Made by a program: the position numbers and the translations under genes. Below the pieces are notes generated by a model. That model was given only the letters and a program-made list of their open reading frames with translations, was not told the origin of the DNA and did no database searches. A stretch of DNA of 64,000 bases from an uncultured Planctomycetota bacterium (GTDB lineage Bacteria > Planctomycetota > PLA2 > JAEUHO01). This document shows, piece after piece, positions 1 to 64,000 of this stretch. The DNA lies in contig CAVVXN010000005.1 of NCBI GenBank assembly GCA_963752285.1, forward strand, positions 1,984,001 through 2,048,000. Direction: 5' to 3'. Positions within the stretch are counted from its first letter, which is position 1; each line of letters begins with the position of its first letter.

Positions 1-594
1 CTCCTCGAGGTCGCGCTCCACGCCTGCCAGGCGCTCGACGCGCGCGGCTACCCCCTCGCCGACCACCTGGACGTCGTCCTGCCCCTCTACCTGGACGGGG
101 AAGACCAAGTGGCCACGGGCGTGCTCCGCCTCCTCTCGACGATGCAACCGGGCCCGAGGGCACGGGACGTCCTGGACCTGCTGCGCCGCCAGATCCAGAG
201 CTCCGAGGACCCGCACCGGTTCGCCGCGCTGTGGATCCTCGCGAACGTCGAGGGCGACGACGCCGCGGTCGAGAAGCTCTTCGACGAGGCGTTCGAAGAC
301 CCGACGCCGCTCCGGGACGTGGGCGTGATCTCGGCGCTCGGGGAGGCGACGACGCACATGGCGCGTCGCGTCGCGATCCTGGAGGCGCACGCCGACCGGG
401 CTCCGGACGAGGTCGCGGCGGTACTCGGGAGATTCGCCGTGGCGGACGACGGGGCCCTCGCCGCGCTCGAGCGCGTCGCCGCCGCCCACCCGGAGGTCCG
501 CTGGCGCGTCGACCTCGCCCACCAGCGGCGGGAGGCGATCGCCCGTCACCCCGGAGAGGGCGCCGCGGGCACGTCCTCCTCCGGGTGGAGGTAG
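1..594 (+). CDS. 5'-truncated hypothetical alpha-helical (HEAT-like) protein
   Basis: Frame 1 is open from base 1 (LLEVALHACQALD...) to TAG at 592-594. Ala/Leu-rich helical pattern. The 3' end overlaps the convergent antiporter gene. Confidence 0.55.
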   Translation, partial: LLEVALHACQALDARGYPLADHLDVVLPLYLDGEDQVATGVLRLLSTMQPGPRARDVLDLLRRQIQSSEDPHRFAALWILANVEGDDAAVEKLFDEAFEDPTPLRDVGVISALGEATTHMARRVAILEAHADRAPDEVAAVLGRFAVADDGALAALERVAAAHPEVRWRVDLAHQRREAIARHPGEGAAGTSSSGWR

Positions 595-1853
595 CGGCGC
601 ACCACGCGGCCGATCGTGAGGCCCTGGACGAGGATCGAGAACACCACGACCACGTAGGTCATCGTGATGATCTCGTCCACGCCCGTCCGCTCGGCGCCGC
701 GCGGGAACCGGTCGCGAAGCGACAGCGCGAGGGCCACGGAGATCCCGCCACGGAGCCCGCCCCACGTCAGGACCTTCACGCCGTGCGACGGAAACGGGCG
801 GAGGAGACGCAGGGCCGTGGCGGGCACGCCCACGGCGACGAAGCGCGCGAAGAGCACGGCGGGGACGGCCACCGCGCCCGCGAGGAGGTACTCGCCGCGC
901 ACCGTGATCACCATGACCTCCATGCCGATCAGCAGGAAGAGCACGGCGTTCAGCACCATGTCCACGAGCTCCCAGAAGCCGTCGAGGTGCTCGCGGGTGA
1001 GGTCGGACATCGCGAACGCGCGCCCGTGGTTCCCGAGCAGCACACCCGCCACGACCATCGCGATCGGACCGGAGACGTGGAGCGCGTTCGCCGCGGCGTA
1101 TCCGCCGGTCACGAGGGCGAGCGTGATCAAGACCTCGATCTTGTACTCGTCCATCGACTTCAGCATGCGGTACGCGACCCAGCCCGTGACGAAGCCGAAC
1201 GCCGCGCCGCCGAGGGCCTCGCGGACGAAGAGGACGAGGACCTTGGCCGCATCCGGCGCCACCGCCGTGCTCCCCGGCGCCTGGGCGGTCGCGACCTCGA
1301 GCACGATCACGAACAGCACGACCCCCACGCCGTCGTTGAACAGCGACTCGCCGGCGAAGATCGTCTCGAGGGCCTTCGGCGCGTGGATCGACTCGAGGAG
1401 GCCGAGCACGGCGATGGGGTCGGTCGGCGCGATGAGCGAGCCGAACAGAAGGCAGTGGACGAGCGAGAGGTCGATTCCGAGGAGGCGGGTGGCGCCCCAC
1501 GTGATCCCGGCGACGAGCGCCGCGGTGAGCAGCGTGCCGATCGTCGCGAGAAGGCCGATGCCGAGGCCCTGCGCGCGGAGGCGTTCCAGGTCCACATGGA
1601 GCGCCCCGGCGAACAGGAGGAAGCCGAGCATCCCCTGGAGCAGCGTCTCGTTGAAGTCGATCGAGCCGAGGAAGCCCTCTGCCGACTGCCGGAGGGACGG
1701 GAAGAGCGCACCGGAGAACAGGATCGCGAGCGAGAGCACCAGCGACATCAGCATCACGCCGATCGTCGTGGGGAGCCCCAACCACTTGAAGTTCACGTAG
1801 CTGAAGACCGCAGCCAGGACGAGCAGGACCGCGACGATGTCGAAGAGCGACAT
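546..1853 (-). CDS. nhaP: Na+/H+ antiporter, CPA1/NhaP family
   Basis: About 12 hydrophobic segments; motifs LFAGAL, IAPTDPIAV, GESLFNDG and WGGLRG. Confidence 0.92.
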   Translation of the reverse strand: MSLFDIVAVLLVLAAVFSYVNFKWLGLPTTIGVMLMSLVLSLAILFSGALFPSLRQSAEGFLGSIDFNETLLQGMLGFLLFAGALHVDLERLRAQGLGIGLLATIGTLLTAALVAGITWGATRLLGIDLSLVHCLLFGSLIAPTDPIAVLGLLESIHAPKALETIFAGESLFNDGVGVVLFVIVLEVATAQAPGSTAVAPDAAKVLVLFVREALGGAAFGFVTGWVAYRMLKSMDEYKIEVLITLALVTGGYAAANALHVSGPIAMVVAGVLLGNHGRAFAMSDLTREHLDGFWELVDMVLNAVLFLLIGMEVMVITVRGEYLLAGAVAVPAVLFARFVAVGVPATALRLLRPFPSHGVKVLTWGGLRGGISVALALSLRDRFPRGAERTGVDEIITMTYVVVVFSILVQGLTIGRVVRRYLHPEEDVPAAPSPG

Positions 1854-2002
1854 CCGCAGAGTCTACCGGACGCCTCTGTCGGTCGAAGGTCCTCGGACGT
1901 ATGCTCCGCCTCTCTCGGAGCCCCGCGCCGTCGAGCGGGCCGCCGTGTTCGCGCGCGGACGTGCGGCCCGGGCCTCGACGGACGGGCGCCAGAGGAGACC
2001 CC

Positions 2003-3583
2003 TTGAAGGCGCTCCTGCTCCACCCGGAGTTCTCTCCGCACGGGTTCTGGAACTACAAGGAGGTGTGCCGGCTGCTCGGCGCGCGGTACCCCGCCTCCCC
2101 GCTCGGGCTCGTCACGATGGCGGCGCTCCTCCCCGCGGAGTGGGAGGTTCGTCTCGTGGACCTGAACGCGAGGCGGCTCGACGACGGGGTCCTCGACTGG
2201 GCCGATCTCGTCTTCGTCGGCGGCATGCTCTCACAGCAGGCTGAGACCCTCGGCTTGATCCGGCGGGCGCACGAGCGCGGGAAGCGGGTGGTCGTCGGCG
2301 GACCCGACCCGACCTCGCAGCCCGGGATCTACGCCGAAGCCGACTACCTCGTCCTCGGCGAGGCCGAGCGCACGCTGCCGCTCTTCCTCGCCGATCTCGC
2401 GCGCGGGGCGGACTCGGGCACGTATCGGCCCGGCGAGCGGATCGAGATGACCGAGAGCCCCGTGCCCCGGTTCGACCTGCTTCGGCTCCGCGACTACGTG
2501 ATGATCGGCGTGCAGACGAGCCGAGGATGTCCCTTCGACTGCGAGTTCTGCGACATCGTCGAGCTCTACGGCCGGAAGCCTCGGTCCAAGTCGCCGGAGC
2601 AGGTCGTCCGGGAGCTCGAGGCGCTCTACGCGCTCGGCCACCGGGGCCACGTGGACCTCGTGGACGACAACTTCATCGGCCACAAGGCGAGGGCCAAGGC
2701 CATCCTCCGCGCGATGAAGGCGTGGTCGGACGAGCGCGGGCACCCGTTCTACTACTCGACCGAAGCCTCTCTGAACCTCTCCGACGACCACGAGATGCTG
2801 GCGCTGATGCAGGCGCTCGACTTCCGGTACGTGTTCGTCGGACTCGAGTCCCCCGACGAGGCGACCCTGGCCGCGGTCGGGAAGCGGGCCAACGTCCACC
2901 GCGACCTGGTGCGCGACGTCCACGAGATCCAGCGGTACGGCATCGTGGTGAACGCGGGCTTCATCCTCGGGTTCGACCACGAGGACCGCGACGCCGCGCG
3001 GCGCATGGCCGATCTCGTGCGCGAGAGCCGGATCCCGATGGCGATGGTGGGGCTCCTCTACGCCCTCCCCCACACCCGGCTCACGAGGCGGCTCGCGACG
3101 GAAGGCCGGCTCCTCCTGGACCACGGCGCCCCGATCCCCGCCTCCCCCACACACGCCGACCAGGTGTCGAGCGGCCTCAACTTCGTGACCGTGCGGCCCC
3201 GGGCGCAGGTGATCGGGGACCTCGTCGAGGTCGTGGGCTCGATCTACGCCGCGCGGGCCTACTTCGACCGGTGCCTCGACCTCTGCCGGGGCTTCGAGCG
3301 CCAGGCGGGGTACGCGCCCTCCTGGCGACGCGTGCTGAGCCTCGCCCGGGGCTTCGTCCTGACCTCGGCGAAGCTGGGGTTCCGACCCTCGACGGCCTGG
3401 CTCTACTGGCGGAACCTCTTCCGGGTCCTCTTCACCCGGATCTCGGCGGTCGAGACGCTCGTGAACCTGATGGCGATGTACATCCACTTCCGCAAGCAGT
3501 CCCGCTTCATCCTCTTGACGATGCGCGGGCGGCTCGCCGAGGGGGCGGGCGCCAACGGCCTCACCCGGGCGAGCTTCTCCTGA
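2003..3583 (+). CDS. B12-binding radical SAM protein (class B methyltransferase-like, DUF4070-type C-terminus)
   Basis: TTG start at 2003 after GAGGAG. N-terminal cobalamin-binding region (PLGL...VVVGGP), CxxxCxxC motif in RGCPFDCEFC, and DDNF. Confidence 0.88.
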   Translation: MKALLLHPEFSPHGFWNYKEVCRLLGARYPASPLGLVTMAALLPAEWEVRLVDLNARRLDDGVLDWADLVFVGGMLSQQAETLGLIRRAHERGKRVVVGGPDPTSQPGIYAEADYLVLGEAERTLPLFLADLARGADSGTYRPGERIEMTESPVPRFDLLRLRDYVMIGVQTSRGCPFDCEFCDIVELYGRKPRSKSPEQVVRELEALYALGHRGHVDLVDDNFIGHKARAKAILRAMKAWSDERGHPFYYSTEASLNLSDDHEMLALMQALDFRYVFVGLESPDEATLAAVGKRANVHRDLVRDVHEIQRYGIVVNAGFILGFDHEDRDAARRMADLVRESRIPMAMVGLLYALPHTRLTRRLATEGRLLLDHGAPIPASPTHADQVSSGLNFVTVRPRAQVIGDLVEVVGSIYAARAYFDRCLDLCRGFERQAGYAPSWRRVLSLARGFVLTSAKLGFRPSTAWLYWRNLFRVLFTRISAVETLVNLMAMYIHFRKQSRFILLTMRGRLAEGAGANGLTRASFS

Positions 3584-3776
3584 GCCACGGGCCGCGACCG
3601 TGCGAGGTGGCGCCCCGGACCCGCCCGCCCACGGGCCGGCCCGCGCGGTCCCCGGCCCGGCGCGGGGGTCGTTTTGGGAACCGGCGCCCGCTTCCCTCGC
3701 CGCCATGGCGGCGGGCCAGTAGAGTCTCTGCCCGTCCGGGCCGGGGGTGCCGGTCCGGCGGGCCCGGGAGAGACGC

Positions 3777-4319
3777 ATGCCGATGCAGATCCAGTTCCCG
3801 CAGGAGGTAGGCCTGCGCGACGCGCGGCGGGTGATCATCCGCCCCTTCACCGAACACGACGCGGACGCGCTCTTCGCCTTCTTCCAGGGTCTCCCCGAAC
3901 AGGCCCAACGACTCGCGTGGGACCGGATCGACGCCCGAACCACGGTCGACGTGTGGGCCCGACGACTCGACTACGACCGCGTGGTCCCGCTCCTCGCGCT
4001 CGACGGGGAGCGGATCGTGGCCGACGCGACGCTCCACTACCGGAGCCACGGCCCGCTGCGGCGCGTCGGGCGCGTGAAGTGGCTGATCGACCCGGCCTAC
4101 CGGGGCGCGGGCATCGGGACGGCGCTGGTCACGAACTTCATCGAGATGGCACGGCTGAACGGCCTGCGCCGCCTGACCTGCATGCTCGTGGACGGCTACG
4201 AGCAGGACGCCCAGAAGACGCTCGACCGGATGGGGTTCGAGTCGCTCCGGCTCCCGGGGTACGGAACGGACCCGGACGGCGAGCAGGTGGACATGCTCAA
4301 GCTGATCCTGGCCCTCTGA
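3777..4319 (+). CDS. GNAT family N-acetyltransferase
   Basis: Acetyl-CoA motif IDPAYRGAGIGT; typical IRP start and MGF end. Confidence 0.85.
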   Translation: MPMQIQFPQEVGLRDARRVIIRPFTEHDADALFAFFQGLPEQAQRLAWDRIDARTTVDVWARRLDYDRVVPLLALDGERIVADATLHYRSHGPLRRVGRVKWLIDPAYRGAGIGTALVTNFIEMARLNGLRRLTCMLVDGYEQDAQKTLDRMGFESLRLPGYGTDPDGEQVDMLKLILAL

Positions 4320-4325
4320 CCCCCC

Positions 4326-4426
4326 CATACGGAGCCAGAGCAAATCGTCCGAATCAGCGCTCCGCCGCAGGCGGCCGACGGGGGGCCCGGCCGCCTGAGT
4401 AGGACAAATTGCTCTGGCTCCGTATG
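4326..4426. repeat. 101-bp element bounded by perfect 18-bp inverted repeats (MITE-like)
   Basis: CATACGGAGCCAGAGCAA (4326-4343) pairs with TTGCTCTGGCTCCGTATG (4409-4426). Inner 10-bp inverted repeat at 4368-4377/4388-4397. Confidence 0.6.
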
Positions 4427-4473
4427 TCCCCCCCCCGTGTGGGTGGGGGAATCGGGGGCCTCGCTCGTCGGGG

Positions 4474-5584
4474 TCAGGCGCCGCCCAGCTTGGTTCGGAG
4501 CGCGGCTTCCATGAAGGGCAGGATGTCGCCGTCGAGCACGGCCTGGATGTTGCCCGTCTCGTGGTCCGTGCGGTGGTCCTTCACCAGCTGGTACGGGTGC
4601 AGCACGTACGAGCGGATCTGGTAGCCCCAGCCGATCTCGCCCTTCTCGTCGTACCGGTTCGCCGCATCCTCCTGGCGCCGTTCCTCCTCGAGACGCACCA
4701 GCTTGGCCTTCAGCATCTGCATGGCCATCTTCTTGTTGCGGTGCTGGCTCCGCTCGTTCTGGCAGGCCGCCACCACCCCGGTCGGCAGGTGTCGGATCCG
4801 CACCGCGGACTCGGTCTTGTTGACGTGCTGGCCGCCGGCGCCGCCCGCGCGGAAGGTCTCGATCTCGATGTCGCCTTCCTTGATCTCGATGCCCTCGTCC
4901 TCCGCCACGACCGGCGTCACGTCCACGGACGCGAACGTCGTCTGACGGCGCTTCTGCGCGTCGAAGGGCGAGATGCGCACGAGGCGGTGGACGCCCGCCT
5001 CCGTCTTCAGGTAGCCGTACGCGTAGGCGCCCTGGATTTCGACCACCGCCCAGCGAACGCCCGCCTCGTCGTTGTCGAGGCGGTCCACCTGGCGCACCGC
5101 GAAGCCCATCGACTCCGCCCAGCCCGCGTACATGCGCAGCAGCATCGCCGCCCAGTCGCACGACTCGGTCCCACCCGCGCCGGCCTGGACCTGCAGGAAC
5201 GCGTCCTTGTCGTCGTTGGGGCCGGAGAGCATCGCGCGGAACTCGAGGTCCTCGAGCGACTTCTCCAGCGCCCGCGCCTCGGTCCCGGCCTCGGCGAGCG
5301 CCGACTCGTCTTCCTCCTCGGTCGCGAGGCCGAGCAGCACGTCCGCGTCCTCGAGGCGGTGCTCGAACGCGCTCCACGGCTCGAAGACGGACCTCACGGA
5401 CTTCAGTCGCGCGACCACGCCCTGCGCGGCCTCCGGATCGTCCCAGAAGCCCTCGGCGGACATCTTCTCCTCGAGGGCCTGTCGCTCGGACCTCAGGCGG
5501 TCCAGGTCAAAGCCGCCCCCGGACGAGGTCGAAGCGGTCCCTCAGGGTGGCGAGATCGGCACGGAGGTCGTCGAACGCGGACAT
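4474..5584 (-). CDS. prfB: Peptide chain release factor 2, expressed via programmed +1 frameshift
   Basis: GGQ and SPF motifs. A 25-codon first ORF from ATG 5584 ends in CTT-TGA-C, and the +1 frame continues [16 protein letters not shown]. Confidence 0.97.
5506..5520 (-). promoter_or_regulatory. RF2 autoregulatory +1 frameshift site
   Basis: Minus strand reads GGGGG-CGG-CTT-TGA-C: an internal SD-like run 3 nt before the canonical CTTTGAC shift site. Confidence 0.95.
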
Positions 5585-5639
5585 GATGGGCAGACGGTAC
5601 GGAACCGCGCGGGGCATGACAACCCGGGCCCCACCGCGG

Positions 5640-7064
5640 CTACCACCACTCGAACGCGTCCACGAACCGGCCCCCCGTGGCCGTCGCGATGCGCTTCAGG
5701 AGCGGGAAGACCTCGTCGCCGGCCGCGATCGCGTGCACGGGCACGCGGCCCTGGGAGAGGCGGCGGATCCCCTCGACCACCTCGTCGTCCCGGCGGTACC
5801 GACCGCGGTTCGGGGCGCCGTCGGACAGGAGGAAGATCGCGTCGACGCGCGAGGCGCCGGGGACCGCGCGGTCGCCGATGCCCCCGTACCCGAAGGCCGT
5901 CTCCACCGCGTCGTACAGGTTCGTGTACGACACGGTCTCGAGGCGATCGAGCCACGCCACGACCTCGGCCTTCACGACGGGATGCGCCGGGAGCAGCCCG
6001 CCCCCGCACGGCATCACCTTCTCGTTGAAGGCGATCACGTCGAACCGCGCGGTCGAGGGGAGTCCCGCGATCGTGCGCTCGAGCTCCTCTCGCGCCTGCT
6101 CGATGCCCCGGCCGTACATGCTCTGGCTCACGTCGAGGCAGAACACGACGTGCGGGTGGAGCCCGGCGATCGGGATCCCGTAGTAGGTCGGTACCCACGC
6201 CGGGACGGGGTCGTGGTATCGCGCGTCCGGATCGGAAGCCGCGGCCGACGCCGGCGGCGGGACCGGCTCCGCGCCGCGCGCGAACGCCTCGGGGTGCGCG
6301 GCGATCCACGTGCGCCACGCCGCGGCGTCGGGCGGCAGCGCCGCGTGCGTAAGCGCCGCGAGCGACTCCCACGCCGAGGTCGAGGCCGTCCGATCGCCGC
6401 CGTCCAGGATCGACACGAGCGCGCCCCCCGCCTCGCGCCCGCCCAGCCGAGCGAGCGCCCGGGCACGACCCGCCGCGACGAGGCCCGGCTCCGCGCCGCC
6501 CGCCCCCGCGACGATCGGATGGAGGAGCAGGAGCCGCGCCGCCGGGCCGCCGAGTCCGCCCACCGCCTCCACCGCGAGCGCGCGGTCGGCGGGCGTCGCC
6601 GCGGGGTCGCGGGCGCGGTCGAGGAGCGCCCGCTCGGCGTCGTCGTCGCCCCGACGCGCCCCGGCGACGTCCACGGCCGCGAGGTAGACCTCCCACGGAC
6701 GCAGGGCGGAGATCGCCTCGAGCCAGCGCCGCCTCGCGTCCGGGCCCGGGACCCGGGCCAGGAGCCGGACGGCGCGCGCCGCCTCGCGGGGTCCCCGGCG
6801 CCGCAGCACGTCGCCGAGCGCGCGGACGGCCGGGGCGAGCGCCGCGGGGTCGGTCGCGGCCACCCCCTCGAGCAGGGCGAGGGCCTCTTCCCGCGTGCCC
6901 GTGGTGGACGCGAGGAGCCGGGCCGCCCCCGCCTCCACCCGCGATCGCACGTCCTCGCCGCCCCCCCCCGCGCGGCTCGAACGGGCGCCGCCGAGGGCCA
7001 CGATCCCGACCGCGCCCAAGAAGGCGAGCGCGCGGGAGGTCCCGATGCGTACGGCCGGTGCCAC
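5640..7064 (-). CDS. Secreted HEAT-repeat protein with C-terminal vWA domain
   Basis: GTG 7064 after GGAG; N-terminal hydrophobic segment; helical repeats; MIDAS motif DVSQS...T...LSDG. Confidence 0.8.
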   Translation of the reverse strand: MAPAVRIGTSRALAFLGAVGIVALGGARSSRAGGGGEDVRSRVEAGAARLLASTTGTREEALALLEGVAATDPAALAPAVRALGDVLRRRGPREAARAVRLLARVPGPDARRRWLEAISALRPWEVYLAAVDVAGARRGDDDAERALLDRARDPAATPADRALAVEAVGGLGGPAARLLLLHPIVAGAGGAEPGLVAAGRARALARLGGREAGGALVSILDGGDRTASTSAWESLAALTHAALPPDAAAWRTWIAAHPEAFARGAEPVPPPASAAASDPDARYHDPVPAWVPTYYGIPIAGLHPHVVFCLDVSQSMYGRGIEQAREELERTIAGLPSTARFDVIAFNEKVMPCGGGLLPAHPVVKAEVVAWLDRLETVSYTNLYDAVETAFGYGGIGDRAVPGASRVDAIFLLSDGAPNRGRYRRDDEVVEGIRRLSQGRVPVHAIAAGDEVFPLLKRIATATGGRFVDAFEWW

Positions 7065-7162
7065 GAACTCTCCAACGCCGGAACCCGACCCGGCGCACCC
7101 CCCGGGGCTCCCGCCGGGTGGCAGGGCTTGTGGGTCGCGGCCGGGTTCGTATCGTACGCGCC

Positions 7163-8727
7163 ATGACCGAGGGACCGGCGCGACCGGAATCGGGGTCGGG
7201 GGCCCCCCCTCGAGCCGCCAGCCGCACGTCAAGGTGCTGCTCGCGTTTCTCGGGGTCTTCCTCCTCTTCCTGATCCTCTTCCACGGGGTCCTCTTCCCGT
7301 TCCTGATGGCGATCTTCATCGCCTACCTGATCGAGCCCCTCGTGGCCCGGATCACGCGCTCGCGGTTGCTCGGGGTCCGGTGGACGCGCGGTCCGACGAT
7401 CGTCGTGCTCTACGTGCTCGGCATCGGCGGCCTCGTGATGCTCGGCATCGCCGCCACCACGAACGTGGTCGCGCGCGCGAAGGAGCTGACGCTCGACGTC
7501 GCGCAGGGCCTGAAGGAGAACGCCGAGCGCGCGCGGTTCACGATCGAGCCCACCGAGGCGAAGGAGGGCCAGCCCGCAACCGAGGGCTTCCCCCAGGACG
7601 TCCGCATCCCCGCCGGCGTGCGCGTGGTCCTCATGCCCTGGCGCGCGCCGGAGGCCCGTGGTCCCGCGCCGCAGCCCCGCGTCTACGTGACGCACTACGA
7701 CCTGATCGTCCCGGCGGGCGACACGCGGGCGTCGATGCTCCTCGACGTCGCGGACGAGACCGTGCCTCGCGGCGCGAAGGTGGGCACGATCCTCGACGCC
7801 GACCGCGCGACCTCCGTGGACGACGGACCCGTACCCGACGCCGCGGCGCGGCTCCGCGCCGAGATCGACACGCCGGCCGAGGGCCTCGAGGTGCTCCTCG
7901 AGCGCCGCCTCATCACGCCGGTGGTGCAAAACCTCGCGAAGGCGGGGGTCCACCTCGACCCCGGCAAGCTCCGCGCGCTCCTCGCCGCGCAGGCGCGGGG
8001 CGTGAGCGAGGACCTTCCCGAGAAGATCAGCTCGTTCGGGAGGAACTTCGTCGCGAAGGTCGCGCTCTCGATCTACGAGCTGGTCCTGATCCTCATGCTC
8101 ACCGCGTTCATCGTGATGGACCGGAAGCGCATCTCGGAGTTCTTCGCGAGCCTCCCACCCCCCCGCCTGCTGGGCGAGTACAGGACGCTGCTCCGCTACG
8201 TGGACCGCGGCCTGGCCGGCGTGATCCGCGGACAGCTCGTGATCTGCGGCGCGAACGGCACGCTCACGTGGATCGGGCTCACGTTCATCCAGGTGAAGGG
8301 AGCGCTCCTCCTCGCGATCGTCGCGGGGATCCTGAGCCTCATTCCCATCTTCGGCACGATCCTGTCGTCGGTGCCCATCGTGCTGCTCGCGCTCACGGAC
8401 GGCATCGACAAGGGCCTGCTCGCACTCGTCTGGATCCTGATGATCCACCTCATCGAGGCGAACCTCCTGAACCCGCTGATCATGGGCTCGCACGCGCGCA
8501 TGCACCCGGTGATCATCGTGTTCGCCCTCCTCGCAGGGGAGCACGCCTTCGGCGTCTGGGGGGCGCTCCTCGCGGTGCCCACGGCGAGCATCGTGCAGGC
8601 GTGCTTCCTCTACTACCGGCACGAGGTCGAGGGGATCCCGTTCACGCCACCCCAGCCGCACACGTCGTGGATCGCGCGCTGGTGGCGGGCGCGGCGCGCC
8701 GCGGTCGGAAAGAGCGAGGTCTCGTGA
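7163..8727 (+). CDS. AI-2E family (PerM-like) transporter with a large soluble insertion; probable frameshift near the N-terminus
   Basis: Motifs AYLIEPLV, IRGQL, IPIFG, IEANLLNPLIMG and LLAVP. ATG 7163 is one base out of frame at the G5C7 run (7198-7209). The alternative in-frame start is GTG 7234. Confidence 0.82.
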
Positions 8728-8915
8728 CCCTCGTCGCGGGCTACGCCGACGTCCTCGGGATCGTCGTCGGCGTCGTGCTCTGCCTCTCGGGCCTCGGCCT
8801 CGTCCTCATGGGCGCGATCGGGATGGCGGACCGTCGGCTACGGCGCGGGGCGATGGGGATCGCGGCGGGCGCCGCGGTCGCGCTCCTCGGATTCTGGCTC
8901 GTCGGCGTCCTCTGA
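8724..8915 (+). CDS. Small two-TM membrane protein (63 aa)
   Basis: GTGA overlap with the upstream stop; two hydrophobic helices separated by DRRLRR. Confidence 0.65.
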   Translation: MTLVAGYADVLGIVVGVVLCLSGLGLVLMGAIGMADRRLRRGAMGIAAGAAVALLGFWLVGVL

Positions 8916-9013
8916 CACGTACGGAGTCGGGCAGTTTTCGACCACCGCCGTGACCTTCGCGTCGGCGCGATCACGAGGCACCCCGCCGCCGGGCGGAGAC
9001 TCGCGTCCGAGCG

Positions 9014-10294
9014 ATGAGCACGTCCGGGGGGCTGGGCCGGGACGCGGGAACGCGGGACGCACCGCGCGCCCCGGTGACCCCTCGCGTGCGACCGGCGGAG
9101 GGCGGAGACCCGCTGCCCCTCGAGTTCCACGTCGAGCGCCTGCTCGTGACGAAGCCCAAGGGCGTGGTCTGCCTCGTCGGCGGTCCGGGCTCCGGGAAGA
9201 CCACCGCGCTGGCCCACCTCGCCGCGGTGTTCGGACCCGATCGCCTCCGTCTGCTCGACGAGGGCGAGCACCCGCAACCCGACCCCGCCAGCATCCTCCT
9301 CGCCGTGGACGCGTCGTGGAGGCCGGAGAGGAATCCCGGGCTCTTGCGCCTCGCCCGGCGGTCCGGGGCCCGCTGGGGCGGGGTCGACCTCCGGGGCTGG
9401 GGCATGGAGAGGGCCAATCTGGAGCGGGCGGACCTCGAGGAGGCCCGACTCGACGGCGCGGCCGCCGTCGGCACGAACCTCCACGAGGCCGTGCTGCGTC
9501 GCGCCCACCTGGGCGGGATCGTCGCGAACGGGGCCGACCTCACGGGCGCCGACCTCTCCGGCGCGGACCTCCAGGGAGCTCGCCTGAGGGGCGCCCGGCT
9601 CGAAGACGCCGATCTCCGGGAGGCGAACCTCTCCGGCGCCGACCTGAGCCGCGCACGTCTCGCGCGCGCCCGCCTCGTCCGCGCGAGCCTCCGCAGGGCG
9701 GTCTTGAAGCACACGGAGATGGCCGGGGCGGACTTCACGACGGCCGACCTGTGCGGAGCCCAGGTCCTCGGGGTGCGCCTTTGCGAAGCCTGCTTCCGCG
9801 GCGCGATCTTCGCGGGAGCGCGGCTCGCCCGCTGCGACCTGGAGGGCATGGAGCTCGAGGTGCCGGACTTCGAACGCGCCTGCCTGGACGGCTCCCTGCT
9901 GACCGCGTGCGTGTTCCCCCGCGCGATCTTCCGCACCGCGATCCTGCGCAACACCGGGCTGGCCGACGTCGACTGGGAGGGCGCCGATCTCCGAGGCGCC
10001 GACGTGACCGGCGCGTCGTTTTGCCTGGGGTCCTCGCGCGACGGGCTCGTCTTCAGCCCGATCGCCTCCGAGGGCACTCGCACGGGCTTCTACACCGATG
10101 ACTACGACGAGCGGGGCTTCCAGGCTCCCGAGGAGATCCGCAAGGCGAACCTCCGTCGCTGCGACCTCCGCGGCGCGAAGGTCGAGGGCGCGGACTTCTA
10201 CCTCGTCGACCTCCGCGGCGCGCTCTACGACGCCCAGCAGGCGCGGCACTTCGCCCGCTGCGGCGCCATCCTCCGGGACCGCACGCTCCGCTGA
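9014..10294 (+). CDS. Pentapeptide-repeat protein with N-terminal P-loop
   Basis: GGPGSGKTT Walker A; long runs of A(D/N)Lxx repeats. Confidence 0.85.
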   Translation: MSTSGGLGRDAGTRDAPRAPVTPRVRPAEGGDPLPLEFHVERLLVTKPKGVVCLVGGPGSGKTTALAHLAAVFGPDRLRLLDEGEHPQPDPASILLAVDASWRPERNPGLLRLARRSGARWGGVDLRGWGMERANLERADLEEARLDGAAAVGTNLHEAVLRRAHLGGIVANGADLTGADLSGADLQGARLRGARLEDADLREANLSGADLSRARLARARLVRASLRRAVLKHTEMAGADFTTADLCGAQVLGVRLCEACFRGAIFAGARLARCDLEGMELEVPDFERACLDGSLLTACVFPRAIFRTAILRNTGLADVDWEGADLRGADVTGASFCLGSSRDGLVFSPIASEGTRTGFYTDDYDERGFQAPEEIRKANLRRCDLRGAKVEGADFYLVDLRGALYDAQQARHFARCGAILRDRTLR

Positions 10295-10323
10295 CCGCGG
10301 CGACGCGACGCCTCCGTCGTGGG

Positions 10324-10623
10324 TCACCACCCGGAGGCGCGGTGGATCTCGAAGGACCCGACCCTCGTCGTCGCCGGGACGTCCGCGACCTCGACGCTCT
10401 CGACCTTCGCGGCCGGGGGGCCGTGCCGCGCCCACAGGAGGAGCTGGTCGACGTCCTTCGAAGGCCCCTCGGCCTCGAGCTCGACCGTCCCGTCGGCCCG
10501 GTTCCGAACCCAACCGGCGAGGCCGAGGCGCGTCGCCTCCGCCTGCGTCGATGCGCGGAAGCACACACCCTGGACGCGTCCGCGCACGACCGCGCGCACC
10601 CGTCGTCTCTCGACCTCGCCCAC
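10324..10623 (-). CDS. acyP: Acylphosphatase
   Basis: GRVQGVCFR and GWVRNRADGTVE signatures; GTG start after GGGAGG. Confidence 0.92.
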   Translation of the reverse strand: MGEVERRRVRAVVRGRVQGVCFRASTQAEATRLGLAGWVRNRADGTVELEAEGPSKDVDQLLLWARHGPPAAKVESVEVADVPATTRVGSFEIHRASGW

Positions 10624-10643
10624 GTCGTGCCTCCCCGCGGAGC

Positions 10644-12071
10644 TCAACAATGGACCAGCTGGATCAGGCTCGTCGCGCCCGCGGGGTCACGGGCCCCGCC
10701 CATCACGGCCACGGCGCGCTCGCCCGCCTGGAGGGCGCCGCTCTCCCGCAGGTGCTCCACGACGTGCTGCACGATGACGTCGGTGTGCCGCGCGCCGTCG
10801 AGCAGCACGGTCCGAACGCCCCAGGCGAGCGCGAGGCGCCGCACGACGTCCGCGCTCGGTGCGAACGCGTGGATCCGGGCCGCCGGCCGCTCCTTCGAGA
10901 GACGCACGGCGCTGCTCCCCGTGCGCGTGAACACGACGATCGCCGCCGCGCCGGCCTCGCGCGCGAGGTCCACGGCCGCCCGCACGACGTGCTGGTCGGG
11001 ACGCCCCGGCCAGCGCGTCGGCGCGGGGAGGCTCCCGCGGCCCGCGTAGGGCGCCGAGGGGTCGGCCTCGGCGGCGGCCAGGATCCGCGCCATCGTCTCG
11101 ACGACGAGCACCGGGTGCTCGCCCACCGCGGTCTCGCCCGAGAGCATCACCGCGTCGGCTCCCTGGAAGACCGCGCCCGCGACGTCGCTCGCCTCGGCGC
11201 GCGTCGGGCGCAGGCGGTGCGTCATCGAGTCGAGCATCTCCGTCGCGACCACGGCGGGCTTGGCCCCGCGCCGCGCGGCGTCGAGCACGCGACGCTGGGC
11301 CGACGGCACGTTCTCGACCCCGACGTCGATCGCGAGGTCCCCGCGCGCGACGATGAGCGCGTCGGCGCGCTCGACGATGCGATCGAGGGCGTCGAGCGCC
11401 TCGCGCCGCTCGATCTTCGCGACCGCGAGGAGGCTTCGCCCGCCCGCCGTCACGAGGGCCTCCTTCAGCCGGCTCATGTCCTCCGCGGTACGTACGAAGG
11501 ACTGGGCGATCATGTCCACGCCGGCGGCGACGCCGACCCGGAGCAGGTCGCGGTCACGACCCGTCGGGACGGCGGCCGGGACCGAGACGCCGGAGAGATG
11601 CACGCCCATCCCCGTCCGGACCTCGCCGCCCTCGAGCACTTCGAGCGACAGGGCGTCGGGCTCCACGCGCTTCACGAGCAGGCGCTCCCGCCCGTCTCCG
11701 AGCTGCACCATGTCGCCGGCGCGGACCGCGCCGATCGTCTGGAGCGAGCGGACCGGGATGCGGTCGCCCCGGCTCGGTTCGGGCTCGGCGTCCAGGCGGA
11801 GGGTCTGGCCGGGCCGGATCTCGAACCGATCGCCCTCGACCTCGCCCACCCGGAGCTTCGGGCCGGGCAGGTCGAGGAGCACCCCGACCTCCCGCCCGGC
11901 TCGGGACGCGGCGCTCCGCACCCGCTCGACCCACTGGCCCACCTGCTCGTCCGTGACGAGCGCGCCGTTCACCCGGAACACGTCGGCCCCGGCCTCGACG
12001 AGGCCCTGGAGGACGGCCACGTCCTCCGTGGCGGGTCCGACGGTGCAGCAGATCTTCGTCCGGGGGTCCAT
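10644..12071 (-). CDS. pyk: Pyruvate kinase
   Basis: RTKICCTVGPA, DLPGPKLR, AKIE, ARGDL, PTRAEASDV and MLSGETA motifs. Confidence 0.96.
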   Translation of the reverse strand: MDPRTKICCTVGPATEDVAVLQGLVEAGADVFRVNGALVTDEQVGQWVERVRSAASRAGREVGVLLDLPGPKLRVGEVEGDRFEIRPGQTLRLDAEPEPSRGDRIPVRSLQTIGAVRAGDMVQLGDGRERLLVKRVEPDALSLEVLEGGEVRTGMGVHLSGVSVPAAVPTGRDRDLLRVGVAAGVDMIAQSFVRTAEDMSRLKEALVTAGGRSLLAVAKIERREALDALDRIVERADALIVARGDLAIDVGVENVPSAQRRVLDAARRGAKPAVVATEMLDSMTHRLRPTRAEASDVAGAVFQGADAVMLSGETAVGEHPVLVVETMARILAAAEADPSAPYAGRGSLPAPTRWPGRPDQHVVRAAVDLAREAGAAAIVVFTRTGSSAVRLSKERPAARIHAFAPSADVVRRLALAWGVRTVLLDGARHTDVIVQHVVEHLRESGALQAGERAVAVMGGARDPAGATSLIQLVHC

Positions 12072-12210
12072 CGCCGGCACCCTCCCACGAGCCACAGATC
12101 CGCGCGAGTGTACCGTCCGCGGGCCGCGGGCCTCGACACGCCGACGCAAAGTGGCCCGGGGCGCGCGGGGCCACGGTACGCTTGGCCGTTTCGACGCGAC
12201 TTCCACCTCC

Positions 12211-14028
12211 ATGCCGATCGACGCGCTCAGAAACGTCGCCGTGGTCGCCCACGTGGACCACGGCAAGACCACCCTGGTCGACCGCCTCCTCGTGACGGCC
12301 GGCGCCGTGGCGTCGTTGCCCGAGAACCAGGCGCTCCTGATGGACAGCAACGACCTGGAGCGCGAGCGCGGGATCACGATCTTCTCGAAGAACTGCGCGA
12401 TCGACTACCGCGGGGTCAAGATCAACCTGATCGACACGCCCGGTCACGCCGACTTCGGCGGCCAGGTGGAGCGCGTGCTGCGAATGGCCGACGCCGTCCT
12501 CCTGCTGGTGGACGCGTTCGAGGGCCCGCTCCCGCAGACCCGGTTCGTGCTGCGCAAGGCCCGCGAGGCGGGTCTCCGACCCCTCGTCGTGATCAACAAG
12601 GTCGACCGGAAGGACGCGCGCCCGCTCGAGGTGCTCGACCTCGTCTACGACTTGTTCATCGATCTCGGCGCCGACGAGCACGAGCTCGAGTTCCCGGTGG
12701 TCTACGCCTCCGGCCGCCAGGGCGTCTCCGGCCCCGCGCCCGATCAGCTCCAGCCGAACCTCCTCCCGGTCCTCGACGCGATCCTCGCGCACGTCCCGCC
12801 CCCGAGCGGCGACGCGGGCGGCACGACCGACCTCCCCGTCTGCGACGTGGACGTGGACCCGTACCTCGGACGCATCGCCGTGGGCCGCCTCGAGGGGGGC
12901 ACGCTGCGCTCCGGCGACAAGGTGCTCGTGCTGGGCCCCGACGGCGCGCGGAAGACCGTCGGGCCCGCGCAGCTCTTCGTCTTCCGGGGGATGGGCCGCG
13001 CGGGCGCCGACGAGATACGCGCCGGCGACATCGCCGCGGTCGCGGGCATGGAGGGCGTCGAGATCGGCGACACGCTGACCGACCCCGAGCGACCCGCCGC
13101 GCCGCGCCCGCTCCGGATCGAGAGCCCCACGCTCGCGATGGAGTTCCGCGTGAACGCCTCGCCGGTCGCCGGCCAGGAGGGGCGGTTCGTGACGTCGCGG
13201 CAGATTCGCGCGCGCCTCGACCGCGCCGCGCGCGCCGACGTGGCGCTCCAGGTGCTCGACGGCGACGAGCCGGACGGCTGGGAAGTCCGCGGACGCGGCA
13301 TCCTCCACCTCGGGATCCTCGTCGAGACGCTCCGGCGCGAGGGCTACGAGTTCGCCGTCGGTCGCCCGCGTGTCCTCTTCCACGAGACGGACGACGGACT
13401 GGAGGAGCCGATCGAGACGGTGAACGTGGAGGTCCCGCCGAACGACGCCGGGCGCGTGATCGAGATGCTCGGACGCCGGCGCGGCGAGCTGATCCACATG
13501 GAGACGCGCGGCGACCTGGCGTTCCTCGAGTTCGAGGTGCCCTCGCGCGGCCTGATCGGGCTCCGCTCGCGCCTGCTCAGCGCGACGCGCGGCGAGGCGG
13601 TGATCCACAGCGTGTTCAAGGCCTACGGCCCCCACCGCGGCGACATCCCCGCGCGGACCACGGGCAGCCTGATGGCCTCCGAGGGCGGTCGCGTGACCGC
13701 GTACGCGCTGAACGCCCTCGCGGACCGCGGCCCGTTCTTCGTGGACGCGGGAGAGGCGGTCTACGAGGGCCAGGTGGTCGGCGAGCACCGTCGCGACGAC
13801 GACGTGCTCGTGAACCCGTGCCGCCGCAAGCACCTCACGAACATGCGCGCGGCCGGCTCGGACGACAAGGCCGACTACGCCCCGCCGGTGCGCCTGGGCG
13901 TCGAGGCGTCGCTCGAGTTCCTCGCGAACGACGAGCTCCTCGAGGTGACGCCGCAGAGCCTCCGGCTGCGGAAGCGGCTCCTGAAGGAGGCCGACCGCCG
14001 CCGCGCGGCCCGCGCCGCGCGCACCTGA
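12211..14028 (+). CDS. typA: Translational GTPase TypA/BipA
   Basis: [29 protein letters not shown] and GRGILHLGI motifs; C-terminal KHLTNMRA...EVTP. Confidence 0.96.
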
Positions 14029-14053
14029 GCCGCGGACTCTCGCGGACCCGTCG

Positions 14054-14896
14054 TCACTCGGCGGCGTCCTGCCATTGATCGTGGGTCGCGTGGCGGTCGA
14101 TGTACGCGACCGCCTTGTCCACGCTGTCGGTCAAGAGCCAGAGGTCGAGGTCGCGCTCGTCGATCGCCCCGGCCGCGAGCATCGACTGCTGCAGCCACTG
14201 TACGAGGCCCGCGTAGTACTCCTTGCCGAAGAGCACGAGCGGGACGCGTCGCGTCTTGCGCGTCTGGATGAGCGTCAACGCCTCGAAGAGCTCGTCCATC
14301 GTGCCGAAGCCGCCCGGCGAGATCACCACCGCCGACGCGAATTTCATGAACATCATCTTGCGCACGAAGAAGTACTTGAACTCCAGACCGACGTCGAGAT
14401 AGCGGTTGAGCTTCTGCTCGGCCGGCAGATTGATGCCGAGGCCGACGGAACGACCGCCGCCGCGACGCGCCCCCTTGTTGGCTGCCTCCATGATCCCGGG
14501 CCCGCCGCCCGTGACGATCGTGTACCCCTGCGCGGCGAGCGCGCGAGAGAGCTCGACGGTCGAGCCGTACGCGGGACTCGAGCGCGGCATCCGCGAGCTG
14601 CCGAAGATCGTGACCGCGCGCTCGATCCCGCGGAGCTCGTCCACGGCCTCGACGAACTCCGAGATGATCCGAAAGATGCGCCACATCTCCCGGGCGTCGC
14701 CGCCCTTGTCGATGGTCGGGTCCTCGCCCTTCCGGAGCACGCGCCCAACGTCCGTCGAGGCGCGGAGCACGCTGTCGCCGACGCCGGCCTTGAGCTGCGT
14801 GGCGCGGGCGCGCTCGGCGTCCGCGCCCCCGTCCGCGAGCGCCTCGGCGCCGGGGGTTCGACGGGGACGACGGCGGTTCTTCCGGGGCTCGGGCAT
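14054..14896 (-). CDS. LOG family nucleotide monophosphate nucleosidase (TIGR00730-like)
   Basis: FGSSR, TGGGPGIMEAAN, FFVRK and PGGFGTMDE motifs. Confidence 0.92.
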   Translation of the reverse strand: MPEPRKNRRRPRRTPGAEALADGGADAERARATQLKAGVGDSVLRASTDVGRVLRKGEDPTIDKGGDAREMWRIFRIISEFVEAVDELRGIERAVTIFGSSRMPRSSPAYGSTVELSRALAAQGYTIVTGGGPGIMEAANKGARRGGGRSVGLGINLPAEQKLNRYLDVGLEFKYFFVRKMMFMKFASAVVISPGGFGTMDELFEALTLIQTRKTRRVPLVLFGKEYYAGLVQWLQQSMLAAGAIDERDLDLWLLTDSVDKAVAYIDRHATHDQWQDAAE

Positions 14897-15235
14897 CGGG
14901 ACTCCGGGCGGGAGGGCTCGGACGGGTACGAGCGGGGCAGGATACCCGCCGCCCGCTCGCGCCCCGCGGCGGCGTTTCCTGGCGCGCCGACTCGTTACCG
15001 CGTCGTAGCGCCGGGCCGGGCGCGCCGCCGACAAGACACCGCGTCGATGGGGTCTCCCGGTCACAACCCCTTGGCAAGGCGCCACTTGACGCCGCATCCC
15101 CAGGATGACACCCTCTCGGGATGCCCCCCGCGGCGTGGCATCCGGGGTGCATGGTAGACCAACGCCTCCCCGGATCCCGCGAAGCGACTTCGCGGGGCGA
15201 GCAGTTGCGGTCCCACGAATCGGAGTCTTCCCTCC

Positions 15236-17323
15236 ATGAAGCGCATCGTCCTCACCGCCACCGGCGTCGTGCTCGCGATGGGCATCTTCGCCCTCCCGGC
15301 CCTCGCCCACGGTGGCCAGTTCCGCGGGCCGGGTGACGGCGTACCGCCCGGGCTGCGCGAGCCGTCGGATCCCACGCCGCCGCCGCCGCCGCCCCCGAGC
15401 GGTCCGCCGACGACGCCCACGCCCACCACACCGTCCTCGACGCCCACGCCGGCCACGCCGACGACGCCGACCACGGCGCCCCCGCCGACCACGACGCCGA
15501 CGTCGCCGACGCACCAGCCGAGGACGTCACAGCCGTCCTTCGAGGACTGGACGTTCTGGTACCACAACAACAAGGCGGACATCGAAGAGCTGAAGTCGCG
15601 TCTGTACAAGGTTCGCGGCTCGGACAACCCGCTGTTCCACACGGGCGACGAGACCGACTCGGGCCGCACGGCCGCGACCCGCATGACGCAGAAGAAGGTC
15701 CAGGACGCCATCATCCCGGCCCTCCTCTGGGCCATGGACCCGAAGAACTCCGGCTACCAGGACACCGAGTCGGCGGCGTACATCGCGCTGGCGAAGGTCG
15801 CGACCGACCTCGAGCAGATCAAGCTCATCGAGGACGGCCTCGACAAGGACAAGAAGCACGACGTGATCGTGCAGGAGTCCGCCGCGCTCGCGCTCGGTCT
15901 GTTGCGCCGCGCCGATCCCGCCAAGCAGTTCACCGCCCGCGACCTCGACAACGTGCGGACGTTCCTCTTCAAGGTCTTCGAGGACAAGGACTACAAGACG
16001 CGCACGCGTGGCTTCGCCGTCGTCGCGATCGGGCTCCTCGGCGACCAGCCCACCGGATCGGGTGACTACGCGAACGACGTCGATGCGGCTGCCCGCGCCA
16101 CGACGAAGCACCTCTTCGACCTGCTGCAGGAGAAGTACGCCGACGAGAACCTGGCCGTCGGCCTCCTGATGGCCATCGGCCTCCAGCCCCACACGTCGGT
16201 AGACAAGGACCAGCGCGACGCGCTGGCCGAGGCCGCCGTCAAGGGCCGGCTCTACAAGGACAACGTCAGCGAGCTGACGCGGGCCTACGCCGCGCACACC
16301 CTGGGACAGATCGGCACGATCACGGACATCAAGGTCCTCGAGACCGTGCTCACCACGCGCCGGGGGATGGGCAAGAACATCCAGCGTTCGGCCGCGATCG
16401 GCCTCGGCCTCCTCGGCCGTCTGGTCAGCGGGTCGGACCGCGTGGACACGGCCAAGATCCTTCTCGACACGGTGAAGAAGTCGAAGGACCCGAGCACGAC
16501 CAACTTCGGGATCATCAGCCTCGCGTACCTCATCATCGACGACATCCAGACGCAGACCACCGACGTGGTCGGCAACACGACCGCCGACGAGAAGCTGCTC
16601 GAGCTCGCGGAGAAGGGCAATTACATGGAGCGGCCGTTCGGCGCGCTCGCCCTCGCGCTGATCCTCCGCGCGATGCCCGACGACCTCGAGATCGACCGCT
16701 ACCAGCAGTTCAAGGAGGAAGCGCTCAAGGTCCTCCGCGCGGGCGTCGCCGAGGGCAAGGGCGACAAGAAGACGCAGGCCGCGTTCTGCACCGCCGTCGG
16801 GATCGCCCACGACGACCGCAGCCGCGAGGCCCTCCGTCAGATCGTCGACGACAAGAAGGAAGACAAGATGCTCCGCGGCTACGCGTGCCTCGGGCTCGGT
16901 CTGATCGGCCTCCCGACCAAGGAGATCACGCAGTCGATCGCCGACGCGATGCGTGAGAGGTCCTCGGAGGACCTGCGGCGCCAGTCCGCGGTGGCCCTCG
17001 GCCTGCTCGGCCCGACCACCGTCGGCGGCACCGGCAAGACCGCGATCGAGCTCCTGCTCGAGGAGCTGAAGGAGGCGAAGAGCCAGGCCCACAAGGGTCA
17101 GGTCGTCCTCGCGCTCGCCAGCATCGGCAACGAGAAGGCCGTGGACCCGCTCGTCGAGATCCTGAAGAGCAAGAGCGAGCAGGACCTCACGCGCGCCCTC
17201 GCGTGCGCGGGCCTCGGCCTCATCGGGGACCTCGAGTGGATCCCCTCGCTCGCCCGCGCGAGCACCAACGTGAACTACCGCGCGTCCACCGACCTGGTGA
17301 ACGAGCTGCTCTCCATCCTGTAG
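15236..17323 (+). CDS. Secreted HEAT-repeat protein with Pro/Thr-rich linker
   Basis: Signal peptide ending ALA-HGG; PT-rich tract; repeated AALALG-type helices; strongly biased codon usage. Confidence 0.85.
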   Translation: MKRIVLTATGVVLAMGIFALPALAHGGQFRGPGDGVPPGLREPSDPTPPPPPPPSGPPTTPTPTTPSSTPTPATPTTPTTAPPPTTTPTSPTHQPRTSQPSFEDWTFWYHNNKADIEELKSRLYKVRGSDNPLFHTGDETDSGRTAATRMTQKKVQDAIIPALLWAMDPKNSGYQDTESAAYIALAKVATDLEQIKLIEDGLDKDKKHDVIVQESAALALGLLRRADPAKQFTARDLDNVRTFLFKVFEDKDYKTRTRGFAVVAIGLLGDQPTGSGDYANDVDAAARATTKHLFDLLQEKYADENLAVGLLMAIGLQPHTSVDKDQRDALAEAAVKGRLYKDNVSELTRAYAAHTLGQIGTITDIKVLETVLTTRRGMGKNIQRSAAIGLGLLGRLVSGSDRVDTAKILLDTVKKSKDPSTTNFGIISLAYLIIDDIQTQTTDVVGNTTADEKLLELAEKGNYMERPFGALALALILRAMPDDLEIDRYQQFKEEALKVLRAGVAEGKGDKKTQAAFCTAVGIAHDDRSREALRQIVDDKKEDKMLRGYACLGLGLIGLPTKEITQSIADAMRERSSEDLRRQSAVALGLLGPTTVGGTGKTAIELLLEELKEAKSQAHKGQVVLALASIGNEKAVDPLVEILKSKSEQDLTRALACAGLGLIGDLEWIPSLARASTNVNYRASTDLVNELLSIL

Positions 17324-17344
17324 ACGGGAGAGCGCCCTTCCTGG

Positions 17345-17378
17345 ACCGGCCGGCCTTCCGCGAGGGAGGCCGGCCGGT
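17345..17378. terminator. Putative bidirectional terminator hairpin
   Basis: ACCGGCCGGCCTTCC-GCGA-GGGAGGCCGGCCGGT between convergent genes; only a weak U-tract. Confidence 0.65.
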
Positions 17379-17393
17379 TCTCGTAGCGGGGGG

Positions 17394-20195
17394 CTACTTC
17401 GCGGTCCGAACGAGGCGGAATCCCACCCCGGCGGGCGGCGTCCACCCCGTGAGCGCGTCGGCCTCGGTCAGGAGCGCCTTCGCATAGGAGGTCGCGTAGC
17501 CCGCGCCGAGCGCGAGGCGCCCCGTCGTCCCGCGGCAGGTGGCGAGGGTCGCCGTCCACTCCCGGACGCCGCCCGCGAGGTCCATGAGCCCGAAGGGGTT
17601 CCGGTCGGCCGCGACCGTGCCCACGTCCCGGGCGCCGCCGTCGAGGTCGTCGATCGCCAGCCCGAGCCCCACGAGCGCGGGAAAGGGCCCGAGCGGCGTC
17701 GCCCGCCGGTCGCCGCCCGACGCGGCCCACGCCCACTCGGGAGCGGTCGGGAGCCGCGCGCCGTCCGCCGCCGCGAACGCCTCGGCGTCCTCGTACGAGA
17801 TGCCCTGGACCGCGCGGTGGCTCGTGCCGGGCGGAGGGACGAACCGATCGCCGTCCCGCTCCCAGAGGGGGACGCCCGGACCGCCGAGCGCGTCCGGGGA
17901 CCGCGGAACGCGCCGCGTCCGTTCCGCCGGCGCGAGGCCGTCGAGGAACCGAGCGTACCGATCGACCGTGACCTCGAACCGGTCCCAGAGGAGCGCGGGC
18001 ACGTCGGCCGTCCCGAGCGGACCCTCCACGTGCCCCGCGGGCACGTAGACGCGGTCGGGGGCGAGCGCCGCGGGATCGACGGGGAACGTCACGGAGAGCG
18101 CATCCCGGCCCGGGGGCACCGCAAGGGGCAGGTACACGGTGCCGGCGCCCCGTTCGAACGCGAGGACGTACCGGCCGGGCGCAAGGGCCGGCGCCGCGCC
18201 GAGGTCGTTCGGCTCCGACCACGCGACCACGCCGCCGGGGCCGTCCATCGCGTACGCGCGGAGCGCGCCCCCGGTCGGCAGCCCGGGGAACACCAGCGAG
18301 CGCGTCGGTCGCGCGAGGGCGACGAGTCGCTCGGCCTCCTCGCGGTCCGGCCGGGAGGCGTCGGTGAGCAGGGGCTCGATGCGCTGCGCCAGCGTCTCTT
18401 GGAGACGGACGCGCGCATCGTGCGCGGCACCGTCCCGGCCGGCGTCGAAGGCCCGGCCGACCTCGTCCGCGAGGGCCGCGGCCCGGCGGAGCGCTCGCTC
18501 GAGCTCCTCGCGGCGCGCGAGCGTGGCCAGCACGTCGAGCGCGCGGTCCGAGGTCGAGGGATCGCCCGCCGCGCGGCGCGCGGCCGCCTCGATCTCGGCA
18601 TCGGAGAGCTTCCCGGTCCGGAGCCCCTCCTCCGCACGCTCGATCCGGCGGACCGCGCCTTCGCCCGCGGGCGGGGGCGCCCGATCGAAGGCGCCGTTCG
18701 CGGCGAGGAGCACACCAGCCAGCAGGAGCACGAGGAGCGCGGCCGCGGCGCGGCGCTGACGCCCTACGAGGAGGCCCAGCCGGTAGAGCGCGCGGCGCGC
18801 GGGGTCCATCCCGCCGAGGACGGCGCGGGTCGGCCTGCGCTCGAGCCAGGCGACGACGTCGTCCCGCAGGGCGAGGGCGTGTCGATACCGCTGCTCGGGC
18901 GAGACCGCCATCGCGTGACGCACGATCTCGCGGAGGGGACGCGGCGTACGCGCCGGCAGCTCCGAGTACCGGCCGGCGAGGACGTCCTTCTGGAGCTGGT
19001 CGAGTCCCCGCTCGCGACCGCTCGCCACCGCGGAGAGGCGCGCGCGGTAGAGCGCGGCCTCCTTCGCGTCACCCTTTCGGACGGCCTGCTCGACGAGCAT
19101 CCGGAGGCCTTCGATGCGCTCTGGCGTGCTCACGGTGGTGCGTACGGCGGGCGCGAGGGGTGGGGCGCCGGTCAGGAGGTACTGGAGGATCGCGCCGAGC
19201 GCCCAGACGTCGCCACGGCGGTCCACCTCGCCGCGGGCCTGCTCGGGGGGCATGTACACGAGCGTGCCGGTGACCCGCACGCCACCGGAGGCCAGCCGCG
19301 CGGGCGTCTCGGTGGGCAGGTGGGCGAGGCGCTGGTTCTTCCGCTCGACGAGCGAGCAGATGCCGAAGTCGATCACGAACGGTCTCAAACCGTTGCGGTC
19401 GATCAGGACGTTCTCCGGCTTCAGGTCGCGGTGGATCACCCCCTCACGGACGTTCGCGTGATGGATCGCCTCGCAGACCGGGAGGAACACGTGGCGCAGG
19501 ATGCCGTCGAGATTCGAGGCCGGTCGGAGCAGGGGGTCCCGGGCGGCCTGCCCGTCGTGCGCGAACCGCGTGAGGGTCGCGAGGCTCAACGGGTCCTTCA
19601 GGAGCTCCATCGCGAAGTAGCGACTGCGCCCGAGCGTGCCCGAGTCGAAGATCGGCATGATGTGCGGGTGCTGGATGTTTCCCTGCACCTGGACCTCGCG
19701 CTGGAAGCGCACGACGTCGTCGGGCGGCGCGGTGGCGGACAGGACCTTCAGCGCGACGTGCCGGTTGGCCGCCGGGTCGAACGCGCGGTACACGGCCGCC
19801 ATCCCGCCGCGGCCGAGGAGCTCCTCGACCTCGTAGCGCCCCACGCGCTCCCCCATGCCGATCGCCGCGGTGACGCGGGCGTCCGGCGCCTCGGAAGCCC
19901 CCTTCGCCCCCCCCGACCGCGACCTCGGGGCCTTTCGTTTCCCCCGGGGGCGGCTCGCGGGGGGGCGCGTCTTCCGGTTCGGCTGGGACGTCCGCCCTCC
20001 GCCCTCCGTCAGGAGGACGGCCTCGATCGCGCCGTCCTCGCCGGGGCGGAGCCGGAAACGCGCGCCGCAACGGGAGCAGCGCGCCGTGTGAGGTCTCCCC
20101 TCCGCGGTGACGGCCCCGGGATCGACGCGGAATCGCTTGCCGCAGCCGGGACAATGGACGCGCGGCTGGGGCTCGGAGGCGGACGAGTCGTCCAT
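17394..20195 (-). CDS. Ser/Thr protein kinase with N-terminal zinc ribbon, TM helix and C-terminal FGE-sulfatase-like domain
   Basis: CPGC..CSRC; GRGGMA, VALK, HRDLKPEN, DFG and YMPPEQ; TM segment; DRFEVT, RLPTAPEW, NPFGLMDLAGGVREW and GFRL. Confidence 0.9.
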   Translation of the reverse strand: MDDSSASEPQPRVHCPGCGKRFRVDPGAVTAEGRPHTARCSRCGARFRLRPGEDGAIEAVLLTEGGGRTSQPNRKTRPPASRPRGKRKAPRSRSGGAKGASEAPDARVTAAIGMGERVGRYEVEELLGRGGMAAVYRAFDPAANRHVALKVLSATAPPDDVVRFQREVQVQGNIQHPHIMPIFDSGTLGRSRYFAMELLKDPLSLATLTRFAHDGQAARDPLLRPASNLDGILRHVFLPVCEAIHHANVREGVIHRDLKPENVLIDRNGLRPFVIDFGICSLVERKNQRLAHLPTETPARLASGGVRVTGTLVYMPPEQARGEVDRRGDVWALGAILQYLLTGAPPLAPAVRTTVSTPERIEGLRMLVEQAVRKGDAKEAALYRARLSAVASGRERGLDQLQKDVLAGRYSELPARTPRPLREIVRHAMAVSPEQRYRHALALRDDVVAWLERRPTRAVLGGMDPARRALYRLGLLVGRQRRAAAALLVLLLAGVLLAANGAFDRAPPPAGEGAVRRIERAEEGLRTGKLSDAEIEAAARRAAGDPSTSDRALDVLATLARREELERALRRAAALADEVGRAFDAGRDGAAHDARVRLQETLAQRIEPLLTDASRPDREEAERLVALARPTRSLVFPGLPTGGALRAYAMDGPGGVVAWSEPNDLGAAPALAPGRYVLAFERGAGTVYLPLAVPPGRDALSVTFPVDPAALAPDRVYVPAGHVEGPLGTADVPALLWDRFEVTVDRYARFLDGLAPAERTRRVPRSPDALGGPGVPLWERDGDRFVPPPGTSHRAVQGISYEDAEAFAAADGARLPTAPEWAWAASGGDRRATPLGPFPALVGLGLAIDDLDGGARDVGTVAADRNPFGLMDLAGGVREWTATLATCRGTTGRLALGAGYATSYAKALLTEADALTGWTPPAGVGFRLVRTAK

Positions 20196-20296
20196 GCGAG
20201 GTCGGAGGATACGAGGCTGGAGACTCGGGGGCCAGCCGACCGACACAGAGGAAGGGCTTGTCGCCTCCCGATCCTCTGACCACGATGAGACGGCAG

Positions 20297-21373
20297 ATGG
20301 ACGACGCCCTCCCCCCGGCCCCCGACCGATCGAGTCGGCCGCCCCCGAAAGGTGAGCGCCGCGCGACGTCGGGACCGGCACCGGCTCGGCCGAAAGCGGC
20401 GAGCGCCGCGGAGGGACCCCGCGCGGCGACGCCCGACCGCCCGCGCGAGGCGCCGGTGATCCGGGCGCTCGTGGTCGAGGGCGGCGCGGTCGAGCGACGG
20501 CTCCTCGGCGCGATCGCCGAGGGGCAGGGCCTACAGGTGCGCGAGGTCGCCGACGGCGCGACCGCGGTGCGCGCGGCCGAGGCCGAGGTGCCCGACGTCA
20601 TCCTCCTCGACATGGAGCTCCCCGACGCCGACGGGCTCCGCATCCTCTCCCAGCTGCACTCCGAGCATCCGGACGTACCGGTGGTGGTCCTGGCCCACCC
20701 CTCCGACGCGGACCGGATCGAGGCCGCGCTGGACCTCGGCGCCGTGAACTTCGTGTGCAAGCCGGTGAAGCCCCGCGAGATCGTGTTCGTGATCGACCGG
20801 ATCCGCCGGGCGCTCCGCGCGGAGGCCGGCCTGACCGAGGTGCTCGAGGTCATCGTGGACCGGACGACGCGCCTCGAGGTGCCCTGCGACCTCGGCCTGA
20901 TCCCGAGGGTGGTGTCGCTCCTCGGCCGTGAGCTCCAGCACCACTACCCCGGGTTCCGCGTCCCGACCTCGGACGTGAAGCTCGCGCTCTACGAGGCCCT
21001 CGCGAACGCCATGGAGCACGGCAGCCTGGAGATCGACTTCGAAGGCAAGGCGGAAGCGATGATCGACCCGGGCGGCCTCCAGGAGCTGGTGCGCCGCCGG
21101 CAGGAGGATCCCCGGTTCCGCGGGCGCAAGGTGCACGTAGACGTGCACTACGGCGCAGAGCGCGTCGAGTACGTGGTCCGAGACGACGGCCCGGGCTTCG
21201 ACCCGCGGCGCTTCGTGCGCCGCGAGGCGCTGACCGACGTTCAGGCACTCCACGGGCGCGGGCTCGCGCTGATTCGTCACTACATGAACGACGTCCGCTG
21301 GAACGACGCGGGCAACGAGATCCGGATGGCGCGGCGCCTCGCGCGCCGCCACGAACAAAACGGCGGCCGGTAG
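20297..21373 (+). CDS. Receiver domain fused to RsbW-like HATPase (anti-sigma kinase) domain
   Basis: ILLDMELPDADG...CKP receiver; EALANAMEHG, DDGPGFD and GRGL. Start codon uncertain. Confidence 0.85.
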   Translation: MDDALPPAPDRSSRPPPKGERRATSGPAPARPKAASAAEGPRAATPDRPREAPVIRALVVEGGAVERRLLGAIAEGQGLQVREVADGATAVRAAEAEVPDVILLDMELPDADGLRILSQLHSEHPDVPVVVLAHPSDADRIEAALDLGAVNFVCKPVKPREIVFVIDRIRRALRAEAGLTEVLEVIVDRTTRLEVPCDLGLIPRVVSLLGRELQHHYPGFRVPTSDVKLALYEALANAMEHGSLEIDFEGKAEAMIDPGGLQELVRRRQEDPRFRGRKVHVDVHYGAERVEYVVRDDGPGFDPRRFVRREALTDVQALHGRGLALIRHYMNDVRWNDAGNEIRMARRLARRHEQNGGR

Positions 21374-21377
21374 CGCG

Positions 21378-21803
21378 TCACTCGTGGATGATCGGGCTTG
21401 CGTCCGGGGGACGGTATCGCGCGACGTCCAGGATCTTGAAGAGCAGTCGCCGCTCGACGTGCCGGCCGGGCGCGAAGGACGACAACCACGCGCTCAGGTG
21501 CTGCAGTTCCTCGCCGTCCTCCTCGGCCCCGAGGAACTCCACCTCGATACGCACGCCGTCACGGGCCCGGGGGTCCATGATCGGGTCGAGCACGAGGAGC
21601 GACGCGCGGGCATTCCGGCGCAAGTTCTTGAACGTCCGCCCTCCCACGCCGGCTTCCTCGCCCCCGGCGATCATTCCGTCCGAGGTGAGGCGCGGCGCGA
21701 TCAGCAGGCAGCTCTCGGGGATCCCCTGAGGGTCCGTGCTCGCGAGAACGGTCACCGCCGTTCGGCGATCGAGGTACATCCGGACGTGGTCGGCAGGGTC
21801 CAT
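21378..21803 (-). CDS. Pyridoxamine 5'-phosphate oxidase-like FMN-binding split-barrel protein
   Basis: VLASTDPQGIP, RTFKNLRRNARASL and DGVRI pattern. Confidence 0.7.
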   Translation of the reverse strand: MDPADHVRMYLDRRTAVTVLASTDPQGIPESCLLIAPRLTSDGMIAGGEEAGVGGRTFKNLRRNARASLLVLDPIMDPRARDGVRIEVEFLGAEEDGEELQHLSAWLSSFAPGRHVERRLLFKILDVARYRPPDASPIIHE

Positions 21804-21879
21804 GAGAAGGCTGGAGCATACCGTCCCCCGCCCAAAGTTCGCGGCCCGGCTCCGGGGTGGCCCTCGCCCCGGCCCGAGG

Positions 21880-21885
21880 TATCCT
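21880..21885 (+). promoter_or_regulatory. Putative -10 element of the tRNA-Pro promoter
   Basis: TATCCT 17 nt upstream of the tRNA; the same TANNNT motif precedes many genes in this window. Confidence 0.4.
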
Positions 21886-21902
21886 CTCCCCTCAACCGCC
21901 GT

Positions 21903-21979
21903 CGGGGCGTAGCGCAGTTTGGTAGCGCGCCTGGTTCGGGACCAGGAGGTCGCTGGTTCGAATCCAGTCGCCCCGACCA
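21903..21979 (+). tRNA. tRNA-Pro (anticodon CGG)
   Basis: CGGGGCG/CGCCCCG acceptor stem; D arm; CCTGG-TTCGGGA-CCAGG anticodon arm; GGTTCGAATCC T arm; encoded CCA. Confidence 0.97.
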
Positions 21980-22040
21980 ACTCTCGTCTCCCGCCCGTTG
22001 GCACGACGCGGCCGCACGGAGAAGCACCCAGCGACCGGGT

Positions 22041-22190
22041 TGGGGGGTAGGCTCGGGTGTGCGACAGCACACCCATGCCGTAGGGGGGACTACATAGTCC
22101 CCCCTGTCTTGGCGGCGTCGCTGGTTCCAACGGCACGCCCGACGCGAAGCGGCGGGTGGGCCGTTGGTTCGAATCCAGTCGCCCCGACCA
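22041..22190 (+). ncRNA. Putative 150-nt tRNA-like structured RNA (short unit)
   Basis: Manually folded cloverleaf: TGGGGGG/CGCCCCG-ACCA, extended D arm, 10-bp anticodon-position stem and T arm with inserted hairpin. Expression unknown. Confidence 0.45.
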
Positions 22191-22252
22191 TTTCACGATG
22201 CCCTCCCGTGTCCCAGTAGGCGACCTCCAGCAGAGGCACCCAGCGACCGGGT

Positions 22253-22634
22253 TGGGGGGTAGGCTCGGGTGTGCGACAGCACACCCATGCCGTAGGGGGG
22301 CCGGGCCCGGCCTGCGTGCGAATCGTGCGTCGAGACGCGAGCACGTGGCGCGACAAGTGCACGCACCGAGGGACGGGAGCCTCGCGTCCGGAGCGCAGGG
22401 TGTCCGGCGTGCGCCTGGGGCCCGAGGCCAAGGCGCGAGGAGGAGGCGACCCCGAAGGGGTCGTGGACGACGAGCAACGCAGGCATCGGGTTCCAGGCGT
22501 GCGCCGGACCGCGCGAGTCGCGCGTAGGTCGGGCCGTCAAGTCCCCCCTGTCGTGGCGGCGTCGCTGGTTCCAACGGCACGCCCGACGCGAAGCGGCGGG
22601 TGGGCCGTTGGTTCGAATCCAGTCGCCCCGACCA
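22253..22634 (+). ncRNA. Putative 382-nt tRNA-like structured RNA (long unit 1)
   Basis: Same scaffold with a ~240-nt structured domain in the anticodon position; helices contain G-U pairs on the + strand. Confidence 0.45.
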
Positions 22635-22696
22635 TTTCACGATGCCCTCCCGTGTCCCAGTAGGCGACCTCCAGCAGAGGCACCCAGCGACCGGGT

Positions 22697-23078
22697 TGGG
22701 GGGTAGGCTCGGGTGTGCGATAGCACACCCATGCCGTAGGGGGGCCGGGCCCGGCCTCTTTGCGAATCGTGCGTCGAGACGCGAGCACGTGGCGCGACAA
22801 GTGCACGCACCGAGGGACGGGAGCCTCGCGTCCGGAGCGCAGGGTGTCCGGCGTGCGCCTGGGGCCCGAGGCCAAGGCGCGAGGAGGAGGCGACCCCGAA
22901 GGGGTCGTGGACGACGAGCAACGCAGGCATCGGGTTCCAGGCGTGCGCCGGACCGCGCGAGTCGCGCGTAGGTCGGGCCGTCAAGTCCCCCCTGTCGTGG
23001 CGGCGTCGCTGGTTCCAACGGCACGCCCGACGCGAAGCGGCGGGTGGGCCGCCCGTTCGAATCCAGTCGCCCCGACCA
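22697..23078 (+). ncRNA. Putative 382-nt tRNA-like structured RNA (long unit 2)
   Basis: Near-identical copy 444 bp downstream of long unit 1. Confidence 0.45.
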
Positions 23079-23390
23079 TTTCACGATGCCCTCCCGTGTC
23101 CCAGCAGGCGACCTCATGAAAGGCGCCCCAGCGACCGGGTTGGGGGGTAGGCTCGGGTGTGCGACAGCACACCCATGCCGTAGGGGGGCCGGGCCCGGCC
23201 TCTTTGCGAATCGTGCGTCGAGACGCGAGCACGTGGCGCGACAAGTGCACGCACCGAGGGACGGGAGCCTCGCGTTCGGACCGCAGGACGACGCCGGGAC
23301 GCCGGTCGTCGTACTCCGAACGGTTGCGGCGGGCGGCTGTTGTGCCGCTCCGACCTCTCGCTGACCGACTCCGCGTCCCACGCCCGGCGC

Positions 23391-23933
23391 TCACCCAAGA
23401 GCCGGCACCTCCCACGCCCCGCCCCCGCTCTCGACGACGTGCACGCCCTCGACCTCCCCGACGAGCGACGCGTCGAAGAGGATCTGGTCCCGGTCGTGGG
23501 ACGCGGAACGAAGCATCCGGTCCGCTCGCCGAACGACCTCGCCGCGCACGTTCGTCAGCGTCCCATCCCGCACCGTGAAGGTGCCCTCCCCACGCGCCAT
23601 CGCAACCGCCACCCGAATGGGCGCCACGTCCCGTGGGGCGCCCGACAGCAAGATCGCCCGCACGTCACGGAAAAGGTCCCTCGCCACGCCGACGGCGTCG
23701 CCCCGTCGCAGGCTCGCCTCCTCGGACCAGACTCCAACGATCCGAGAACCCTCGACGTCCGACCAGGACACGTCGGCGATTCGTCCGCCCGTTCCGCCGA
23801 CGGTGCCGGCACACGCGTCCACGAGATCGCGGGACAAGCGGACGAACGCCTCGGCCTCCAGGGCGTCCGCGACGGCATGGAGCCCGCGCACGCTGAGGAC
23901 GAGAAGAGTCAGATCTGCTCGCGACGTGGCCAC
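23391..23933 (-). CDS. Degenerate (probably inactive) class III nucleotide cyclase-like protein
   Basis: LTLLVLSVRGL...GGRI...IRVAVAMARG...VRGEVVRRADRM...DQILF mirrors the cyclase fold order but lacks the catalytic Asp/Asn. Confidence 0.55.
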   Translation of the reverse strand: MATSRADLTLLVLSVRGLHAVADALEAEAFVRLSRDLVDACAGTVGGTGGRIADVSWSDVEGSRIVGVWSEEASLRRGDAVGVARDLFRDVRAILLSGAPRDVAPIRVAVAMARGEGTFTVRDGTLTNVRGEVVRRADRMLRSASHDRDQILFDASLVGEVEGVHVVESGGGAWEVPALG

Positions 23934-23955
23934 GGCGTCCGGCGGCCCGCCCCGG

Positions 23956-25272
23956 TCAGTCCCCCCACATGTGATCGGGCTGGACGCCGTAGGCGCGGGC
24001 CGCCTCGTTGGGGAGCGGGAAGTGCTCCAGGTCGAGCGCCGCGGCGGGCGCGAACCCGTGGATCTCGACGTCCGTGTCGCCCTCGGAGTCGTCGCCCTCC
24101 CCGCCCGTCTCGTCGTCGCCGCGGTCGGCCTTCCCGACGCGGAGCCTGCCGCCCGCGTCGAGGCCCGGGTCGAGCGAAACGTTCTTCTCGAAGCCGTAGT
24201 CGAGACCCTCCGAGACGGCGTCGAGGTCGAGGACGCGGTAGGTCGGCGCCGCGCCGAACTTGCCGACGAGGACCCCCGCCGCGTCCTGGTCGTTGCCGAA
24301 GAGCGTGGCGTTCTGGAAGAACAGGTTCCCTTCGATCTTCAGCGTCGGCATTCGATCGACGGCCCAGTCCTGCTGCAGCGCGCCGCCCGGGTTGTGCGCG
24401 AACAGGTTCCCCACGAAGTCCAGCTCCTCTGCGGAGCCCTTGTGGTGGAGCTCGACCGCGCCCACGTTGCTGGACGTCGGGTCGGGGTTGTACGGCCAGT
24501 TGCAGAGGAACGTGTTGTGGGTGAGGCGCACCCGCCGAACGATCTTCCCGCGGAACCCGAAGCCCGAGCCGACGCGAAGCGTCAGGAGGTTGTTCCAGAA
24601 CAGGTTGTTCTGGATGTCGATCGTGGTGTCGTCGGACACGGGGGCGATCAGAGGGTCGAAAACGCCTTCGGGGGCGTTCAGGAAGGCGTTGTCGGCAATC
24701 ACGAGGTGGTCGGTGTGGAGCTGCCCGAACGTGATGAGGGGAACCGTCCGGGTCTTCGAGCGCGAAAGGCTCTTCGAGGCGGCGTCGTACGTGTTCGAGG
24801 GCGCCGCGTCGAAGACGAAGCCGCTGATCACGAGCTCGTGGATCTGAGAGCCCTTCGTGATCTGCAAGAAGGGACCGCCACGGTCCGGCGCGGTCTCGAG
24901 TCGCGTCAGGGTGGCGAAGCTCCGGCGCGTGAACGTGGGATCGAAGCCACCCACGACGTGGACGTCCGCCGCCGGGTTGTCTACGAGCGGCAGCGCCCAC
25001 ATCCCCATGCCGAGCTGTCCCCGGTACGCGTCGCCGGAGACCAGCACGTTCACGGTCCGCGCCCCGGGCTTGGAAGCGATCTCCGCGGCCACGGGCAGGG
25101 CCTTGAAGAAGGAGGTCACCACCTGGCCCCCGTCGGCCGCGGCCTTCTTCGTAGCCGCCTCGGCCGCCGGGGAGCCCTTGGGCGCCACGTAGATGGTCAC
25201 GGTCTCGGCCCGCGCGGCGGCGGCGAAGAGAATCCAGAGCCCCGACACCACGCACGTCGTCTTCCCGATCAT
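23956..25272 (-). CDS. Secreted parallel beta-helix (pectin lyase-like) protein
   Basis: Signal peptide ending ARA; TIYVAPKG start; repeated IxxNxFxxN strands. Confidence 0.7.
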   Translation of the reverse strand: MIGKTTCVVSGLWILFAAAARAETVTIYVAPKGSPAAEAATKKAAADGGQVVTSFFKALPVAAEIASKPGARTVNVLVSGDAYRGQLGMGMWALPLVDNPAADVHVVGGFDPTFTRRSFATLTRLETAPDRGGPFLQITKGSQIHELVISGFVFDAAPSNTYDAASKSLSRSKTRTVPLITFGQLHTDHLVIADNAFLNAPEGVFDPLIAPVSDDTTIDIQNNLFWNNLLTLRVGSGFGFRGKIVRRVRLTHNTFLCNWPYNPDPTSSNVGAVELHHKGSAEELDFVGNLFAHNPGGALQQDWAVDRMPTLKIEGNLFFQNATLFGNDQDAAGVLVGKFGAAPTYRVLDLDAVSEGLDYGFEKNVSLDPGLDAGGRLRVGKADRGDDETGGEGDDSEGDTDVEIHGFAPAAALDLEHFPLPNEAARAYGVQPDHMWGD

Positions 25273-25304
25273 CGTCGTCCTCCTCGCGCGATCGTCCCGG
25301 CGGG

Positions 25305-26504
25305 TCACCCGGTGACGGTGATCACGATCTCGTCGATGCGCCCGAAGCCCTTCCGTCGTTCCTTGTCGAACATCTGGAAGGCGAGCTTCCACGTCCCCCC
25401 CACGCGGGGCGTCGTGAGCTTGAACTTCAGGTCGAGCTCCTTGCCCGGCTCCGTGAAGTGGCGCGAGGCCAGCGGGATCTCCACTTCGAACTCGTGGGGG
25501 TCGTCCTCGGGGCCGGAGACGTGCTTCTCGACGGTCACCCGCAACACGAGCGTCTTGTACTCGTTCCAGGCCGAGTGCCCCTTGTTGCGGACCCTCACCT
25601 CCACGGGGAACGACCGTCCGCCGGCGATCTCGACCTCGTCGGACTTCCCGTTGACCTTGATGGACGTCACCTGGGCGTCGAGGTCGCGATCCACGGTCAC
25701 CTTGGCGGTCTCCGGGTCGCCGAAGGGATCGCCCTTGAAGGTCATCGTGCACGTGAGCTCGTACTCGCCCGACCAGGTGGGCACCGGCAGCGAGTCCGAG
25801 AAGGTGTGCGACTCGCCCGGCCCGACGTCCTTGCCGCGCAGCGGCAGCTCGAGGCGGAACGTCTTCAACACGTCTTCGGCGTCCTTCGGGCCCTTCGTCG
25901 CCTCGAGGACCATGACGAAGTCGTCGCCCTTCCCCTCCCACTGCCGCTTGCCCGTGTTCTTCGTCGTGACGTAGACGCGCGACTCGCGGCCGGGGTCGAG
26001 CTTCGAAGCCACGTCGAGCTTCGTGATCGAGGCATCGAGGTCGCCCGTGACGAACACCTTGGCGTCCCCGACGTCGCCGAACTTTTTTCCCTCGTACGTC
26101 ATCCAGCAGGAGAGGGTCCAGCGTCCGTTCCATTCGGGCGCCTCGACCTCGCCGTGGATGGTGGCCCGCTCCTCGGCCTCGAGCGCGTCCTTCCCCGCGA
26201 GCGCGTCGGCCTCGAAGCCGAATTCGTCCCGTCGTGCCGGCGCCCCCGAGGGGCTCGAGGTGTTCCGACAGACGAGGATCCACTTCTTCGCCTCGCGCCA
26301 GGCGCCGGAGCTCTTGTTCTCGACGATCACCTCGATCTTGTACTTGCGGCCGGGCTTCATGGTCCGCGCCACCTCGAAGCGCACGATCCTCGCGTCGAGA
26401 AGCTGGGGCGGCTCCGAGGCCCCCGCGGGGGCCGGCGCGAGCGACGCGCCGGCCAGCGCGAGGCCCACGAGCGCCACCAGACCGCGACCGGACGTCTTCG
26501 CCAT
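25305..26504 (-). CDS. Secreted protein with three tandem Ig-like (NBR1/FW-type) domains
   Basis: Signal peptide; three repeats of LDA...V.V.N.G...W......P...G.W/Y.L...M....FG. Confidence 0.75.
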   Translation of the reverse strand: MAKTSGRGLVALVGLALAGASLAPAPAGASEPPQLLDARIVRFEVARTMKPGRKYKIEVIVENKSSGAWREAKKWILVCRNTSSPSGAPARRDEFGFEADALAGKDALEAEERATIHGEVEAPEWNGRWTLSCWMTYEGKKFGDVGDAKVFVTGDLDASITKLDVASKLDPGRESRVYVTTKNTGKRQWEGKGDDFVMVLEATKGPKDAEDVLKTFRLELPLRGKDVGPGESHTFSDSLPVPTWSGEYELTCTMTFKGDPFGDPETAKVTVDRDLDAQVTSIKVNGKSDEVEIAGGRSFPVEVRVRNKGHSAWNEYKTLVLRVTVEKHVSGPEDDPHEFEVEIPLASRHFTEPGKELDLKFKLTTPRVGGTWKLAFQMFDKERRKGFGRIDEIVITVTG

Positions 26505-26624
26505 CGCTGCTCCCTCCACGACGCGCCGGGATCGTACGGACCACCGGAGGGGCGGGCCCGATCGGAACCCGCGCGGGCCACCCCGCCCTCGCGGGCCGGC
26601 CGCCGCCACGGTAGAAGGTCCGCG

Positions 26625-27239
26625 ATGCGACCTCGGCGCCCCCTCGCGTTCCGGTTGCGCTGGGCGTTCGGCGCGGTCCTCGTGGGCCCCGCCGTGCTGC
26701 TCGCGCTCCTCTCGACGCCGTGGCCGTCGCGGCCGGCGTGGATCGCGGTCTCGCTCCACGCCGCGGGCTGGGTGGTCTTCGTGCTCGGCGCCGCCGTCCG
26801 TTTCTGGGCGACGCTCTACGTCGGAGGGAGGAAGCAGCGGAGCGTCGTCGCCGACGGGCCGTACTCGCTCTGCCGCCACCCGCTCTACGTGGGATCCTTC
26901 CTCGTGGCCCTCGCCCTCGGCCTCTTCCTCGAGAGCCTCGTCGTGGTCGGAGCCGTGGCCCTCGCGGCGGCGGCCTACGCGAGGGTCACGATCCCCGCCG
27001 AGGAGCGCGTGCTCTTGGCGGCGCTGGGCGAGCCGTACGCGCGCTACCAGTCGTCGGTGCCACCGCTCCTCCCACGCTTCGCGGGCTACCACTCGCCCGC
27101 GACGATCGAGGTGGACGTCGCCGCGCTCCGGAGGGAGGCGAGGCGCGCGGCGCGCTGGCTGCTCCTCCCCGCGGCGGTGGAGGTCCTCCTCTGGCTCCGC
27201 GCGATGCCGTGCTGGCCGCGGCCCTTCCACCTGCCCTGA
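26625..27239 (+). CDS. Isoprenylcysteine carboxyl methyltransferase/PEMT family membrane protein
   Basis: GPYSLCRHPLYVG and EE..L...GEPYARY..VP motifs. Confidence 0.88.
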   Translation: MRPRRPLAFRLRWAFGAVLVGPAVLLALLSTPWPSRPAWIAVSLHAAGWVVFVLGAAVRFWATLYVGGRKQRSVVADGPYSLCRHPLYVGSFLVALALGLFLESLVVVGAVALAAAAYARVTIPAEERVLLAALGEPYARYQSSVPPLLPRFAGYHSPATIEVDVAALRREARRAARWLLLPAAVEVLLWLRAMPCWPRPFHLP

Positions 27240-27243
27240 ACCC

Positions 27244-28044
27244 TCACACGACGAACGAGAGACCACGGAGCGCGTCGAAGTAGGTCTTTGCGCGAAGCTC
27301 GATCGTGTGGTCGTCCACGAGGTGGGCGCCCGGGTACCAGGACGCCCAGTACGCGCGCTCCGCGCGCACGAAGCGCACGCGGAGATCGAGGGGCTCGGGG
27401 GGCGTCAGCAGGCATTGCGAGACGTCGCCGAGGAGCGCCGTACGCGCCCCCTCGCGGATCCGCTCCGCGGCCTCGGCGGGGTGGATCGAGACCGTCGAGT
27501 CGCCGACGCCCCGCATCACCGGCACGGTGACGATCGCCTCGTTCTCGGCTCTCACGTCGGCGCAGACCGCCTCGTCTCCCGAGACCATCACGACGGGCAC
27601 GCCCACCGACGCCGCCGCCCACGCGAAGAGGTGGAACTCGGCGACCGACCGGCCGTTCACCTCGATCCGCGCGACCTTCGAGCTCGAGAGCGTGTGCGCG
27701 AGCGGATTCCCGCCCGACCCGGCGCGCGCGTGGTAGCCGACGAAGCAGGCCGCGTCGAACGAGTCCTCGATCTCCTGGACCATCGAGAAGGGGTGATGGC
27801 TCCACCCGCGGATCAGGCGCGCCTCGCGCGGCAGCCGGTCGGCGATCACGTTCCGTCCCGTCGCGTGGGCGTCCTTCACCCAGATCTCGTTCGCGCCCGC
27901 GTCCACGGCGCCCGCGCAGCACGCGGCGACGTGCTCCGTCATGCGGTCGCGCATGGCCGGATAGGCGGGGTGCGAAGCCGTCGCCTCGTCCCAGCTCGAG
28001 ACGCCCGCGATCCCCTCGATGTCCGCGCTGACGTAGACCTTCAT
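27244..28044 (-). CDS. dppA: D-aminopeptidase, peptidase M55 family
   Basis: MKVYVSADIEG, DAH, GYHA, LAHT and VSGD motifs. Confidence 0.92.
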   Translation of the reverse strand: MKVYVSADIEGIAGVSSWDEATASHPAYPAMRDRMTEHVAACCAGAVDAGANEIWVKDAHATGRNVIADRLPREARLIRGWSHHPFSMVQEIEDSFDAACFVGYHARAGSGGNPLAHTLSSSKVARIEVNGRSVAEFHLFAWAAASVGVPVVMVSGDEAVCADVRAENEAIVTVPVMRGVGDSTVSIHPAEAAERIREGARTALLGDVSQCLLTPPEPLDLRVRFVRAERAYWASWYPGAHLVDDHTIELRAKTYFDALRGLSFVV

Positions 28045-28139
28045 TCGCCCACCCGGGTCCTCTCCGCGAGGAACGCGACGAGGGTACACCTCGCGCCTCC
28101 CGGCCGCGCGGGGCCGCCCGGCCCCCGCACCGCCGGATC

Positions 28140-30737
28140 TCACTCCAGGAAGGCGACGTCCCGCCACCTGGCGAGCGCGGCGAGCGTCGGGACGTGGACG
28201 TAGACGTCGACGTCGTGCCCAAAGACGTCGCACCAGCTCTTCCGGCCGGGGAGCGCCATCCGGACCAGGGCCGCGAGCGCCTGGGCCCGCTCCGGCCCCG
28301 AGCGCTCGGCGTCTCGCACGACGCCGACCAGGAACCGCACGCTCTCCGGGTCCGTCACGCGCGCGTACGCACGGGCGACGGGCTCGCGTTCCTCCGTCGT
28401 CCGGCACGCCTCCCAGATGCCCCGGAGGTCGTCCGCGGCCGCGGGACCGAGGAGCCGCGCCAGCGCGGTCGCGGCCGCCGCGCGCCGGCCGTCCGGGTCG
28501 CCCGTCGCCACCGAGGCGCGGATGGCGTCCACCGCGCTCGTGTCGCCCAGCATCCCCGCGGCCAGGATCGCGGCGGGCGCCACGCCGCGCGGCGCGTCGG
28601 CGAGCGCTCGACGGACCTCGGGACGCGCCTTCCCGGCCTCCGACAGACCGACGGCCACGAGCGCGGCGGCGCGGTCCAGCGGGTGGTCGAACGCCGCCAG
28701 GTCGCGGAGGACGTCCTCGGTCGCGGCGGGCCGATGGAGCCGGCCGAGCGCGAGCAGACACCAGCCGCGTTCGGCGGTGCGCGTCGTGTCTTTGATCGTG
28801 CGCACCGCGTGCGCGCGGACGATCTCCTCGGCGCGCGGCCCGCCGATCTCCGCGAGCGAGAGGAGGAGCTGGGCCCGCACGCCCCCGAAGGTCGAGCGCG
28901 ACTTCTCGAGATACGCCGCGACGCGGTCGAGGGCGTCGTCGTCGCCCGCGGTGATCACACGCGGGAGCGCGAGGGCCGCCGCGACCTGGATCGGCAGGAG
29001 ATCGTCGTCCGGCCGCGCGTCGCGGAGCAGGGAGAGCACGGCGTCCCGCTGGTCGGCCGTGGCGACCTGTGCGAGCGCTTCGCCCGCCGCGGCGCGGAGG
29101 GTGTCCGGGCGGCGTCTCTCGGTGAGGATCTCCGCCAGGAACGTCGCGTTCCCGGACGTGCTTCCCAGGCCCAGCGCGCGGACCGCACACACCTCGATCT
29201 CCTCGCGGTGCAGCCGATCGCGTGCGAGGGACTTGCCCGCGTCGAGCACGTGCTCGCGAATCCACGCGGCCTGTCCTCGGTGCCCGAGGGCGAGGACCGC
29301 GTGCGTGCGGACGCGCAGGTTCTCGCCCGTGTCGCGGGCCCGTCGTTCCAGGAGGGCGAGAGACTCCGGGTCGTCGAGCGTCCCCAGCCAAAGGGCCGCG
29401 GTCTCCCGGACGCGCTGGGCGGCGTCCTTCTCCAGGCACGCGCCGAGCACGGTCCTCGCGTCCTCGAGGCCGAGGCGCGCCGTGCCCATCACGGCGGCCG
29501 CTCGGAGCTCCGTGGGCGCGCCGGCGGCGAGCGCCTCGTGGATCAGCGCCGCGAGCATCTCCGGCGCCGGACCCGAAGGGTCCGCCGGCGCCCCATCGGC
29601 TCGGGGGCCGCGCTCCGGGTCCCCGGCCCCCGGCACGTGGAGGTGCGCGAACCCGAGCCACCAGGCCCCTCCGTACATGCGCTCGTAGTACGTGGCCAGC
29701 GGGAGCACCACGCGGTCGGCGCCGTCCTCGTCCGGCGCGCGCGGTCCGTCGCGCCACGGCGGTCGCCCCGGGTTCGCGTGGTCGAGCATCCACGCGACCC
29801 AGCGCGGCAGGGTGGCCGGCACGTCCGCGGTCTCCGGGTCGATCGGAGGCTCCCCCGTGATGGGATCCGTCCCGAGGCGGCGCCAGGTGTCGAGGAGGAG
29901 CGGTCGAACCTCCATCCAGTAGGGGCTGTTGGGGCCGGCGACGTCGCGGAAGCGCTTCGAGCCCGTGCGGAACCCGGCGACGGCCTCGTACTTGTTCACC
30001 CAGTGGTATTCGTACGCCTGGAAGACGTCGATCTCGTGGTCGACGATCTCTCGCCGCAGGGCGCCGGGAAGGTCGGGCGTCGTGGCGAGGAGTCGCAGCG
30101 CGGCCTCGGTGGCGGCCTGTGCGTCGGACCCGGTGTCCGCGGAGATCGCCTCCTCGCTCAGCCAGGCGCCCACCGCGCGCAGCCGATCGGGGTCGTCAGC
30201 CGCGAGCCGCAGCAGCGACTGGAAGAGCGCCTCGTAGAACCCCGGCTCCCGGACGTAGTCCTGGTCCCGGAGGACGCGACGCTTCGCCACGTCCAGGACG
30301 CGCGGCAGGATCGACGGGGACAGGTCGCCCAGGGCGACGGCCGCGCGGACCTGCACCCGATGGCGGGTGTTCACGTGCGTTCCGTGAGGGAGTCGATCGA
30401 GGACCAGGGCGTCGAGCACGGCCGCCTCGAGATCCTGGCGGAAGCTCCGCTCCGCGCTCCGAGCCTCGCGATCCGCCGTGCTGGGGAGCGCGCCCGGGCT
30501 CCGCGCATCGGGCACGAGTTCCCGGGAGGCCTCCATCGCCGCGTCGAGGGCGGCGAGGATCTCTCCCGTCTCGGACCCCGGGCGCCGGAGGAGCCGCCGG
30601 AGCGAGGCGACCCGCTCCAGCGCCTGGGACGCCGGGACGGGCTCGGCCGAGGCGGGCGCTCCGAGCGCCAGCAGGAGCCCGAGCCCCAGAGCGGGGAGGC
30701 CCCGGGTCGATCGCCGGTCCGACGTCGGGTCTCGCAT
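28140..30737 (-). CDS. Large secreted HEAT-repeat protein
   Basis: Signal-like N-terminus (LGLGLLLALGAPASA); many R..AA.ALG repeats in the C-terminal half. Confidence 0.78.
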   Translation of the reverse strand: MRDPTSDRRSTRGLPALGLGLLLALGAPASAEPVPASQALERVASLRRLLRRPGSETGEILAALDAAMEASRELVPDARSPGALPSTADREARSAERSFRQDLEAAVLDALVLDRLPHGTHVNTRHRVQVRAAVALGDLSPSILPRVLDVAKRRVLRDQDYVREPGFYEALFQSLLRLAADDPDRLRAVGAWLSEEAISADTGSDAQAATEAALRLLATTPDLPGALRREIVDHEIDVFQAYEYHWVNKYEAVAGFRTGSKRFRDVAGPNSPYWMEVRPLLLDTWRRLGTDPITGEPPIDPETADVPATLPRWVAWMLDHANPGRPPWRDGPRAPDEDGADRVVLPLATYYERMYGGAWWLGFAHLHVPGAGDPERGPRADGAPADPSGPAPEMLAALIHEALAAGAPTELRAAAVMGTARLGLEDARTVLGACLEKDAAQRVRETAALWLGTLDDPESLALLERRARDTGENLRVRTHAVLALGHRGQAAWIREHVLDAGKSLARDRLHREEIEVCAVRALGLGSTSGNATFLAEILTERRRPDTLRAAAGEALAQVATADQRDAVLSLLRDARPDDDLLPIQVAAALALPRVITAGDDDALDRVAAYLEKSRSTFGGVRAQLLLSLAEIGGPRAEEIVRAHAVRTIKDTTRTAERGWCLLALGRLHRPAATEDVLRDLAAFDHPLDRAAALVAVGLSEAGKARPEVRRALADAPRGVAPAAILAAGMLGDTSAVDAIRASVATGDPDGRRAAAATALARLLGPAAADDLRGIWEACRTTEEREPVARAYARVTDPESVRFLVGVVRDAERSGPERAQALAALVRMALPGRKSWCDVFGHDVDVYVHVPTLAALARWRDVAFLE

Positions 30738-30898
30738 CACGCTCCATGAGAACGCGCCCCGCGGCGGGCCGGAGCCGCACGACCCGAGCGCGGGGACACG
30801 CCCCGCGCCACGCCCCGGGTCCATGCGGGACGATTGACCTTCGAGCGACGAGGGGCGATTCTCGCCGCCGCGGCGGCGAGGAGGCGGCGGGGACGGCC

Positions 30899-32473
30899 AT
30901 GGACGAGCGCGAGGCGAACGAAGAGACCCCCCCTCTCGACTTCGTGGTCCTGATGGGCCCTCCGGGCGCGGGGAAGACCCGCCTGGCCGAGCGGGCGCGG
31001 GCCGAGCTGGGGCTCTCCTTCACCTCGCTCGAGCCGGAGCCGATCCGCCCGTTCGGACGGGGCGCGGAGTTCGCCCGTCACAAGAGCGAGGCGCTCGCGA
31101 TCCTCGAGGCGGCGCTCCTCGCTCAGCACCGCCAGGGCCCCCGTCCCGTGCTGATCGAGTCCACCGGGCTGAGCGACCGGCCCATCCTCGAGCGGCTCGC
31201 GACGGACCATCGCGTGGCGCTCCTCCGCCTCGGCGCCTCCGCGTCCACGTGCCTGTGGCGCGTGTCGGAGCGGGCCCGCGGCGTGCACCACGACGACGAC
31301 CTCGACCGCGCGCGCATCCAGATCGACCACTGGTTTCGAACCGTCGCTCCGGGCTACCGGTACGACCGAACGATCTGGAACGACGGGCCGGGCGAGGATC
31401 CCGTCGCCGTCCTGGCTCGATTCCTCGAGGAGCGCCGCCTTCCGGTCCCGACCCGGGCCGCCGCGCTCACGGCTTCCTGGTGCGAGCCGGTGGTGCGGCT
31501 TCGTCACCCTCGCGCGCGCGTCACCGCGGTCGAGACCGAACGGATCGGCGTCGGCTTCGGCCTGGCCAGCGCGATCGATCGCGTGCACCTCGCGGGGCGC
31601 GGCGGACCCGCCACGCTGGTGGTCAAGCGCTGGGACTTCGACGCGACGACCCGCGATCGCGAGATCTTCTTCTACCGACATCTCGCCGAGCAAACGCCGA
31701 TTCGACTGCCTCGCTGCGACCTGGCCCGGCGCGACGCGGGCGCCCGTCGCGGGGTGCTGGTGCTCGAGGACCTGGCGGGAGCGGTCCAGGGCGACTGCCT
31801 CACGAGCCTCGACGTCGAGGGGGCCCGCCGTCTCGTGTCCCTGCTCGCCCGCTGGCACGCGCGCTGGTGGGAAGACGAGACGATCGTCTCGACGGCAGAG
31901 GAGGATCTGCCGCGCGCGGCCCGGACGGAGCGGGACGCGGCCTGGATCGAGGACCGCCGCGCGGGCTTCGAAGAACGCTTCGGGGGACGAATCGCCGCGG
32001 ACTGCCGGAACCTCTCCCGGAACGTCGCGAGCCTCCTCGCCAGATCCGACGGGGTCCTCGCCCGTTGGCCGGCGACGCTCCTGCACGGCGACCTCCACCT
32101 CGACAACGTGCTGTTCCTGCCCGGAGGGGAACCCGTCGTCCTCGACTGGGCACGGGTGAGGCGAGGCCCGTGCGTGCTCGACCTCGCCGCGGTCCTCTTC
32201 GACCCGGCGCCCCTCGGGGCGATCGCCGAGCTCACCGAGCACTACCGGGTGCGACTGGCCGCGGAGGGGGGGCCGACGCTCGCCGCCGGGGATCTCGCCG
32301 AGGGGTTGACCGCCGCGCTCGAGCGCCGGTTCGTCGACTGCACCCTCGGGATCGTGCGCTGGCTGCCGTCCACGGCGCGGGAGGAGCGCCTGATCGACCG
32401 CGTCCTCGAGACCGTCCAGGACGCGGTGCGCGCCTGGCGAGCGCTCCATCCCGGCCGCCTGACCGATCCCTGA
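30899..32473 (+). CDS. P-loop (NMP/shikimate kinase-like) domain fused to an APH/choline kinase-like phosphotransferase
   Basis: GPPGAGKT Walker A; C-terminal LVVK, REIFFY, LLHGDLHLDN and VLDW. Confidence 0.82.
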   Translation: MDEREANEETPPLDFVVLMGPPGAGKTRLAERARAELGLSFTSLEPEPIRPFGRGAEFARHKSEALAILEAALLAQHRQGPRPVLIESTGLSDRPILERLATDHRVALLRLGASASTCLWRVSERARGVHHDDDLDRARIQIDHWFRTVAPGYRYDRTIWNDGPGEDPVAVLARFLEERRLPVPTRAAALTASWCEPVVRLRHPRARVTAVETERIGVGFGLASAIDRVHLAGRGGPATLVVKRWDFDATTRDREIFFYRHLAEQTPIRLPRCDLARRDAGARRGVLVLEDLAGAVQGDCLTSLDVEGARRLVSLLARWHARWWEDETIVSTAEEDLPRAARTERDAAWIEDRRAGFEERFGGRIAADCRNLSRNVASLLARSDGVLARWPATLLHGDLHLDNVLFLPGGEPVVLDWARVRRGPCVLDLAAVLFDPAPLGAIAELTEHYRVRLAAEGGPTLAAGDLAEGLTAALERRFVDCTLGIVRWLPSTAREERLIDRVLETVQDAVRAWRALHPGRLTDP

Positions 32474-32542
32474 CCCGGCCGCCGGGAGCACGAAGGAGGA
32501 CGGAGGGGGGGCGAGAGACCTCCCGCCGTAGATTGGGGCTTC

Positions 32543-33749
32543 GTGCGGCGGTCCACCGTGATCCTCGTCGGCCTGCTCGTCGCGTCGAACGCGGCCTGGG
32601 CGGTCCACGCGCTCGTCGCGGAGCGGTCCGAACCGACCGCCGCACCCGGCGCGCGGCCGCACGAGGTCGCCGGGGCGCCCGATGTACCGACGCCTCCCGG
32701 CGAGGCCGCCCACCTCGCGGGTCACCCGGCCGCCGCCGGCGCGAAGGGCGGCGAGGTCGCCACCGAAAAGACGGGCCCGACGCCCGAGGCCGAGCGGGCC
32801 GCGGAGGCGACGCGCAGGAAGAAAGAGGAGGCCGAACGGGCGGAGGAGGCTCCCGTGGGCCGAAGGGCAGAAGCGCGCGCAGGGGACGACCGACGCGTGG
32901 AAGGCCGACGTCCTCCAGATCCAGGATCCCGATCGCCGTGAGAAGGCGCTTCGGGAGATCGATGCCGGGATCCGCGACCGCGACCCCGCCCTCGCGGCGG
33001 TGAGTCTGCGTCTCCTCTACGCGATTCGCGATGTGTCCTACGACCACGGCCGGTTCAAGGACGCGGTTCGTTCCCGCCTGGACGACGACGATCCCCGCGT
33101 CCGGAGCGCCGCCCTCGGAGCGATGCTCCAGGTCGATCCGACGCCGGCCGACGTGGACGAGTCCCTGCGCGTCCTCGCCAGGCATCCGGAGGACACGAGC
33201 GGGTTGATCACCGTGGCGTGGATGTCGAAGGGGCGCGTGGAGGGCGAGCTGGCCGACCTCTACGTGCAGGCTCTCGCCCACTTTGACGGTCGGGATGCGC
33301 TGAACGTCGCGAACCAGCTCCGCGGCCTGTGGGTCACGGCGGAGGTCGAGAACGCCGTCCTCGACGCCCGGCGCCGGTCCGAGGGGGGCGGACTCTGGCC
33401 GTACGTCCTGGGTCAGATGCGCCCGACGCGCGCGCCCCGCGTGCGCGCCATCTTCGAGGCGCTGAAGAAGGAGGGTCCGAACGGGAGCGACGGGCAGCTC
33501 CTGGAGCGGGCCCTCGGCGAGCGGGAGCTCGACCCCGAGGCCGCGCCGGTCGCCGCGTCCCTCGCCGCCGAGCTCCTCCCCTCGGCGCCGAGCTCCTCCG
33601 TGCGGCAGATGTGTCTCCGGGTGCTCCAGAGCGTCGGGACGAGCGTCCAGTACGACGCCGTCCACGCCTTCGCGACGAACCCGATGGTGGCCGACGACCT
33701 CCGTGCGCAGGCGGGAAGGGTGGCGGACACGCTCGCGCGCCGCCGCTGA
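32543..33749 (+). pseudogene. Secreted or membrane-anchored HEAT-like protein split by one frameshift (pseudogene or sequencing error)
   Basis: The signal-bearing ORF 32543-32941 and the helical ORF ending 33749 join if one base is removed near 32850. Confidence 0.65.
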
Positions 33750-33758
33750 CTTCGATCG

Positions 33759-35684
33759 CTACTCCCCTTCCTCGATCTTCTCCTCGAGGAACTCCCCGGC
33801 GACGGGCAGGAGGCTCCGGGAACTCAGCATCCCGAGCAGGTGGCCGTCCTTCACGACCGGGAGGCTGCCGAAGCCCTGCGTGCGGATCCGGGCGATCGCC
33901 TCGAGCGTCGAGGTCTCGGGCTCGACGGTCACGAGGTCGCGGCGCATCACGTCGCGCACCGCGAGCGGCACGCCCTCCTTCGGCGGGCGCACCTCGCCGG
34001 TCAGCGTCCGCAGCAGCGCGCGGTACGAGACGAGCCCCACGAGGCGGCCCTCGTCGTCCTCCACGGGCACGTGGCGGATCTTCTCCCAGAGCATCAGGCT
34101 CGCGACGAGGTCGAGCGCGTCCGTCTCGCGCACGGTCACGAAGTCGGTGGACATGAGCTGCTCGACCTTCAGGTAGTTGCTCTTCCAGCCCCCGCCCTCG
34201 ACCAGACGGGCCAGGCTCCACTCCGCGACCGGGCTCCCCTCCCACTGGCGCGCGACCAGGCCCGCGGTGAGCGCGTTCAGCCGTTCGCCCTCCGCGCCGT
34301 GCTCCCCCATGCCGGAGAGCGAACGGAGCATCCAGGACGCGCCCGTCGTCTGGCGAGCGAGTCGCTCCTCGATCACGCCGAGGTAGGTGTCGGCGTCGCC
34401 GTCGTCCACGCCGCCGAGGCGCAGGCCCTCCCGCGCCTGCGGGAGCAGGTGCTCCCGGAGCAGGGTCTGCGCCGGGAGCGCGCGGCCGTCGAGCCACATG
34501 ATCTCGGCGCCCAGACCGAGGCGCGCGGCGGAGATGAAGTTGCTCTTCGCGTCGTCGAAGGCGATGTGCTTGGTGATGTCGGGGTGCTCGTCTACCAGCG
34601 CCGACATGAGCCCGAGCCAGAACGCCGCGTTCGCGATCTCGTCGCGCGGCGTCGGGCCCGACGGCAGCACGCGGTTCTCGATCCGGAGATGCGGCTTCCC
34701 GTCGAGCACGCCGTAGCAGGCGCGGTTCCAGCGGTAGATCGTCCCGTTGTGGAGCCGGAGCGCCTTCAGGGCCGGGACGCCGCCGCGGTCGAGCACCTCG
34801 TTCGGATCCTCCTCGGGCTCGCTGGCGATCAAGATGCGGTGACGCGAGATGTCCTCGCGGTAGATCTCGGCGACCGACTCCCGGACCCAGCCGCGCCCGA
34901 AGTCCACGCGGGGGCTCTGCTGGCGGGTGGAGAGCCCGCTGCTTCGCATGTCCACCGACTGCTGGAAGAGGGCGATCCGCGTCTCGCGCCAGAGCCGCCG
35001 CCCGAAGAGGAGGGGCGAGTTCGTCCCGACGGCGAGCACCGGTGCGGCCGCGACCTGCGCGATGTTGTAGAAGCGCGGGAACTCCTGGGGCGCGACCTGG
35101 AAGTGGACCTGGAAGCTCGCGTTGCAGCTCTCCACCATCACCGAGTCGTGGCGGAGGAGCACCTCGTCCACACCCTTGATGTGGATCTCGTAGTCGCGAC
35201 CTCGAAGCCTCGTCATGGCCTCGTTGAGCGCGCGGTACCGAGGCATCGGCGTCATGCTCTCGAGGCTCAGGTCCGACTTGCGGATCGTGGGGAGGATCCC
35301 CGTGAGCGCGAGGTCCACGCCGAGGTCGCGCGCCGCGGCCCGCCCGCGGTCGAGGAGGCTCACGAGCTGCGCCTCGAGGTGCGAGAGGCAGTTCCCGCCC
35401 CAGAGCACGGGGTCGAGGTTCATCTCGAGGTTGAAGAGGCCGACCTCGGTCGTGAAGTGCGGGTCGTCCACCTTCTCGAGGACGCGGAGCGCCGCCATCG
35501 CGGGCCGCCAGTCCTCGTCGATCAGGAAGGCCTCCTGCTCGGCGCCGATGCGACGCACGCCGGTCTCGAAGCGGCCCTCGGCGATCATCCGCTCGAGCGC
35601 CTGGAGGTCGCGCAGCAGCCGGCGCGTGAACGCGCGGAGCTCGCTGCCCTCGTCCTCGAGATGAGAGACCTGGGATTCGCCCAT
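33759..35684 (-). CDS. Glutamate-cysteine ligase family 2 (carboxylate-amine ligase) with C-terminal CBS pair
   Basis: IGAEQE, FQVH, NSPLLFG, YRWNR and HLRIENR motifs; two CBS repeats (IRHVPV, GSLPVV). Confidence 0.9.
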   Translation of the reverse strand: MGESQVSHLEDEGSELRAFTRRLLRDLQALERMIAEGRFETGVRRIGAEQEAFLIDEDWRPAMAALRVLEKVDDPHFTTEVGLFNLEMNLDPVLWGGNCLSHLEAQLVSLLDRGRAAARDLGVDLALTGILPTIRKSDLSLESMTPMPRYRALNEAMTRLRGRDYEIHIKGVDEVLLRHDSVMVESCNASFQVHFQVAPQEFPRFYNIAQVAAAPVLAVGTNSPLLFGRRLWRETRIALFQQSVDMRSSGLSTRQQSPRVDFGRGWVRESVAEIYREDISRHRILIASEPEEDPNEVLDRGGVPALKALRLHNGTIYRWNRACYGVLDGKPHLRIENRVLPSGPTPRDEIANAAFWLGLMSALVDEHPDITKHIAFDDAKSNFISAARLGLGAEIMWLDGRALPAQTLLREHLLPQAREGLRLGGVDDGDADTYLGVIEERLARQTTGASWMLRSLSGMGEHGAEGERLNALTAGLVARQWEGSPVAEWSLARLVEGGGWKSNYLKVEQLMSTDFVTVRETDALDLVASLMLWEKIRHVPVEDDEGRLVGLVSYRALLRTLTGEVRPPKEGVPLAVRDVMRRDLVTVEPETSTLEAIARIRTQGFGSLPVVKDGHLLGMLSSRSLLPVAGEFLEEKIEEGE

Positions 35685-35735
35685 GTGCGCGGGGATCCTA
35701 GCAGGGGAGAACCGAGCTCGGGTAGCGCCAGGGTG

Positions 35736-36953
35736 TCAGCCGGCGAGGAGGTGAAGGTCCGTGCCGACCCGGTCGGCCAGGCGGATGGTGGTCTCGAGGT
35801 CGGGGTGGCGCACGATCAGCCAGCCGTCGGAGAGGAGGGTCTGCTTCCAGTTGCGCCGCGGCGCGCCGACGGGAAGGAGGTCCATGGCGACCAGCGCGTC
35901 GCCGAGGTCGTGCCGGAGGCGGTCCAGGCCCTCGATCCGGAGGATCCGCCCCTGGCCCCGGGCGCGCTTCACCACGATCGCCGCGTTGTACGGACGCGTG
36001 ACGGGACGCTCGAGGCGCCCCGTGAGGACCGCCTCGGCCCACGCCGCGTACACGTCGTAGTCGGCCGCGTAGTTCATGATGTCGGTGCTCCGCGCGCCGG
36101 CCGGTCGGGCCCCGATCTCGCCGAACACCGCCTCGCCCTCGGGCGTGAGGAACCACTCCATGTGCGTGAAGCCGTCCGGGAAGCCGAGCGCCTGGAGCAC
36201 CGCCCGTCCCATCTCGACGCCGCCGGCGAGGCGCGGAGCGTCGACGTCGCGGAGCGCGATGGTCTGCGCCGAGATCCACTCGTTCGTGCGCGCGACCAGC
36301 GGCCGCGGCCGGTACCAGGAGACGTTCGAGAAGCCGATCCGCCCCCCGGCCGAGATCGCGTCGAAGGTGTACTCCTCCCCTTCCACGAACTCCTCGACGC
36401 TCACCTCCTCGACGTGACCCATCCTCTCGAGGACGGTGTCGAGCGCCTCGGCGTCGCCGACTCGGTGCGTGTCGGCCGAGCCCGCGCCGGCGATCGGCTT
36501 GACGATGAGGGGGTAGCCGATCTCCTCGGCCGCCTCGCGAACCTCTCGGACGGTGGTCGCGCGCCGGTGGCGCGGCGTGCGTACGCCGGCGTCGTCCAGG
36601 ACGCGCTTCATGGCCTCCTTGTCCCGGAAGGGGAGCGCGCCCGCGAGGTCGAGACCGGGCACGCCGAGCGCCTCCCGGACACGCGCGGCGAGGAGCACCC
36701 CGGGCTCCCAGAGGCACTCGACCCGGTCCACGCCCCGCGCGGCGGGCCACCTGCCAACCTCCTCCACGACCGCGGCCTCGTCGAAGAGGCTTGGCACGGG
36801 GAGCCACGCGGCGAGCGCCTCGCGGGCGGCGGGCGCGAGGCCCGCGGGGGAGCCCTCCCCCACCCCGAGCACCGCGGCGCCCCGCCGGGCGAGCGCGCGC
36901 GTGAAGTAGCCGAGCTCGAACGGGTATCCGGGACTCAGGACGAGGACCTTCAC
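35736..36953 (-). CDS. ATP-grasp amino acid ligase-like protein
   Basis: RDKEAMK, GYPLIVKP..GAGS, VEEFVEG, THMEWF and GEIGARP motifs. Confidence 0.88.
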   Translation of the reverse strand: MKVLVLSPGYPFELGYFTRALARRGAAVLGVGEGSPAGLAPAAREALAAWLPVPSLFDEAAVVEEVGRWPAARGVDRVECLWEPGVLLAARVREALGVPGLDLAGALPFRDKEAMKRVLDDAGVRTPRHRRATTVREVREAAEEIGYPLIVKPIAGAGSADTHRVGDAEALDTVLERMGHVEEVSVEEFVEGEEYTFDAISAGGRIGFSNVSWYRPRPLVARTNEWISAQTIALRDVDAPRLAGGVEMGRAVLQALGFPDGFTHMEWFLTPEGEAVFGEIGARPAGARSTDIMNYAADYDVYAAWAEAVLTGRLERPVTRPYNAAIVVKRARGQGRILRIEGLDRLRHDLGDALVAMDLLPVGAPRRNWKQTLLSDGWLIVRHPDLETTIRLADRVGTDLHLLAG

Positions 36954-37000
36954 GGCCGCGCGCCTCCCACGCGGCGCAGATCATCCCAAACTCGATTGCG

Positions 37001-38221
37001 CTACGCGAGGTCCACCCTCACGAGGGAGACGAGGCGACGGAGAGCCTCCTCGACCACGGCCGTCTCCTCGTGGCGGACGATCACGTACCCCTCGCCCTCG
37101 TACGACCCGGTCGGGGTCTCGCCCCTCCCGGGGAGGCGGGCCTCCACCACGAGGGCGCCGAGCTCCCGCTCCGCCTCCTCGAGGCCCCGGATCGCCGCGA
37201 CCCGGCCCGCGCCCTGGCCGCGGAGGTACGCGGCGCCGGCGGCGTAGCGCCGCGCGGGCGCCTCGAACGTCTTGAACACGACCACGCGGGCCCAGGCGCG
37301 GTAGAAGTCGAAGTCGTTCGCGTAGGAGATGAGCGTCGAGAACTGGGCCCCCGGCGGACGGGCGGCGACCTCGCTCACGGCGACGCTCCCGTCGGGGCGG
37401 CGGAACCACTCCAGGTGCGTGACGCCCGTCTCCATGCCGAGGACGTCGAGCGCCGCGAAGGCGACCCGACGGATGTCGTCGTACCGAGGGTCGTCCACCT
37501 CGCGCGGGACCACGACGACCCACTGGATCCACGGGTTCTGGAGCACCACGAGCGGCGACGGGTGATACCGGCTGATCGAGTGCCACACGGGCCGGCCGTC
37601 GATCGACACCGTGTCGAAGGAGTGCTCCTCGCCCTCGACGAACTCCTCGAGGAGGACCTCGCGTCCCGGGGCGGCGGGGTGCGCCGCGAGGGCGCGGCGG
37701 AGCCCGTCCGCGTCATCGACCCGGAACGTGGCGCGCGCGCCCGCGCCCGCCGGCGGCTTCACGACGAGCGGGAAGCCCACCTCGGAGGCGACGCAAAGCG
37801 CCTCGTCGGCGGACGCGGCGAGCCCGTGTCGCGCGCAGGGGATCCCGGCGGCGCGAAGCGCGGACTTCATGAGCGCCTTGTCGCGAAAACGCGTCGCCGC
37901 CTCGACCCGGAGGCCCGGAAGGCCCAGCGACTCGCGGGTCCGCGCGAGCGGCACCTGGAGCTGCTCGAGCGTCCCCACCAGGCAGGTGACGGGCCCGACC
38001 CGGGCGGCGAGGCGCTCCGTCGCTCCGGCGATCGCCCCCGGGTCGAGCACGTCGTCGAGCCGTTCGTGCCCGTCGAGCCGGGCGCGGAGCGCGGCGGGGA
38101 TCCGCTCCAACGGATCCTGCGTCACGAGCGAGAGCCGGCATCCCTCGAGCGCCGCGACGGCGTCCACGAAGCGGCGGGTGGCGTCCATCAGGAACGGCGC
38201 GACGAAGACGACGTGGGTCAT
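37001..38221 (-). CDS. ATP-grasp amino acid ligase-like protein
   Basis: RDKALMK, GFPLVVKP..GAGA, LEEFVEG, THLEWF and SEVAARPPG motifs. Confidence 0.88.
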   Translation of the reverse strand: MTHVVFVAPFLMDATRRFVDAVAALEGCRLSLVTQDPLERIPAALRARLDGHERLDDVLDPGAIAGATERLAARVGPVTCLVGTLEQLQVPLARTRESLGLPGLRVEAATRFRDKALMKSALRAAGIPCARHGLAASADEALCVASEVGFPLVVKPPAGAGARATFRVDDADGLRRALAAHPAAPGREVLLEEFVEGEEHSFDTVSIDGRPVWHSISRYHPSPLVVLQNPWIQWVVVVPREVDDPRYDDIRRVAFAALDVLGMETGVTHLEWFRRPDGSVAVSEVAARPPGAQFSTLISYANDFDFYRAWARVVVFKTFEAPARRYAAGAAYLRGQGAGRVAAIRGLEEAERELGALVVEARLPGRGETPTGSYEGEGYVIVRHEETAVVEEALRRLVSLVRVDLA

Positions 38222-38327
38222 GGGTCCCCGCCCGTTGATGCCGAGGGCGCTCAAGAGTACCTTCCCGTCCGATTCGGCGCCGCAGAGAGCGGAGCCGGCC
38301 ACGCCGAGGGAGGGAAGCTGGCGCCGG

Positions 38328-39587
38328 ATGAAGGACGTCGTCACCGCGATCCTCGGCGGGGGGCAGGGCGCGCGCCTCTGGCCCCTGACCCGCCACCGGG
38401 CCAAGCCGGCGGTGCCCGTCGGCGGCAAGTTCCGCCTGATCGACGTCCCGATCTCGAACAGTCTCCACGCCGGCGCGAACCGGATCTACGTGCTGACGCA
38501 GTTCAACAGCGCGAGCCTCCACCGGCACATCGCCCAGTCGTACCGGTTCGACATGTTCTCGGGCGGGTTCGTGGACCTCCTGGCGGCGGAGCAGGGGCTC
38601 GGGGACCGGACCTGGTACCAGGGCACGGCGGACGCGATCCGCCAGAACCTGGGTCGTCTCACGAGCGAGACCACGCGCGACGTCCTCGTCCTGTCCGGGG
38701 ACCACCTCTACCTGATGGACCTCGCGGCGTTCGTCCGGCGTCACCGGGAGTGCGAGGCCGACATCACGATCGCCGTGTCGCCGGTCCCGCGCGCCGAGGC
38801 CCACGCCTTCGGGATCATGCAGCTCGACGCGCGCGGGCGGATCGTCGAGTTCGTGGAGAAGCCGAAGGAGGAGTCGGCGAAGGAGGCGCTCGTACCCGCC
38901 CCGGCGACGCGGGAGGCGCTCGGCGGGGCCGTCCCGCCCGACCACCTGTTGGCGAGCATGGGCATCTACCTGTTCCGGCGCGAGGTGCTCGAGCAGCTGC
39001 TCACGGGAACGGACGGCGCCGACTTCGGCCATCACGTCATCCCCGCCGCCATCGGGTGCCGCGCGGTCTACGCGTTCGCCCACCCCGGCTACTGGCGAGA
39101 CATCGGGACGATCTCCGCGTTCTACGAGGCGAGCCTCGACCTCACGCGCCCCCTGCCGCCCCTGAACCTCTACAGCGCCGAGCGGCCGATCTTCACGCAC
39201 TCGCGGTTCCTGCCGGGCACCAAGATCAACCGGTGCCAGGTCGAGCAGTCGATCCTCTGCGAGGGGAGCATCCTCACGGCGAGCCTGGTGCGGCGCTCGA
39301 TCGTCGGGATCCGGGCGATCGTGCGGGAGGACACCGAGATCGAGTCGAGCATCGTGATGGGAGCCCACGCGTACTCGGCCGAACAGCCGGGGACGCCGCC
39401 CCTGGGGATCGGCCGAGGCTGCACCATCCGGAAGGCGATCGTGGACCTCGGCGCGTACGTGGGCGACGGGTCCCGCCTCGTGAACACGCGGGGCGTGGAG
39501 GAGGAAGACGGCGAGAACCACTGCATCCGCGGTGGCGTCATCGTGGTCCCGCGCGGCGCACGCATCCCCGCCGGCACCGAGATCTGA
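38328..39587 (+). CDS. glgC: Glucose-1-phosphate adenylyltransferase
   Basis: GGGQGARLWPLT..RAKPAVP, WYQGTADA, LSGDH, EKP and YWRDIGT motifs. Confidence 0.96.
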   Translation: MKDVVTAILGGGQGARLWPLTRHRAKPAVPVGGKFRLIDVPISNSLHAGANRIYVLTQFNSASLHRHIAQSYRFDMFSGGFVDLLAAEQGLGDRTWYQGTADAIRQNLGRLTSETTRDVLVLSGDHLYLMDLAAFVRRHRECEADITIAVSPVPRAEAHAFGIMQLDARGRIVEFVEKPKEESAKEALVPAPATREALGGAVPPDHLLASMGIYLFRREVLEQLLTGTDGADFGHHVIPAAIGCRAVYAFAHPGYWRDIGTISAFYEASLDLTRPLPPLNLYSAERPIFTHSRFLPGTKINRCQVEQSILCEGSILTASLVRRSIVGIRAIVREDTEIESSIVMGAHAYSAEQPGTPPLGIGRGCTIRKAIVDLGAYVGDGSRLVNTRGVEEEDGENHCIRGGVIVVPRGARIPAGTEI

Positions 39588-39594
39588 CGTGCCG

Positions 39595-41079
39595 ATGGGC
39601 CGATCCTCCGTTCCGTTGCGCATCGGGATGGTCTCGGCCGAGATGGCGCCCCTCGCGAAGACGGGCGGCCTCGGCGACGTCGCCGCGGCCCTCGCCCGCT
39701 ACCTCCACGCCGACGGCCAGGACGTGCGGCCGTTCCTGCCGCTCTACGCGACGCTCCGCGTCGATGAGAAGGACCTGGTCCCGGTCTCGTTCCTCCAGGA
39801 CGTGCCCCTGCGGATGGGCGGTCACGCGCTCTCGTTCTCGGTCTACACGACCCCGCTCCCGGTCGGGGACGGGGGCGCCGACCGCGTGCCGGTCTACCTC
39901 GTCTCCTGCCCGCCGCTCTACGCCCGGCGCTCGTACTACCCGGAGGACGGCGACGAGCACCTCCGATTCGCGTTCCTCTCCCGCGCCGCGATCGAGTGCT
40001 GCCAGCGGATGGGGTGGGCGCCCGACGTCTTCCACGTGCACGACTGGCACGCGGCGCTCGTCCCGCTCTACCTCCGGACCGTCTACGCGTGGGACCGCCT
40101 CTTCGCGGCCACACGCACGGTCCTCACGATCCACAACCTCGCGTATCAGGGGGTGTTCGGGGCCCACGTGCTGGCGGACCTCGACCTGGGGATGCAGGCG
40201 GAGCTCTTCCACCAGGACCATCTCCGTGCGGGACGAATCGGCTTCCTCGAGACCGGGATCCTCTACGCGGACGTGATCACCACCGTGAGCGAGACGTACG
40301 CGCGCGAGGTCCAGACGCCCGAGATGGGGATGGGACTCGACGGCCTGCTCCGCGCGCGCGGCGCCGGCGTGGTCGGGATCCCGAACGGGATCGACACGCA
40401 GGAGTGGTCGCCCGAGACCGACCCGCTGATCCCCGTGCGCTACGGCGCCGACGACCTCGCCGGGAAGCGCAGGGACCGCGCGCTGCTGCTCGAGGAGATG
40501 AACCTCCTTGCGGATCCGCGTGGACCGGTGCTCGGGATCGTCTCGCGCCTCGTGTCGCAGAAGGGCTTCGAGCTGCTGTTCGACGTGCTCCCCGCGCTCC
40601 TCGCGAGCCAGGACGTCCGCGTGGCCGTGCTCGGCTCGGGCGAGTCGCGCTACGAGACGTACTTCGCGACCCTCGCCCGCGCGTTCCCCGGTCGTGCCGC
40701 GTGGCGCGGCGGGTACGACAACGCCCTCGCGCACCGGATCGAGGCCGGCGCGGACCTCTTCCTCATGCCGTCGCGCTTCGAGCCGTGCGGCCTGAACCAG
40801 ATGTACAGCCTCCGCTACGGCACCCCGCCCGTCGTGCGGAAGACGGGTGGGCTCGCGGACACCGTGGAGCACTTCGACCCGGCGACGGGACAGGGCACGG
40901 GCTTCGTCTTCGAGCACTTCACGTCGGCCGGCCTCACGTGGGCGCTCGGCCAGGCGCTCCAGGCGTGGCGCCAGCCGAAGGCGTGGCGACGCCTCGTCCG
41001 AAACGGCATGGCGAAGGACTTCTCCTGGGAGGCGCAGATCCGCCGCTACGTGGACCTCTACCGCCGTCTCTCGGGCTGA
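39595..41079 (+). CDS. glgA: Glycogen synthase
   Basis: KTGGLGDV, HDWH, TIHNLAYQG, SRLVSQKG and PSRFEPCGLNQ motifs. Confidence 0.96.
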   Translation: MGRSSVPLRIGMVSAEMAPLAKTGGLGDVAAALARYLHADGQDVRPFLPLYATLRVDEKDLVPVSFLQDVPLRMGGHALSFSVYTTPLPVGDGGADRVPVYLVSCPPLYARRSYYPEDGDEHLRFAFLSRAAIECCQRMGWAPDVFHVHDWHAALVPLYLRTVYAWDRLFAATRTVLTIHNLAYQGVFGAHVLADLDLGMQAELFHQDHLRAGRIGFLETGILYADVITTVSETYAREVQTPEMGMGLDGLLRARGAGVVGIPNGIDTQEWSPETDPLIPVRYGADDLAGKRRDRALLLEEMNLLADPRGPVLGIVSRLVSQKGFELLFDVLPALLASQDVRVAVLGSGESRYETYFATLARAFPGRAAWRGGYDNALAHRIEAGADLFLMPSRFEPCGLNQMYSLRYGTPPVVRKTGGLADTVEHFDPATGQGTGFVFEHFTSAGLTWALGQALQAWRQPKAWRRLVRNGMAKDFSWEAQIRRYVDLYRRLSG

Positions 41080-41089
41080 GCCGGGTCGC

Positions 41090-41400
41090 GGCGAGTCGCA
41101 CCCGTCTCGGCCCGCGCGCCACGGGGAGGAGCAGGGAGAGCGTGAACGTCCCGTCGAGGACGAGGATCGTTCCGGGCCCGCTCCCGTCGTCGGCGGCCTG
41201 GATCGCGTCCGTGAGCTCGGCGACCGTCGCCACGGTCGCCGTCGCCCCGGTCGGGGCCACGAGGGCCTCGCGGTCGCAGGACGGCAAAGGGTCGGTGGGG
41301 ACCGGCGGATCCGAGAGGTCCTGGGACGAGGCGCCCCCGCCCCCGCACGCGGCGTGGAGGACGGGGACCGCGGGAAGCACACGGCGACGGCGCGCGACGC
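41090..41400 (-). pseudogene. Possible remnant: N-terminus of a lipoprotein/beta-helix protein
   Basis: AAC-GGGG lipobox-like site, then TVATVAELTDAIQAA...GTILVLDGTFTL; protein-like character is lost as it runs into glgA. Confidence 0.35.
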
Positions 41401-41580
41401 GCCCCGGGACCACGCGTCCCGCCCCCCATGTCCATCGAGTGTCGCTCACGATCACGTTCCGGGCCGCCCCGGGTTCGCGGACCCATCAGAAGTCCCGGTC
41501 GGGGCCTCTCTCGACGGCGGAGGCCGTCGCGAGCGGTGCGCCGCCGGGTCGCGCGCGCACGCCCTCGATACCCTGAGGCC

Positions 41581-42882
41581 ATGGCGCAGAGGATCGTCAT
41601 CCTGGGCGGCGGCTTCGGTGGCGCGTGGTGCGCCCGCGCGCTCGAGCGCCAGGTGCCGGACGCCGACGTCCTGCTCCTCGACCGGAACAACTACTTCGTC
41701 TTCTACCCGCTGCTCGTCGAGGCGGGCACGGGGGCGCTCGAGCCCCGGCACGTCGTGGTGCGCCAACGCTCGCTGCTCCGGCGCGCGCGCTTCCACATGG
41801 GCGAGGTCGTGGGGCTCGACACGGAGCAGCGCGAGGTCCACTACCGGCTGGGCGGGGATGGACGCCCTCGCACGGCCGCGTACGACCATCTGGTGGTCGC
41901 GCTGGGCAGCGTGACGGGCCTGCCTCCCGTGCCGGGCCTCGCGGAGCACGGCTGGGAGATCAAGAGCATCGCCGACGCGATCGCGCTCCAGGACCGTGCG
42001 ATCCGCATGCTCGAGCTCGCGGCCGGGACCGAAGACGACGCGCGTCGCCGCGCGCTCCTGCACTTCGTGATCGTCGGGGGGAGCTTCACCGGCGCGGAGC
42101 TCGCCGGCGAGTACCAGGCCTTCCTCCGGTCGGTGGCGCGGCGCTATCCCCAGCTCGACCCCCGCGCGTGCCGGGTCACGCTCGTGGAGCGCCTGGACCG
42201 GATCCTCCCCGCTCTCTCCCCGTCCCTGTCCGCGTACGCGACGCGGAGGATGCGCCGGCGTGGGATCGACATCCGGCTCGGCCAGAGCGTCGCGAGAATC
42301 GAGGCCGACCGGGTCCACCTCGACGACGGGCAGGTCCTCGACGCGTCCACGACGGTCTGGTGCGCGGGTGTGGCGCCGAACCCCGTCGTGCGGTCCCTGG
42401 GTCTCCCGACGTCGGACGGGGGCTGGATCCGCTGCCGCGAGGACCTCCGGGTGGAGGGCTTCGAGAACGTCTGGGCGATCGGCGACGCCGCGGAGAACCG
42501 CGGTCCCGACGGCCGGCCGTACCCCGCGACGGCGCAACACGCCACCCGGGAGGGCGCGCACCTGGCGAAGAACCTCGCCGCGGCCCTCGCGGGGCGACCG
42601 ACGACGCCGTGCCGGATCGAGAGCGTGGGGTCGCTCGCACCCCTCGGGTGCCGCACGGCCGTCGCGCAGGTATTCGGCCTGAAGGTGTCCGGGTTCCTCG
42701 CCTGGTGGCTCTTCCGCACGGTCTACCTCCTGAAGATGCCGGGTCTCGTCCGCAAGGCCCGCGTGCTCGTGGACTGGAACCTGAACCTCGTCCTGCCGCG
42801 CGAGCCCGTCCAGCTCGGCATCGCGCCCACGTGGGCGCGGCGCCCGCCGGAGACCTTCGCCGGCGGCGACCGCCCCGCCTGA
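41581..42882 (+). CDS. ndh: Type II NADH dehydrogenase-like FAD oxidoreductase
   Basis: GGGFGG, YDHLVVALG, GGSFTGAELAGE, WAIGD and ATAQHA motifs. Confidence 0.9.
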   Translation: MAQRIVILGGGFGGAWCARALERQVPDADVLLLDRNNYFVFYPLLVEAGTGALEPRHVVVRQRSLLRRARFHMGEVVGLDTEQREVHYRLGGDGRPRTAAYDHLVVALGSVTGLPPVPGLAEHGWEIKSIADAIALQDRAIRMLELAAGTEDDARRRALLHFVIVGGSFTGAELAGEYQAFLRSVARRYPQLDPRACRVTLVERLDRILPALSPSLSAYATRRMRRRGIDIRLGQSVARIEADRVHLDDGQVLDASTTVWCAGVAPNPVVRSLGLPTSDGGWIRCREDLRVEGFENVWAIGDAAENRGPDGRPYPATAQHATREGAHLAKNLAAALAGRPTTPCRIESVGSLAPLGCRTAVAQVFGLKVSGFLAWWLFRTVYLLKMPGLVRKARVLVDWNLNLVLPREPVQLGIAPTWARRPPETFAGGDRPA

Positions 42883-42889
42883 CGGCGGG

Positions 42890-43531
42890 TCAGATCAGGC
42901 CGCGACCGAGCGCGGCGAGGGCGGCGCGGGTGCGGTCGCGGACGCCGAGCTTGGAGAGGACGCTCGACACGTGGTTCTTGACGGTGCCCTCGGCGAGCGA
43001 GAGCACCGCGGCGATCTCGACGTTGCTGAAGCCGCGCGCGACGAAGCGGAGGATCTCGATCTCGCGGTCGGTCAGGTCGTTCACGGCTCGCGTCGCGAAG
43101 GCGGGCTCCCCCACCCGGGCGAGGCCGCCGAGGATCCGCTGGCGGGACCCCGGCTGGACCCACGTGCCACCCGCCGCGACCGCGCGGACCGCCTCCACGA
43201 GCTGGTCGATCGACGCGTCCTTGATCAGCCATCCGCGCGCGCCCTCGGCGAGCCCGCGCTCGAGGACCCGGTCGTCGTCGAACGTGGTCAGGAGGATGAC
43301 CGCCGGCGGGTCGGGCCGGCGCGCGAGCGCACGCAGCACGCCGAGGCCGTCGATCCGCGGAAGGCGCACGTCGAGGAGCACGACGTCGGGACGTGCCGCG
43401 GGGATCGCCTCGAGCGCGGCCGCGCCGTCCGCCGCCTGGCCGACGACCTCGAGGCCCTCGGCCAGCGAGAGGAGGCTCGCGAGCCCCGAGCGCACGAGCT
43501 CGTGGTCGTCCACGAGGAAGACGCGGATCAC
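42890..43531 (-). CDS. NarL/LuxR family response regulator
   Basis: VDDH, LLDVRLP and LTTF receiver; LTDRE...TVKNHVS HTH. Confidence 0.93.
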   Translation of the reverse strand: MIRVFLVDDHELVRSGLASLLSLAEGLEVVGQAADGAAALEAIPAARPDVVLLDVRLPRIDGLGVLRALARRPDPPAVILLTTFDDDRVLERGLAEGARGWLIKDASIDQLVEAVRAVAAGGTWVQPGSRQRILGGLARVGEPAFATRAVNDLTDREIEILRFVARGFSNVEIAAVLSLAEGTVKNHVSSVLSKLGVRDRTRAALAALGRGLI

Positions 43532-44658
43532 GCGCTCCCTCCCGGCAGCGGGAGCTCCCCGCGCACGAGGAACCCGCCTCCCGGGGCGTTCTCCGCCACG
43601 AAGGTCCCCCCGAGGCGCGTCACGCGCTCCCGCAGGCCGACGAGGCCGGAGCCGCCCGCGCGGGCCTCCGCCCGGCCGTGGCCGTCGTCCCGGACCTCGA
43701 GCACGAGCCGGCCGCCCTCCTCGCGCACCGAGACCCGGACGGCCTCCGCGCCCGCGTGCCGGATCGCGTTGGTGACCGCCTCCTGGACGCAGCGGAGCGC
43801 AGCCTCCGCCGCCGGCCGATCGGCGCGCGCGAGGTCCCCGCTCACGTCGACCTCGATCCTCGGGCGCGGCACCGACGCGGCGATGCCGCGGAGCGCTTCC
43901 ACGAGCGGCACGGCCGCGTCCTCGCGCGTCGCGGAGACGAGCTGACGCAGATCCGCGAGCACGCGGCCCGCGAGCTCGGCGCCCGTCTGAAGATGATCGC
44001 GGGACGTCGCGCCCTCGTGTCGCAGCGCGGCCTCCAGGTTGACGCGGAGGGCGACGAGGTCGTGGCCGATCGCGTCGTGGAGATCGGCCGCGATGCGGTC
44101 GCGCTCCGCGTGTCGGATGTGGTCCGCGGCGAGCGTGCGCTCCGCGGTCAGGGCGACGTACGCCGCCGCCAGGTCGCGGCGCGCGCGCGCCTCTCGTTCG
44201 ACGAGCGCGCCCACGAAGTACGCGAAGAGCATGAACCCCGCGAAGGTGCCCGTCATGGCGACGACGCTCCACGCGGGGGCGTGCCGCCAGAGGAACGCGG
44301 CCGCCGCCGCCTGGGCGGCGATCCAGACGAACGCCGGCGCCGCCGGCAGCGCGAACGGGAGCTGCGCGGCCACGACGACCGTCAGCACGAAGGTCGCGGA
44401 GGAAGGGATGAGCGCGGCGAGGGCGAACGCCGCCAACGTCTCGACGGCGAGAAGGGCGCGGAAGGCCGTGACCGCGCGACGGGGGGACGTCGCCACGAGG
44501 AACGCCCCGAGGAAGACGACGAGGGCGGCCACGCCGCCGAACCGGACGCCGGAGGAGAGATCGAGCGAGACGAGGGGCGGCACGGCGGCGGAGGTGGCGG
44601 CGATCCAGCCGGCGAGTCGCAGGCCGAGGAGCGTGGAGGGGGACGGGCGCGGGGGCAT
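43528..44658 (-). CDS. Membrane sensor histidine kinase (HisKA_3, DesK/NarX-like)
   Basis: About 5 TM segments; ERDRIAADLHDAIGH, QEAVTNAIRH, DDGHG and GLVGLRER. GTGA coupling to the regulator gene. Confidence 0.92.
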   Translation of the reverse strand: MPPRPSPSTLLGLRLAGWIAATSAAVPPLVSLDLSSGVRFGGVAALVVFLGAFLVATSPRRAVTAFRALLAVETLAAFALAALIPSSATFVLTVVVAAQLPFALPAAPAFVWIAAQAAAAAFLWRHAPAWSVVAMTGTFAGFMLFAYFVGALVEREARARRDLAAAYVALTAERTLAADHIRHAERDRIAADLHDAIGHDLVALRVNLEAALRHEGATSRDHLQTGAELAGRVLADLRQLVSATREDAAVPLVEALRGIAASVPRPRIEVDVSGDLARADRPAAEAALRCVQEAVTNAIRHAGAEAVRVSVREEGGRLVLEVRDDGHGRAEARAGGSGLVGLRERVTRLGGTFVAENAPGGGFLVRGELPLPGGSA

Positions 44659-44791
44659 GCGGAAGGGATACGGGCTCCGCGGTCTCCCGACCCGTGCCGG
44701 AAGTCATGGAAGCGCACCATGACCTCCGGCACGCGCGCGAGGACGGCTTCTCTAGCAGGATCGGTGCACGACGCCCAGACGGAGCCTCCCC

Positions 44792-45634
44792 ATCGAGACG
44801 AAGCCGTTCGCCCTCGGACTCTCCCTGCTCGCGATCGCCCTCGCCGGCGCTGGCGTCGTGGCCGGTCTGGCCGCGGGTTCCCACGTCACGATCTCTCCCT
44901 CCGACGCCGCGCGGACGGCCGATCGGGACGCGCCCAGGACGGCCGAGGCCGCACCGGTGGCGGTCCTCGTCGGGGCGCCGGACGCGCAGCCGTCGGAGGC
45001 GCCCCGCCCGGTGCCGGCGGTCCCGGCGCCGGACGCGGAGTCGCCGACGACCCCGGAGGACGCAGGCCCGACCGCCGACGAGCTGGAGCGGATCGAGAAG
45101 GCGGTCCTCGCCGGAGAGGCGAGCCCCGAGGAGGTCGCGCGGTTCTGGAAGCTCGCGCGGACCTCGCGCGGGCTCGACGACCTGATCCTTCGGCTCGAGA
45201 AGGGCGTCGCCGAGGCGACCGACCCCGTCGCGGCGCGGATGAACCTCGCGCGGGCCTACGTGGCGAAGCTCTACACGGTGCCGAACGGCCCCGAGCGGGG
45301 GGCGTGGGCGAGCCGGGCCGAGACGGAGTGGCGCGCGGTGCTCGCAGAGGACGCGCGAAACGAGGAGGCGCGGATGAGCCTCGCGATCAGCCTCTCCCAG
45401 TGGCCCGACTTCTTCGGGAAGACGCCGGAGGCGATCCGCCAGCTCGAGACCCTCAAGACCCAGCAGGAGGCCGACGCCCCCGAGGCCGGGCAGGCCGCCA
45501 CGTGGCTTCGCCTTTCCGAGCTCTACCTCGGGCGCGGCCGACGAGACGACGCGACACGTCTCCTGCGAGACGGCGCGGCCCGGTTCCCCGACGACACCCG
45601 CTTCGCGGAGGCGCTCCACGCCGCCGGCGGGTAG
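44792..45634 (+). CDS. Membrane-anchored TPR-like protein
   Basis: Helical TPR-like repeats. The hydrophobic N-terminal anchor begins at an ATC codon (44792) after GGAG; the first canonical start is GTG 44858. Confidence 0.72.
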   Translation: METKPFALGLSLLAIALAGAGVVAGLAAGSHVTISPSDAARTADRDAPRTAEAAPVAVLVGAPDAQPSEAPRPVPAVPAPDAESPTTPEDAGPTADELERIEKAVLAGEASPEEVARFWKLARTSRGLDDLILRLEKGVAEATDPVAARMNLARAYVAKLYTVPNGPERGAWASRAETEWRAVLAEDARNEEARMSLAISLSQWPDFFGKTPEAIRQLETLKTQQEADAPEAGQAATWLRLSELYLGRGRRDDATRLLRDGAARFPDDTRFAEALHAAGG

Positions 45635-45651
45635 CGGCCGAGGGGCGACCC

Positions 45652-47493
45652 TCACTCCGCCTTCGTGCCCTTCACGTACCCCACACCGTTGAAGAACCCG
45701 ATCGCGGCCTCGGCGCCCTGCGAGGGGACCGGGTGCGGCACGTCGAACTCGGCCCAGCGTCCTCCGCCGAGCTCCACGCGGAGCTTCTTCGCCGCGATCT
45801 GATAGCGCACCTCGAGCGTGTGCCACGAGGGCTCGGTCGCCGTCCCGACCGCGAGGGGCTGGTCGTAGGACACGGACCCGAGATTCCGCCAGAGGCCGTT
45901 TCGGAACCAGAAGAGCACGATCCGCTTCGGCAGGACCGCGACCTTCAGGAACTCCTCGCTGTGCCGGCCCTCCCAGAGCACGGGATACACGTCGAGCTGC
46001 TGCTGCCCGGAGGGGTGGAACGAGAACGTCGTCTCGATGCGCGCGCCGTCGGCCCGATCGAGCTCCGCGGGCAGGACGACCCGCGCGGCCACGTCGGGCA
46101 CGCTCACGATCCGCCAGCCGCCCCCGTCGGTGTCGAGGTAGCCCGCCGTCGCGGCGGGCGGTCGGCTCTTCCCGGACCTCGCCGCCGCCTCGACGCGATC
46201 GAGGAGCGTGGCGAGCGACCCGAAGCTGCGGGCCGCCTCCTCGCCCGCGCGGATCGACGCGTCGGGCGCCACGACCTCGGACGAGACGGCGGACACGAGC
46301 GCCGCGAAGGGCTTCGCCTGGGACGCCATCTCGCGGACCAGCAGGTAGGCCGTCGTGTAGTACCCGGTCCGCCCGCTCTGCATCGACCCGCCGAGGAGGT
46401 CCGCGAGCGGGGGCACGGCCCCGACGCGGTCGGCGTGCAGCCAGCCGCCGAGGAAGAGGTCGTGGACCGCGCGGCCGTCGGCCGGCGACTCGGCCGCGAG
46501 CGCGCGCTCGGCACCGACCTCGGCGAGCCCCTCGGCGAACCAGTCGGGCCAGCACGTCGCGCCGCAGGCCCGGCCGGCCACCTGGTGGTGGAGCTCGTGG
46601 AGCACCAGCGCGCGGATCTTGAGAGGGAGCACCGAGGTGGCCAGCGCGTCGTCGTCGCTCCGGGGCCCATAGCGCAGGTAGGACCACCGGGTGATCGACG
46701 AGGTGAACGCCCACGCGTCGTGGAACGCGCCGCCCGTGACGAGCGAGTCGAGTCGATCGTAGGCGTTCGCGTCGGCGACGAGACACAGGTCGTAGGGCCC
46801 GTCGGGCGCGTCCACGCCGAGCAGGTCCGCCTGCACCTTCAACGACGCCGCGGCGGACCGCGCGAGGCGCTCGAGCGCTTCGGGCGCGTGCACGTCGGAG
46901 TGGATCCGGACCGGCCCCGACGTGGTGGTCGCGAGCGGCGAGACGATCGCGTCGTGTCGGTCTCTCGGGACGTAGCGGTAGCCGAGCGAGATCCCCCCGG
47001 CCGAGATCGAGACCTGGACGGCCCCGTCGGCGGCCGACACGGCGCCCGACGCGTCCACCTCGGCCGGGTCCACGATCCAGAAGGGCCGCGCGGCGAGGCG
47101 CCGTCCCGAGGCGTCGTCGAGCACGAGCAAGGGGGCCTTCTCTCCGTACGCGAGGCCGAGGTGGTACGCGCCCCCCGGGACGGCCGTCTCGCAGAACCAG
47201 CCCGGCCCGGGGAGGACGACCCGGGCGACGTCCTCCACCTCGCGCCCCTCGCGAACGACGTCCAGCATGCCGCGGGAGAAGAGCGGCGCGACCCGGACGG
47301 TGAGATCCACGCCGCCCGCCACGGCGTGCCCGCCGAAGCCCGCCGATCGGACGGCGTCGAGGAAGGCCTTCCCCGCCTCCGTCGCGGGCGCGTTGGGCGG
47401 CGGGTCGCCCCGCGCCGCGGGCGTTCGAAGCGCGAGCGTCGCCGCCACCGCGAGGGCGGCGAAGAGGGCGAGGGTGGGCGCTCCTCGGGTCAT
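45652..47493 (-). CDS. Secreted gluzincin-type zinc metallopeptidase-like protein
   Basis: Signal peptide; HELHH followed by WFAEGLAE; beta-rich C-terminal domain. Confidence 0.7.
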   Translation of the reverse strand: MTRGAPTLALFAALAVAATLALRTPAARGDPPPNAPATEAGKAFLDAVRSAGFGGHAVAGGVDLTVRVAPLFSRGMLDVVREGREVEDVARVVLPGPGWFCETAVPGGAYHLGLAYGEKAPLLVLDDASGRRLAARPFWIVDPAEVDASGAVSAADGAVQVSISAGGISLGYRYVPRDRHDAIVSPLATTTSGPVRIHSDVHAPEALERLARSAAASLKVQADLLGVDAPDGPYDLCLVADANAYDRLDSLVTGGAFHDAWAFTSSITRWSYLRYGPRSDDDALATSVLPLKIRALVLHELHHQVAGRACGATCWPDWFAEGLAEVGAERALAAESPADGRAVHDLFLGGWLHADRVGAVPPLADLLGGSMQSGRTGYYTTAYLLVREMASQAKPFAALVSAVSSEVVAPDASIRAGEEAARSFGSLATLLDRVEAAARSGKSRPPAATAGYLDTDGGGWRIVSVPDVAARVVLPAELDRADGARIETTFSFHPSGQQQLDVYPVLWEGRHSEEFLKVAVLPKRIVLFWFRNGLWRNLGSVSYDQPLAVGTATEPSWHTLEVRYQIAAKKLRVELGGGRWAEFDVPHPVPSQGAEAAIGFFNGVGYVKGTKAE

Positions 47494-47637
47494 CGGTCCT
47501 CCCCGGCGGCGGAGACCCTCCGCCCCCTTCGAACGCTACCCAGGACGCGAACCCCGCGCACGCCTCGAGGCTCGGGGCCCCGGTTGCGGTCGGCAGGCCC
47601 CGCTCCTCCCGGGACGCTGACCGGGGAGGCGACGACC

Positions 47638-48594
47638 TTGGACGTACCGCTCTGGGCATGGATCGCGTTCGGGCTCACCGTGCTCGTTCTCCTGGGGCTC
47701 GATCTGCTCGCCCACCGGGGCGAGAAGGAGGAGTCGTGGCCGCGCGCCGTCACGTGGAGCGGGATCTGGGTGGGCACGGGGCTCCTCTTCGGGGGGTTCG
47801 TCTGGGCCCTCTTGGGCGGCGCCGCGGCGGGCGACTACCTCGCGGCCTGGCTCATCGAGAACTCGCTGAGCATCGACAACCTCTTCGTGTTCCTGATCAT
47901 CTTCCGAAGCCTCGCCGTGCCCCGGAGGTACCAGGCGGACGTCCTCCTCTGGGGCATCTTCGGCGCGGTCGTCTTCCGCGCGGGCTTCATCGTCCTCGGC
48001 GCGGCGGCGCTCGACCGCTGGGCGTGGGTGTCGTACCTGCTCGGTGGGTTCCTCCTGATCGCGGCGTGGCGGGTCGCTCGCGAGGACCCCGAACCGAAGG
48101 AGGAGAACGCGACGGTGCGGTGGCTGTCCAAGCACCTGCCCGTCACGCACGAGATCCACGGCAAGCACTTCGTGGCCCGCGTCGGCGGCCGGCGCGTCCT
48201 CACGCCGCTCCTGGTCGCACTGATCGCCCTCGAGCTGTCGGACGTGCTGTTCGCCGTAGACTCCGTGCCCGCCGCCCTGTCGGTGACCCGCGTCCGGTTC
48301 CTCGTGTACACGTCGAACATCTTCGCGATCCTCGGGCTCCGCGCGATGTACATCGTGCTCGCACGAAGCATCGGCCGCCTGCGCTACCTCCACTACGGCC
48401 TCGCCCTCGTGCTCGCCTTCGCGGCGTTCAAGATGATCGCCGATAGGTGGGTCCACGTCTCGGGCCTCCAGTCGGTCGCCCTCATCGTCGCCATCATCGG
48501 CGCGGCGGCGTGGGCGAGCCTCCGCGCGGACCGGGCCGAGGCGCGGGGGGCGCGCGCCGCGCCCGTGGGCCCCGACGCGTCGGACCCGGAGTAG
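47638..48594 (+). CDS. TerC/Alx family metal homeostasis membrane protein
   Basis: TTG start after GGGGAGG; IENSLSIDNLFVF, DVLFAVDSVPA and TSNIFAILGLR motifs. Confidence 0.93.
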   Translation: MDVPLWAWIAFGLTVLVLLGLDLLAHRGEKEESWPRAVTWSGIWVGTGLLFGGFVWALLGGAAAGDYLAAWLIENSLSIDNLFVFLIIFRSLAVPRRYQADVLLWGIFGAVVFRAGFIVLGAAALDRWAWVSYLLGGFLLIAAWRVAREDPEPKEENATVRWLSKHLPVTHEIHGKHFVARVGGRRVLTPLLVALIALELSDVLFAVDSVPAALSVTRVRFLVYTSNIFAILGLRAMYIVLARSIGRLRYLHYGLALVLAFAAFKMIADRWVHVSGLQSVALIVAIIGAAAWASLRADRAEARGARAAPVGPDASDPE

Positions 48595-48603
48595 CCGAGT
48601 ACC

Positions 48604-50622
48604 TCAGCGGGAGCGGCGCCCCGATTTCAGGTAGCGGTCGAACCAGCGGACGATGTGGCGGAGGCGCTCGATCCGGCGGTCCGTGCGGCCCGTCCGGGAG
48701 AGGCCGTGCGGCTCGTCGGGGAAGCGGACCATCTCGGTGGGGACGCCGAGGCGCTTCAACGCGACGAAGATCTGCTCGCCCTGCTCGATGGCGCAACGCA
48801 GGTCCTGCTCGCTGTGGATCACGAGCGTCGGCGTCTTGGCGTTCCCGATCGACTTCATGGGCGACCGGTCCCAGTACGCCTCGACCGCCTCCCACGGGGC
48901 CTGGTCCCCGACCTCCGCCTGGAAGATCCAGTTGAAGTCGCTCGAACCCCACATGCTGAGCATGTTGCTCACGCTGCGCTGGGTCACCGCCGCGCCAAAC
49001 CGGTCCGTATGCCCGATGATCCAGTTCGTCATGTAGCCGCCATAGCTCCCGCCCGTCACGCCCAGGCGGTTCGCGTCCACGTACGGGAGCTTCGCGACGC
49101 GCTCGGCGAACGCCATGACGTCGTCGTAGTCCACGGTCCCCCACGCGCCCCAGGTCGCCTTCGCGTGCGCCTCGCCGTAGCCGCGTCCGCCTCGCGGGTT
49201 CGAGAACGCCACGACGTAGCCCTGGGCGGCGAGGAGCTGGAACTCGTGCATGAAGATCCGCCCGTACTGGACGAGCGGACCGCCGTGGATCTCGACGATG
49301 GCGGCGTGCTTCTTCTTCGTCCTCGCACCCGGCGGACGGAGGACCCATCCCTGGAGCCGGTGGCCCCCCCCGCCCTCGAACCACAGTTCCTCCGTGCGAC
49401 CGAGGTCCACTCGCCGCAGCCAGGAGTTCGTCCGGGTGAGGACGCGCGTGTCGCCGCTCTCGAGGTCCCTCGTGCGGATCTGGCCCGGGTCGTCCATCTC
49501 GCCGAAGACGTACGTGACCCGACGCTCCTCCGGGTCGAGATCGTAGGCGCCGACCACGCCCGGGTCCCCGACGACGGTCCGAAGGTCGCTCCCGTCCACG
49601 GCCACGGAGAGGAGCTCCGTGTTCCCCTCGCGCGTCACCTGGAAGAAGATACGCGAACCGTCCTTCGACCACCGCGGCGGCGGGAAATCGGGCTCGCCGA
49701 CGTCGTTGATCGTCCACGCGGAGACGTGGACGTCGTAGGCCGCCGTGAGGTTCTGGGCGGGCCCCCTCCCGTCGAAGGGGACGACCCACAGCGCGTCGTT
49801 CCGCCACCACTGGTTCTTCCCCTCGATCCCCACGTACGCGACCCGCTTCCCGTCCGGCGAGACGGCGGGCAGCGTCTTCGCACCGACCGGCGTCGGGATC
49901 CGCCGGGGCTTGCCGCCGCGCGCGGGGATCGCGAAGAGGTCGATCTCCTCCGGGTCCAGATCCGGCTCGTCCGTGCGGTTCGAGACGTACACGAGGTGCT
50001 TCCCGTCGGGCGTGAACGCCGGCGCGAGCTCGTCGTGCACGGGGTCGTCCGTCAACGCCTGCGCACGTCCCGTCCTCGTGTCCACGAGCCACAGGTGCCA
50101 GCGCTCCTTCGGCAAGTGGCCCGCGCCGTCGAGCTTGAAGAACGTGCGCGTGACGTGCCGCGCCACGACGCCGAGCCTCCTCGCGCGCTCGTCCTTGTCG
50201 CGCTGGAGCTCCTCGGCGTCCTTCCTCCGGAAGACGATCACGAGGTGTCGTCCGTCGGGAGACCACTCGAGCGCCTGGAACGCGCCCTTCAGGTCCGTCA
50301 GCGGCCGCGCCTCGCCCCCGCCGAACGGGAGGAGGTGGACCTGGGGCTGCTTCTCGTCCTGCCGGTTCGAGACAAACGCGATCGTGCCCCCGTCGGGCGA
50401 CCACCGCGGCATCGTGTCGACGTGGTCGCCGTAGGTGAACCGCGCGGGGCGCCCGCCTTTCGTCGGGACGACCCAGAGGTCCTGGTATTTCTTCTCGCTC
50501 TCCCGGTCCACGCGCTCCACGGCGTAGACGACGTGCCGACCGTCGGCAGAGAGCCGGCTCCCCGCGATCCGTTCCAGTCGGTACAGGTCCTCGGCCGAGA
50601 TCCGGCGCTTCTTCGTGGGCAT
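48604..50622 (-). CDS. S9 family peptidase (acylaminoacyl/dipeptidyl peptidase)
   Basis: PD40 repeats (WSPDG); IHGGP, GGSYGG, D in EQDLRC and H in EPH. Confidence 0.93.
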   Translation of the reverse strand: MPTKKRRISAEDLYRLERIAGSRLSADGRHVVYAVERVDRESEKKYQDLWVVPTKGGRPARFTYGDHVDTMPRWSPDGGTIAFVSNRQDEKQPQVHLLPFGGGEARPLTDLKGAFQALEWSPDGRHLVIVFRRKDAEELQRDKDERARRLGVVARHVTRTFFKLDGAGHLPKERWHLWLVDTRTGRAQALTDDPVHDELAPAFTPDGKHLVYVSNRTDEPDLDPEEIDLFAIPARGGKPRRIPTPVGAKTLPAVSPDGKRVAYVGIEGKNQWWRNDALWVVPFDGRGPAQNLTAAYDVHVSAWTINDVGEPDFPPPRWSKDGSRIFFQVTREGNTELLSVAVDGSDLRTVVGDPGVVGAYDLDPEERRVTYVFGEMDDPGQIRTRDLESGDTRVLTRTNSWLRRVDLGRTEELWFEGGGGHRLQGWVLRPPGARTKKKHAAIVEIHGGPLVQYGRIFMHEFQLLAAQGYVVAFSNPRGGRGYGEAHAKATWGAWGTVDYDDVMAFAERVAKLPYVDANRLGVTGGSYGGYMTNWIIGHTDRFGAAVTQRSVSNMLSMWGSSDFNWIFQAEVGDQAPWEAVEAYWDRSPMKSIGNAKTPTLVIHSEQDLRCAIEQGEQIFVALKRLGVPTEMVRFPDEPHGLSRTGRTDRRIERLRHIVRWFDRYLKSGRRSR

Positions 50623-50673
50623 CGACGCTCCTCGCACGGGGAGCGCGGAGCGTAGCGCGACGCGCCCCCGGCG

Positions 50674-51435
50674 TCACCCGTGCGGCGCGAGGGTCTCGAG
50701 CTCGGCGAGGTACTTCGGGAGCATCGCCCGCCACGTCGTCCAGTCGTGGCGCCACTCGACGCCCCAGGGATCGACTCGGTTGGGGATCCCTCGGCTCCCG
50801 AGGACGTGGGCCATCCGCCACGACTCGGACGGGTCCTCCCACTCGCCTTCGCCGGTCGCCAGGATCAGGAACCGCTCGCGGAGCCGCGAGAGTTGGGCGG
50901 ACGCTCCCAGGTTGGGGAGGAAGTGCATCGGCGAGGAGAAGTAGAGGTCTTGCCCGTGGTCGGCCGGGTCCAGCCACTTCGACGGGTCGTACGTGCCGCT
51001 CATGCCGATCGCGAGGCAGAACAAGTCCGGGTGGCGGCAGAGCGTGGCGACCGCGTTGAACGCCCCGATCGACGCGCCCGCCACGACGATCGAGATGTCG
51101 GGCGTGCGACAGTCCTCACGGATCCACGGGACCAGCTCTCCCGCCACGAACCGGTCGAACGCATTCTGGACGTGCGGGTACCAGCCCGGCGGCCGTTCGC
51201 GCCGGCGTACGAGCGCCTGGCCGGCGAGGCTGTCGCACGAGTAGACCTTGACCCGCCCCGCGTCGATCAGCGGCGCGAGGGCCTGGATCATCAGGAACCG
51301 CTCGCACTCCTCGGCGTCGCCGCCCGCGGTCGGGAAGAGGAGAACCGGCACCCCGAACGTGCCCCACCGGCAGCAGCCGACCTCGCTTGAGAGATGCTGG
51401 GAGGCGATCTGGATCGAAAGCTTCGTGTCGCTCAC
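50674..51435 (-). CDS. Alpha/beta hydrolase (putative esterase)
   Basis: FPTAGGD, GASIG nucleophile elbow and HDW; GTGA coupling to the upstream gene. Confidence 0.85.
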   Translation of the reverse strand: MSDTKLSIQIASQHLSSEVGCCRWGTFGVPVLLFPTAGGDAEECERFLMIQALAPLIDAGRVKVYSCDSLAGQALVRRRERPPGWYPHVQNAFDRFVAGELVPWIREDCRTPDISIVVAGASIGAFNAVATLCRHPDLFCLAIGMSGTYDPSKWLDPADHGQDLYFSSPMHFLPNLGASAQLSRLRERFLILATGEGEWEDPSESWRMAHVLGSRGIPNRVDPWGVEWRHDWTTWRAMLPKYLAELETLAPHG

Positions 51436-52673
51436 GAGGGGCGGCCCTCCTCTTCGCGCCAGCGCTGGATGAGCGCCCAGAAGCGGTCCGTGAACTCGTC
51501 GATCTCGTGGCGGGGAAACAAGGCGGCGACCTTCTGGTGCACGGCGTCCTTCGCGAACGCCGCCCCGAACGCCTCCCACGCGACCTCGTCCAGGTGGGCG
51601 AGGTGCCGTGCGCAGAAGGACTCGAACGCGTCCACGTCGAGCCGGGCGCGGGCGATCGCCGCGTACGCGGCGAGCTTCTCGCGCGCGGGGCGGTCCTCCC
51701 GGGCGACCTCGAAGTACGGCTCCCAGTCGGTGGCCTTCTGCATGCGACGGCGCGTCGCGGCCGCGAAGACCGCCCACCGGACCTTCGCCTTCACGAGCCA
51801 CGGAAAGTGGTAGTGGAGGGACGTCACCTGCGAGTCGGGACACGCGTTCGCGAAGTCGATCGGGTAGAAGACGCCGTCCTGTCGGAGGGCCTCGCAGGAG
51901 TTGAAGTCCCAGCCGAAGAAGGTGTTGATCGTGAGCGTCATGTCCTCGAGAAGGGATCGCTCGTCGGGCGTCACGAAGTCCTTGTCGAGCGTGTACCGCT
52001 CGTGGAGCGGCGCGGCGGGGTCGTAGCGCATCACCCGCGTCTGCGGGCCTACCGCGAGGCAGCGCACGAACAGGTCGTGGGGCTCGACCGCGCGCTGGAG
52101 GTGCATCACGCGCTTCCCGCTCTGCTCGTAGGCGGCGCGCAGTCCGGCCTCGTCGTCGATGCGACTCACGCCGACCCAGGCGCCGCCGTCGTACGGCTTC
52201 ATGTAGAGCGGGTATCCGACCTTCTGTCCGATCTCGCCCAGGTCGAAGAGACGCGCGTAGCGGCGCAGCGTCACCTCGAGGTCGTCGCGGGGCTCGTAGT
52301 CCTTCGGCGGGAGCATCCAGGTCGCCGGGACCGGCAGGCCGAGGCGCATCATGGCCACGTACGACGTGTGCTTCTCCATGGACTGGATCGCCCACGGGTT
52401 GTTGAGCACGTACGTGTCGTTCATGAGAACGATCTTCTTGATCCACTCGCGGCTCGTGTGATACCAGTGCGTCAGTCGGTCGAGCACGACGGCGTACCGA
52501 CAGGGCTGGCGCAGGTCGAACGGCTCGATCGTGACGCGTTCGACCTCGAACCGAATGCGCTCGCCGCCCACCGGGATCTCGAGGTCGAGCCGCCGGACGA
52601 TCTCCTCGAAGAGGAGCGGCCAGCAGATGTCGGCCCCGAGCGACAGACCGATCCGCCGCGTGATCGTGCCCAC
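51432..52673 (-). CDS. ATP-grasp (RimK/glutathione synthetase-like) protein
   Basis: NNP...EK, GYPLYMKPYDGGAW, LQRAV, NSCE and IDFANACPD motifs. Confidence 0.8.
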   Translation of the reverse strand: MGTITRRIGLSLGADICWPLLFEEIVRRLDLEIPVGGERIRFEVERVTIEPFDLRQPCRYAVVLDRLTHWYHTSREWIKKIVLMNDTYVLNNPWAIQSMEKHTSYVAMMRLGLPVPATWMLPPKDYEPRDDLEVTLRRYARLFDLGEIGQKVGYPLYMKPYDGGAWVGVSRIDDEAGLRAAYEQSGKRVMHLQRAVEPHDLFVRCLAVGPQTRVMRYDPAAPLHERYTLDKDFVTPDERSLLEDMTLTINTFFGWDFNSCEALRQDGVFYPIDFANACPDSQVTSLHYHFPWLVKAKVRWAVFAAATRRRMQKATDWEPYFEVAREDRPAREKLAAYAAIARARLDVDAFESFCARHLAHLDEVAWEAFGAAFAKDAVHQKVAALFPRHEIDEFTDRFWALIQRWREEEGRPS

Positions 52674-52699
52674 GAGTCCCTCCGCGCCGTCCCGAGCGC

Positions 52700-53839
52700 T
52701 CAATCGTAGACGAGGCCCAGTGGCCCGGGGAAGAGCCAGCTCAGGCTCTCGCGCAGGCGGTCGCGCCAGTTCTCCCAGTTGTGACCGTCCCGCGCCTCGA
52801 CGTACCGGACGTCCATGGCGGTCTGCTGCAGGAGGGAGACCAGGGAGCGGTTCTCGTAGATCAGCGCCTCGTACGTGCCGCACGTGACGAAGATGCGTTC
52901 GGAGAAGCGCCCGGGTGCGGCGCGGAACCCGTTCACGAACCGCACGATCGGGTCGAAGGCCGGCGGCCGGGCGCTCCGCCCGATGTCGGTGAAGGCGAAC
53001 GACCCCGACTGGAGCAGGAGCCGCCCCACGACGCCCGGATGTCGCCACGCGGCGTACAGGGCGGCCACCGCGCCGAGGCTTGCGCCCATGAGCCCGAGGG
53101 AGGCGCGGCCGGGACGGACGGGGTAGCGCGAGGAGAGGAGCGGAACGAGCTCCTCCACGACGTGGCGGGCGTGGTCGGGGTTCGCCGCGTACTCCACCAT
53201 CCGGTCGGCCGGACGGCAGAGCGCCACGACCATCGGCGCGACCTCGTTGCGGTAGATCAGGTTGTCGAGGACGATCCGGAGCCCCGCGTACTCGACGTAC
53301 TCGGGCCCGTCGAACACCACGAGCAGCGGGTAACGCCGCGACCTCCGCAGCCGGCGCGGGAGGTAGACGTGGACCTCGCGCTGCCCGTTCAGGGAGGGGG
53401 CGGGCACCATGATCTTCTCGACGCGCCCGCCTTCGACCGACGGGTCCGGTCGGATCCACGACGGCGTCTCGTAGCCGCTCCCCTGGCAGACCGAGTTCGC
53501 GCCGAAGGGGTCGCGCGCGAGGAGCGGGTTCAGAGGATCCCGGATCCACGTCGTCTCGGCGCCCCGGACGACCTCGAGCTTGTACTCGATCCGCGACCCG
53601 GGCGGAACGTCCACGACGAGGTACCAGAGCGTCGTGCTCGCCACCCGGAGGAAGGGCTGCGAGGTCGGGAGGCCGTACACGAAGTGACGGAGGCGGACGT
53701 CGTCGGCGTCGCCACGGTAGAGGAACGTGATCGACGGCCCTTCCACGATCGGCACCGCGCGGTCCGCGAGGAAGCGGTCTACCGCCGCCTCGTCGAGGGG
53801 GCCCTCGCCCTCCAGGAAGTCGAGGATCGCGACGGTCAT
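52700..53839 (-). CDS. Esterase with N-terminal Ig/CBM48-like domain (Fes-like architecture)
   Basis: ITFLYRG...LWY....IEYKL...WIRDPLNP; YLP, GASLG and GHNW. Confidence 0.85.
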   Translation of the reverse strand: MTVAILDFLEGEGPLDEAAVDRFLADRAVPIVEGPSITFLYRGDADDVRLRHFVYGLPTSQPFLRVASTTLWYLVVDVPPGSRIEYKLEVVRGAETTWIRDPLNPLLARDPFGANSVCQGSGYETPSWIRPDPSVEGGRVEKIMVPAPSLNGQREVHVYLPRRLRRSRRYPLLVVFDGPEYVEYAGLRIVLDNLIYRNEVAPMVVALCRPADRMVEYAANPDHARHVVEELVPLLSSRYPVRPGRASLGLMGASLGAVAALYAAWRHPGVVGRLLLQSGSFAFTDIGRSARPPAFDPIVRFVNGFRAAPGRFSERIFVTCGTYEALIYENRSLVSLLQQTAMDVRYVEARDGHNWENWRDRLRESLSWLFPGPLGLVYD

Positions 53840-54804
53840 CGCCCGCGCGCGTCCTCGAGCGTCTCCTCCAAGGCGTCCTCGAGCGTGCCGTCGAGGCCGA
53901 GGCGCCAGGCGCCGCCCGCCGCGCTCGTGATGCGCTCGCCGTCGATCCGCACGCCGCACCCGGGGTCGAGGACGATCCCCCGCTCGGGAAGGAGGCGGCG
54001 CGCGAGCGTCTCGACGCGTGTCCGGTCCTCGATCGCGAGTCGCGCGCTCGCGTCCGGGAGCAGCACGACGCCCGAGACGAGCGCGAGGCCCCGGCCCATC
54101 ACCTCGGCGTGGCCCTCGCCCTGCGGGGGGCGGTCGTGGAAGAGGAGGATCCGCTCGGCGAGGGCCATCGCGCCGCCGGACCACGCGAAGCAAGGGCGCG
54201 TCGCCAGCGCGTCGGCGAGCCCGAAGAGGCGGAGCCGGTTCCTGAGGATCGGCACGTGTCCGCCCGCGACGAGCACCGCGGCCGCGCCGTCGATCACGCG
54301 TCGCATCTGCTCCGCCGGCACCCGGATCGCGTCGCGCTCGCCCGGCCGCCACCGATCGGCGAACTCGGTCTCGATCGCCTCCGCCCGCTCGAGGTGCCCT
54401 CGGTCGAGCGCACGCACCATCTCGAGGGCGTCGGAGAGCTCCCCCGCGAGCACACGGGACGGCCCCCCCGCGACCCGGAGCTCCGCCCGCGCCACGAGGA
54501 GGTGCCCGAGCCGGGTCCGGTACGCGGCCTGGGACGCGCGGAGGAGCGCACGCCGGGCCCGATACGCCTCGAGCAGCTCCCGGTCCCGGGCGAAGGCGAT
54601 CTCCGCGGCGTGGTGCAGGCGGAGGTTCTCGACGGGGCGTCCCACGGCGCGGTCCAGGCGCTCGGTCTCGCCCTCGCGATCCTCCCAGCCGGCCGTGATC
54701 GCCGCCAGGGGCCCCGCGACGCCGGCGGCGGCGAGCGCCGCGGGGAGCGTCGGGTCCGAACGCTGTGGGCCGAGCAGGACGACCGTGGGGGGTACCGCAT
54801 GCAC
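53836..54804 (-). CDS. Peptidase S51/class I glutamine amidotransferase-like hydrolase
   Basis: ITAGW, LVAGGH and AWSGGAM (Ser nucleophile elbow); GLALV..VVLLP-D, with Asp where S51 enzymes have His. Confidence 0.7.
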   Translation of the reverse strand: MHAVPPTVVLLGPQRSDPTLPAALAAAGVAGPLAAITAGWEDREGETERLDRAVGRPVENLRLHHAAEIAFARDRELLEAYRARRALLRASQAAYRTRLGHLLVARAELRVAGGPSRVLAGELSDALEMVRALDRGHLERAEAIETEFADRWRPGERDAIRVPAEQMRRVIDGAAAVLVAGGHVPILRNRLRLFGLADALATRPCFAWSGGAMALAERILLFHDRPPQGEGHAEVMGRGLALVSGVVLLPDASARLAIEDRTRVETLARRLLPERGIVLDPGCGVRIDGERITSAAGGAWRLGLDGTLEDALEETLEDARGR

Positions 54805-54907
54805 GGGCGAGATGGTAGATCACGCTTCCCCCGCGGGAAGGGACGCTCTCGGCGGCCCGGCTCGTGGCCTCGGCCAGGCGCCTCGCGGGGTGGACGGGAG
54901 GCCCGCC

Positions 54908-56128
54908 GTGCACGTCGTCTTCGTGGAGCCGCGCTTTCCCTCGAACCAGCGCGAGTTCGTGCGCGGGCTCGCGTCCGTGGGCGCGCGCGTGACCGGGATC
55001 GGCGAGGCGCCGGTCGAGCACCTGGACCCGGAGCTCAAGGGCTGGCTCTCGGACTACGTGCGCGTGGGGTCGGTCTGCCACGAGGACGAGATGCTCGAGG
55101 CCGTGCGCCGGATCCAGGCGGCGGGCTGGGTGGACCGCCTCGAGGCTACGGTCGAGGCGCACATCCTTCCCGTGGCGCGCGTGCGCGAGGCCACGAAGAT
55201 CCCGGGAACGTCCGTTCGCACGGCGTATCTCTGTCGCGACAAGCCCGCGATGAAGGAAGCGCTCCGCGAGGCCGGGGTCGCCACCGCGCGGTCCACCGGC
55301 GCCGCCTCCTCGGACGACGTGCGCCGCTTCGCGAAGGAGGTCGGCTACCCGCTCATCTTGAAGCCGCCGAGCGCCGCGGGGGCCGCGGGGACGATCCGCG
55401 TGGACGACGAAGGAGCGCTCACGCGCGCGCTCGCCGAGACCGGCGTGGACCGCGGCCAAACGGTCGCGGTCGAGGAGTTCGTCGAGGGCCACGAGGCGTT
55501 CTACGACACGCTCGCAATCGACGGCCACGTAGGGCACGACTTCATCTCGCACTACTACCCCGGCGTGCTCGAGGCGATGCGCACGCGATGGATCTCTCCG
55601 CAGATCGTGGTGACGAACCGCATGGACGCACCGGCGTACCAGGAGGTCCGCGCGCTCGGGCTTCGCGTGATCGAGGCGCTCGGCATCGGCACCTCGGCGA
55701 CCCACATGGAGTGGTTCTTCGGACCGAAGGGCCTCAAGTTCTCCGAGATCGGGTGCCGCCCGCCGGGCGTCGGGCAGTGGGACCTCTACTGCGCGGCGAA
55801 CGAGATGGACCTGTATCGCGAGTGGGCCATGGCGGTCGTCCACGGCCGGACCGACGCCCGGCCCACCCGTCGCTACGCGGCGGGCATGATCGCGCTCCGA
55901 CCCGACCGGGACGGGCGGATCGTGGGCTACGACGGCGCGGAGCGGGTGTTCGAGCAGATCCGCGACCACGTGATCCACGCCCACCTGCCGGCCCCCGGCA
56001 CCCCCACGCAGCCGGTGGAGGCGGGATACAAGGCGAACGCCTGGATCCAGGTGCGCCACCCCGACTACGACGAGGTCCGCCGGATCCTCGACTTCGTGGG
56101 CGAGAACCTGAAGGTCCGCGCCGCGTAG
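54908..56128 (+). CDS. ATP-grasp amino acid ligase-like protein
   Basis: RDKPAMK, GYPLILKP, VEEFVEG, THMEWF and SEIGCRPPG motifs. Confidence 0.88.
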   Translation: MHVVFVEPRFPSNQREFVRGLASVGARVTGIGEAPVEHLDPELKGWLSDYVRVGSVCHEDEMLEAVRRIQAAGWVDRLEATVEAHILPVARVREATKIPGTSVRTAYLCRDKPAMKEALREAGVATARSTGAASSDDVRRFAKEVGYPLILKPPSAAGAAGTIRVDDEGALTRALAETGVDRGQTVAVEEFVEGHEAFYDTLAIDGHVGHDFISHYYPGVLEAMRTRWISPQIVVTNRMDAPAYQEVRALGLRVIEALGIGTSATHMEWFFGPKGLKFSEIGCRPPGVGQWDLYCAANEMDLYREWAMAVVHGRTDARPTRRYAAGMIALRPDRDGRIVGYDGAERVFEQIRDHVIHAHLPAPGTPTQPVEAGYKANAWIQVRHPDYDEVRRILDFVGENLKVRAA

Positions 56129-56228
56129 GCTCGCGGCCCGGTTCGGTGGACTACACCGGCGAGGCGGCGCGTCGTATCCTCCGGGAAGGTCCCGTCGTCC
56201 TCGGGACCGGACCGGGAGGAGAGGCGCG

Positions 56229-59200
56229 ATGCGGCGATGGCTCCCCTGGCTCCTCGTGCTCGCGGCCGGCGCCGCGGTCGCGTTCCTCGCGCTTCCCATG
56301 CTCGAAGGGAGCCGGCCGGCGCCGGGAAGCCCCGACCTCCGAGGGGACGCCGCCACCGCGAAGGAGACCGAGGGCGCAACGCTGCGGGGAACCGGTGAGG
56401 CCGGCCCGGGGACCTCGGCGTCCGACGCTCGGTACCGGGTCCTGGGTCGGGTGATCGACGAGGAGGGCCACCCCGCGGCCGGCGTGCGTGTCACGATCGA
56501 GCGCGGGGCCCACGTAGAGGGCAAGGCGGGATGGCTCCGCTGGTACCTCCAACGGGTCGTCACGGGCGACTCCGACCCGGTAGAGCAGGTCGGGGAAGCG
56601 ACCTCGGCGGCGGACGGCTCGTTCTCGTTCGCCCTCGCGGAGGGCGGTTCGCTCCGCGTCTTCGCGAAGCCCGACCCGCCGCGGTGCGGGTCGCGGTCCT
56701 CGGTGTGGGTCTCGGACGAGCAGACGGGAGCGAAAGTCACGCTCCACGTCACCGCCGGCGTCTCGCTCGCGGGTCGCGTCGTGGACGAAGCCGGACACGG
56801 CGTCGCGGCCCAGGTGTCGGCCTCCCTCGCCGTCCAGAACGTGTGGTACCAGACCCGACCCGTGACGGCGGCCGCTGCGGACGGAACGTTTCACCTCTTC
56901 GGGATGCCCGCCGGGACGTGGCGGCTGGCGATCTCGATCCCGCCTCGCCTGCAGCTCGCGGGGATCGAGGTCCAGGTCCCGCGCGACGGCGAGTTCGTCT
57001 ATCGCCTCGGCGAGGGAACGGGCGGCGTCGGCGGTCGCGTGACGAACGAGAGCGGGGCGGCGGTGGCCCACGCGGAGGTCTTGGTCCAGACGACCGCCGT
57101 CGAGGCCGGGGGCGCCTCGCCGAGCGCCTCCGAGCGCGCCGCCACGGACGCGGACGGCCGCTACGAGGTCCGGGGCGTCGTCGCGGGAAGGATCTCGATG
57201 GTGGGCGTCGAGGCGGACGGGCTGCTCCCCTACCTCGAGACCCCGCCCCGTGCGCCGTGGAGCGGCGCGGCGGTGAAGGCGGGCGAACGCACCGAGATCG
57301 ACATCGTCCTGCGCGCCGGCGCGGCGGTCACCGGACGGGTCTTCGACGAGAAGACGAACGCGGGCCTCTCGGGCGCGGACGTCCGCGCGTTTTCCGCCCG
57401 CGGCTACGGCGGGAGGCGATGGGGCGGCGAGACCGATCTCGCCGCCACGACGGATGCGAGCGGGCACTACCGGATCGAAGGGCTCGTGGCGGGGACGTAC
57501 CTGCTCGTCGCGCACCACGCCACGCACTACCTGCCGGGGCTCTTCGCGCCTCGGACGATCCAGGTCCATCGCCCGGGGCTGGTGGCGCAGGTGAACGTCC
57601 CGCCTCCGACCCTCGAGGTGGTGATCTCGGGTGGCACGAAGCAGGTCGAGCGCGACCTCGCGATGCGCGCAGGCTGCTCGGTTCACGGGACGGTGCTCGG
57701 CCCGGACGACCAGCCGGTGGAGGGCGCGCGTCTCCGCTCGGGCGACGCCGCCCTCGGCAACGCGGTGGCGAACCTGGGCTACGACGCGGGCAACGATCTC
57801 TGGACCCTGGGGACGACCGACGCATCGGGACGCTTCGAGATGCACGACCTCCCGGCGCGCCCGGGGCTCGTCCTCGTCGCCACCCACGAGGGATACGTGG
57901 CCGGCGCGTCGGACTCGCTGGCCCTCGACGCGTCGAGCGAGCCGCCCGCGATCGAGATCCACCTCGGTCACGGGGCGACGATCCTCGGCCGGTACCTCGA
58001 CGCGAACGGCCAGGGCGCAGAGGGAGAGGTGTACGCCTACGCCACGCAGTACGAAGGGGTCTTCACCTCGGGCCCGCGGGAAGCCACGGACGCCGACGGG
58101 AGCTTCCGGCTCGAGGACGTTCCCCCGGGAACGGTTCGGCTGAGCGCGTGGGGCTCGGCGGGGTCGCTCCAGCTGCTGGTCGAGAAGCTCCAGCCGGGTG
58201 AGACGCGGGAGGGCGTCGTGCTCCAGGTCGCGGCCGGCGTCCGCGTCTCCGGCGTCGTCGTCGACCCGGACGGAGCGCCGGTCCCGGGCCGCAACCTGAC
58301 GCTCACGCCGAGCGGCGATCCGAACGGCGGCGCGAACCGGAGCGCCACGACCGACGCGCAGGGCCGGTTCACGTTCGAGAACGCCCCCGCCGGCAAGGTA
58401 CAGATCCAGGTCTCGGAGCTGAGCGAGGAAGGGTACGGGCAGAACGTGAACCTGGGTCCGGCGTTCGAGGCGCCGGCGGACGACGTACGGCTCGTCTACA
58501 CGCCCGTCCCGAAGCTCGACGTGAGCGGCCGTGTGCTGGATCCCCGGGGCGCGCCCGTGCCCATCTGTCGGGTCACGATCGAGGCATCGGGCTCGCGGCG
58601 CCAGAACTACGGCTGGAACGGCTACCGGGGAGGCGACGAGGTGGTGGACGGGACCTTCCGTCGCCGGGTCGATGGGACGTTCCCCATCTCGGTCACCGTC
58701 TCGGAGGCGCGGGACGCCGCCGGCGCGCCCCTCAACGTGCGCGGCCAGACGACGCGGGTGGAGGACGCCGCGGGCCTGCCCGTGACGATCCGGCTCGAGT
58801 CCGGCCTGGAAGTCACGGGTCGGGTCCTCGGACCCTCGGGCCAGGGCGTACCGGAAGTCGTGGTGCAATCGACCGGGCAGCGCGCGTGGACCGACGCGGA
58901 CGGCCGGTTCACGCTCCCGGGCGTGGACGACGGCGCGGACACCCTCGAGGTCTCGGCGCCCGAGGACTACGTGCAGCCCCAGAACATCGCTCTCACCGCG
59001 GGTCAACGCACGGTCGAGATCCGGCTGGAGCGGGCCCTCGCGATCTCCGGCTCGGTGGAGGGACCGGACGGGAAGCCGGTCACGAGCTGCTGGGTGCAGG
59101 CTCGGTGGCATCGCCGAGACGAGAAGGAGGAGAAGTTCCTCGGCGCCCAGGTCGAGGGAGGACGGTTCGAGGTCAGGGGCCTGCCCGAAGGCGCCGTCGC

Positions 59201-60050
59201 CCGCCTCGAGGTCCAGACGTGGGGGACGACCTCGCTACGGAAGGTGATCGACGACGTGACCGCCGGGACGACGGGCCTCGTGATCCGCCTGGATGCCGGC
59301 GTGAGCATTCGCGGCCGGGTCGTGAGGTCGGACGGGAACCCGGCGAGCGGTGGGTACGTACGGCTCTGGCCCGAAGGGAAGCAGGACAGTGACACGAGCT
59401 GGGCCCAGATCCAGTCGGACGGGACCTTCGAGGCAGAAGGCCTCGTCCCGGGCGCGTACCGGCTCCTCCCTCGCACCGAGAGCGGTCTCGAGGCCGCGGA
59501 GGGGACGCTCGTCGCCGCGCCGGCCGAGGACGTGCGTCTCGTCCTCCCCGAGTCGCGCTCGATCCGCGGTCGCCTCACGGGCGCGCCGGACCTCCAGGGC
59601 TACTCGGTCTGGGCCAGCACCGCCGACGCGCCGTCGGGCTCGCGTCACGCCACGAGCTCGGGCGCCGACGGCACCTTCACGATCGACGGCGTCGCCGACG
59701 GCACGTACGTGCTGCGCGCGCGCGCCTCGAAGGGCGACGGGTACGGCGTGGTCAAGACCGTCCGTGCGGGAGCGTCCGACGTCGAGATCCCGCTCCAGCG
59801 CGGCCTCGCGATCGAGGGGACGGCCCTCGCCCCGAACGGAGAGCCGATCGAGGACGGCTGGGTCATGGCGCAGGACGACGGGTGGACCGGACAGGCCAAG
59901 GTCGATCACGGCGCGTTCCGGATCGGCGGGCTCCCTCCGGGCCGATACCGGCTGACCGTGTACCAGAAGGTGGGAACGACCTACGAGACCGCCAAGGACG
60001 TGTCGGAAGCCGACGCGGGAGCGACGAGCGTGCGCCTCCGCATGCCCTGA
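56229..60050 (+). CDS. Large secreted protein of tandem carboxypeptidase-regulatory-like (CnaB/transthyretin-like) domains
   Basis: N-terminal signal/anchor; more than 10 repeats of G.V.D..G.PV...TDADG.F....L..G.Y. Confidence 0.88.
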   Translation: MRRWLPWLLVLAAGAAVAFLALPMLEGSRPAPGSPDLRGDAATAKETEGATLRGTGEAGPGTSASDARYRVLGRVIDEEGHPAAGVRVTIERGAHVEGKAGWLRWYLQRVVTGDSDPVEQVGEATSAADGSFSFALAEGGSLRVFAKPDPPRCGSRSSVWVSDEQTGAKVTLHVTAGVSLAGRVVDEAGHGVAAQVSASLAVQNVWYQTRPVTAAAADGTFHLFGMPAGTWRLAISIPPRLQLAGIEVQVPRDGEFVYRLGEGTGGVGGRVTNESGAAVAHAEVLVQTTAVEAGGASPSASERAATDADGRYEVRGVVAGRISMVGVEADGLLPYLETPPRAPWSGAAVKAGERTEIDIVLRAGAAVTGRVFDEKTNAGLSGADVRAFSARGYGGRRWGGETDLAATTDASGHYRIEGLVAGTYLLVAHHATHYLPGLFAPRTIQVHRPGLVAQVNVPPPTLEVVISGGTKQVERDLAMRAGCSVHGTVLGPDDQPVEGARLRSGDAALGNAVANLGYDAGNDLWTLGTTDASGRFEMHDLPARPGLVLVATHEGYVAGASDSLALDASSEPPAIEIHLGHGATILGRYLDANGQGAEGEVYAYATQYEGVFTSGPREATDADGSFRLEDVPPGTVRLSAWGSAGSLQLLVEKLQPGETREGVVLQVAAGVRVSGVVVDPDGAPVPGRNLTLTPSGDPNGGANRSATTDAQGRFTFENAPAGKVQIQVSELSEEGYGQNVNLGPAFEAPADDVRLVYTPVPKLDVSGRVLDPRGAPVPICRVTIEASGSRRQNYGWNGYRGGDEVVDGTFRRRVDGTFPISVTVSEARDAAGAPLNVRGQTTRVEDAAGLPVTIRLESGLEVTGRVLGPSGQGVPEVVVQSTGQRAWTDADGRFTLPGVDDGADTLEVSAPEDYVQPQNIALTAGQRTVEIRLERALAISGSVEGPDGKPVTSCWVQARWHRRDEKEEKFLGAQVEGGRFEVRGLPEGAVARLEVQTWGTTSLRKVIDDVTAGTTGLVIRLDAGVSIRGRVVRSDGNPASGGYVRLWPEGKQDSDTSWAQIQSDGTFEAEGLVPGAYRLLPRTESGLEAAEGTLVAAPAEDVRLVLPESRSIRGRLTGAPDLQGYSVWASTADAPSGSRHATSSGADGTFTIDGVADGTYVLRARASKGDGYGVVKTVRAGASDVEIPLQRGLAIEGTALAPNGEPIEDGWVMAQDDGWTGQAKVDHGAFRIGGLPPGRYRLTVYQKVGTTYETAKDVSEADAGATSVRLRMP

Positions 60051-60060
60051 CGGCCCCCCC

Positions 60061-62127
60061 ATGAGCGCGAAGCCCGTCGTCTGGCTCGATCGCCTCGGCC
60101 TCGACGGCGCGACGGCAGGTCGTCTTTGCGACGCCGTCGAGGCGTCGGACGGGGACGTCCTCTTGCCCGACGCCCCGGGCGACGCCGCGGCGCTGATCGG
60201 GGCGGGCGTGGTCGCGGCCCGGGACCGGTCCCTCGTCGAGACGGCGCTTCCCGCGATCGTGGCGGACCTTGCCTCACGCGAGTCGTCGCTCGACCCGTTC
60301 CCCCGCGGCGTGTACTGGCACCTCGCGGGGATCGCGGCCTGGCACGCGACGAACGACGTGGCCCGCGCGACCACGTGCTTCAACCGGAGCCTCGCCGACC
60401 TGGAGTCCGCGGGCGGGCCGGCCCGCGCGTACCACCCTCGGGTCCTGGACACGCTCGGTCAGATGCTGCAGCACCAGGGCCTGCTCGACGACGCGCGCCT
60501 CGAGTACGAACGCGCGCTCGAAGGCAAGGAGGCGGTCGGCGACGTCGAGGGCCAGGCGATCACGCTCGGGAACCTCGGCCGCCTCTGCCTCGAGCTCGGC
60601 GACTTCGCAGCCGCGCGGGATCACCTCGTGAAGGACCTGGCGCACGTCGAGCGGTCGAACCCGGCGAACGCGAGGCTCCAGGCGCTCCTCGGGACCCAGA
60701 TCGCGACGGCGCTCCTCGAGACGGGCGAGCTCGACGAGGCGGAGCGAAGGCTCGCGGCGAGCCGCACGCTCGCCGAGGAGGCCGACGACCCCGTGGGCGT
60801 CGCGTTCGCGTCGCTCACCCAGGCGCGCCTCGCGCTCCTCCGGGGCGAGATCGAGATCGCCGGGCGCGAGGTCCACCGGGTCCTCGGGCTCCTGGGCGAT
60901 CGACCGGCTGCACGTCTGCCCGAGGTCGAGGGCCTGGTCCTCGAGCTCGAGGCCGAGGTCGAACGGCGCCGCGGCGCGCCGGGGGCCGCGCGGTCGCTCT
61001 TCGAGCGGGCGTTTGCGAAGTACACGAAGGCCACGCGGATCTCGCCGGTCGAGTGGGCGGAGCTCCTCCGGTCGTGGGCGCTCGCGTGCGAAGAGGACGG
61101 CGCGACGAAGGAGGCGGCGGATCTCCTCCGACGCGCGCTCCGGGCCCTCGACAGGACGAGCGCCGACGAGCTGAGACAGCGTCTCGACCGGCGCCTGTGC
61201 GCGCTCGACGAGTCGGCGTGGTGGCTGCACGGCGCGGGACGGTTCGTCGGCCACCGTGAGATCGAGTCGCTGATCGAGGCGTCGGGCGGGCAGGGCTTTC
61301 GCGGGCACGCCGAGGACGTGGTGGTGCTCTTCTCCGACCTGCGTGGCTTCACGAGCATCAGCGAGCGCCTTCCCCCCGCTACGCTCGTCGAGGTGCTGAA
61401 CGCATACCTCGCGCACATGGTGCGCTGCGTCGAGCACTACGGCGGCAGCGTGGACAAGTTCGTGGGCGACGCGGTGATGGCCGTCTTCTCGGGGTCGTGG
61501 GCCGGCGGCGCCGACGCCGACGCCGCGGTCCACGCCGCGCTCTACATGCAGGCCGAGCTCGAGCGCTTCAACCGCACGCTCTCGCCGGACCTGCCCCGCC
61601 TCGCCGCGGGCGTCGGCGTCCACGCCGGGCCCGTCGTGAAGGGACTCGTGGGGTCGCCGCAGAAGCGCTCCGTGACGGTGCTCGGCGACACCGTCAACAC
61701 GGCCTCGCGACTCGAGGGCATGACGAAGCCCCTGGGCTCCCGCTGCCTGGTGAGCGGGGAGGTCGTCCGGCGGCTCGAGCGTCCCGGCGAGCTGGTCCTC
61801 GCCCCCCTCGGGCCCTTCCGCCCGGCGGGACGCCGGCGCGCCCTCGATGTCCACCACCTCCTCGGCCGCCGGGACGGGAGCGTCGAGGCCCAGAGGCTCG
61901 AGACGGAGGCCGGGGGCGCCCGCGCGGCGCTCGCGCTCCGGGTCTCGGGGGCGGGACCGCAGGCCCGTGAAGCCTATCTTTCCCTCGCCGCGACGTGTCT
62001 CGACCCCGTCCGCGGCCAGGGCTACGAATGGATCGCGGCCCGGGTCGATAGGGTCGGGAGCGCCACCGAGCGCGGTGGGGCGATCCCTGCCCTCGGGGCG
62101 GGAACGATCGAGATGACGGAGAAGTGA
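60061..62127 (+). CDS. TPR-repeat class III adenylate cyclase
   Basis: TPR helices (TLGNLG); LFSDLRGFT, DKFVGDAVMA, GVGVHAG and TVLGDTVNTASRLE motifs. Confidence 0.9.
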   Translation: MSAKPVVWLDRLGLDGATAGRLCDAVEASDGDVLLPDAPGDAAALIGAGVVAARDRSLVETALPAIVADLASRESSLDPFPRGVYWHLAGIAAWHATNDVARATTCFNRSLADLESAGGPARAYHPRVLDTLGQMLQHQGLLDDARLEYERALEGKEAVGDVEGQAITLGNLGRLCLELGDFAAARDHLVKDLAHVERSNPANARLQALLGTQIATALLETGELDEAERRLAASRTLAEEADDPVGVAFASLTQARLALLRGEIEIAGREVHRVLGLLGDRPAARLPEVEGLVLELEAEVERRRGAPGAARSLFERAFAKYTKATRISPVEWAELLRSWALACEEDGATKEAADLLRRALRALDRTSADELRQRLDRRLCALDESAWWLHGAGRFVGHREIESLIEASGGQGFRGHAEDVVVLFSDLRGFTSISERLPPATLVEVLNAYLAHMVRCVEHYGGSVDKFVGDAVMAVFSGSWAGGADADAAVHAALYMQAELERFNRTLSPDLPRLAAGVGVHAGPVVKGLVGSPQKRSVTVLGDTVNTASRLEGMTKPLGSRCLVSGEVVRRLERPGELVLAPLGPFRPAGRRRALDVHHLLGRRDGSVEAQRLETEAGGARAALALRVSGAGPQAREAYLSLAATCLDPVRGQGYEWIAARVDRVGSATERGGAIPALGAGTIEMTEK

Positions 62128-64000
62128 TGACGATTCTCACCTCGGCAGGCCTGCGTCCGGTGATCGAGCGGGCCCTCGCCCGAGTGCTCGAGCGCGTCTC
62201 CCCGGGCGAGCCGCCCGCGGACCTCGCGGCACAGGCCACGCGCTACGCCCGAACGAAGGGCGAACGCGGAGCCGCGCCGATCGCGGCCGAGCTCGGGCTC
62301 GAGCGCGCGGAGCTCCAGGAGCTCGAGTCGGCGCTCCAGGACGCCGTGCGCACCGCGGCGAGCGTGGACTCGGGCGAGACGGCTTCCGAGCGGAACGCGG
62401 TGCTGGCCTCCGTGCGTCTCCTCTCGTGGTTCGAGACCATCGCCCAGCGCGTCCCGGAGCTGGGGCTCGAGCCCTCGACCGACGCCCTCGCCGCGGAGGA
62501 GCTCGGGCGAAAGCAGGTCCGGGCCCTCGAGCTGATCGTGAGGAGCCTCGTCACCGAGAGCTACGGCAGCCAGGACGCCCTGGTCGCGCGGCTTCGCGCG
62601 GCGCTCGACCAGCGCGTCGTGGAACGTTGGCAGAAGACCGCCGACCCGGGCGACGTGCTGAGCGGCTGCTCCTTCTCGGAGCTCGCCAGCCTCTTCACGA
62701 GCTCGGAGGAGTTCCAGCGCTACGAGAAGCTGTACGAGGACACGCCGTTCCTCACGCTCCTCCGCGAGCGGCGCCGAACGATCCAGGCGTTCCTCGACGA
62801 CGTGCGGCGCATCCGCAACGTCCTCGCGCACCACAAGCGGGTCACGAACCTGCAGCTCACCCTCCTCGACCTCTACTACGACGAGATCGTCGCGCCCGTC
62901 CGGACCGCGCACGAGCGCGGCGAGACGAAGGTGGACCCGGCGCGATTCCTCGACGTTTCGAAGGAGGAGCTCGAGGCGTGGTTCTCGGGACTCGAGGAGG
63001 ACCTCCGCGAGGTGAAGGACGACCTCCGTTCGCTTCGCGCGTCGCTGCTGGCGTCGCTCGGGCGAGTCGAGGGCGACGTCTCGGAGATCCGCCGCCGGAG
63101 CGTCGGGACGAGCCGTCGCCTCGGCTGGGTCGGCGCGGGGCTGGTGGTCGTGCTGGGACTCTCAGCTTGGCTCGTCCTCCGCGGCGGGAAGACCGAGGAG
63201 ATGGTCGCGCACGCCGGCGATGCGGCCACGCGCGCGGCGGAGGCCGGCGAGGCGGCGGCGAGCACGGCCCGCGACACCGCCGCGCGCGTCGAGCAGGGCG
63301 TGGAGCGCACCGCCGTGGCGACCGCGAAGCTCGCCGAGACCCTCGACGAGCTGCGCGACGGCTTCAAGTCGATCGCCCACTCCGGCGGCGTGGTGGCCGA
63401 ACCCACCCGCCCGCAGGAGTGGTACCACAACGCACGCACGTTCGAGCAGCGCGGCGACGTCGTGCAGGCGCTCGACGCTTACCGCCACTACTTCGCGTAC
63501 GCCGAGCTCCCCTTCGTGGACCCCCACCAGGAGTACCAGTCCCTCGTGAAGCTCCAGAACGGCATCGGCGGCGCGCGCGAGGTCTATGACCAGATGCGCC
63601 GCCGCGAGGGCGCCTCGCCCGTCTTCGAGCTGATGTGGGACGTGCTCCTCGAGCACGACCAGCGCGTGGCCGCCCTCGGCCGGTTCATCGAGAAGAACCC
63701 CGACTGGGCGCCCGCGGTCTACGAGCTGAGCCTCGACTACTCGGAGGCGCGCCTCGGCTCGCAGTCGCTCGAGGACAAGAAGGAGGAACGGGACCTCCTC
63801 CAGGAGTTCCTGACGCTCCACGACGAGGGACACCTGCTCGGCTACTTCCTCGACCAGAGCGTCGCGGCTGAGGAGATCGCCGACGCGCGGCGCCGGCTCG
63901 CGCGCCTCGCCACGCTCGCGCCCGAGGTCGTGGAGAAGCCGGTCCGGCTCACGGCCATGCACAGCGGCCAGGGGTGGATGGTCACCCTCTCGATCGCGGA
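62127..64000 (+). CDS. 3'-truncated protein: HEPN domain (STY4199/Swt1-like), coiled coil, TM helix and helical/TPR-like C-terminal region
   Basis: Hand-translated from ATG 62127 and open to the window end. ALELIVRSLV...FSEL...IRNVLAH (RxxxxH at 62814-62831); TM LGWVGAGLVVVLGLSAWLVL at about 63120-63180. Confidence 0.8.
   Translation, partial: MTILTSAGLRPVIERALARVLERVSPGEPPADLAAQATRYARTKGERGAAPIAAELGLERAELQELESALQDAVRTAASVDSGETASERNAVLASVRLLSWFETIAQRVPELGLEPSTDALAAEELGRKQVRALELIVRSLVTESYGSQDALVARLRAALDQRVVERWQKTADPGDVLSGCSFSELASLFTSSEEFQRYEKLYEDTPFLTLLRERRRTIQAFLDDVRRIRNVLAHHKRVTNLQLTLLDLYYDEIVAPVRTAHERGETKVDPARFLDVSKEELEAWFSGLEEDLREVKDDLRSLRASLLASLGRVEGDVSEIRRRSVGTSRRLGWVGAGLVVVLGLSAWLVLRGGKTEEMVAHAGDAATRAAEAGEAAASTARDTAARVEQGVERTAVATAKLAETLDELRDGFKSIAHSGGVVAEPTRPQEWYHNARTFEQRGDVVQALDAYRHYFAYAELPFVDPHQEYQSLVKLQNGIGGAREVYDQMRRREGASPVFELMWDVLLEHDQRVAALGRFIEKNPDWAPAVYELSLDYSEARLGSQSLEDKKEERDLLQEFLTLHDEGHLLGYFLDQSVAAEEIADARRRLARLATLAPEVVEKPVRLTAMHSGQGWMVTLSIA

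Follow-up and report, generated by a model that had tools for sequence, protein, structure and literature searches.

The window, a 64,000-nucleotide stretch of the genome of an uncultured Planctomycetota bacterium, carries two blocks of genes, A and B, that are a single conserved cluster divided here by a 9.5-kb unrelated insert. The features are as follows (positions are those of the window):

33759-35684, minus strand: GCS2-family carboxylate-amine ligase with two C-terminal CBS domains (GCS2-CBS), 641 aa (GCS2 E 1e-6, CBS E 3e-25)
35736-36953, minus strand: AG1, L-amino-acid-ligase-type ATP-grasp, 405 aa, part Y (ATP-grasp profiles)
37001-38221, minus strand: AG2, L-amino-acid-ligase-type ATP-grasp, 406 aa, part Y (ATP-grasp profiles)
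38328-39587, plus strand: glgC, ADP-glucose pyrophosphorylase, 419 aa (NF002772 E 8e-154, slightly below the cut-off)
39595-41079, plus strand: glgA, GT5 glycogen synthase of a module-specific clade, 494 aa (TIGR02095 528 bits vs a cut-off of 328)
41080-50673, no strand: unrelated insert that splits the cluster, missing from the corresponding place in loci L018/L021/L023
48604-50622, minus strand: S9 peptidase, within the insert
50674-51435, minus strand: small alpha/beta serine hydrolase (small esterase), 253 aa, part X (PF00756)
51432-52673, minus strand: RimK-fold ATP-grasp (fold shared with synapsin and ITPK; family without a name), 413 aa, part X (model)
52700-53839, minus strand: Fes-like esterase whose N-terminal domain is an Ig-like beta-sandwich (Ig-esterase), 379 aa, part X (PF00756 and model)
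53836-54804, minus strand: peptidase S51-like protein with a long, probably helical insertion, 322 aa, part X (profile comparison; no Pfam hit)
54908-56128, plus strand: AG4, L-amino-acid-ligase-type ATP-grasp, 406 aa, part Y (ATP-grasp profiles)

All named genes are intact open reading frames with a strong third-position GC signal. Part X comprises, in order, the S51-like protein, the Fes-like esterase, the RimK-fold ATP-grasp and the small serine hydrolase; part Y comprises the three paralogous L-amino-acid-ligase-type ATP-grasps (AG1, AG2, and AG4) with glgA and often glgC. The preliminary description had placed two ATP-grasps and a GCS2-CBS gene divergent from glgC-glgA in block A, and in block B a packed operon, with an S9 peptidase beyond it, divergent from a fourth ATP-grasp. 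This layout holds at refined coordinates, and the packing is tight: 4-nt overlaps join the S51-like gene to the Ig-esterase and the RimK-fold gene to the small esterase. Promoter and terminator scans gave nothing exceeding chance; among the sequencing runs listed there was no RNA run, and those of DNA gave small shares only.

Linkage was established in 80 loci chosen solely through the RimK-fold gene. Its neighbours were the Ig-esterase (70 loci), S51 (60), the small esterase (52), AG4 and glgA (38 each), AG1 (34), AG2 (33), and glgC (19); four weak (24-25%) glgC-like matches, in L010 and similar loci, are in this tally and were dropped, at below 30% identity, from the adjacency and full-length-locus counts that follow. 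AG2 was followed by AG1 in 28/80 loci and glgA by AG4 in 11/80. The gene order was found again in other phyla, and in L018, L021, and L023 blocks A and B are contiguous in the order of the window, so the cluster is more than a chance assembly. Among the 43 full-length loci, a glucan gene was present in 25 of the 29 with an AG1/2/4 gene vs 1 of the 14 without. In the GTDB genome set the module was located at least 576 times, and 6946 of 8000 scored candidates are relatives of the RimK-fold enzyme; a plasmid search with this protein gave no match. In Actinoplanes digitatis, a frameshifted record (BFE74377.1) has AG4 adjoining the Ig-esterase. For family alignments we kept only stop-free matches spanning at least 80% of the query. 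Gene fusions were rejected: four longer RimK-fold matches and nine longer AG4 matches (one GlgA-AG4) were treated as frameshift artefacts, because domain mapping of them all, and the six sequences inspected whole, revealed truncated domains or out-of-frame stretches.

Module-linked GlgAs form an exclusive clade (38 of the 65 tested, at least six phyla; FastTree support 0.909), and 37 of these 38 adjoin module genes. The tree was built on stop-free matches over about 380-400 residues, without G035, G036, G037, G039, G033 and most GlgAs of the host's family. An aromatic-x-Trp-Asp signature is unique to the clade (W166-D167 in the window), while TGG of the KTGG motif, R318, K323, and E396 are invariant. 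One genome (G066) has a clade GlgA adjoining AG4 and an ordinary GlgA elsewhere. Among ten genomes chosen for glgA-less loci, four carry part X without an AG4-type gene and with an ordinary GlgA only, and in three the AG trio is present and a clade GlgA was not found; parts X and Y are separable in some genomes. The earlier proposal that both blocks form one system tied to alpha-glucan genes is borne out by their linkage to each other and to such genes in many genomes, and the more strongly by the dedicated GlgA clade. A predicted complex of GlgA and AG4 scored 0.00, which counts neither way.

In the host's family we compared 29 genomes grouped by AG4 (14 with, 15 without), relatives that are not independent because module presence tracks genus closely. 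The S51-like gene and strong Ig-esterase matches were each found in 14/14 module genomes vs 0/15 module-free ones; the RimK-fold gene in 11/14 vs 0/15, glgA in 12/14 vs 0/15, and glgC in 13/14 vs 0/15. GH57 (13/14 vs 1/15) and phosphorylase (13/14 vs 3/15) follow the same pattern and lie mostly at a separate locus, an operon of glucan turnover, so that co-occurrence exceeds one block moving together.

Two members of the system as first proposed were not upheld. GCS2-CBS occurs in 26/29 family genomes irrespective of the module, and its presence in 14/15 module-free relatives and in just 10/80 loci rules it out as a core member. It is an accessory member, and energy-charge coupling is therefore optional at best. 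Its score against PF04107 is 28.6 bits (cut-off 21), the N-terminal Glu-x-Glu (E49, E51) is present in 10/10 sequences, and no solved relative was found by sequence. The S9 peptidase belongs to the insert, together with an NDH-2-like oxidoreductase, a LuxR-type two-component pair, a TPR protein, TerC, and a 613-aa protein without a Pfam hit. S9, TerC and NDH-2, found in 0/80 loci (S9 at E<=1e-10; 2/80 have weak S9 matches of 24-28%), and the two-component pair, found in 1/80, were rejected as members.

A distant sister module, at about 30% identity, has a RimK-fold/esterase pair adjoining glgB/glgC, with other ligases and another peptidase than the main module: families are swapped between the two types (S51 vs M29; GCS2-CBS vs YbdK-type), and the RimK-fold enzyme and small serine hydrolase are the one pair common to both. 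Neighbourhoods mixing ATP-grasp and carboxylate-amine ligases, peptidases and hydrolases are reportedly treated in the 2009 amidoligase survey of Iyer et al., which may cover the sister module and may already list the main neighbourhood. With that survey outside its scope, our literature search found no description of the module, and no assigned function was found, in line with the preliminary description, which knew of none.

The ligases of part Y keep the residues expected for catalysis. AG1 is a paralogue of AG2/AG4 at 36-40% identity; its Lys/Lys/Glu/Glu/Arg set is invariant in 34/34 sequences, and such active-site residues are kept in AG1/2/4. The best profile match of AG4 is the L-amino acid ligase 4WD3 (E 7e-23), with BacD next, while all scores of AG1, AG2, and AG4 against NCBIfam models of the LAL type were far under the cut-off.

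For the RimK-fold enzyme the fold label rests on the model (pLDDT 93.7), because profile matches are weak. The name 'RimK-like' given to it earlier holds for the fold and fails for the family, since the score for TIGR00768 (16.6 bits) does not reach the cut-off of 143.4. Aligned with solved structures (VIA-align), the model gave near-tied scores for RimK (Z 20.2), synapsin (19.4), ArgX (19.3), and ITPK1 (19.0). The enzyme is well conserved, with 62-73% identity across phyla and K101, K159, R204, E261, D273, and N276 present in 81/81 sequences. RimK and ArgX/LysX act on protein substrates, and their place among the best fold matches could suggest reversible protein tagging, in which the ligases would add amino acids to a protein (possibly GlgA, GlgC or phosphorylase) and the hydrolases would remove them, regulating glycogen metabolism; the clade-specific W166-D167 motif of GlgA could then serve as a docking site. 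We consider this improbable: synapsin and ITPK1 score nearly as well and identity is only 10-16%, no conserved small target gene recurs among the neighbour ORFs, which we inspected down to 100 aa, and three further ligases and two esterases would be superfluous. The same fold comparison places ITPK1 about 1 below the top match, and the metal motif D273-F-A-N276 has an invariant Asp at a position where RimK-type ligases have Glu, as might be expected if the enzyme were an ITPK1-like hydroxyl kinase acting on glucan or sugar, with the amide ligases serving a separate purpose. The motif spacing is nevertheless unlike that of the ITPK motif, no phosphatase recurs in the loci, and the constant partner of the enzyme is a serine hydrolase, which makes a kinase very improbable.

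Both esterases exceed the Pfam PF00756 cut-off and conserve the Ser-His-acid triad columns. In the small esterase the triad (S122, E200, H230) is complete in 48/48 sequences, and the closest solved structure is a weak match, antigen 85A (E 6e-4). The model of the Ig-esterase (pLDDT 93.4) is all-beta over residues 31-119, and the triad is nearly invariant (S254 65/65, E324 63/65, H353 64/65). This protein had been called 'CBM48-like', and the Ig-like N-domain is indeed there, aligning with the N-domains of Fes and CBM48-CE1; the CBM48 profile PF02922, however, gave no match at E<=0.01, and the whole chain is closest to Fes (Z 33.7, rmsd 3.0, 346 residues, vs Z 27.4-27.6 and rmsd 5.2-5.5 for CBM48-CE1). 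Within the N-domain W72, Y86, K87, D101, and N115 are invariant, and W98, a candidate sugar-binding residue, is found in 37/65. CE1-attached CBM48 domains of related esterases did not bind starch (PMC8040265), and the closer match to Fes together with this result makes the earlier CBM48 argument weak. The presence of complete triads in both serine hydrolases suggests a putative ester-linked product, and Fes itself hydrolyses esters of amino acids.

The 'S51-like' assignment also stands in part. Atlas annotation puts PF03575 on 21-43% of family members, the best profile match is peptidase E DR_1070, a weak one (E 0.013), and the nucleophile Ser209 is present in 57/58 homologues; yet the window copy lacks the usual His, having Asp251 at the position of the catalytic His of peptidase E, where 45/58 homologues have His. 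His223, kept in 55/58 homologues, might stand in for it, and the window copy may be weak or non-catalytic.

The composition of the module also brings to mind a free peptide or amino-acid polymer, a cyanophycin-like nitrogen reserve or osmolyte recycled by the hydrolases, which would share operons with glycogen genes through common storage conditions. This, the main rival of our preferred reading, is possible, if rather doubtful: AG1/2/4 are closest to L-amino-acid ligases, amide ligases and peptidases occur in both module types with their families swapped, and part X occurs without the clade GlgA. Such a polymer would leave unexplained a dedicated GlgA clade found across phyla and beside an ordinary GlgA, as well as two conserved ester-type hydrolases. 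CphA was looked for among AG1, AG2, and AG4 and not found (TIGR02068/NF010623 32-42 bits vs cut-offs of 850/877; proteins of about 405 aa).

On the glucan side, the absence of glgB, glgX and glgP from the window, correctly noted before, means little because genome-wide searches found all three elsewhere in the host genome. Neither GH13 glgB nor a GH57 branching enzyme was found in 13/13 other module genomes of the family, nor in G034 and G043. That decoration replaces branching was rejected as a general rule, with glgB present in 7/10 clade-GlgA genomes of other lineages and in G000, G057, and G060. These 15 genomes of the host phylum without a branching enzyme, together with a separate GlgA clade suggestive of an altered acceptor, would fit a pathway in which GlgC and the clade GlgA were borrowed for a small metabolite of glyco-peptide type, with a peptide joined to a short malto-oligosaccharide, and not for a storage polymer; GlgC/GlgA homologues serve acarbose-type pathways. 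We hold this to be quite improbable, given that the window glgC and glgA are the sole close copies in the genome, that module genomes tend also to have debranching enzyme, GH57, and phosphorylase, and that no exporter recurs in the loci.

Our preferred reading, to which we give a probability of roughly 0.4, is that the module assembles a short amino-acid or peptide group, which is linked in a reversible manner to alpha-1,4-glucan and subsequently taken off again for recycling. GlgC would supply ADP-glucose and the clade GlgA would extend alpha-1,4 chains, a fairly safe assignment given family membership and intact motifs. From family chemistry, AG1, AG2, and AG4, three stable paralogues, would convert carboxylates to acyl phosphates and couple amino acids to one another, probably with one step each. 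The transfer to glucan is speculative: a sugar hydroxyl would receive the group from the RimK-fold enzyme working with the small serine hydrolase, the latter serving as a serine transacylase. The Fes-like esterase would then cut the ester and the S51-like protein would degrade the peptide (in other versions a task for M29 or AstE-type enzymes), while GCS2-CBS, where recruited, might add an optional gamma-glutamyl-type amide step under adenylate control. Since L-amino-acid ligases use amine nucleophiles and plain glucan has neither amine nor carboxyl, loading onto the sugar needs unproven chemistry. Against glucan decoration also stand the separability of parts X and Y and the closer match of the esterase N-domain to Fes, and an operon in common with glycogen genes may mean no more than joint regulation.

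Bacterial glycogen is usually regarded as a plain glucose polymer. A widespread module with a glycogen synthase clade of its own implies either that this polymer is covalently modified or that bacteria common in soil and sediment keep a companion reserve so far unrecognised. A bolder version, tentative and on balance unlikely, is that bacteria from at least six phyla produce glycogen with covalently bound aminoacyl or peptidyl groups, using a dedicated synthase and undescribed ATP-grasp/transacylase chemistry, and so store nitrogen on the carbon reserve or solubilise a poorly branched glucan. An answer would assign functions to four uncharacterised ATP-grasp families, and the question is directly testable, the module parts being soluble enzymes of known folds.

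For the combination we found no characterised counterpart; each domain is of known fold. Classical GlgC-GlgA synthesis shares with the module an AGPase and a GT5 synthase that clears the TIGR02095 cut-off and has the catalytic residues, whereas the module GlgA belongs to a ligase-tied clade and glgB is unlinked or not found. The RimK, LysX-ArgX, synapsin and ITPK1 branch shares the fold (about 260 residues aligned, Z 19-20) at 10-16% identity, the module enzyme differing by its Asp-Phe-Ala-Asn metal motif and an extra, helical C-terminal segment about 100 residues long. Fes and the CBM48-CE1 feruloyl esterases have the same N-terminal Ig-like domain and Ser-His-Glu hydrolase (Fes sequence E 3e-22), yet identity is about 20% and siderophore or xylan genes are not among the recurring neighbours. 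The L-amino-acid ligases (4WD3, BacD 3VMM, BL00235 3VOT) are the closest solved relatives of AG4 and share its active-site residues, but the module lacks an antibiotic-type cluster, and AG1/2/4 are three long-separated paralogues, each one clade, in a glycogen context. Cyanophycin metabolism (CphA; CphB, family S51) likewise pairs ATP-grasp ligation with an S51-family hydrolase in a possible storage role; the S51-like protein of the module is nearer peptidase E, its window copy being without the usual His, and the module instead combines four stand-alone ATP-grasps, two esterases, and a GlgA clade.

All genes named in the preliminary description are present and intact in the window, positions 1984001-2048000 of C5 in the source genome G000, with starts refined. 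Block A (33759-41079) carries GCS2-CBS, AG1, AG2, glgC and glgA, while block B (50674-56128) carries a small alpha/beta serine hydrolase (small esterase), an ATP-grasp gene of unnamed family (RimK-fold), a Fes-like esterase with an N-terminal Ig-like domain (Ig-esterase), an S51-like gene and AG4. AG1, AG2 and AG4, of L-amino-acid-ligase type, are paralogues (36-40% identity to each other). The proposal that both blocks form one system was borne out by the closest homologues, three Planctomycetota loci (L018, L021, L023) with gene order identical to the window's, in which the blocks are joined with no gene between small esterase and glgA. Judging by these homologues, the source organism is probably itself a planctomycete.

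A search of the GTDB genome set with the RimK-fold protein gave at least 576 related places, and we kept the best 80 (62-73% identity), whose record labels are Acidobacteriota, Planctomycetota, Gemmatimonadota, Actinomycetota, Gammaproteobacteria, Eisenbacteria, Myxococcota and Limnocylindria. Among these best 80 of at least 576 loci, many of which end early at contig ends, neighbours were the Ig-esterase (70), S51-like (60) and small esterase (52), which with RimK-fold we call part X; AG4 and glgA (38 each), AG1 (34) and AG2 (33), together part Y; and glgC (19) and GCS2 (10). Direct adjacency in the same 80 was frequent in part X (Ig-esterase to RimK-fold 62, S51-like to Ig-esterase 59, RimK-fold to small esterase 49) and also seen in part Y (AG2 to AG1 28, glgA to AG4 11). 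The genes at 41.1-50.6 kb are rarely beside the module in this set (NDH-2, TerC and S9 peptidase 0/80, two-component pair 1/80); since they are not conserved neighbours, this stretch is an insert splitting the cluster, and the S9 peptidase (2/80 weak matches), formerly counted as a member, falls outside. The module is real, widespread and uncharacterised.

Some Thermoanaerobaculia loci (L002, L009 and L027, at about 11300-14400) have an M1 peptidase gene at the usual small-esterase place, 3' of RimK-fold. Other features of the window are:
45652-47493 (-), 613-aa protein with probable signal peptide and HExxH motif, no Pfam match and a weak flagellinolysin match
21378-23415 (both strands), dense ORFs of similar size and regular spacing, suggesting a tandem repeat region
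56229-60050 (+), 1273-aa carboxypeptidase-regulatory-like repeat protein
60061-62127 (+), TPR-adenylate/guanylate cyclase

The module has a dedicated GlgA. In a midpoint-rooted FastTree tree, judged by its support values, the 38 of 65 GlgAs with an aromatic-x-Trp-Asp signature (W166-D167 in the window) group together to the exclusion of all others, with support 0.909 (0.72 in an earlier 56-sequence tree), and none of the remaining 27 has the signature. By their record labels the 38 represent six phyla or more, and 37 of them adjoin module genes, the lone exception (G049) lying on a short contig in an assembly that is 66% complete. Catalytic residues are intact. Genomes G066 and G043 each hold one module-type and one ordinary GlgA, the module-type protein of G043 being partial and classed by 59% identity and position; a different GlgA stands beside the module in four Gemmatimonadota loci and G060.

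Within the host's family (29 genomes including the source genome, G000, whose assembly is 89% complete), an AG4-type match separates 14 carriers from 15 non-carriers. These are non-independent kin in which presence tracks genus closely, with S51-like and strong Ig-esterase matches in 14/14 carriers, RimK-fold in 11/14, glgA in 12/14 and glgC in 13/14, all against 0/15 non-carriers (a distant 31% Ig-esterase match in G027 was set aside); the carriers' missing genes fall in fragmented assemblies, and G001, a congener of G000, lacks the module. GH57 (13/14 versus 1/15) and phosphorylase (13/14 versus 3/15) follow the same split; both are part of a debranching enzyme-GT4-GH57-GT3/GT35 operon that in most cases lies apart from the module (in G007, C4:677-682 kb versus 874-904 kb) and is next to it in G023, G034 and G043. 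GCS2-CBS, listed in the preliminary description as part of the system, is rather an accessory, because it occurs in 14/15 non-carriers as well as 12/14 carriers. It is recruited at two positions, 3' of AG1 or 3' of the small esterase, in the latter case followed by an AstE-like gene in four loci.

The reported absence of glgB, glgX and glgP holds for the window; the genome, whose only close copies of glgC and glgA are those of the window, has such genes elsewhere:
G000:C1:511700-526500 (L119), cluster of glgX, glgE, treS-maltokinase, glgB and malQ
G000:C5:1539380-1545698 (L160), GT3 glycogen synthase/GT35 phosphorylase fusion (1407 aa) and debranching enzyme
Within the family, glgE with glgB occurs in G000 and G001 only. 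The GT4 and GH57 genes that relatives have between debranching enzyme and GT3/GT35 were not found in G000. In 13 module carriers of the family and in the carriers G034, G043, G072, G073 and G076, neither a GH13 nor a GH57 branching enzyme was found; there, GT4 or the 400-aa GH57 are candidates for branching.

Parts X and Y are not strictly bound. The 43 full-length loci divide into 25 with both an AG1/2/4 gene and a glucan gene, four with an AG1/2/4 gene alone, one with a glucan gene alone and 13 with neither. Among ten genomes searched whole, picked because their RimK-fold locus lacks glgA, four (G061, G062, G064, G068) carry part X but lack an AG4-type gene, and their GlgA is exclusively of the ordinary kind; in three (G065, G066, G069) module-type GlgA adjoins AG genes away from RimK-fold; and three (G063, G067, G070) have the AG trio, with module-type GlgA not found. 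X and Y therefore usually co-travel yet are separable, and it is chiefly part Y that ties the module to glucan. Solitary ligases of AG2 type (48-49% identity) lie outside the module on G029:C42 and G033:C11 (L134, L135), both in genomes with only the sister type described next.

Weak RimK-fold matches (about 30%) in relatives are a shorter, 310-aa form. Its eight fetched loci include a nearby small-esterase homologue in seven, YbdK-type GCS2 in three, M29 peptidase in three (both by Pfam), adjacent glgC in three and, in five, a 400-aa family with no Pfam match, whose motif we take to resemble a circularly permuted ATP-grasp:
L122:11096-12313, 400-aa family
L124:9798-11048, 400-aa family
L129:5849-7051, 400-aa family
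In G029, G030, G031, G033 and G036, glgB lies within about 8 kb. An equal functional set of ligases, peptidase, esterase and glucan genes is thus rebuilt from other families around a constant pair, RimK-fold and small esterase.

AG1, AG2 and AG4 each form one clade (support 0.999, 1.0 and 0.79), keep Lys, Lys, Glu, Glu and Arg, and are nearest to L-amino-acid ligases (4WD3, E 7e-23, then BacD). The RimK-fold protein, almost always named "hypothetical protein", belongs to an unnamed atlas cluster (8601 members, commonest in Actinomycetota) and keeps the metal motif Asp-Phe-Ala-Asn in 81/81. Its model (pLDDT 93.7) matches RimK (Z 20.2), synapsin (19.4), ArgX (19.3) and ITPK1 (19.0), all at 10-16% identity, scores that would suit a ligase or a kinase alike; a role as glucan kinase is the least probable reading we weighed. 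S51-like proteins keep Ser209 in 57/58 and His223-Asp224 in 55/58; at residue 251, the position of the catalytic His of peptidase E, the window protein (53836-54804, -) carries Asp, whereas that His is present in 45/58 (the other 13: 8 Asp, 3 Ser, 1 Arg, 1 Asn). Both esterases have complete catalytic triads. The best solved match of the small esterase is weak (antigen 85A, E 6e-4); antigen 85A is a transacylase. The Ig-esterase model (pLDDT 93.4), previously called CBM48-like and taken as a pointer to glucan, is, compared along its full length, closer to Fes (Z 33.7, rmsd 3.0, 346 residues, TM 0.68-0.74) than to CBM48-CE1 enzymes (Z 27.4-27.6, rmsd 5.2-5.5, TM 0.58). CBM48 domains of CE1 esterases showed no starch binding (PMC8040265), so the N-domain of the Ig-esterase does not speak for binding to glucan.

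From the observed composition, linkage, folds and residues we infer the chemistry, and tentatively favour (probability about 0.4) a scheme in which the alpha-1,4-glucan made by GlgA is reversibly decorated with aminoacyl or peptidyl groups, because it alone would cover together the dedicated synthase clade, the ester-type hydrolases and the amide ligases with peptidases. It requires a putative acyl-transfer step, and X and Y are separable. Close behind decoration, as a doubtful alternative, ranks a reserve of free peptide that shares operons with glycogen genes; the tagging of proteins is unlikely, and a small glyco-peptide metabolite slightly more so.

We found no description of the module in the open literature searched; the 2009 amidoligase survey of Iyer et al., which reportedly treats amidoligase neighbourhoods of this kind, was outside that search. 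The module does not belong to cyanophycin metabolism, there being no CphA among the module genes tested, and the likeness to that system is the pairing of ATP-grasp with S51 enzymes and nothing further.
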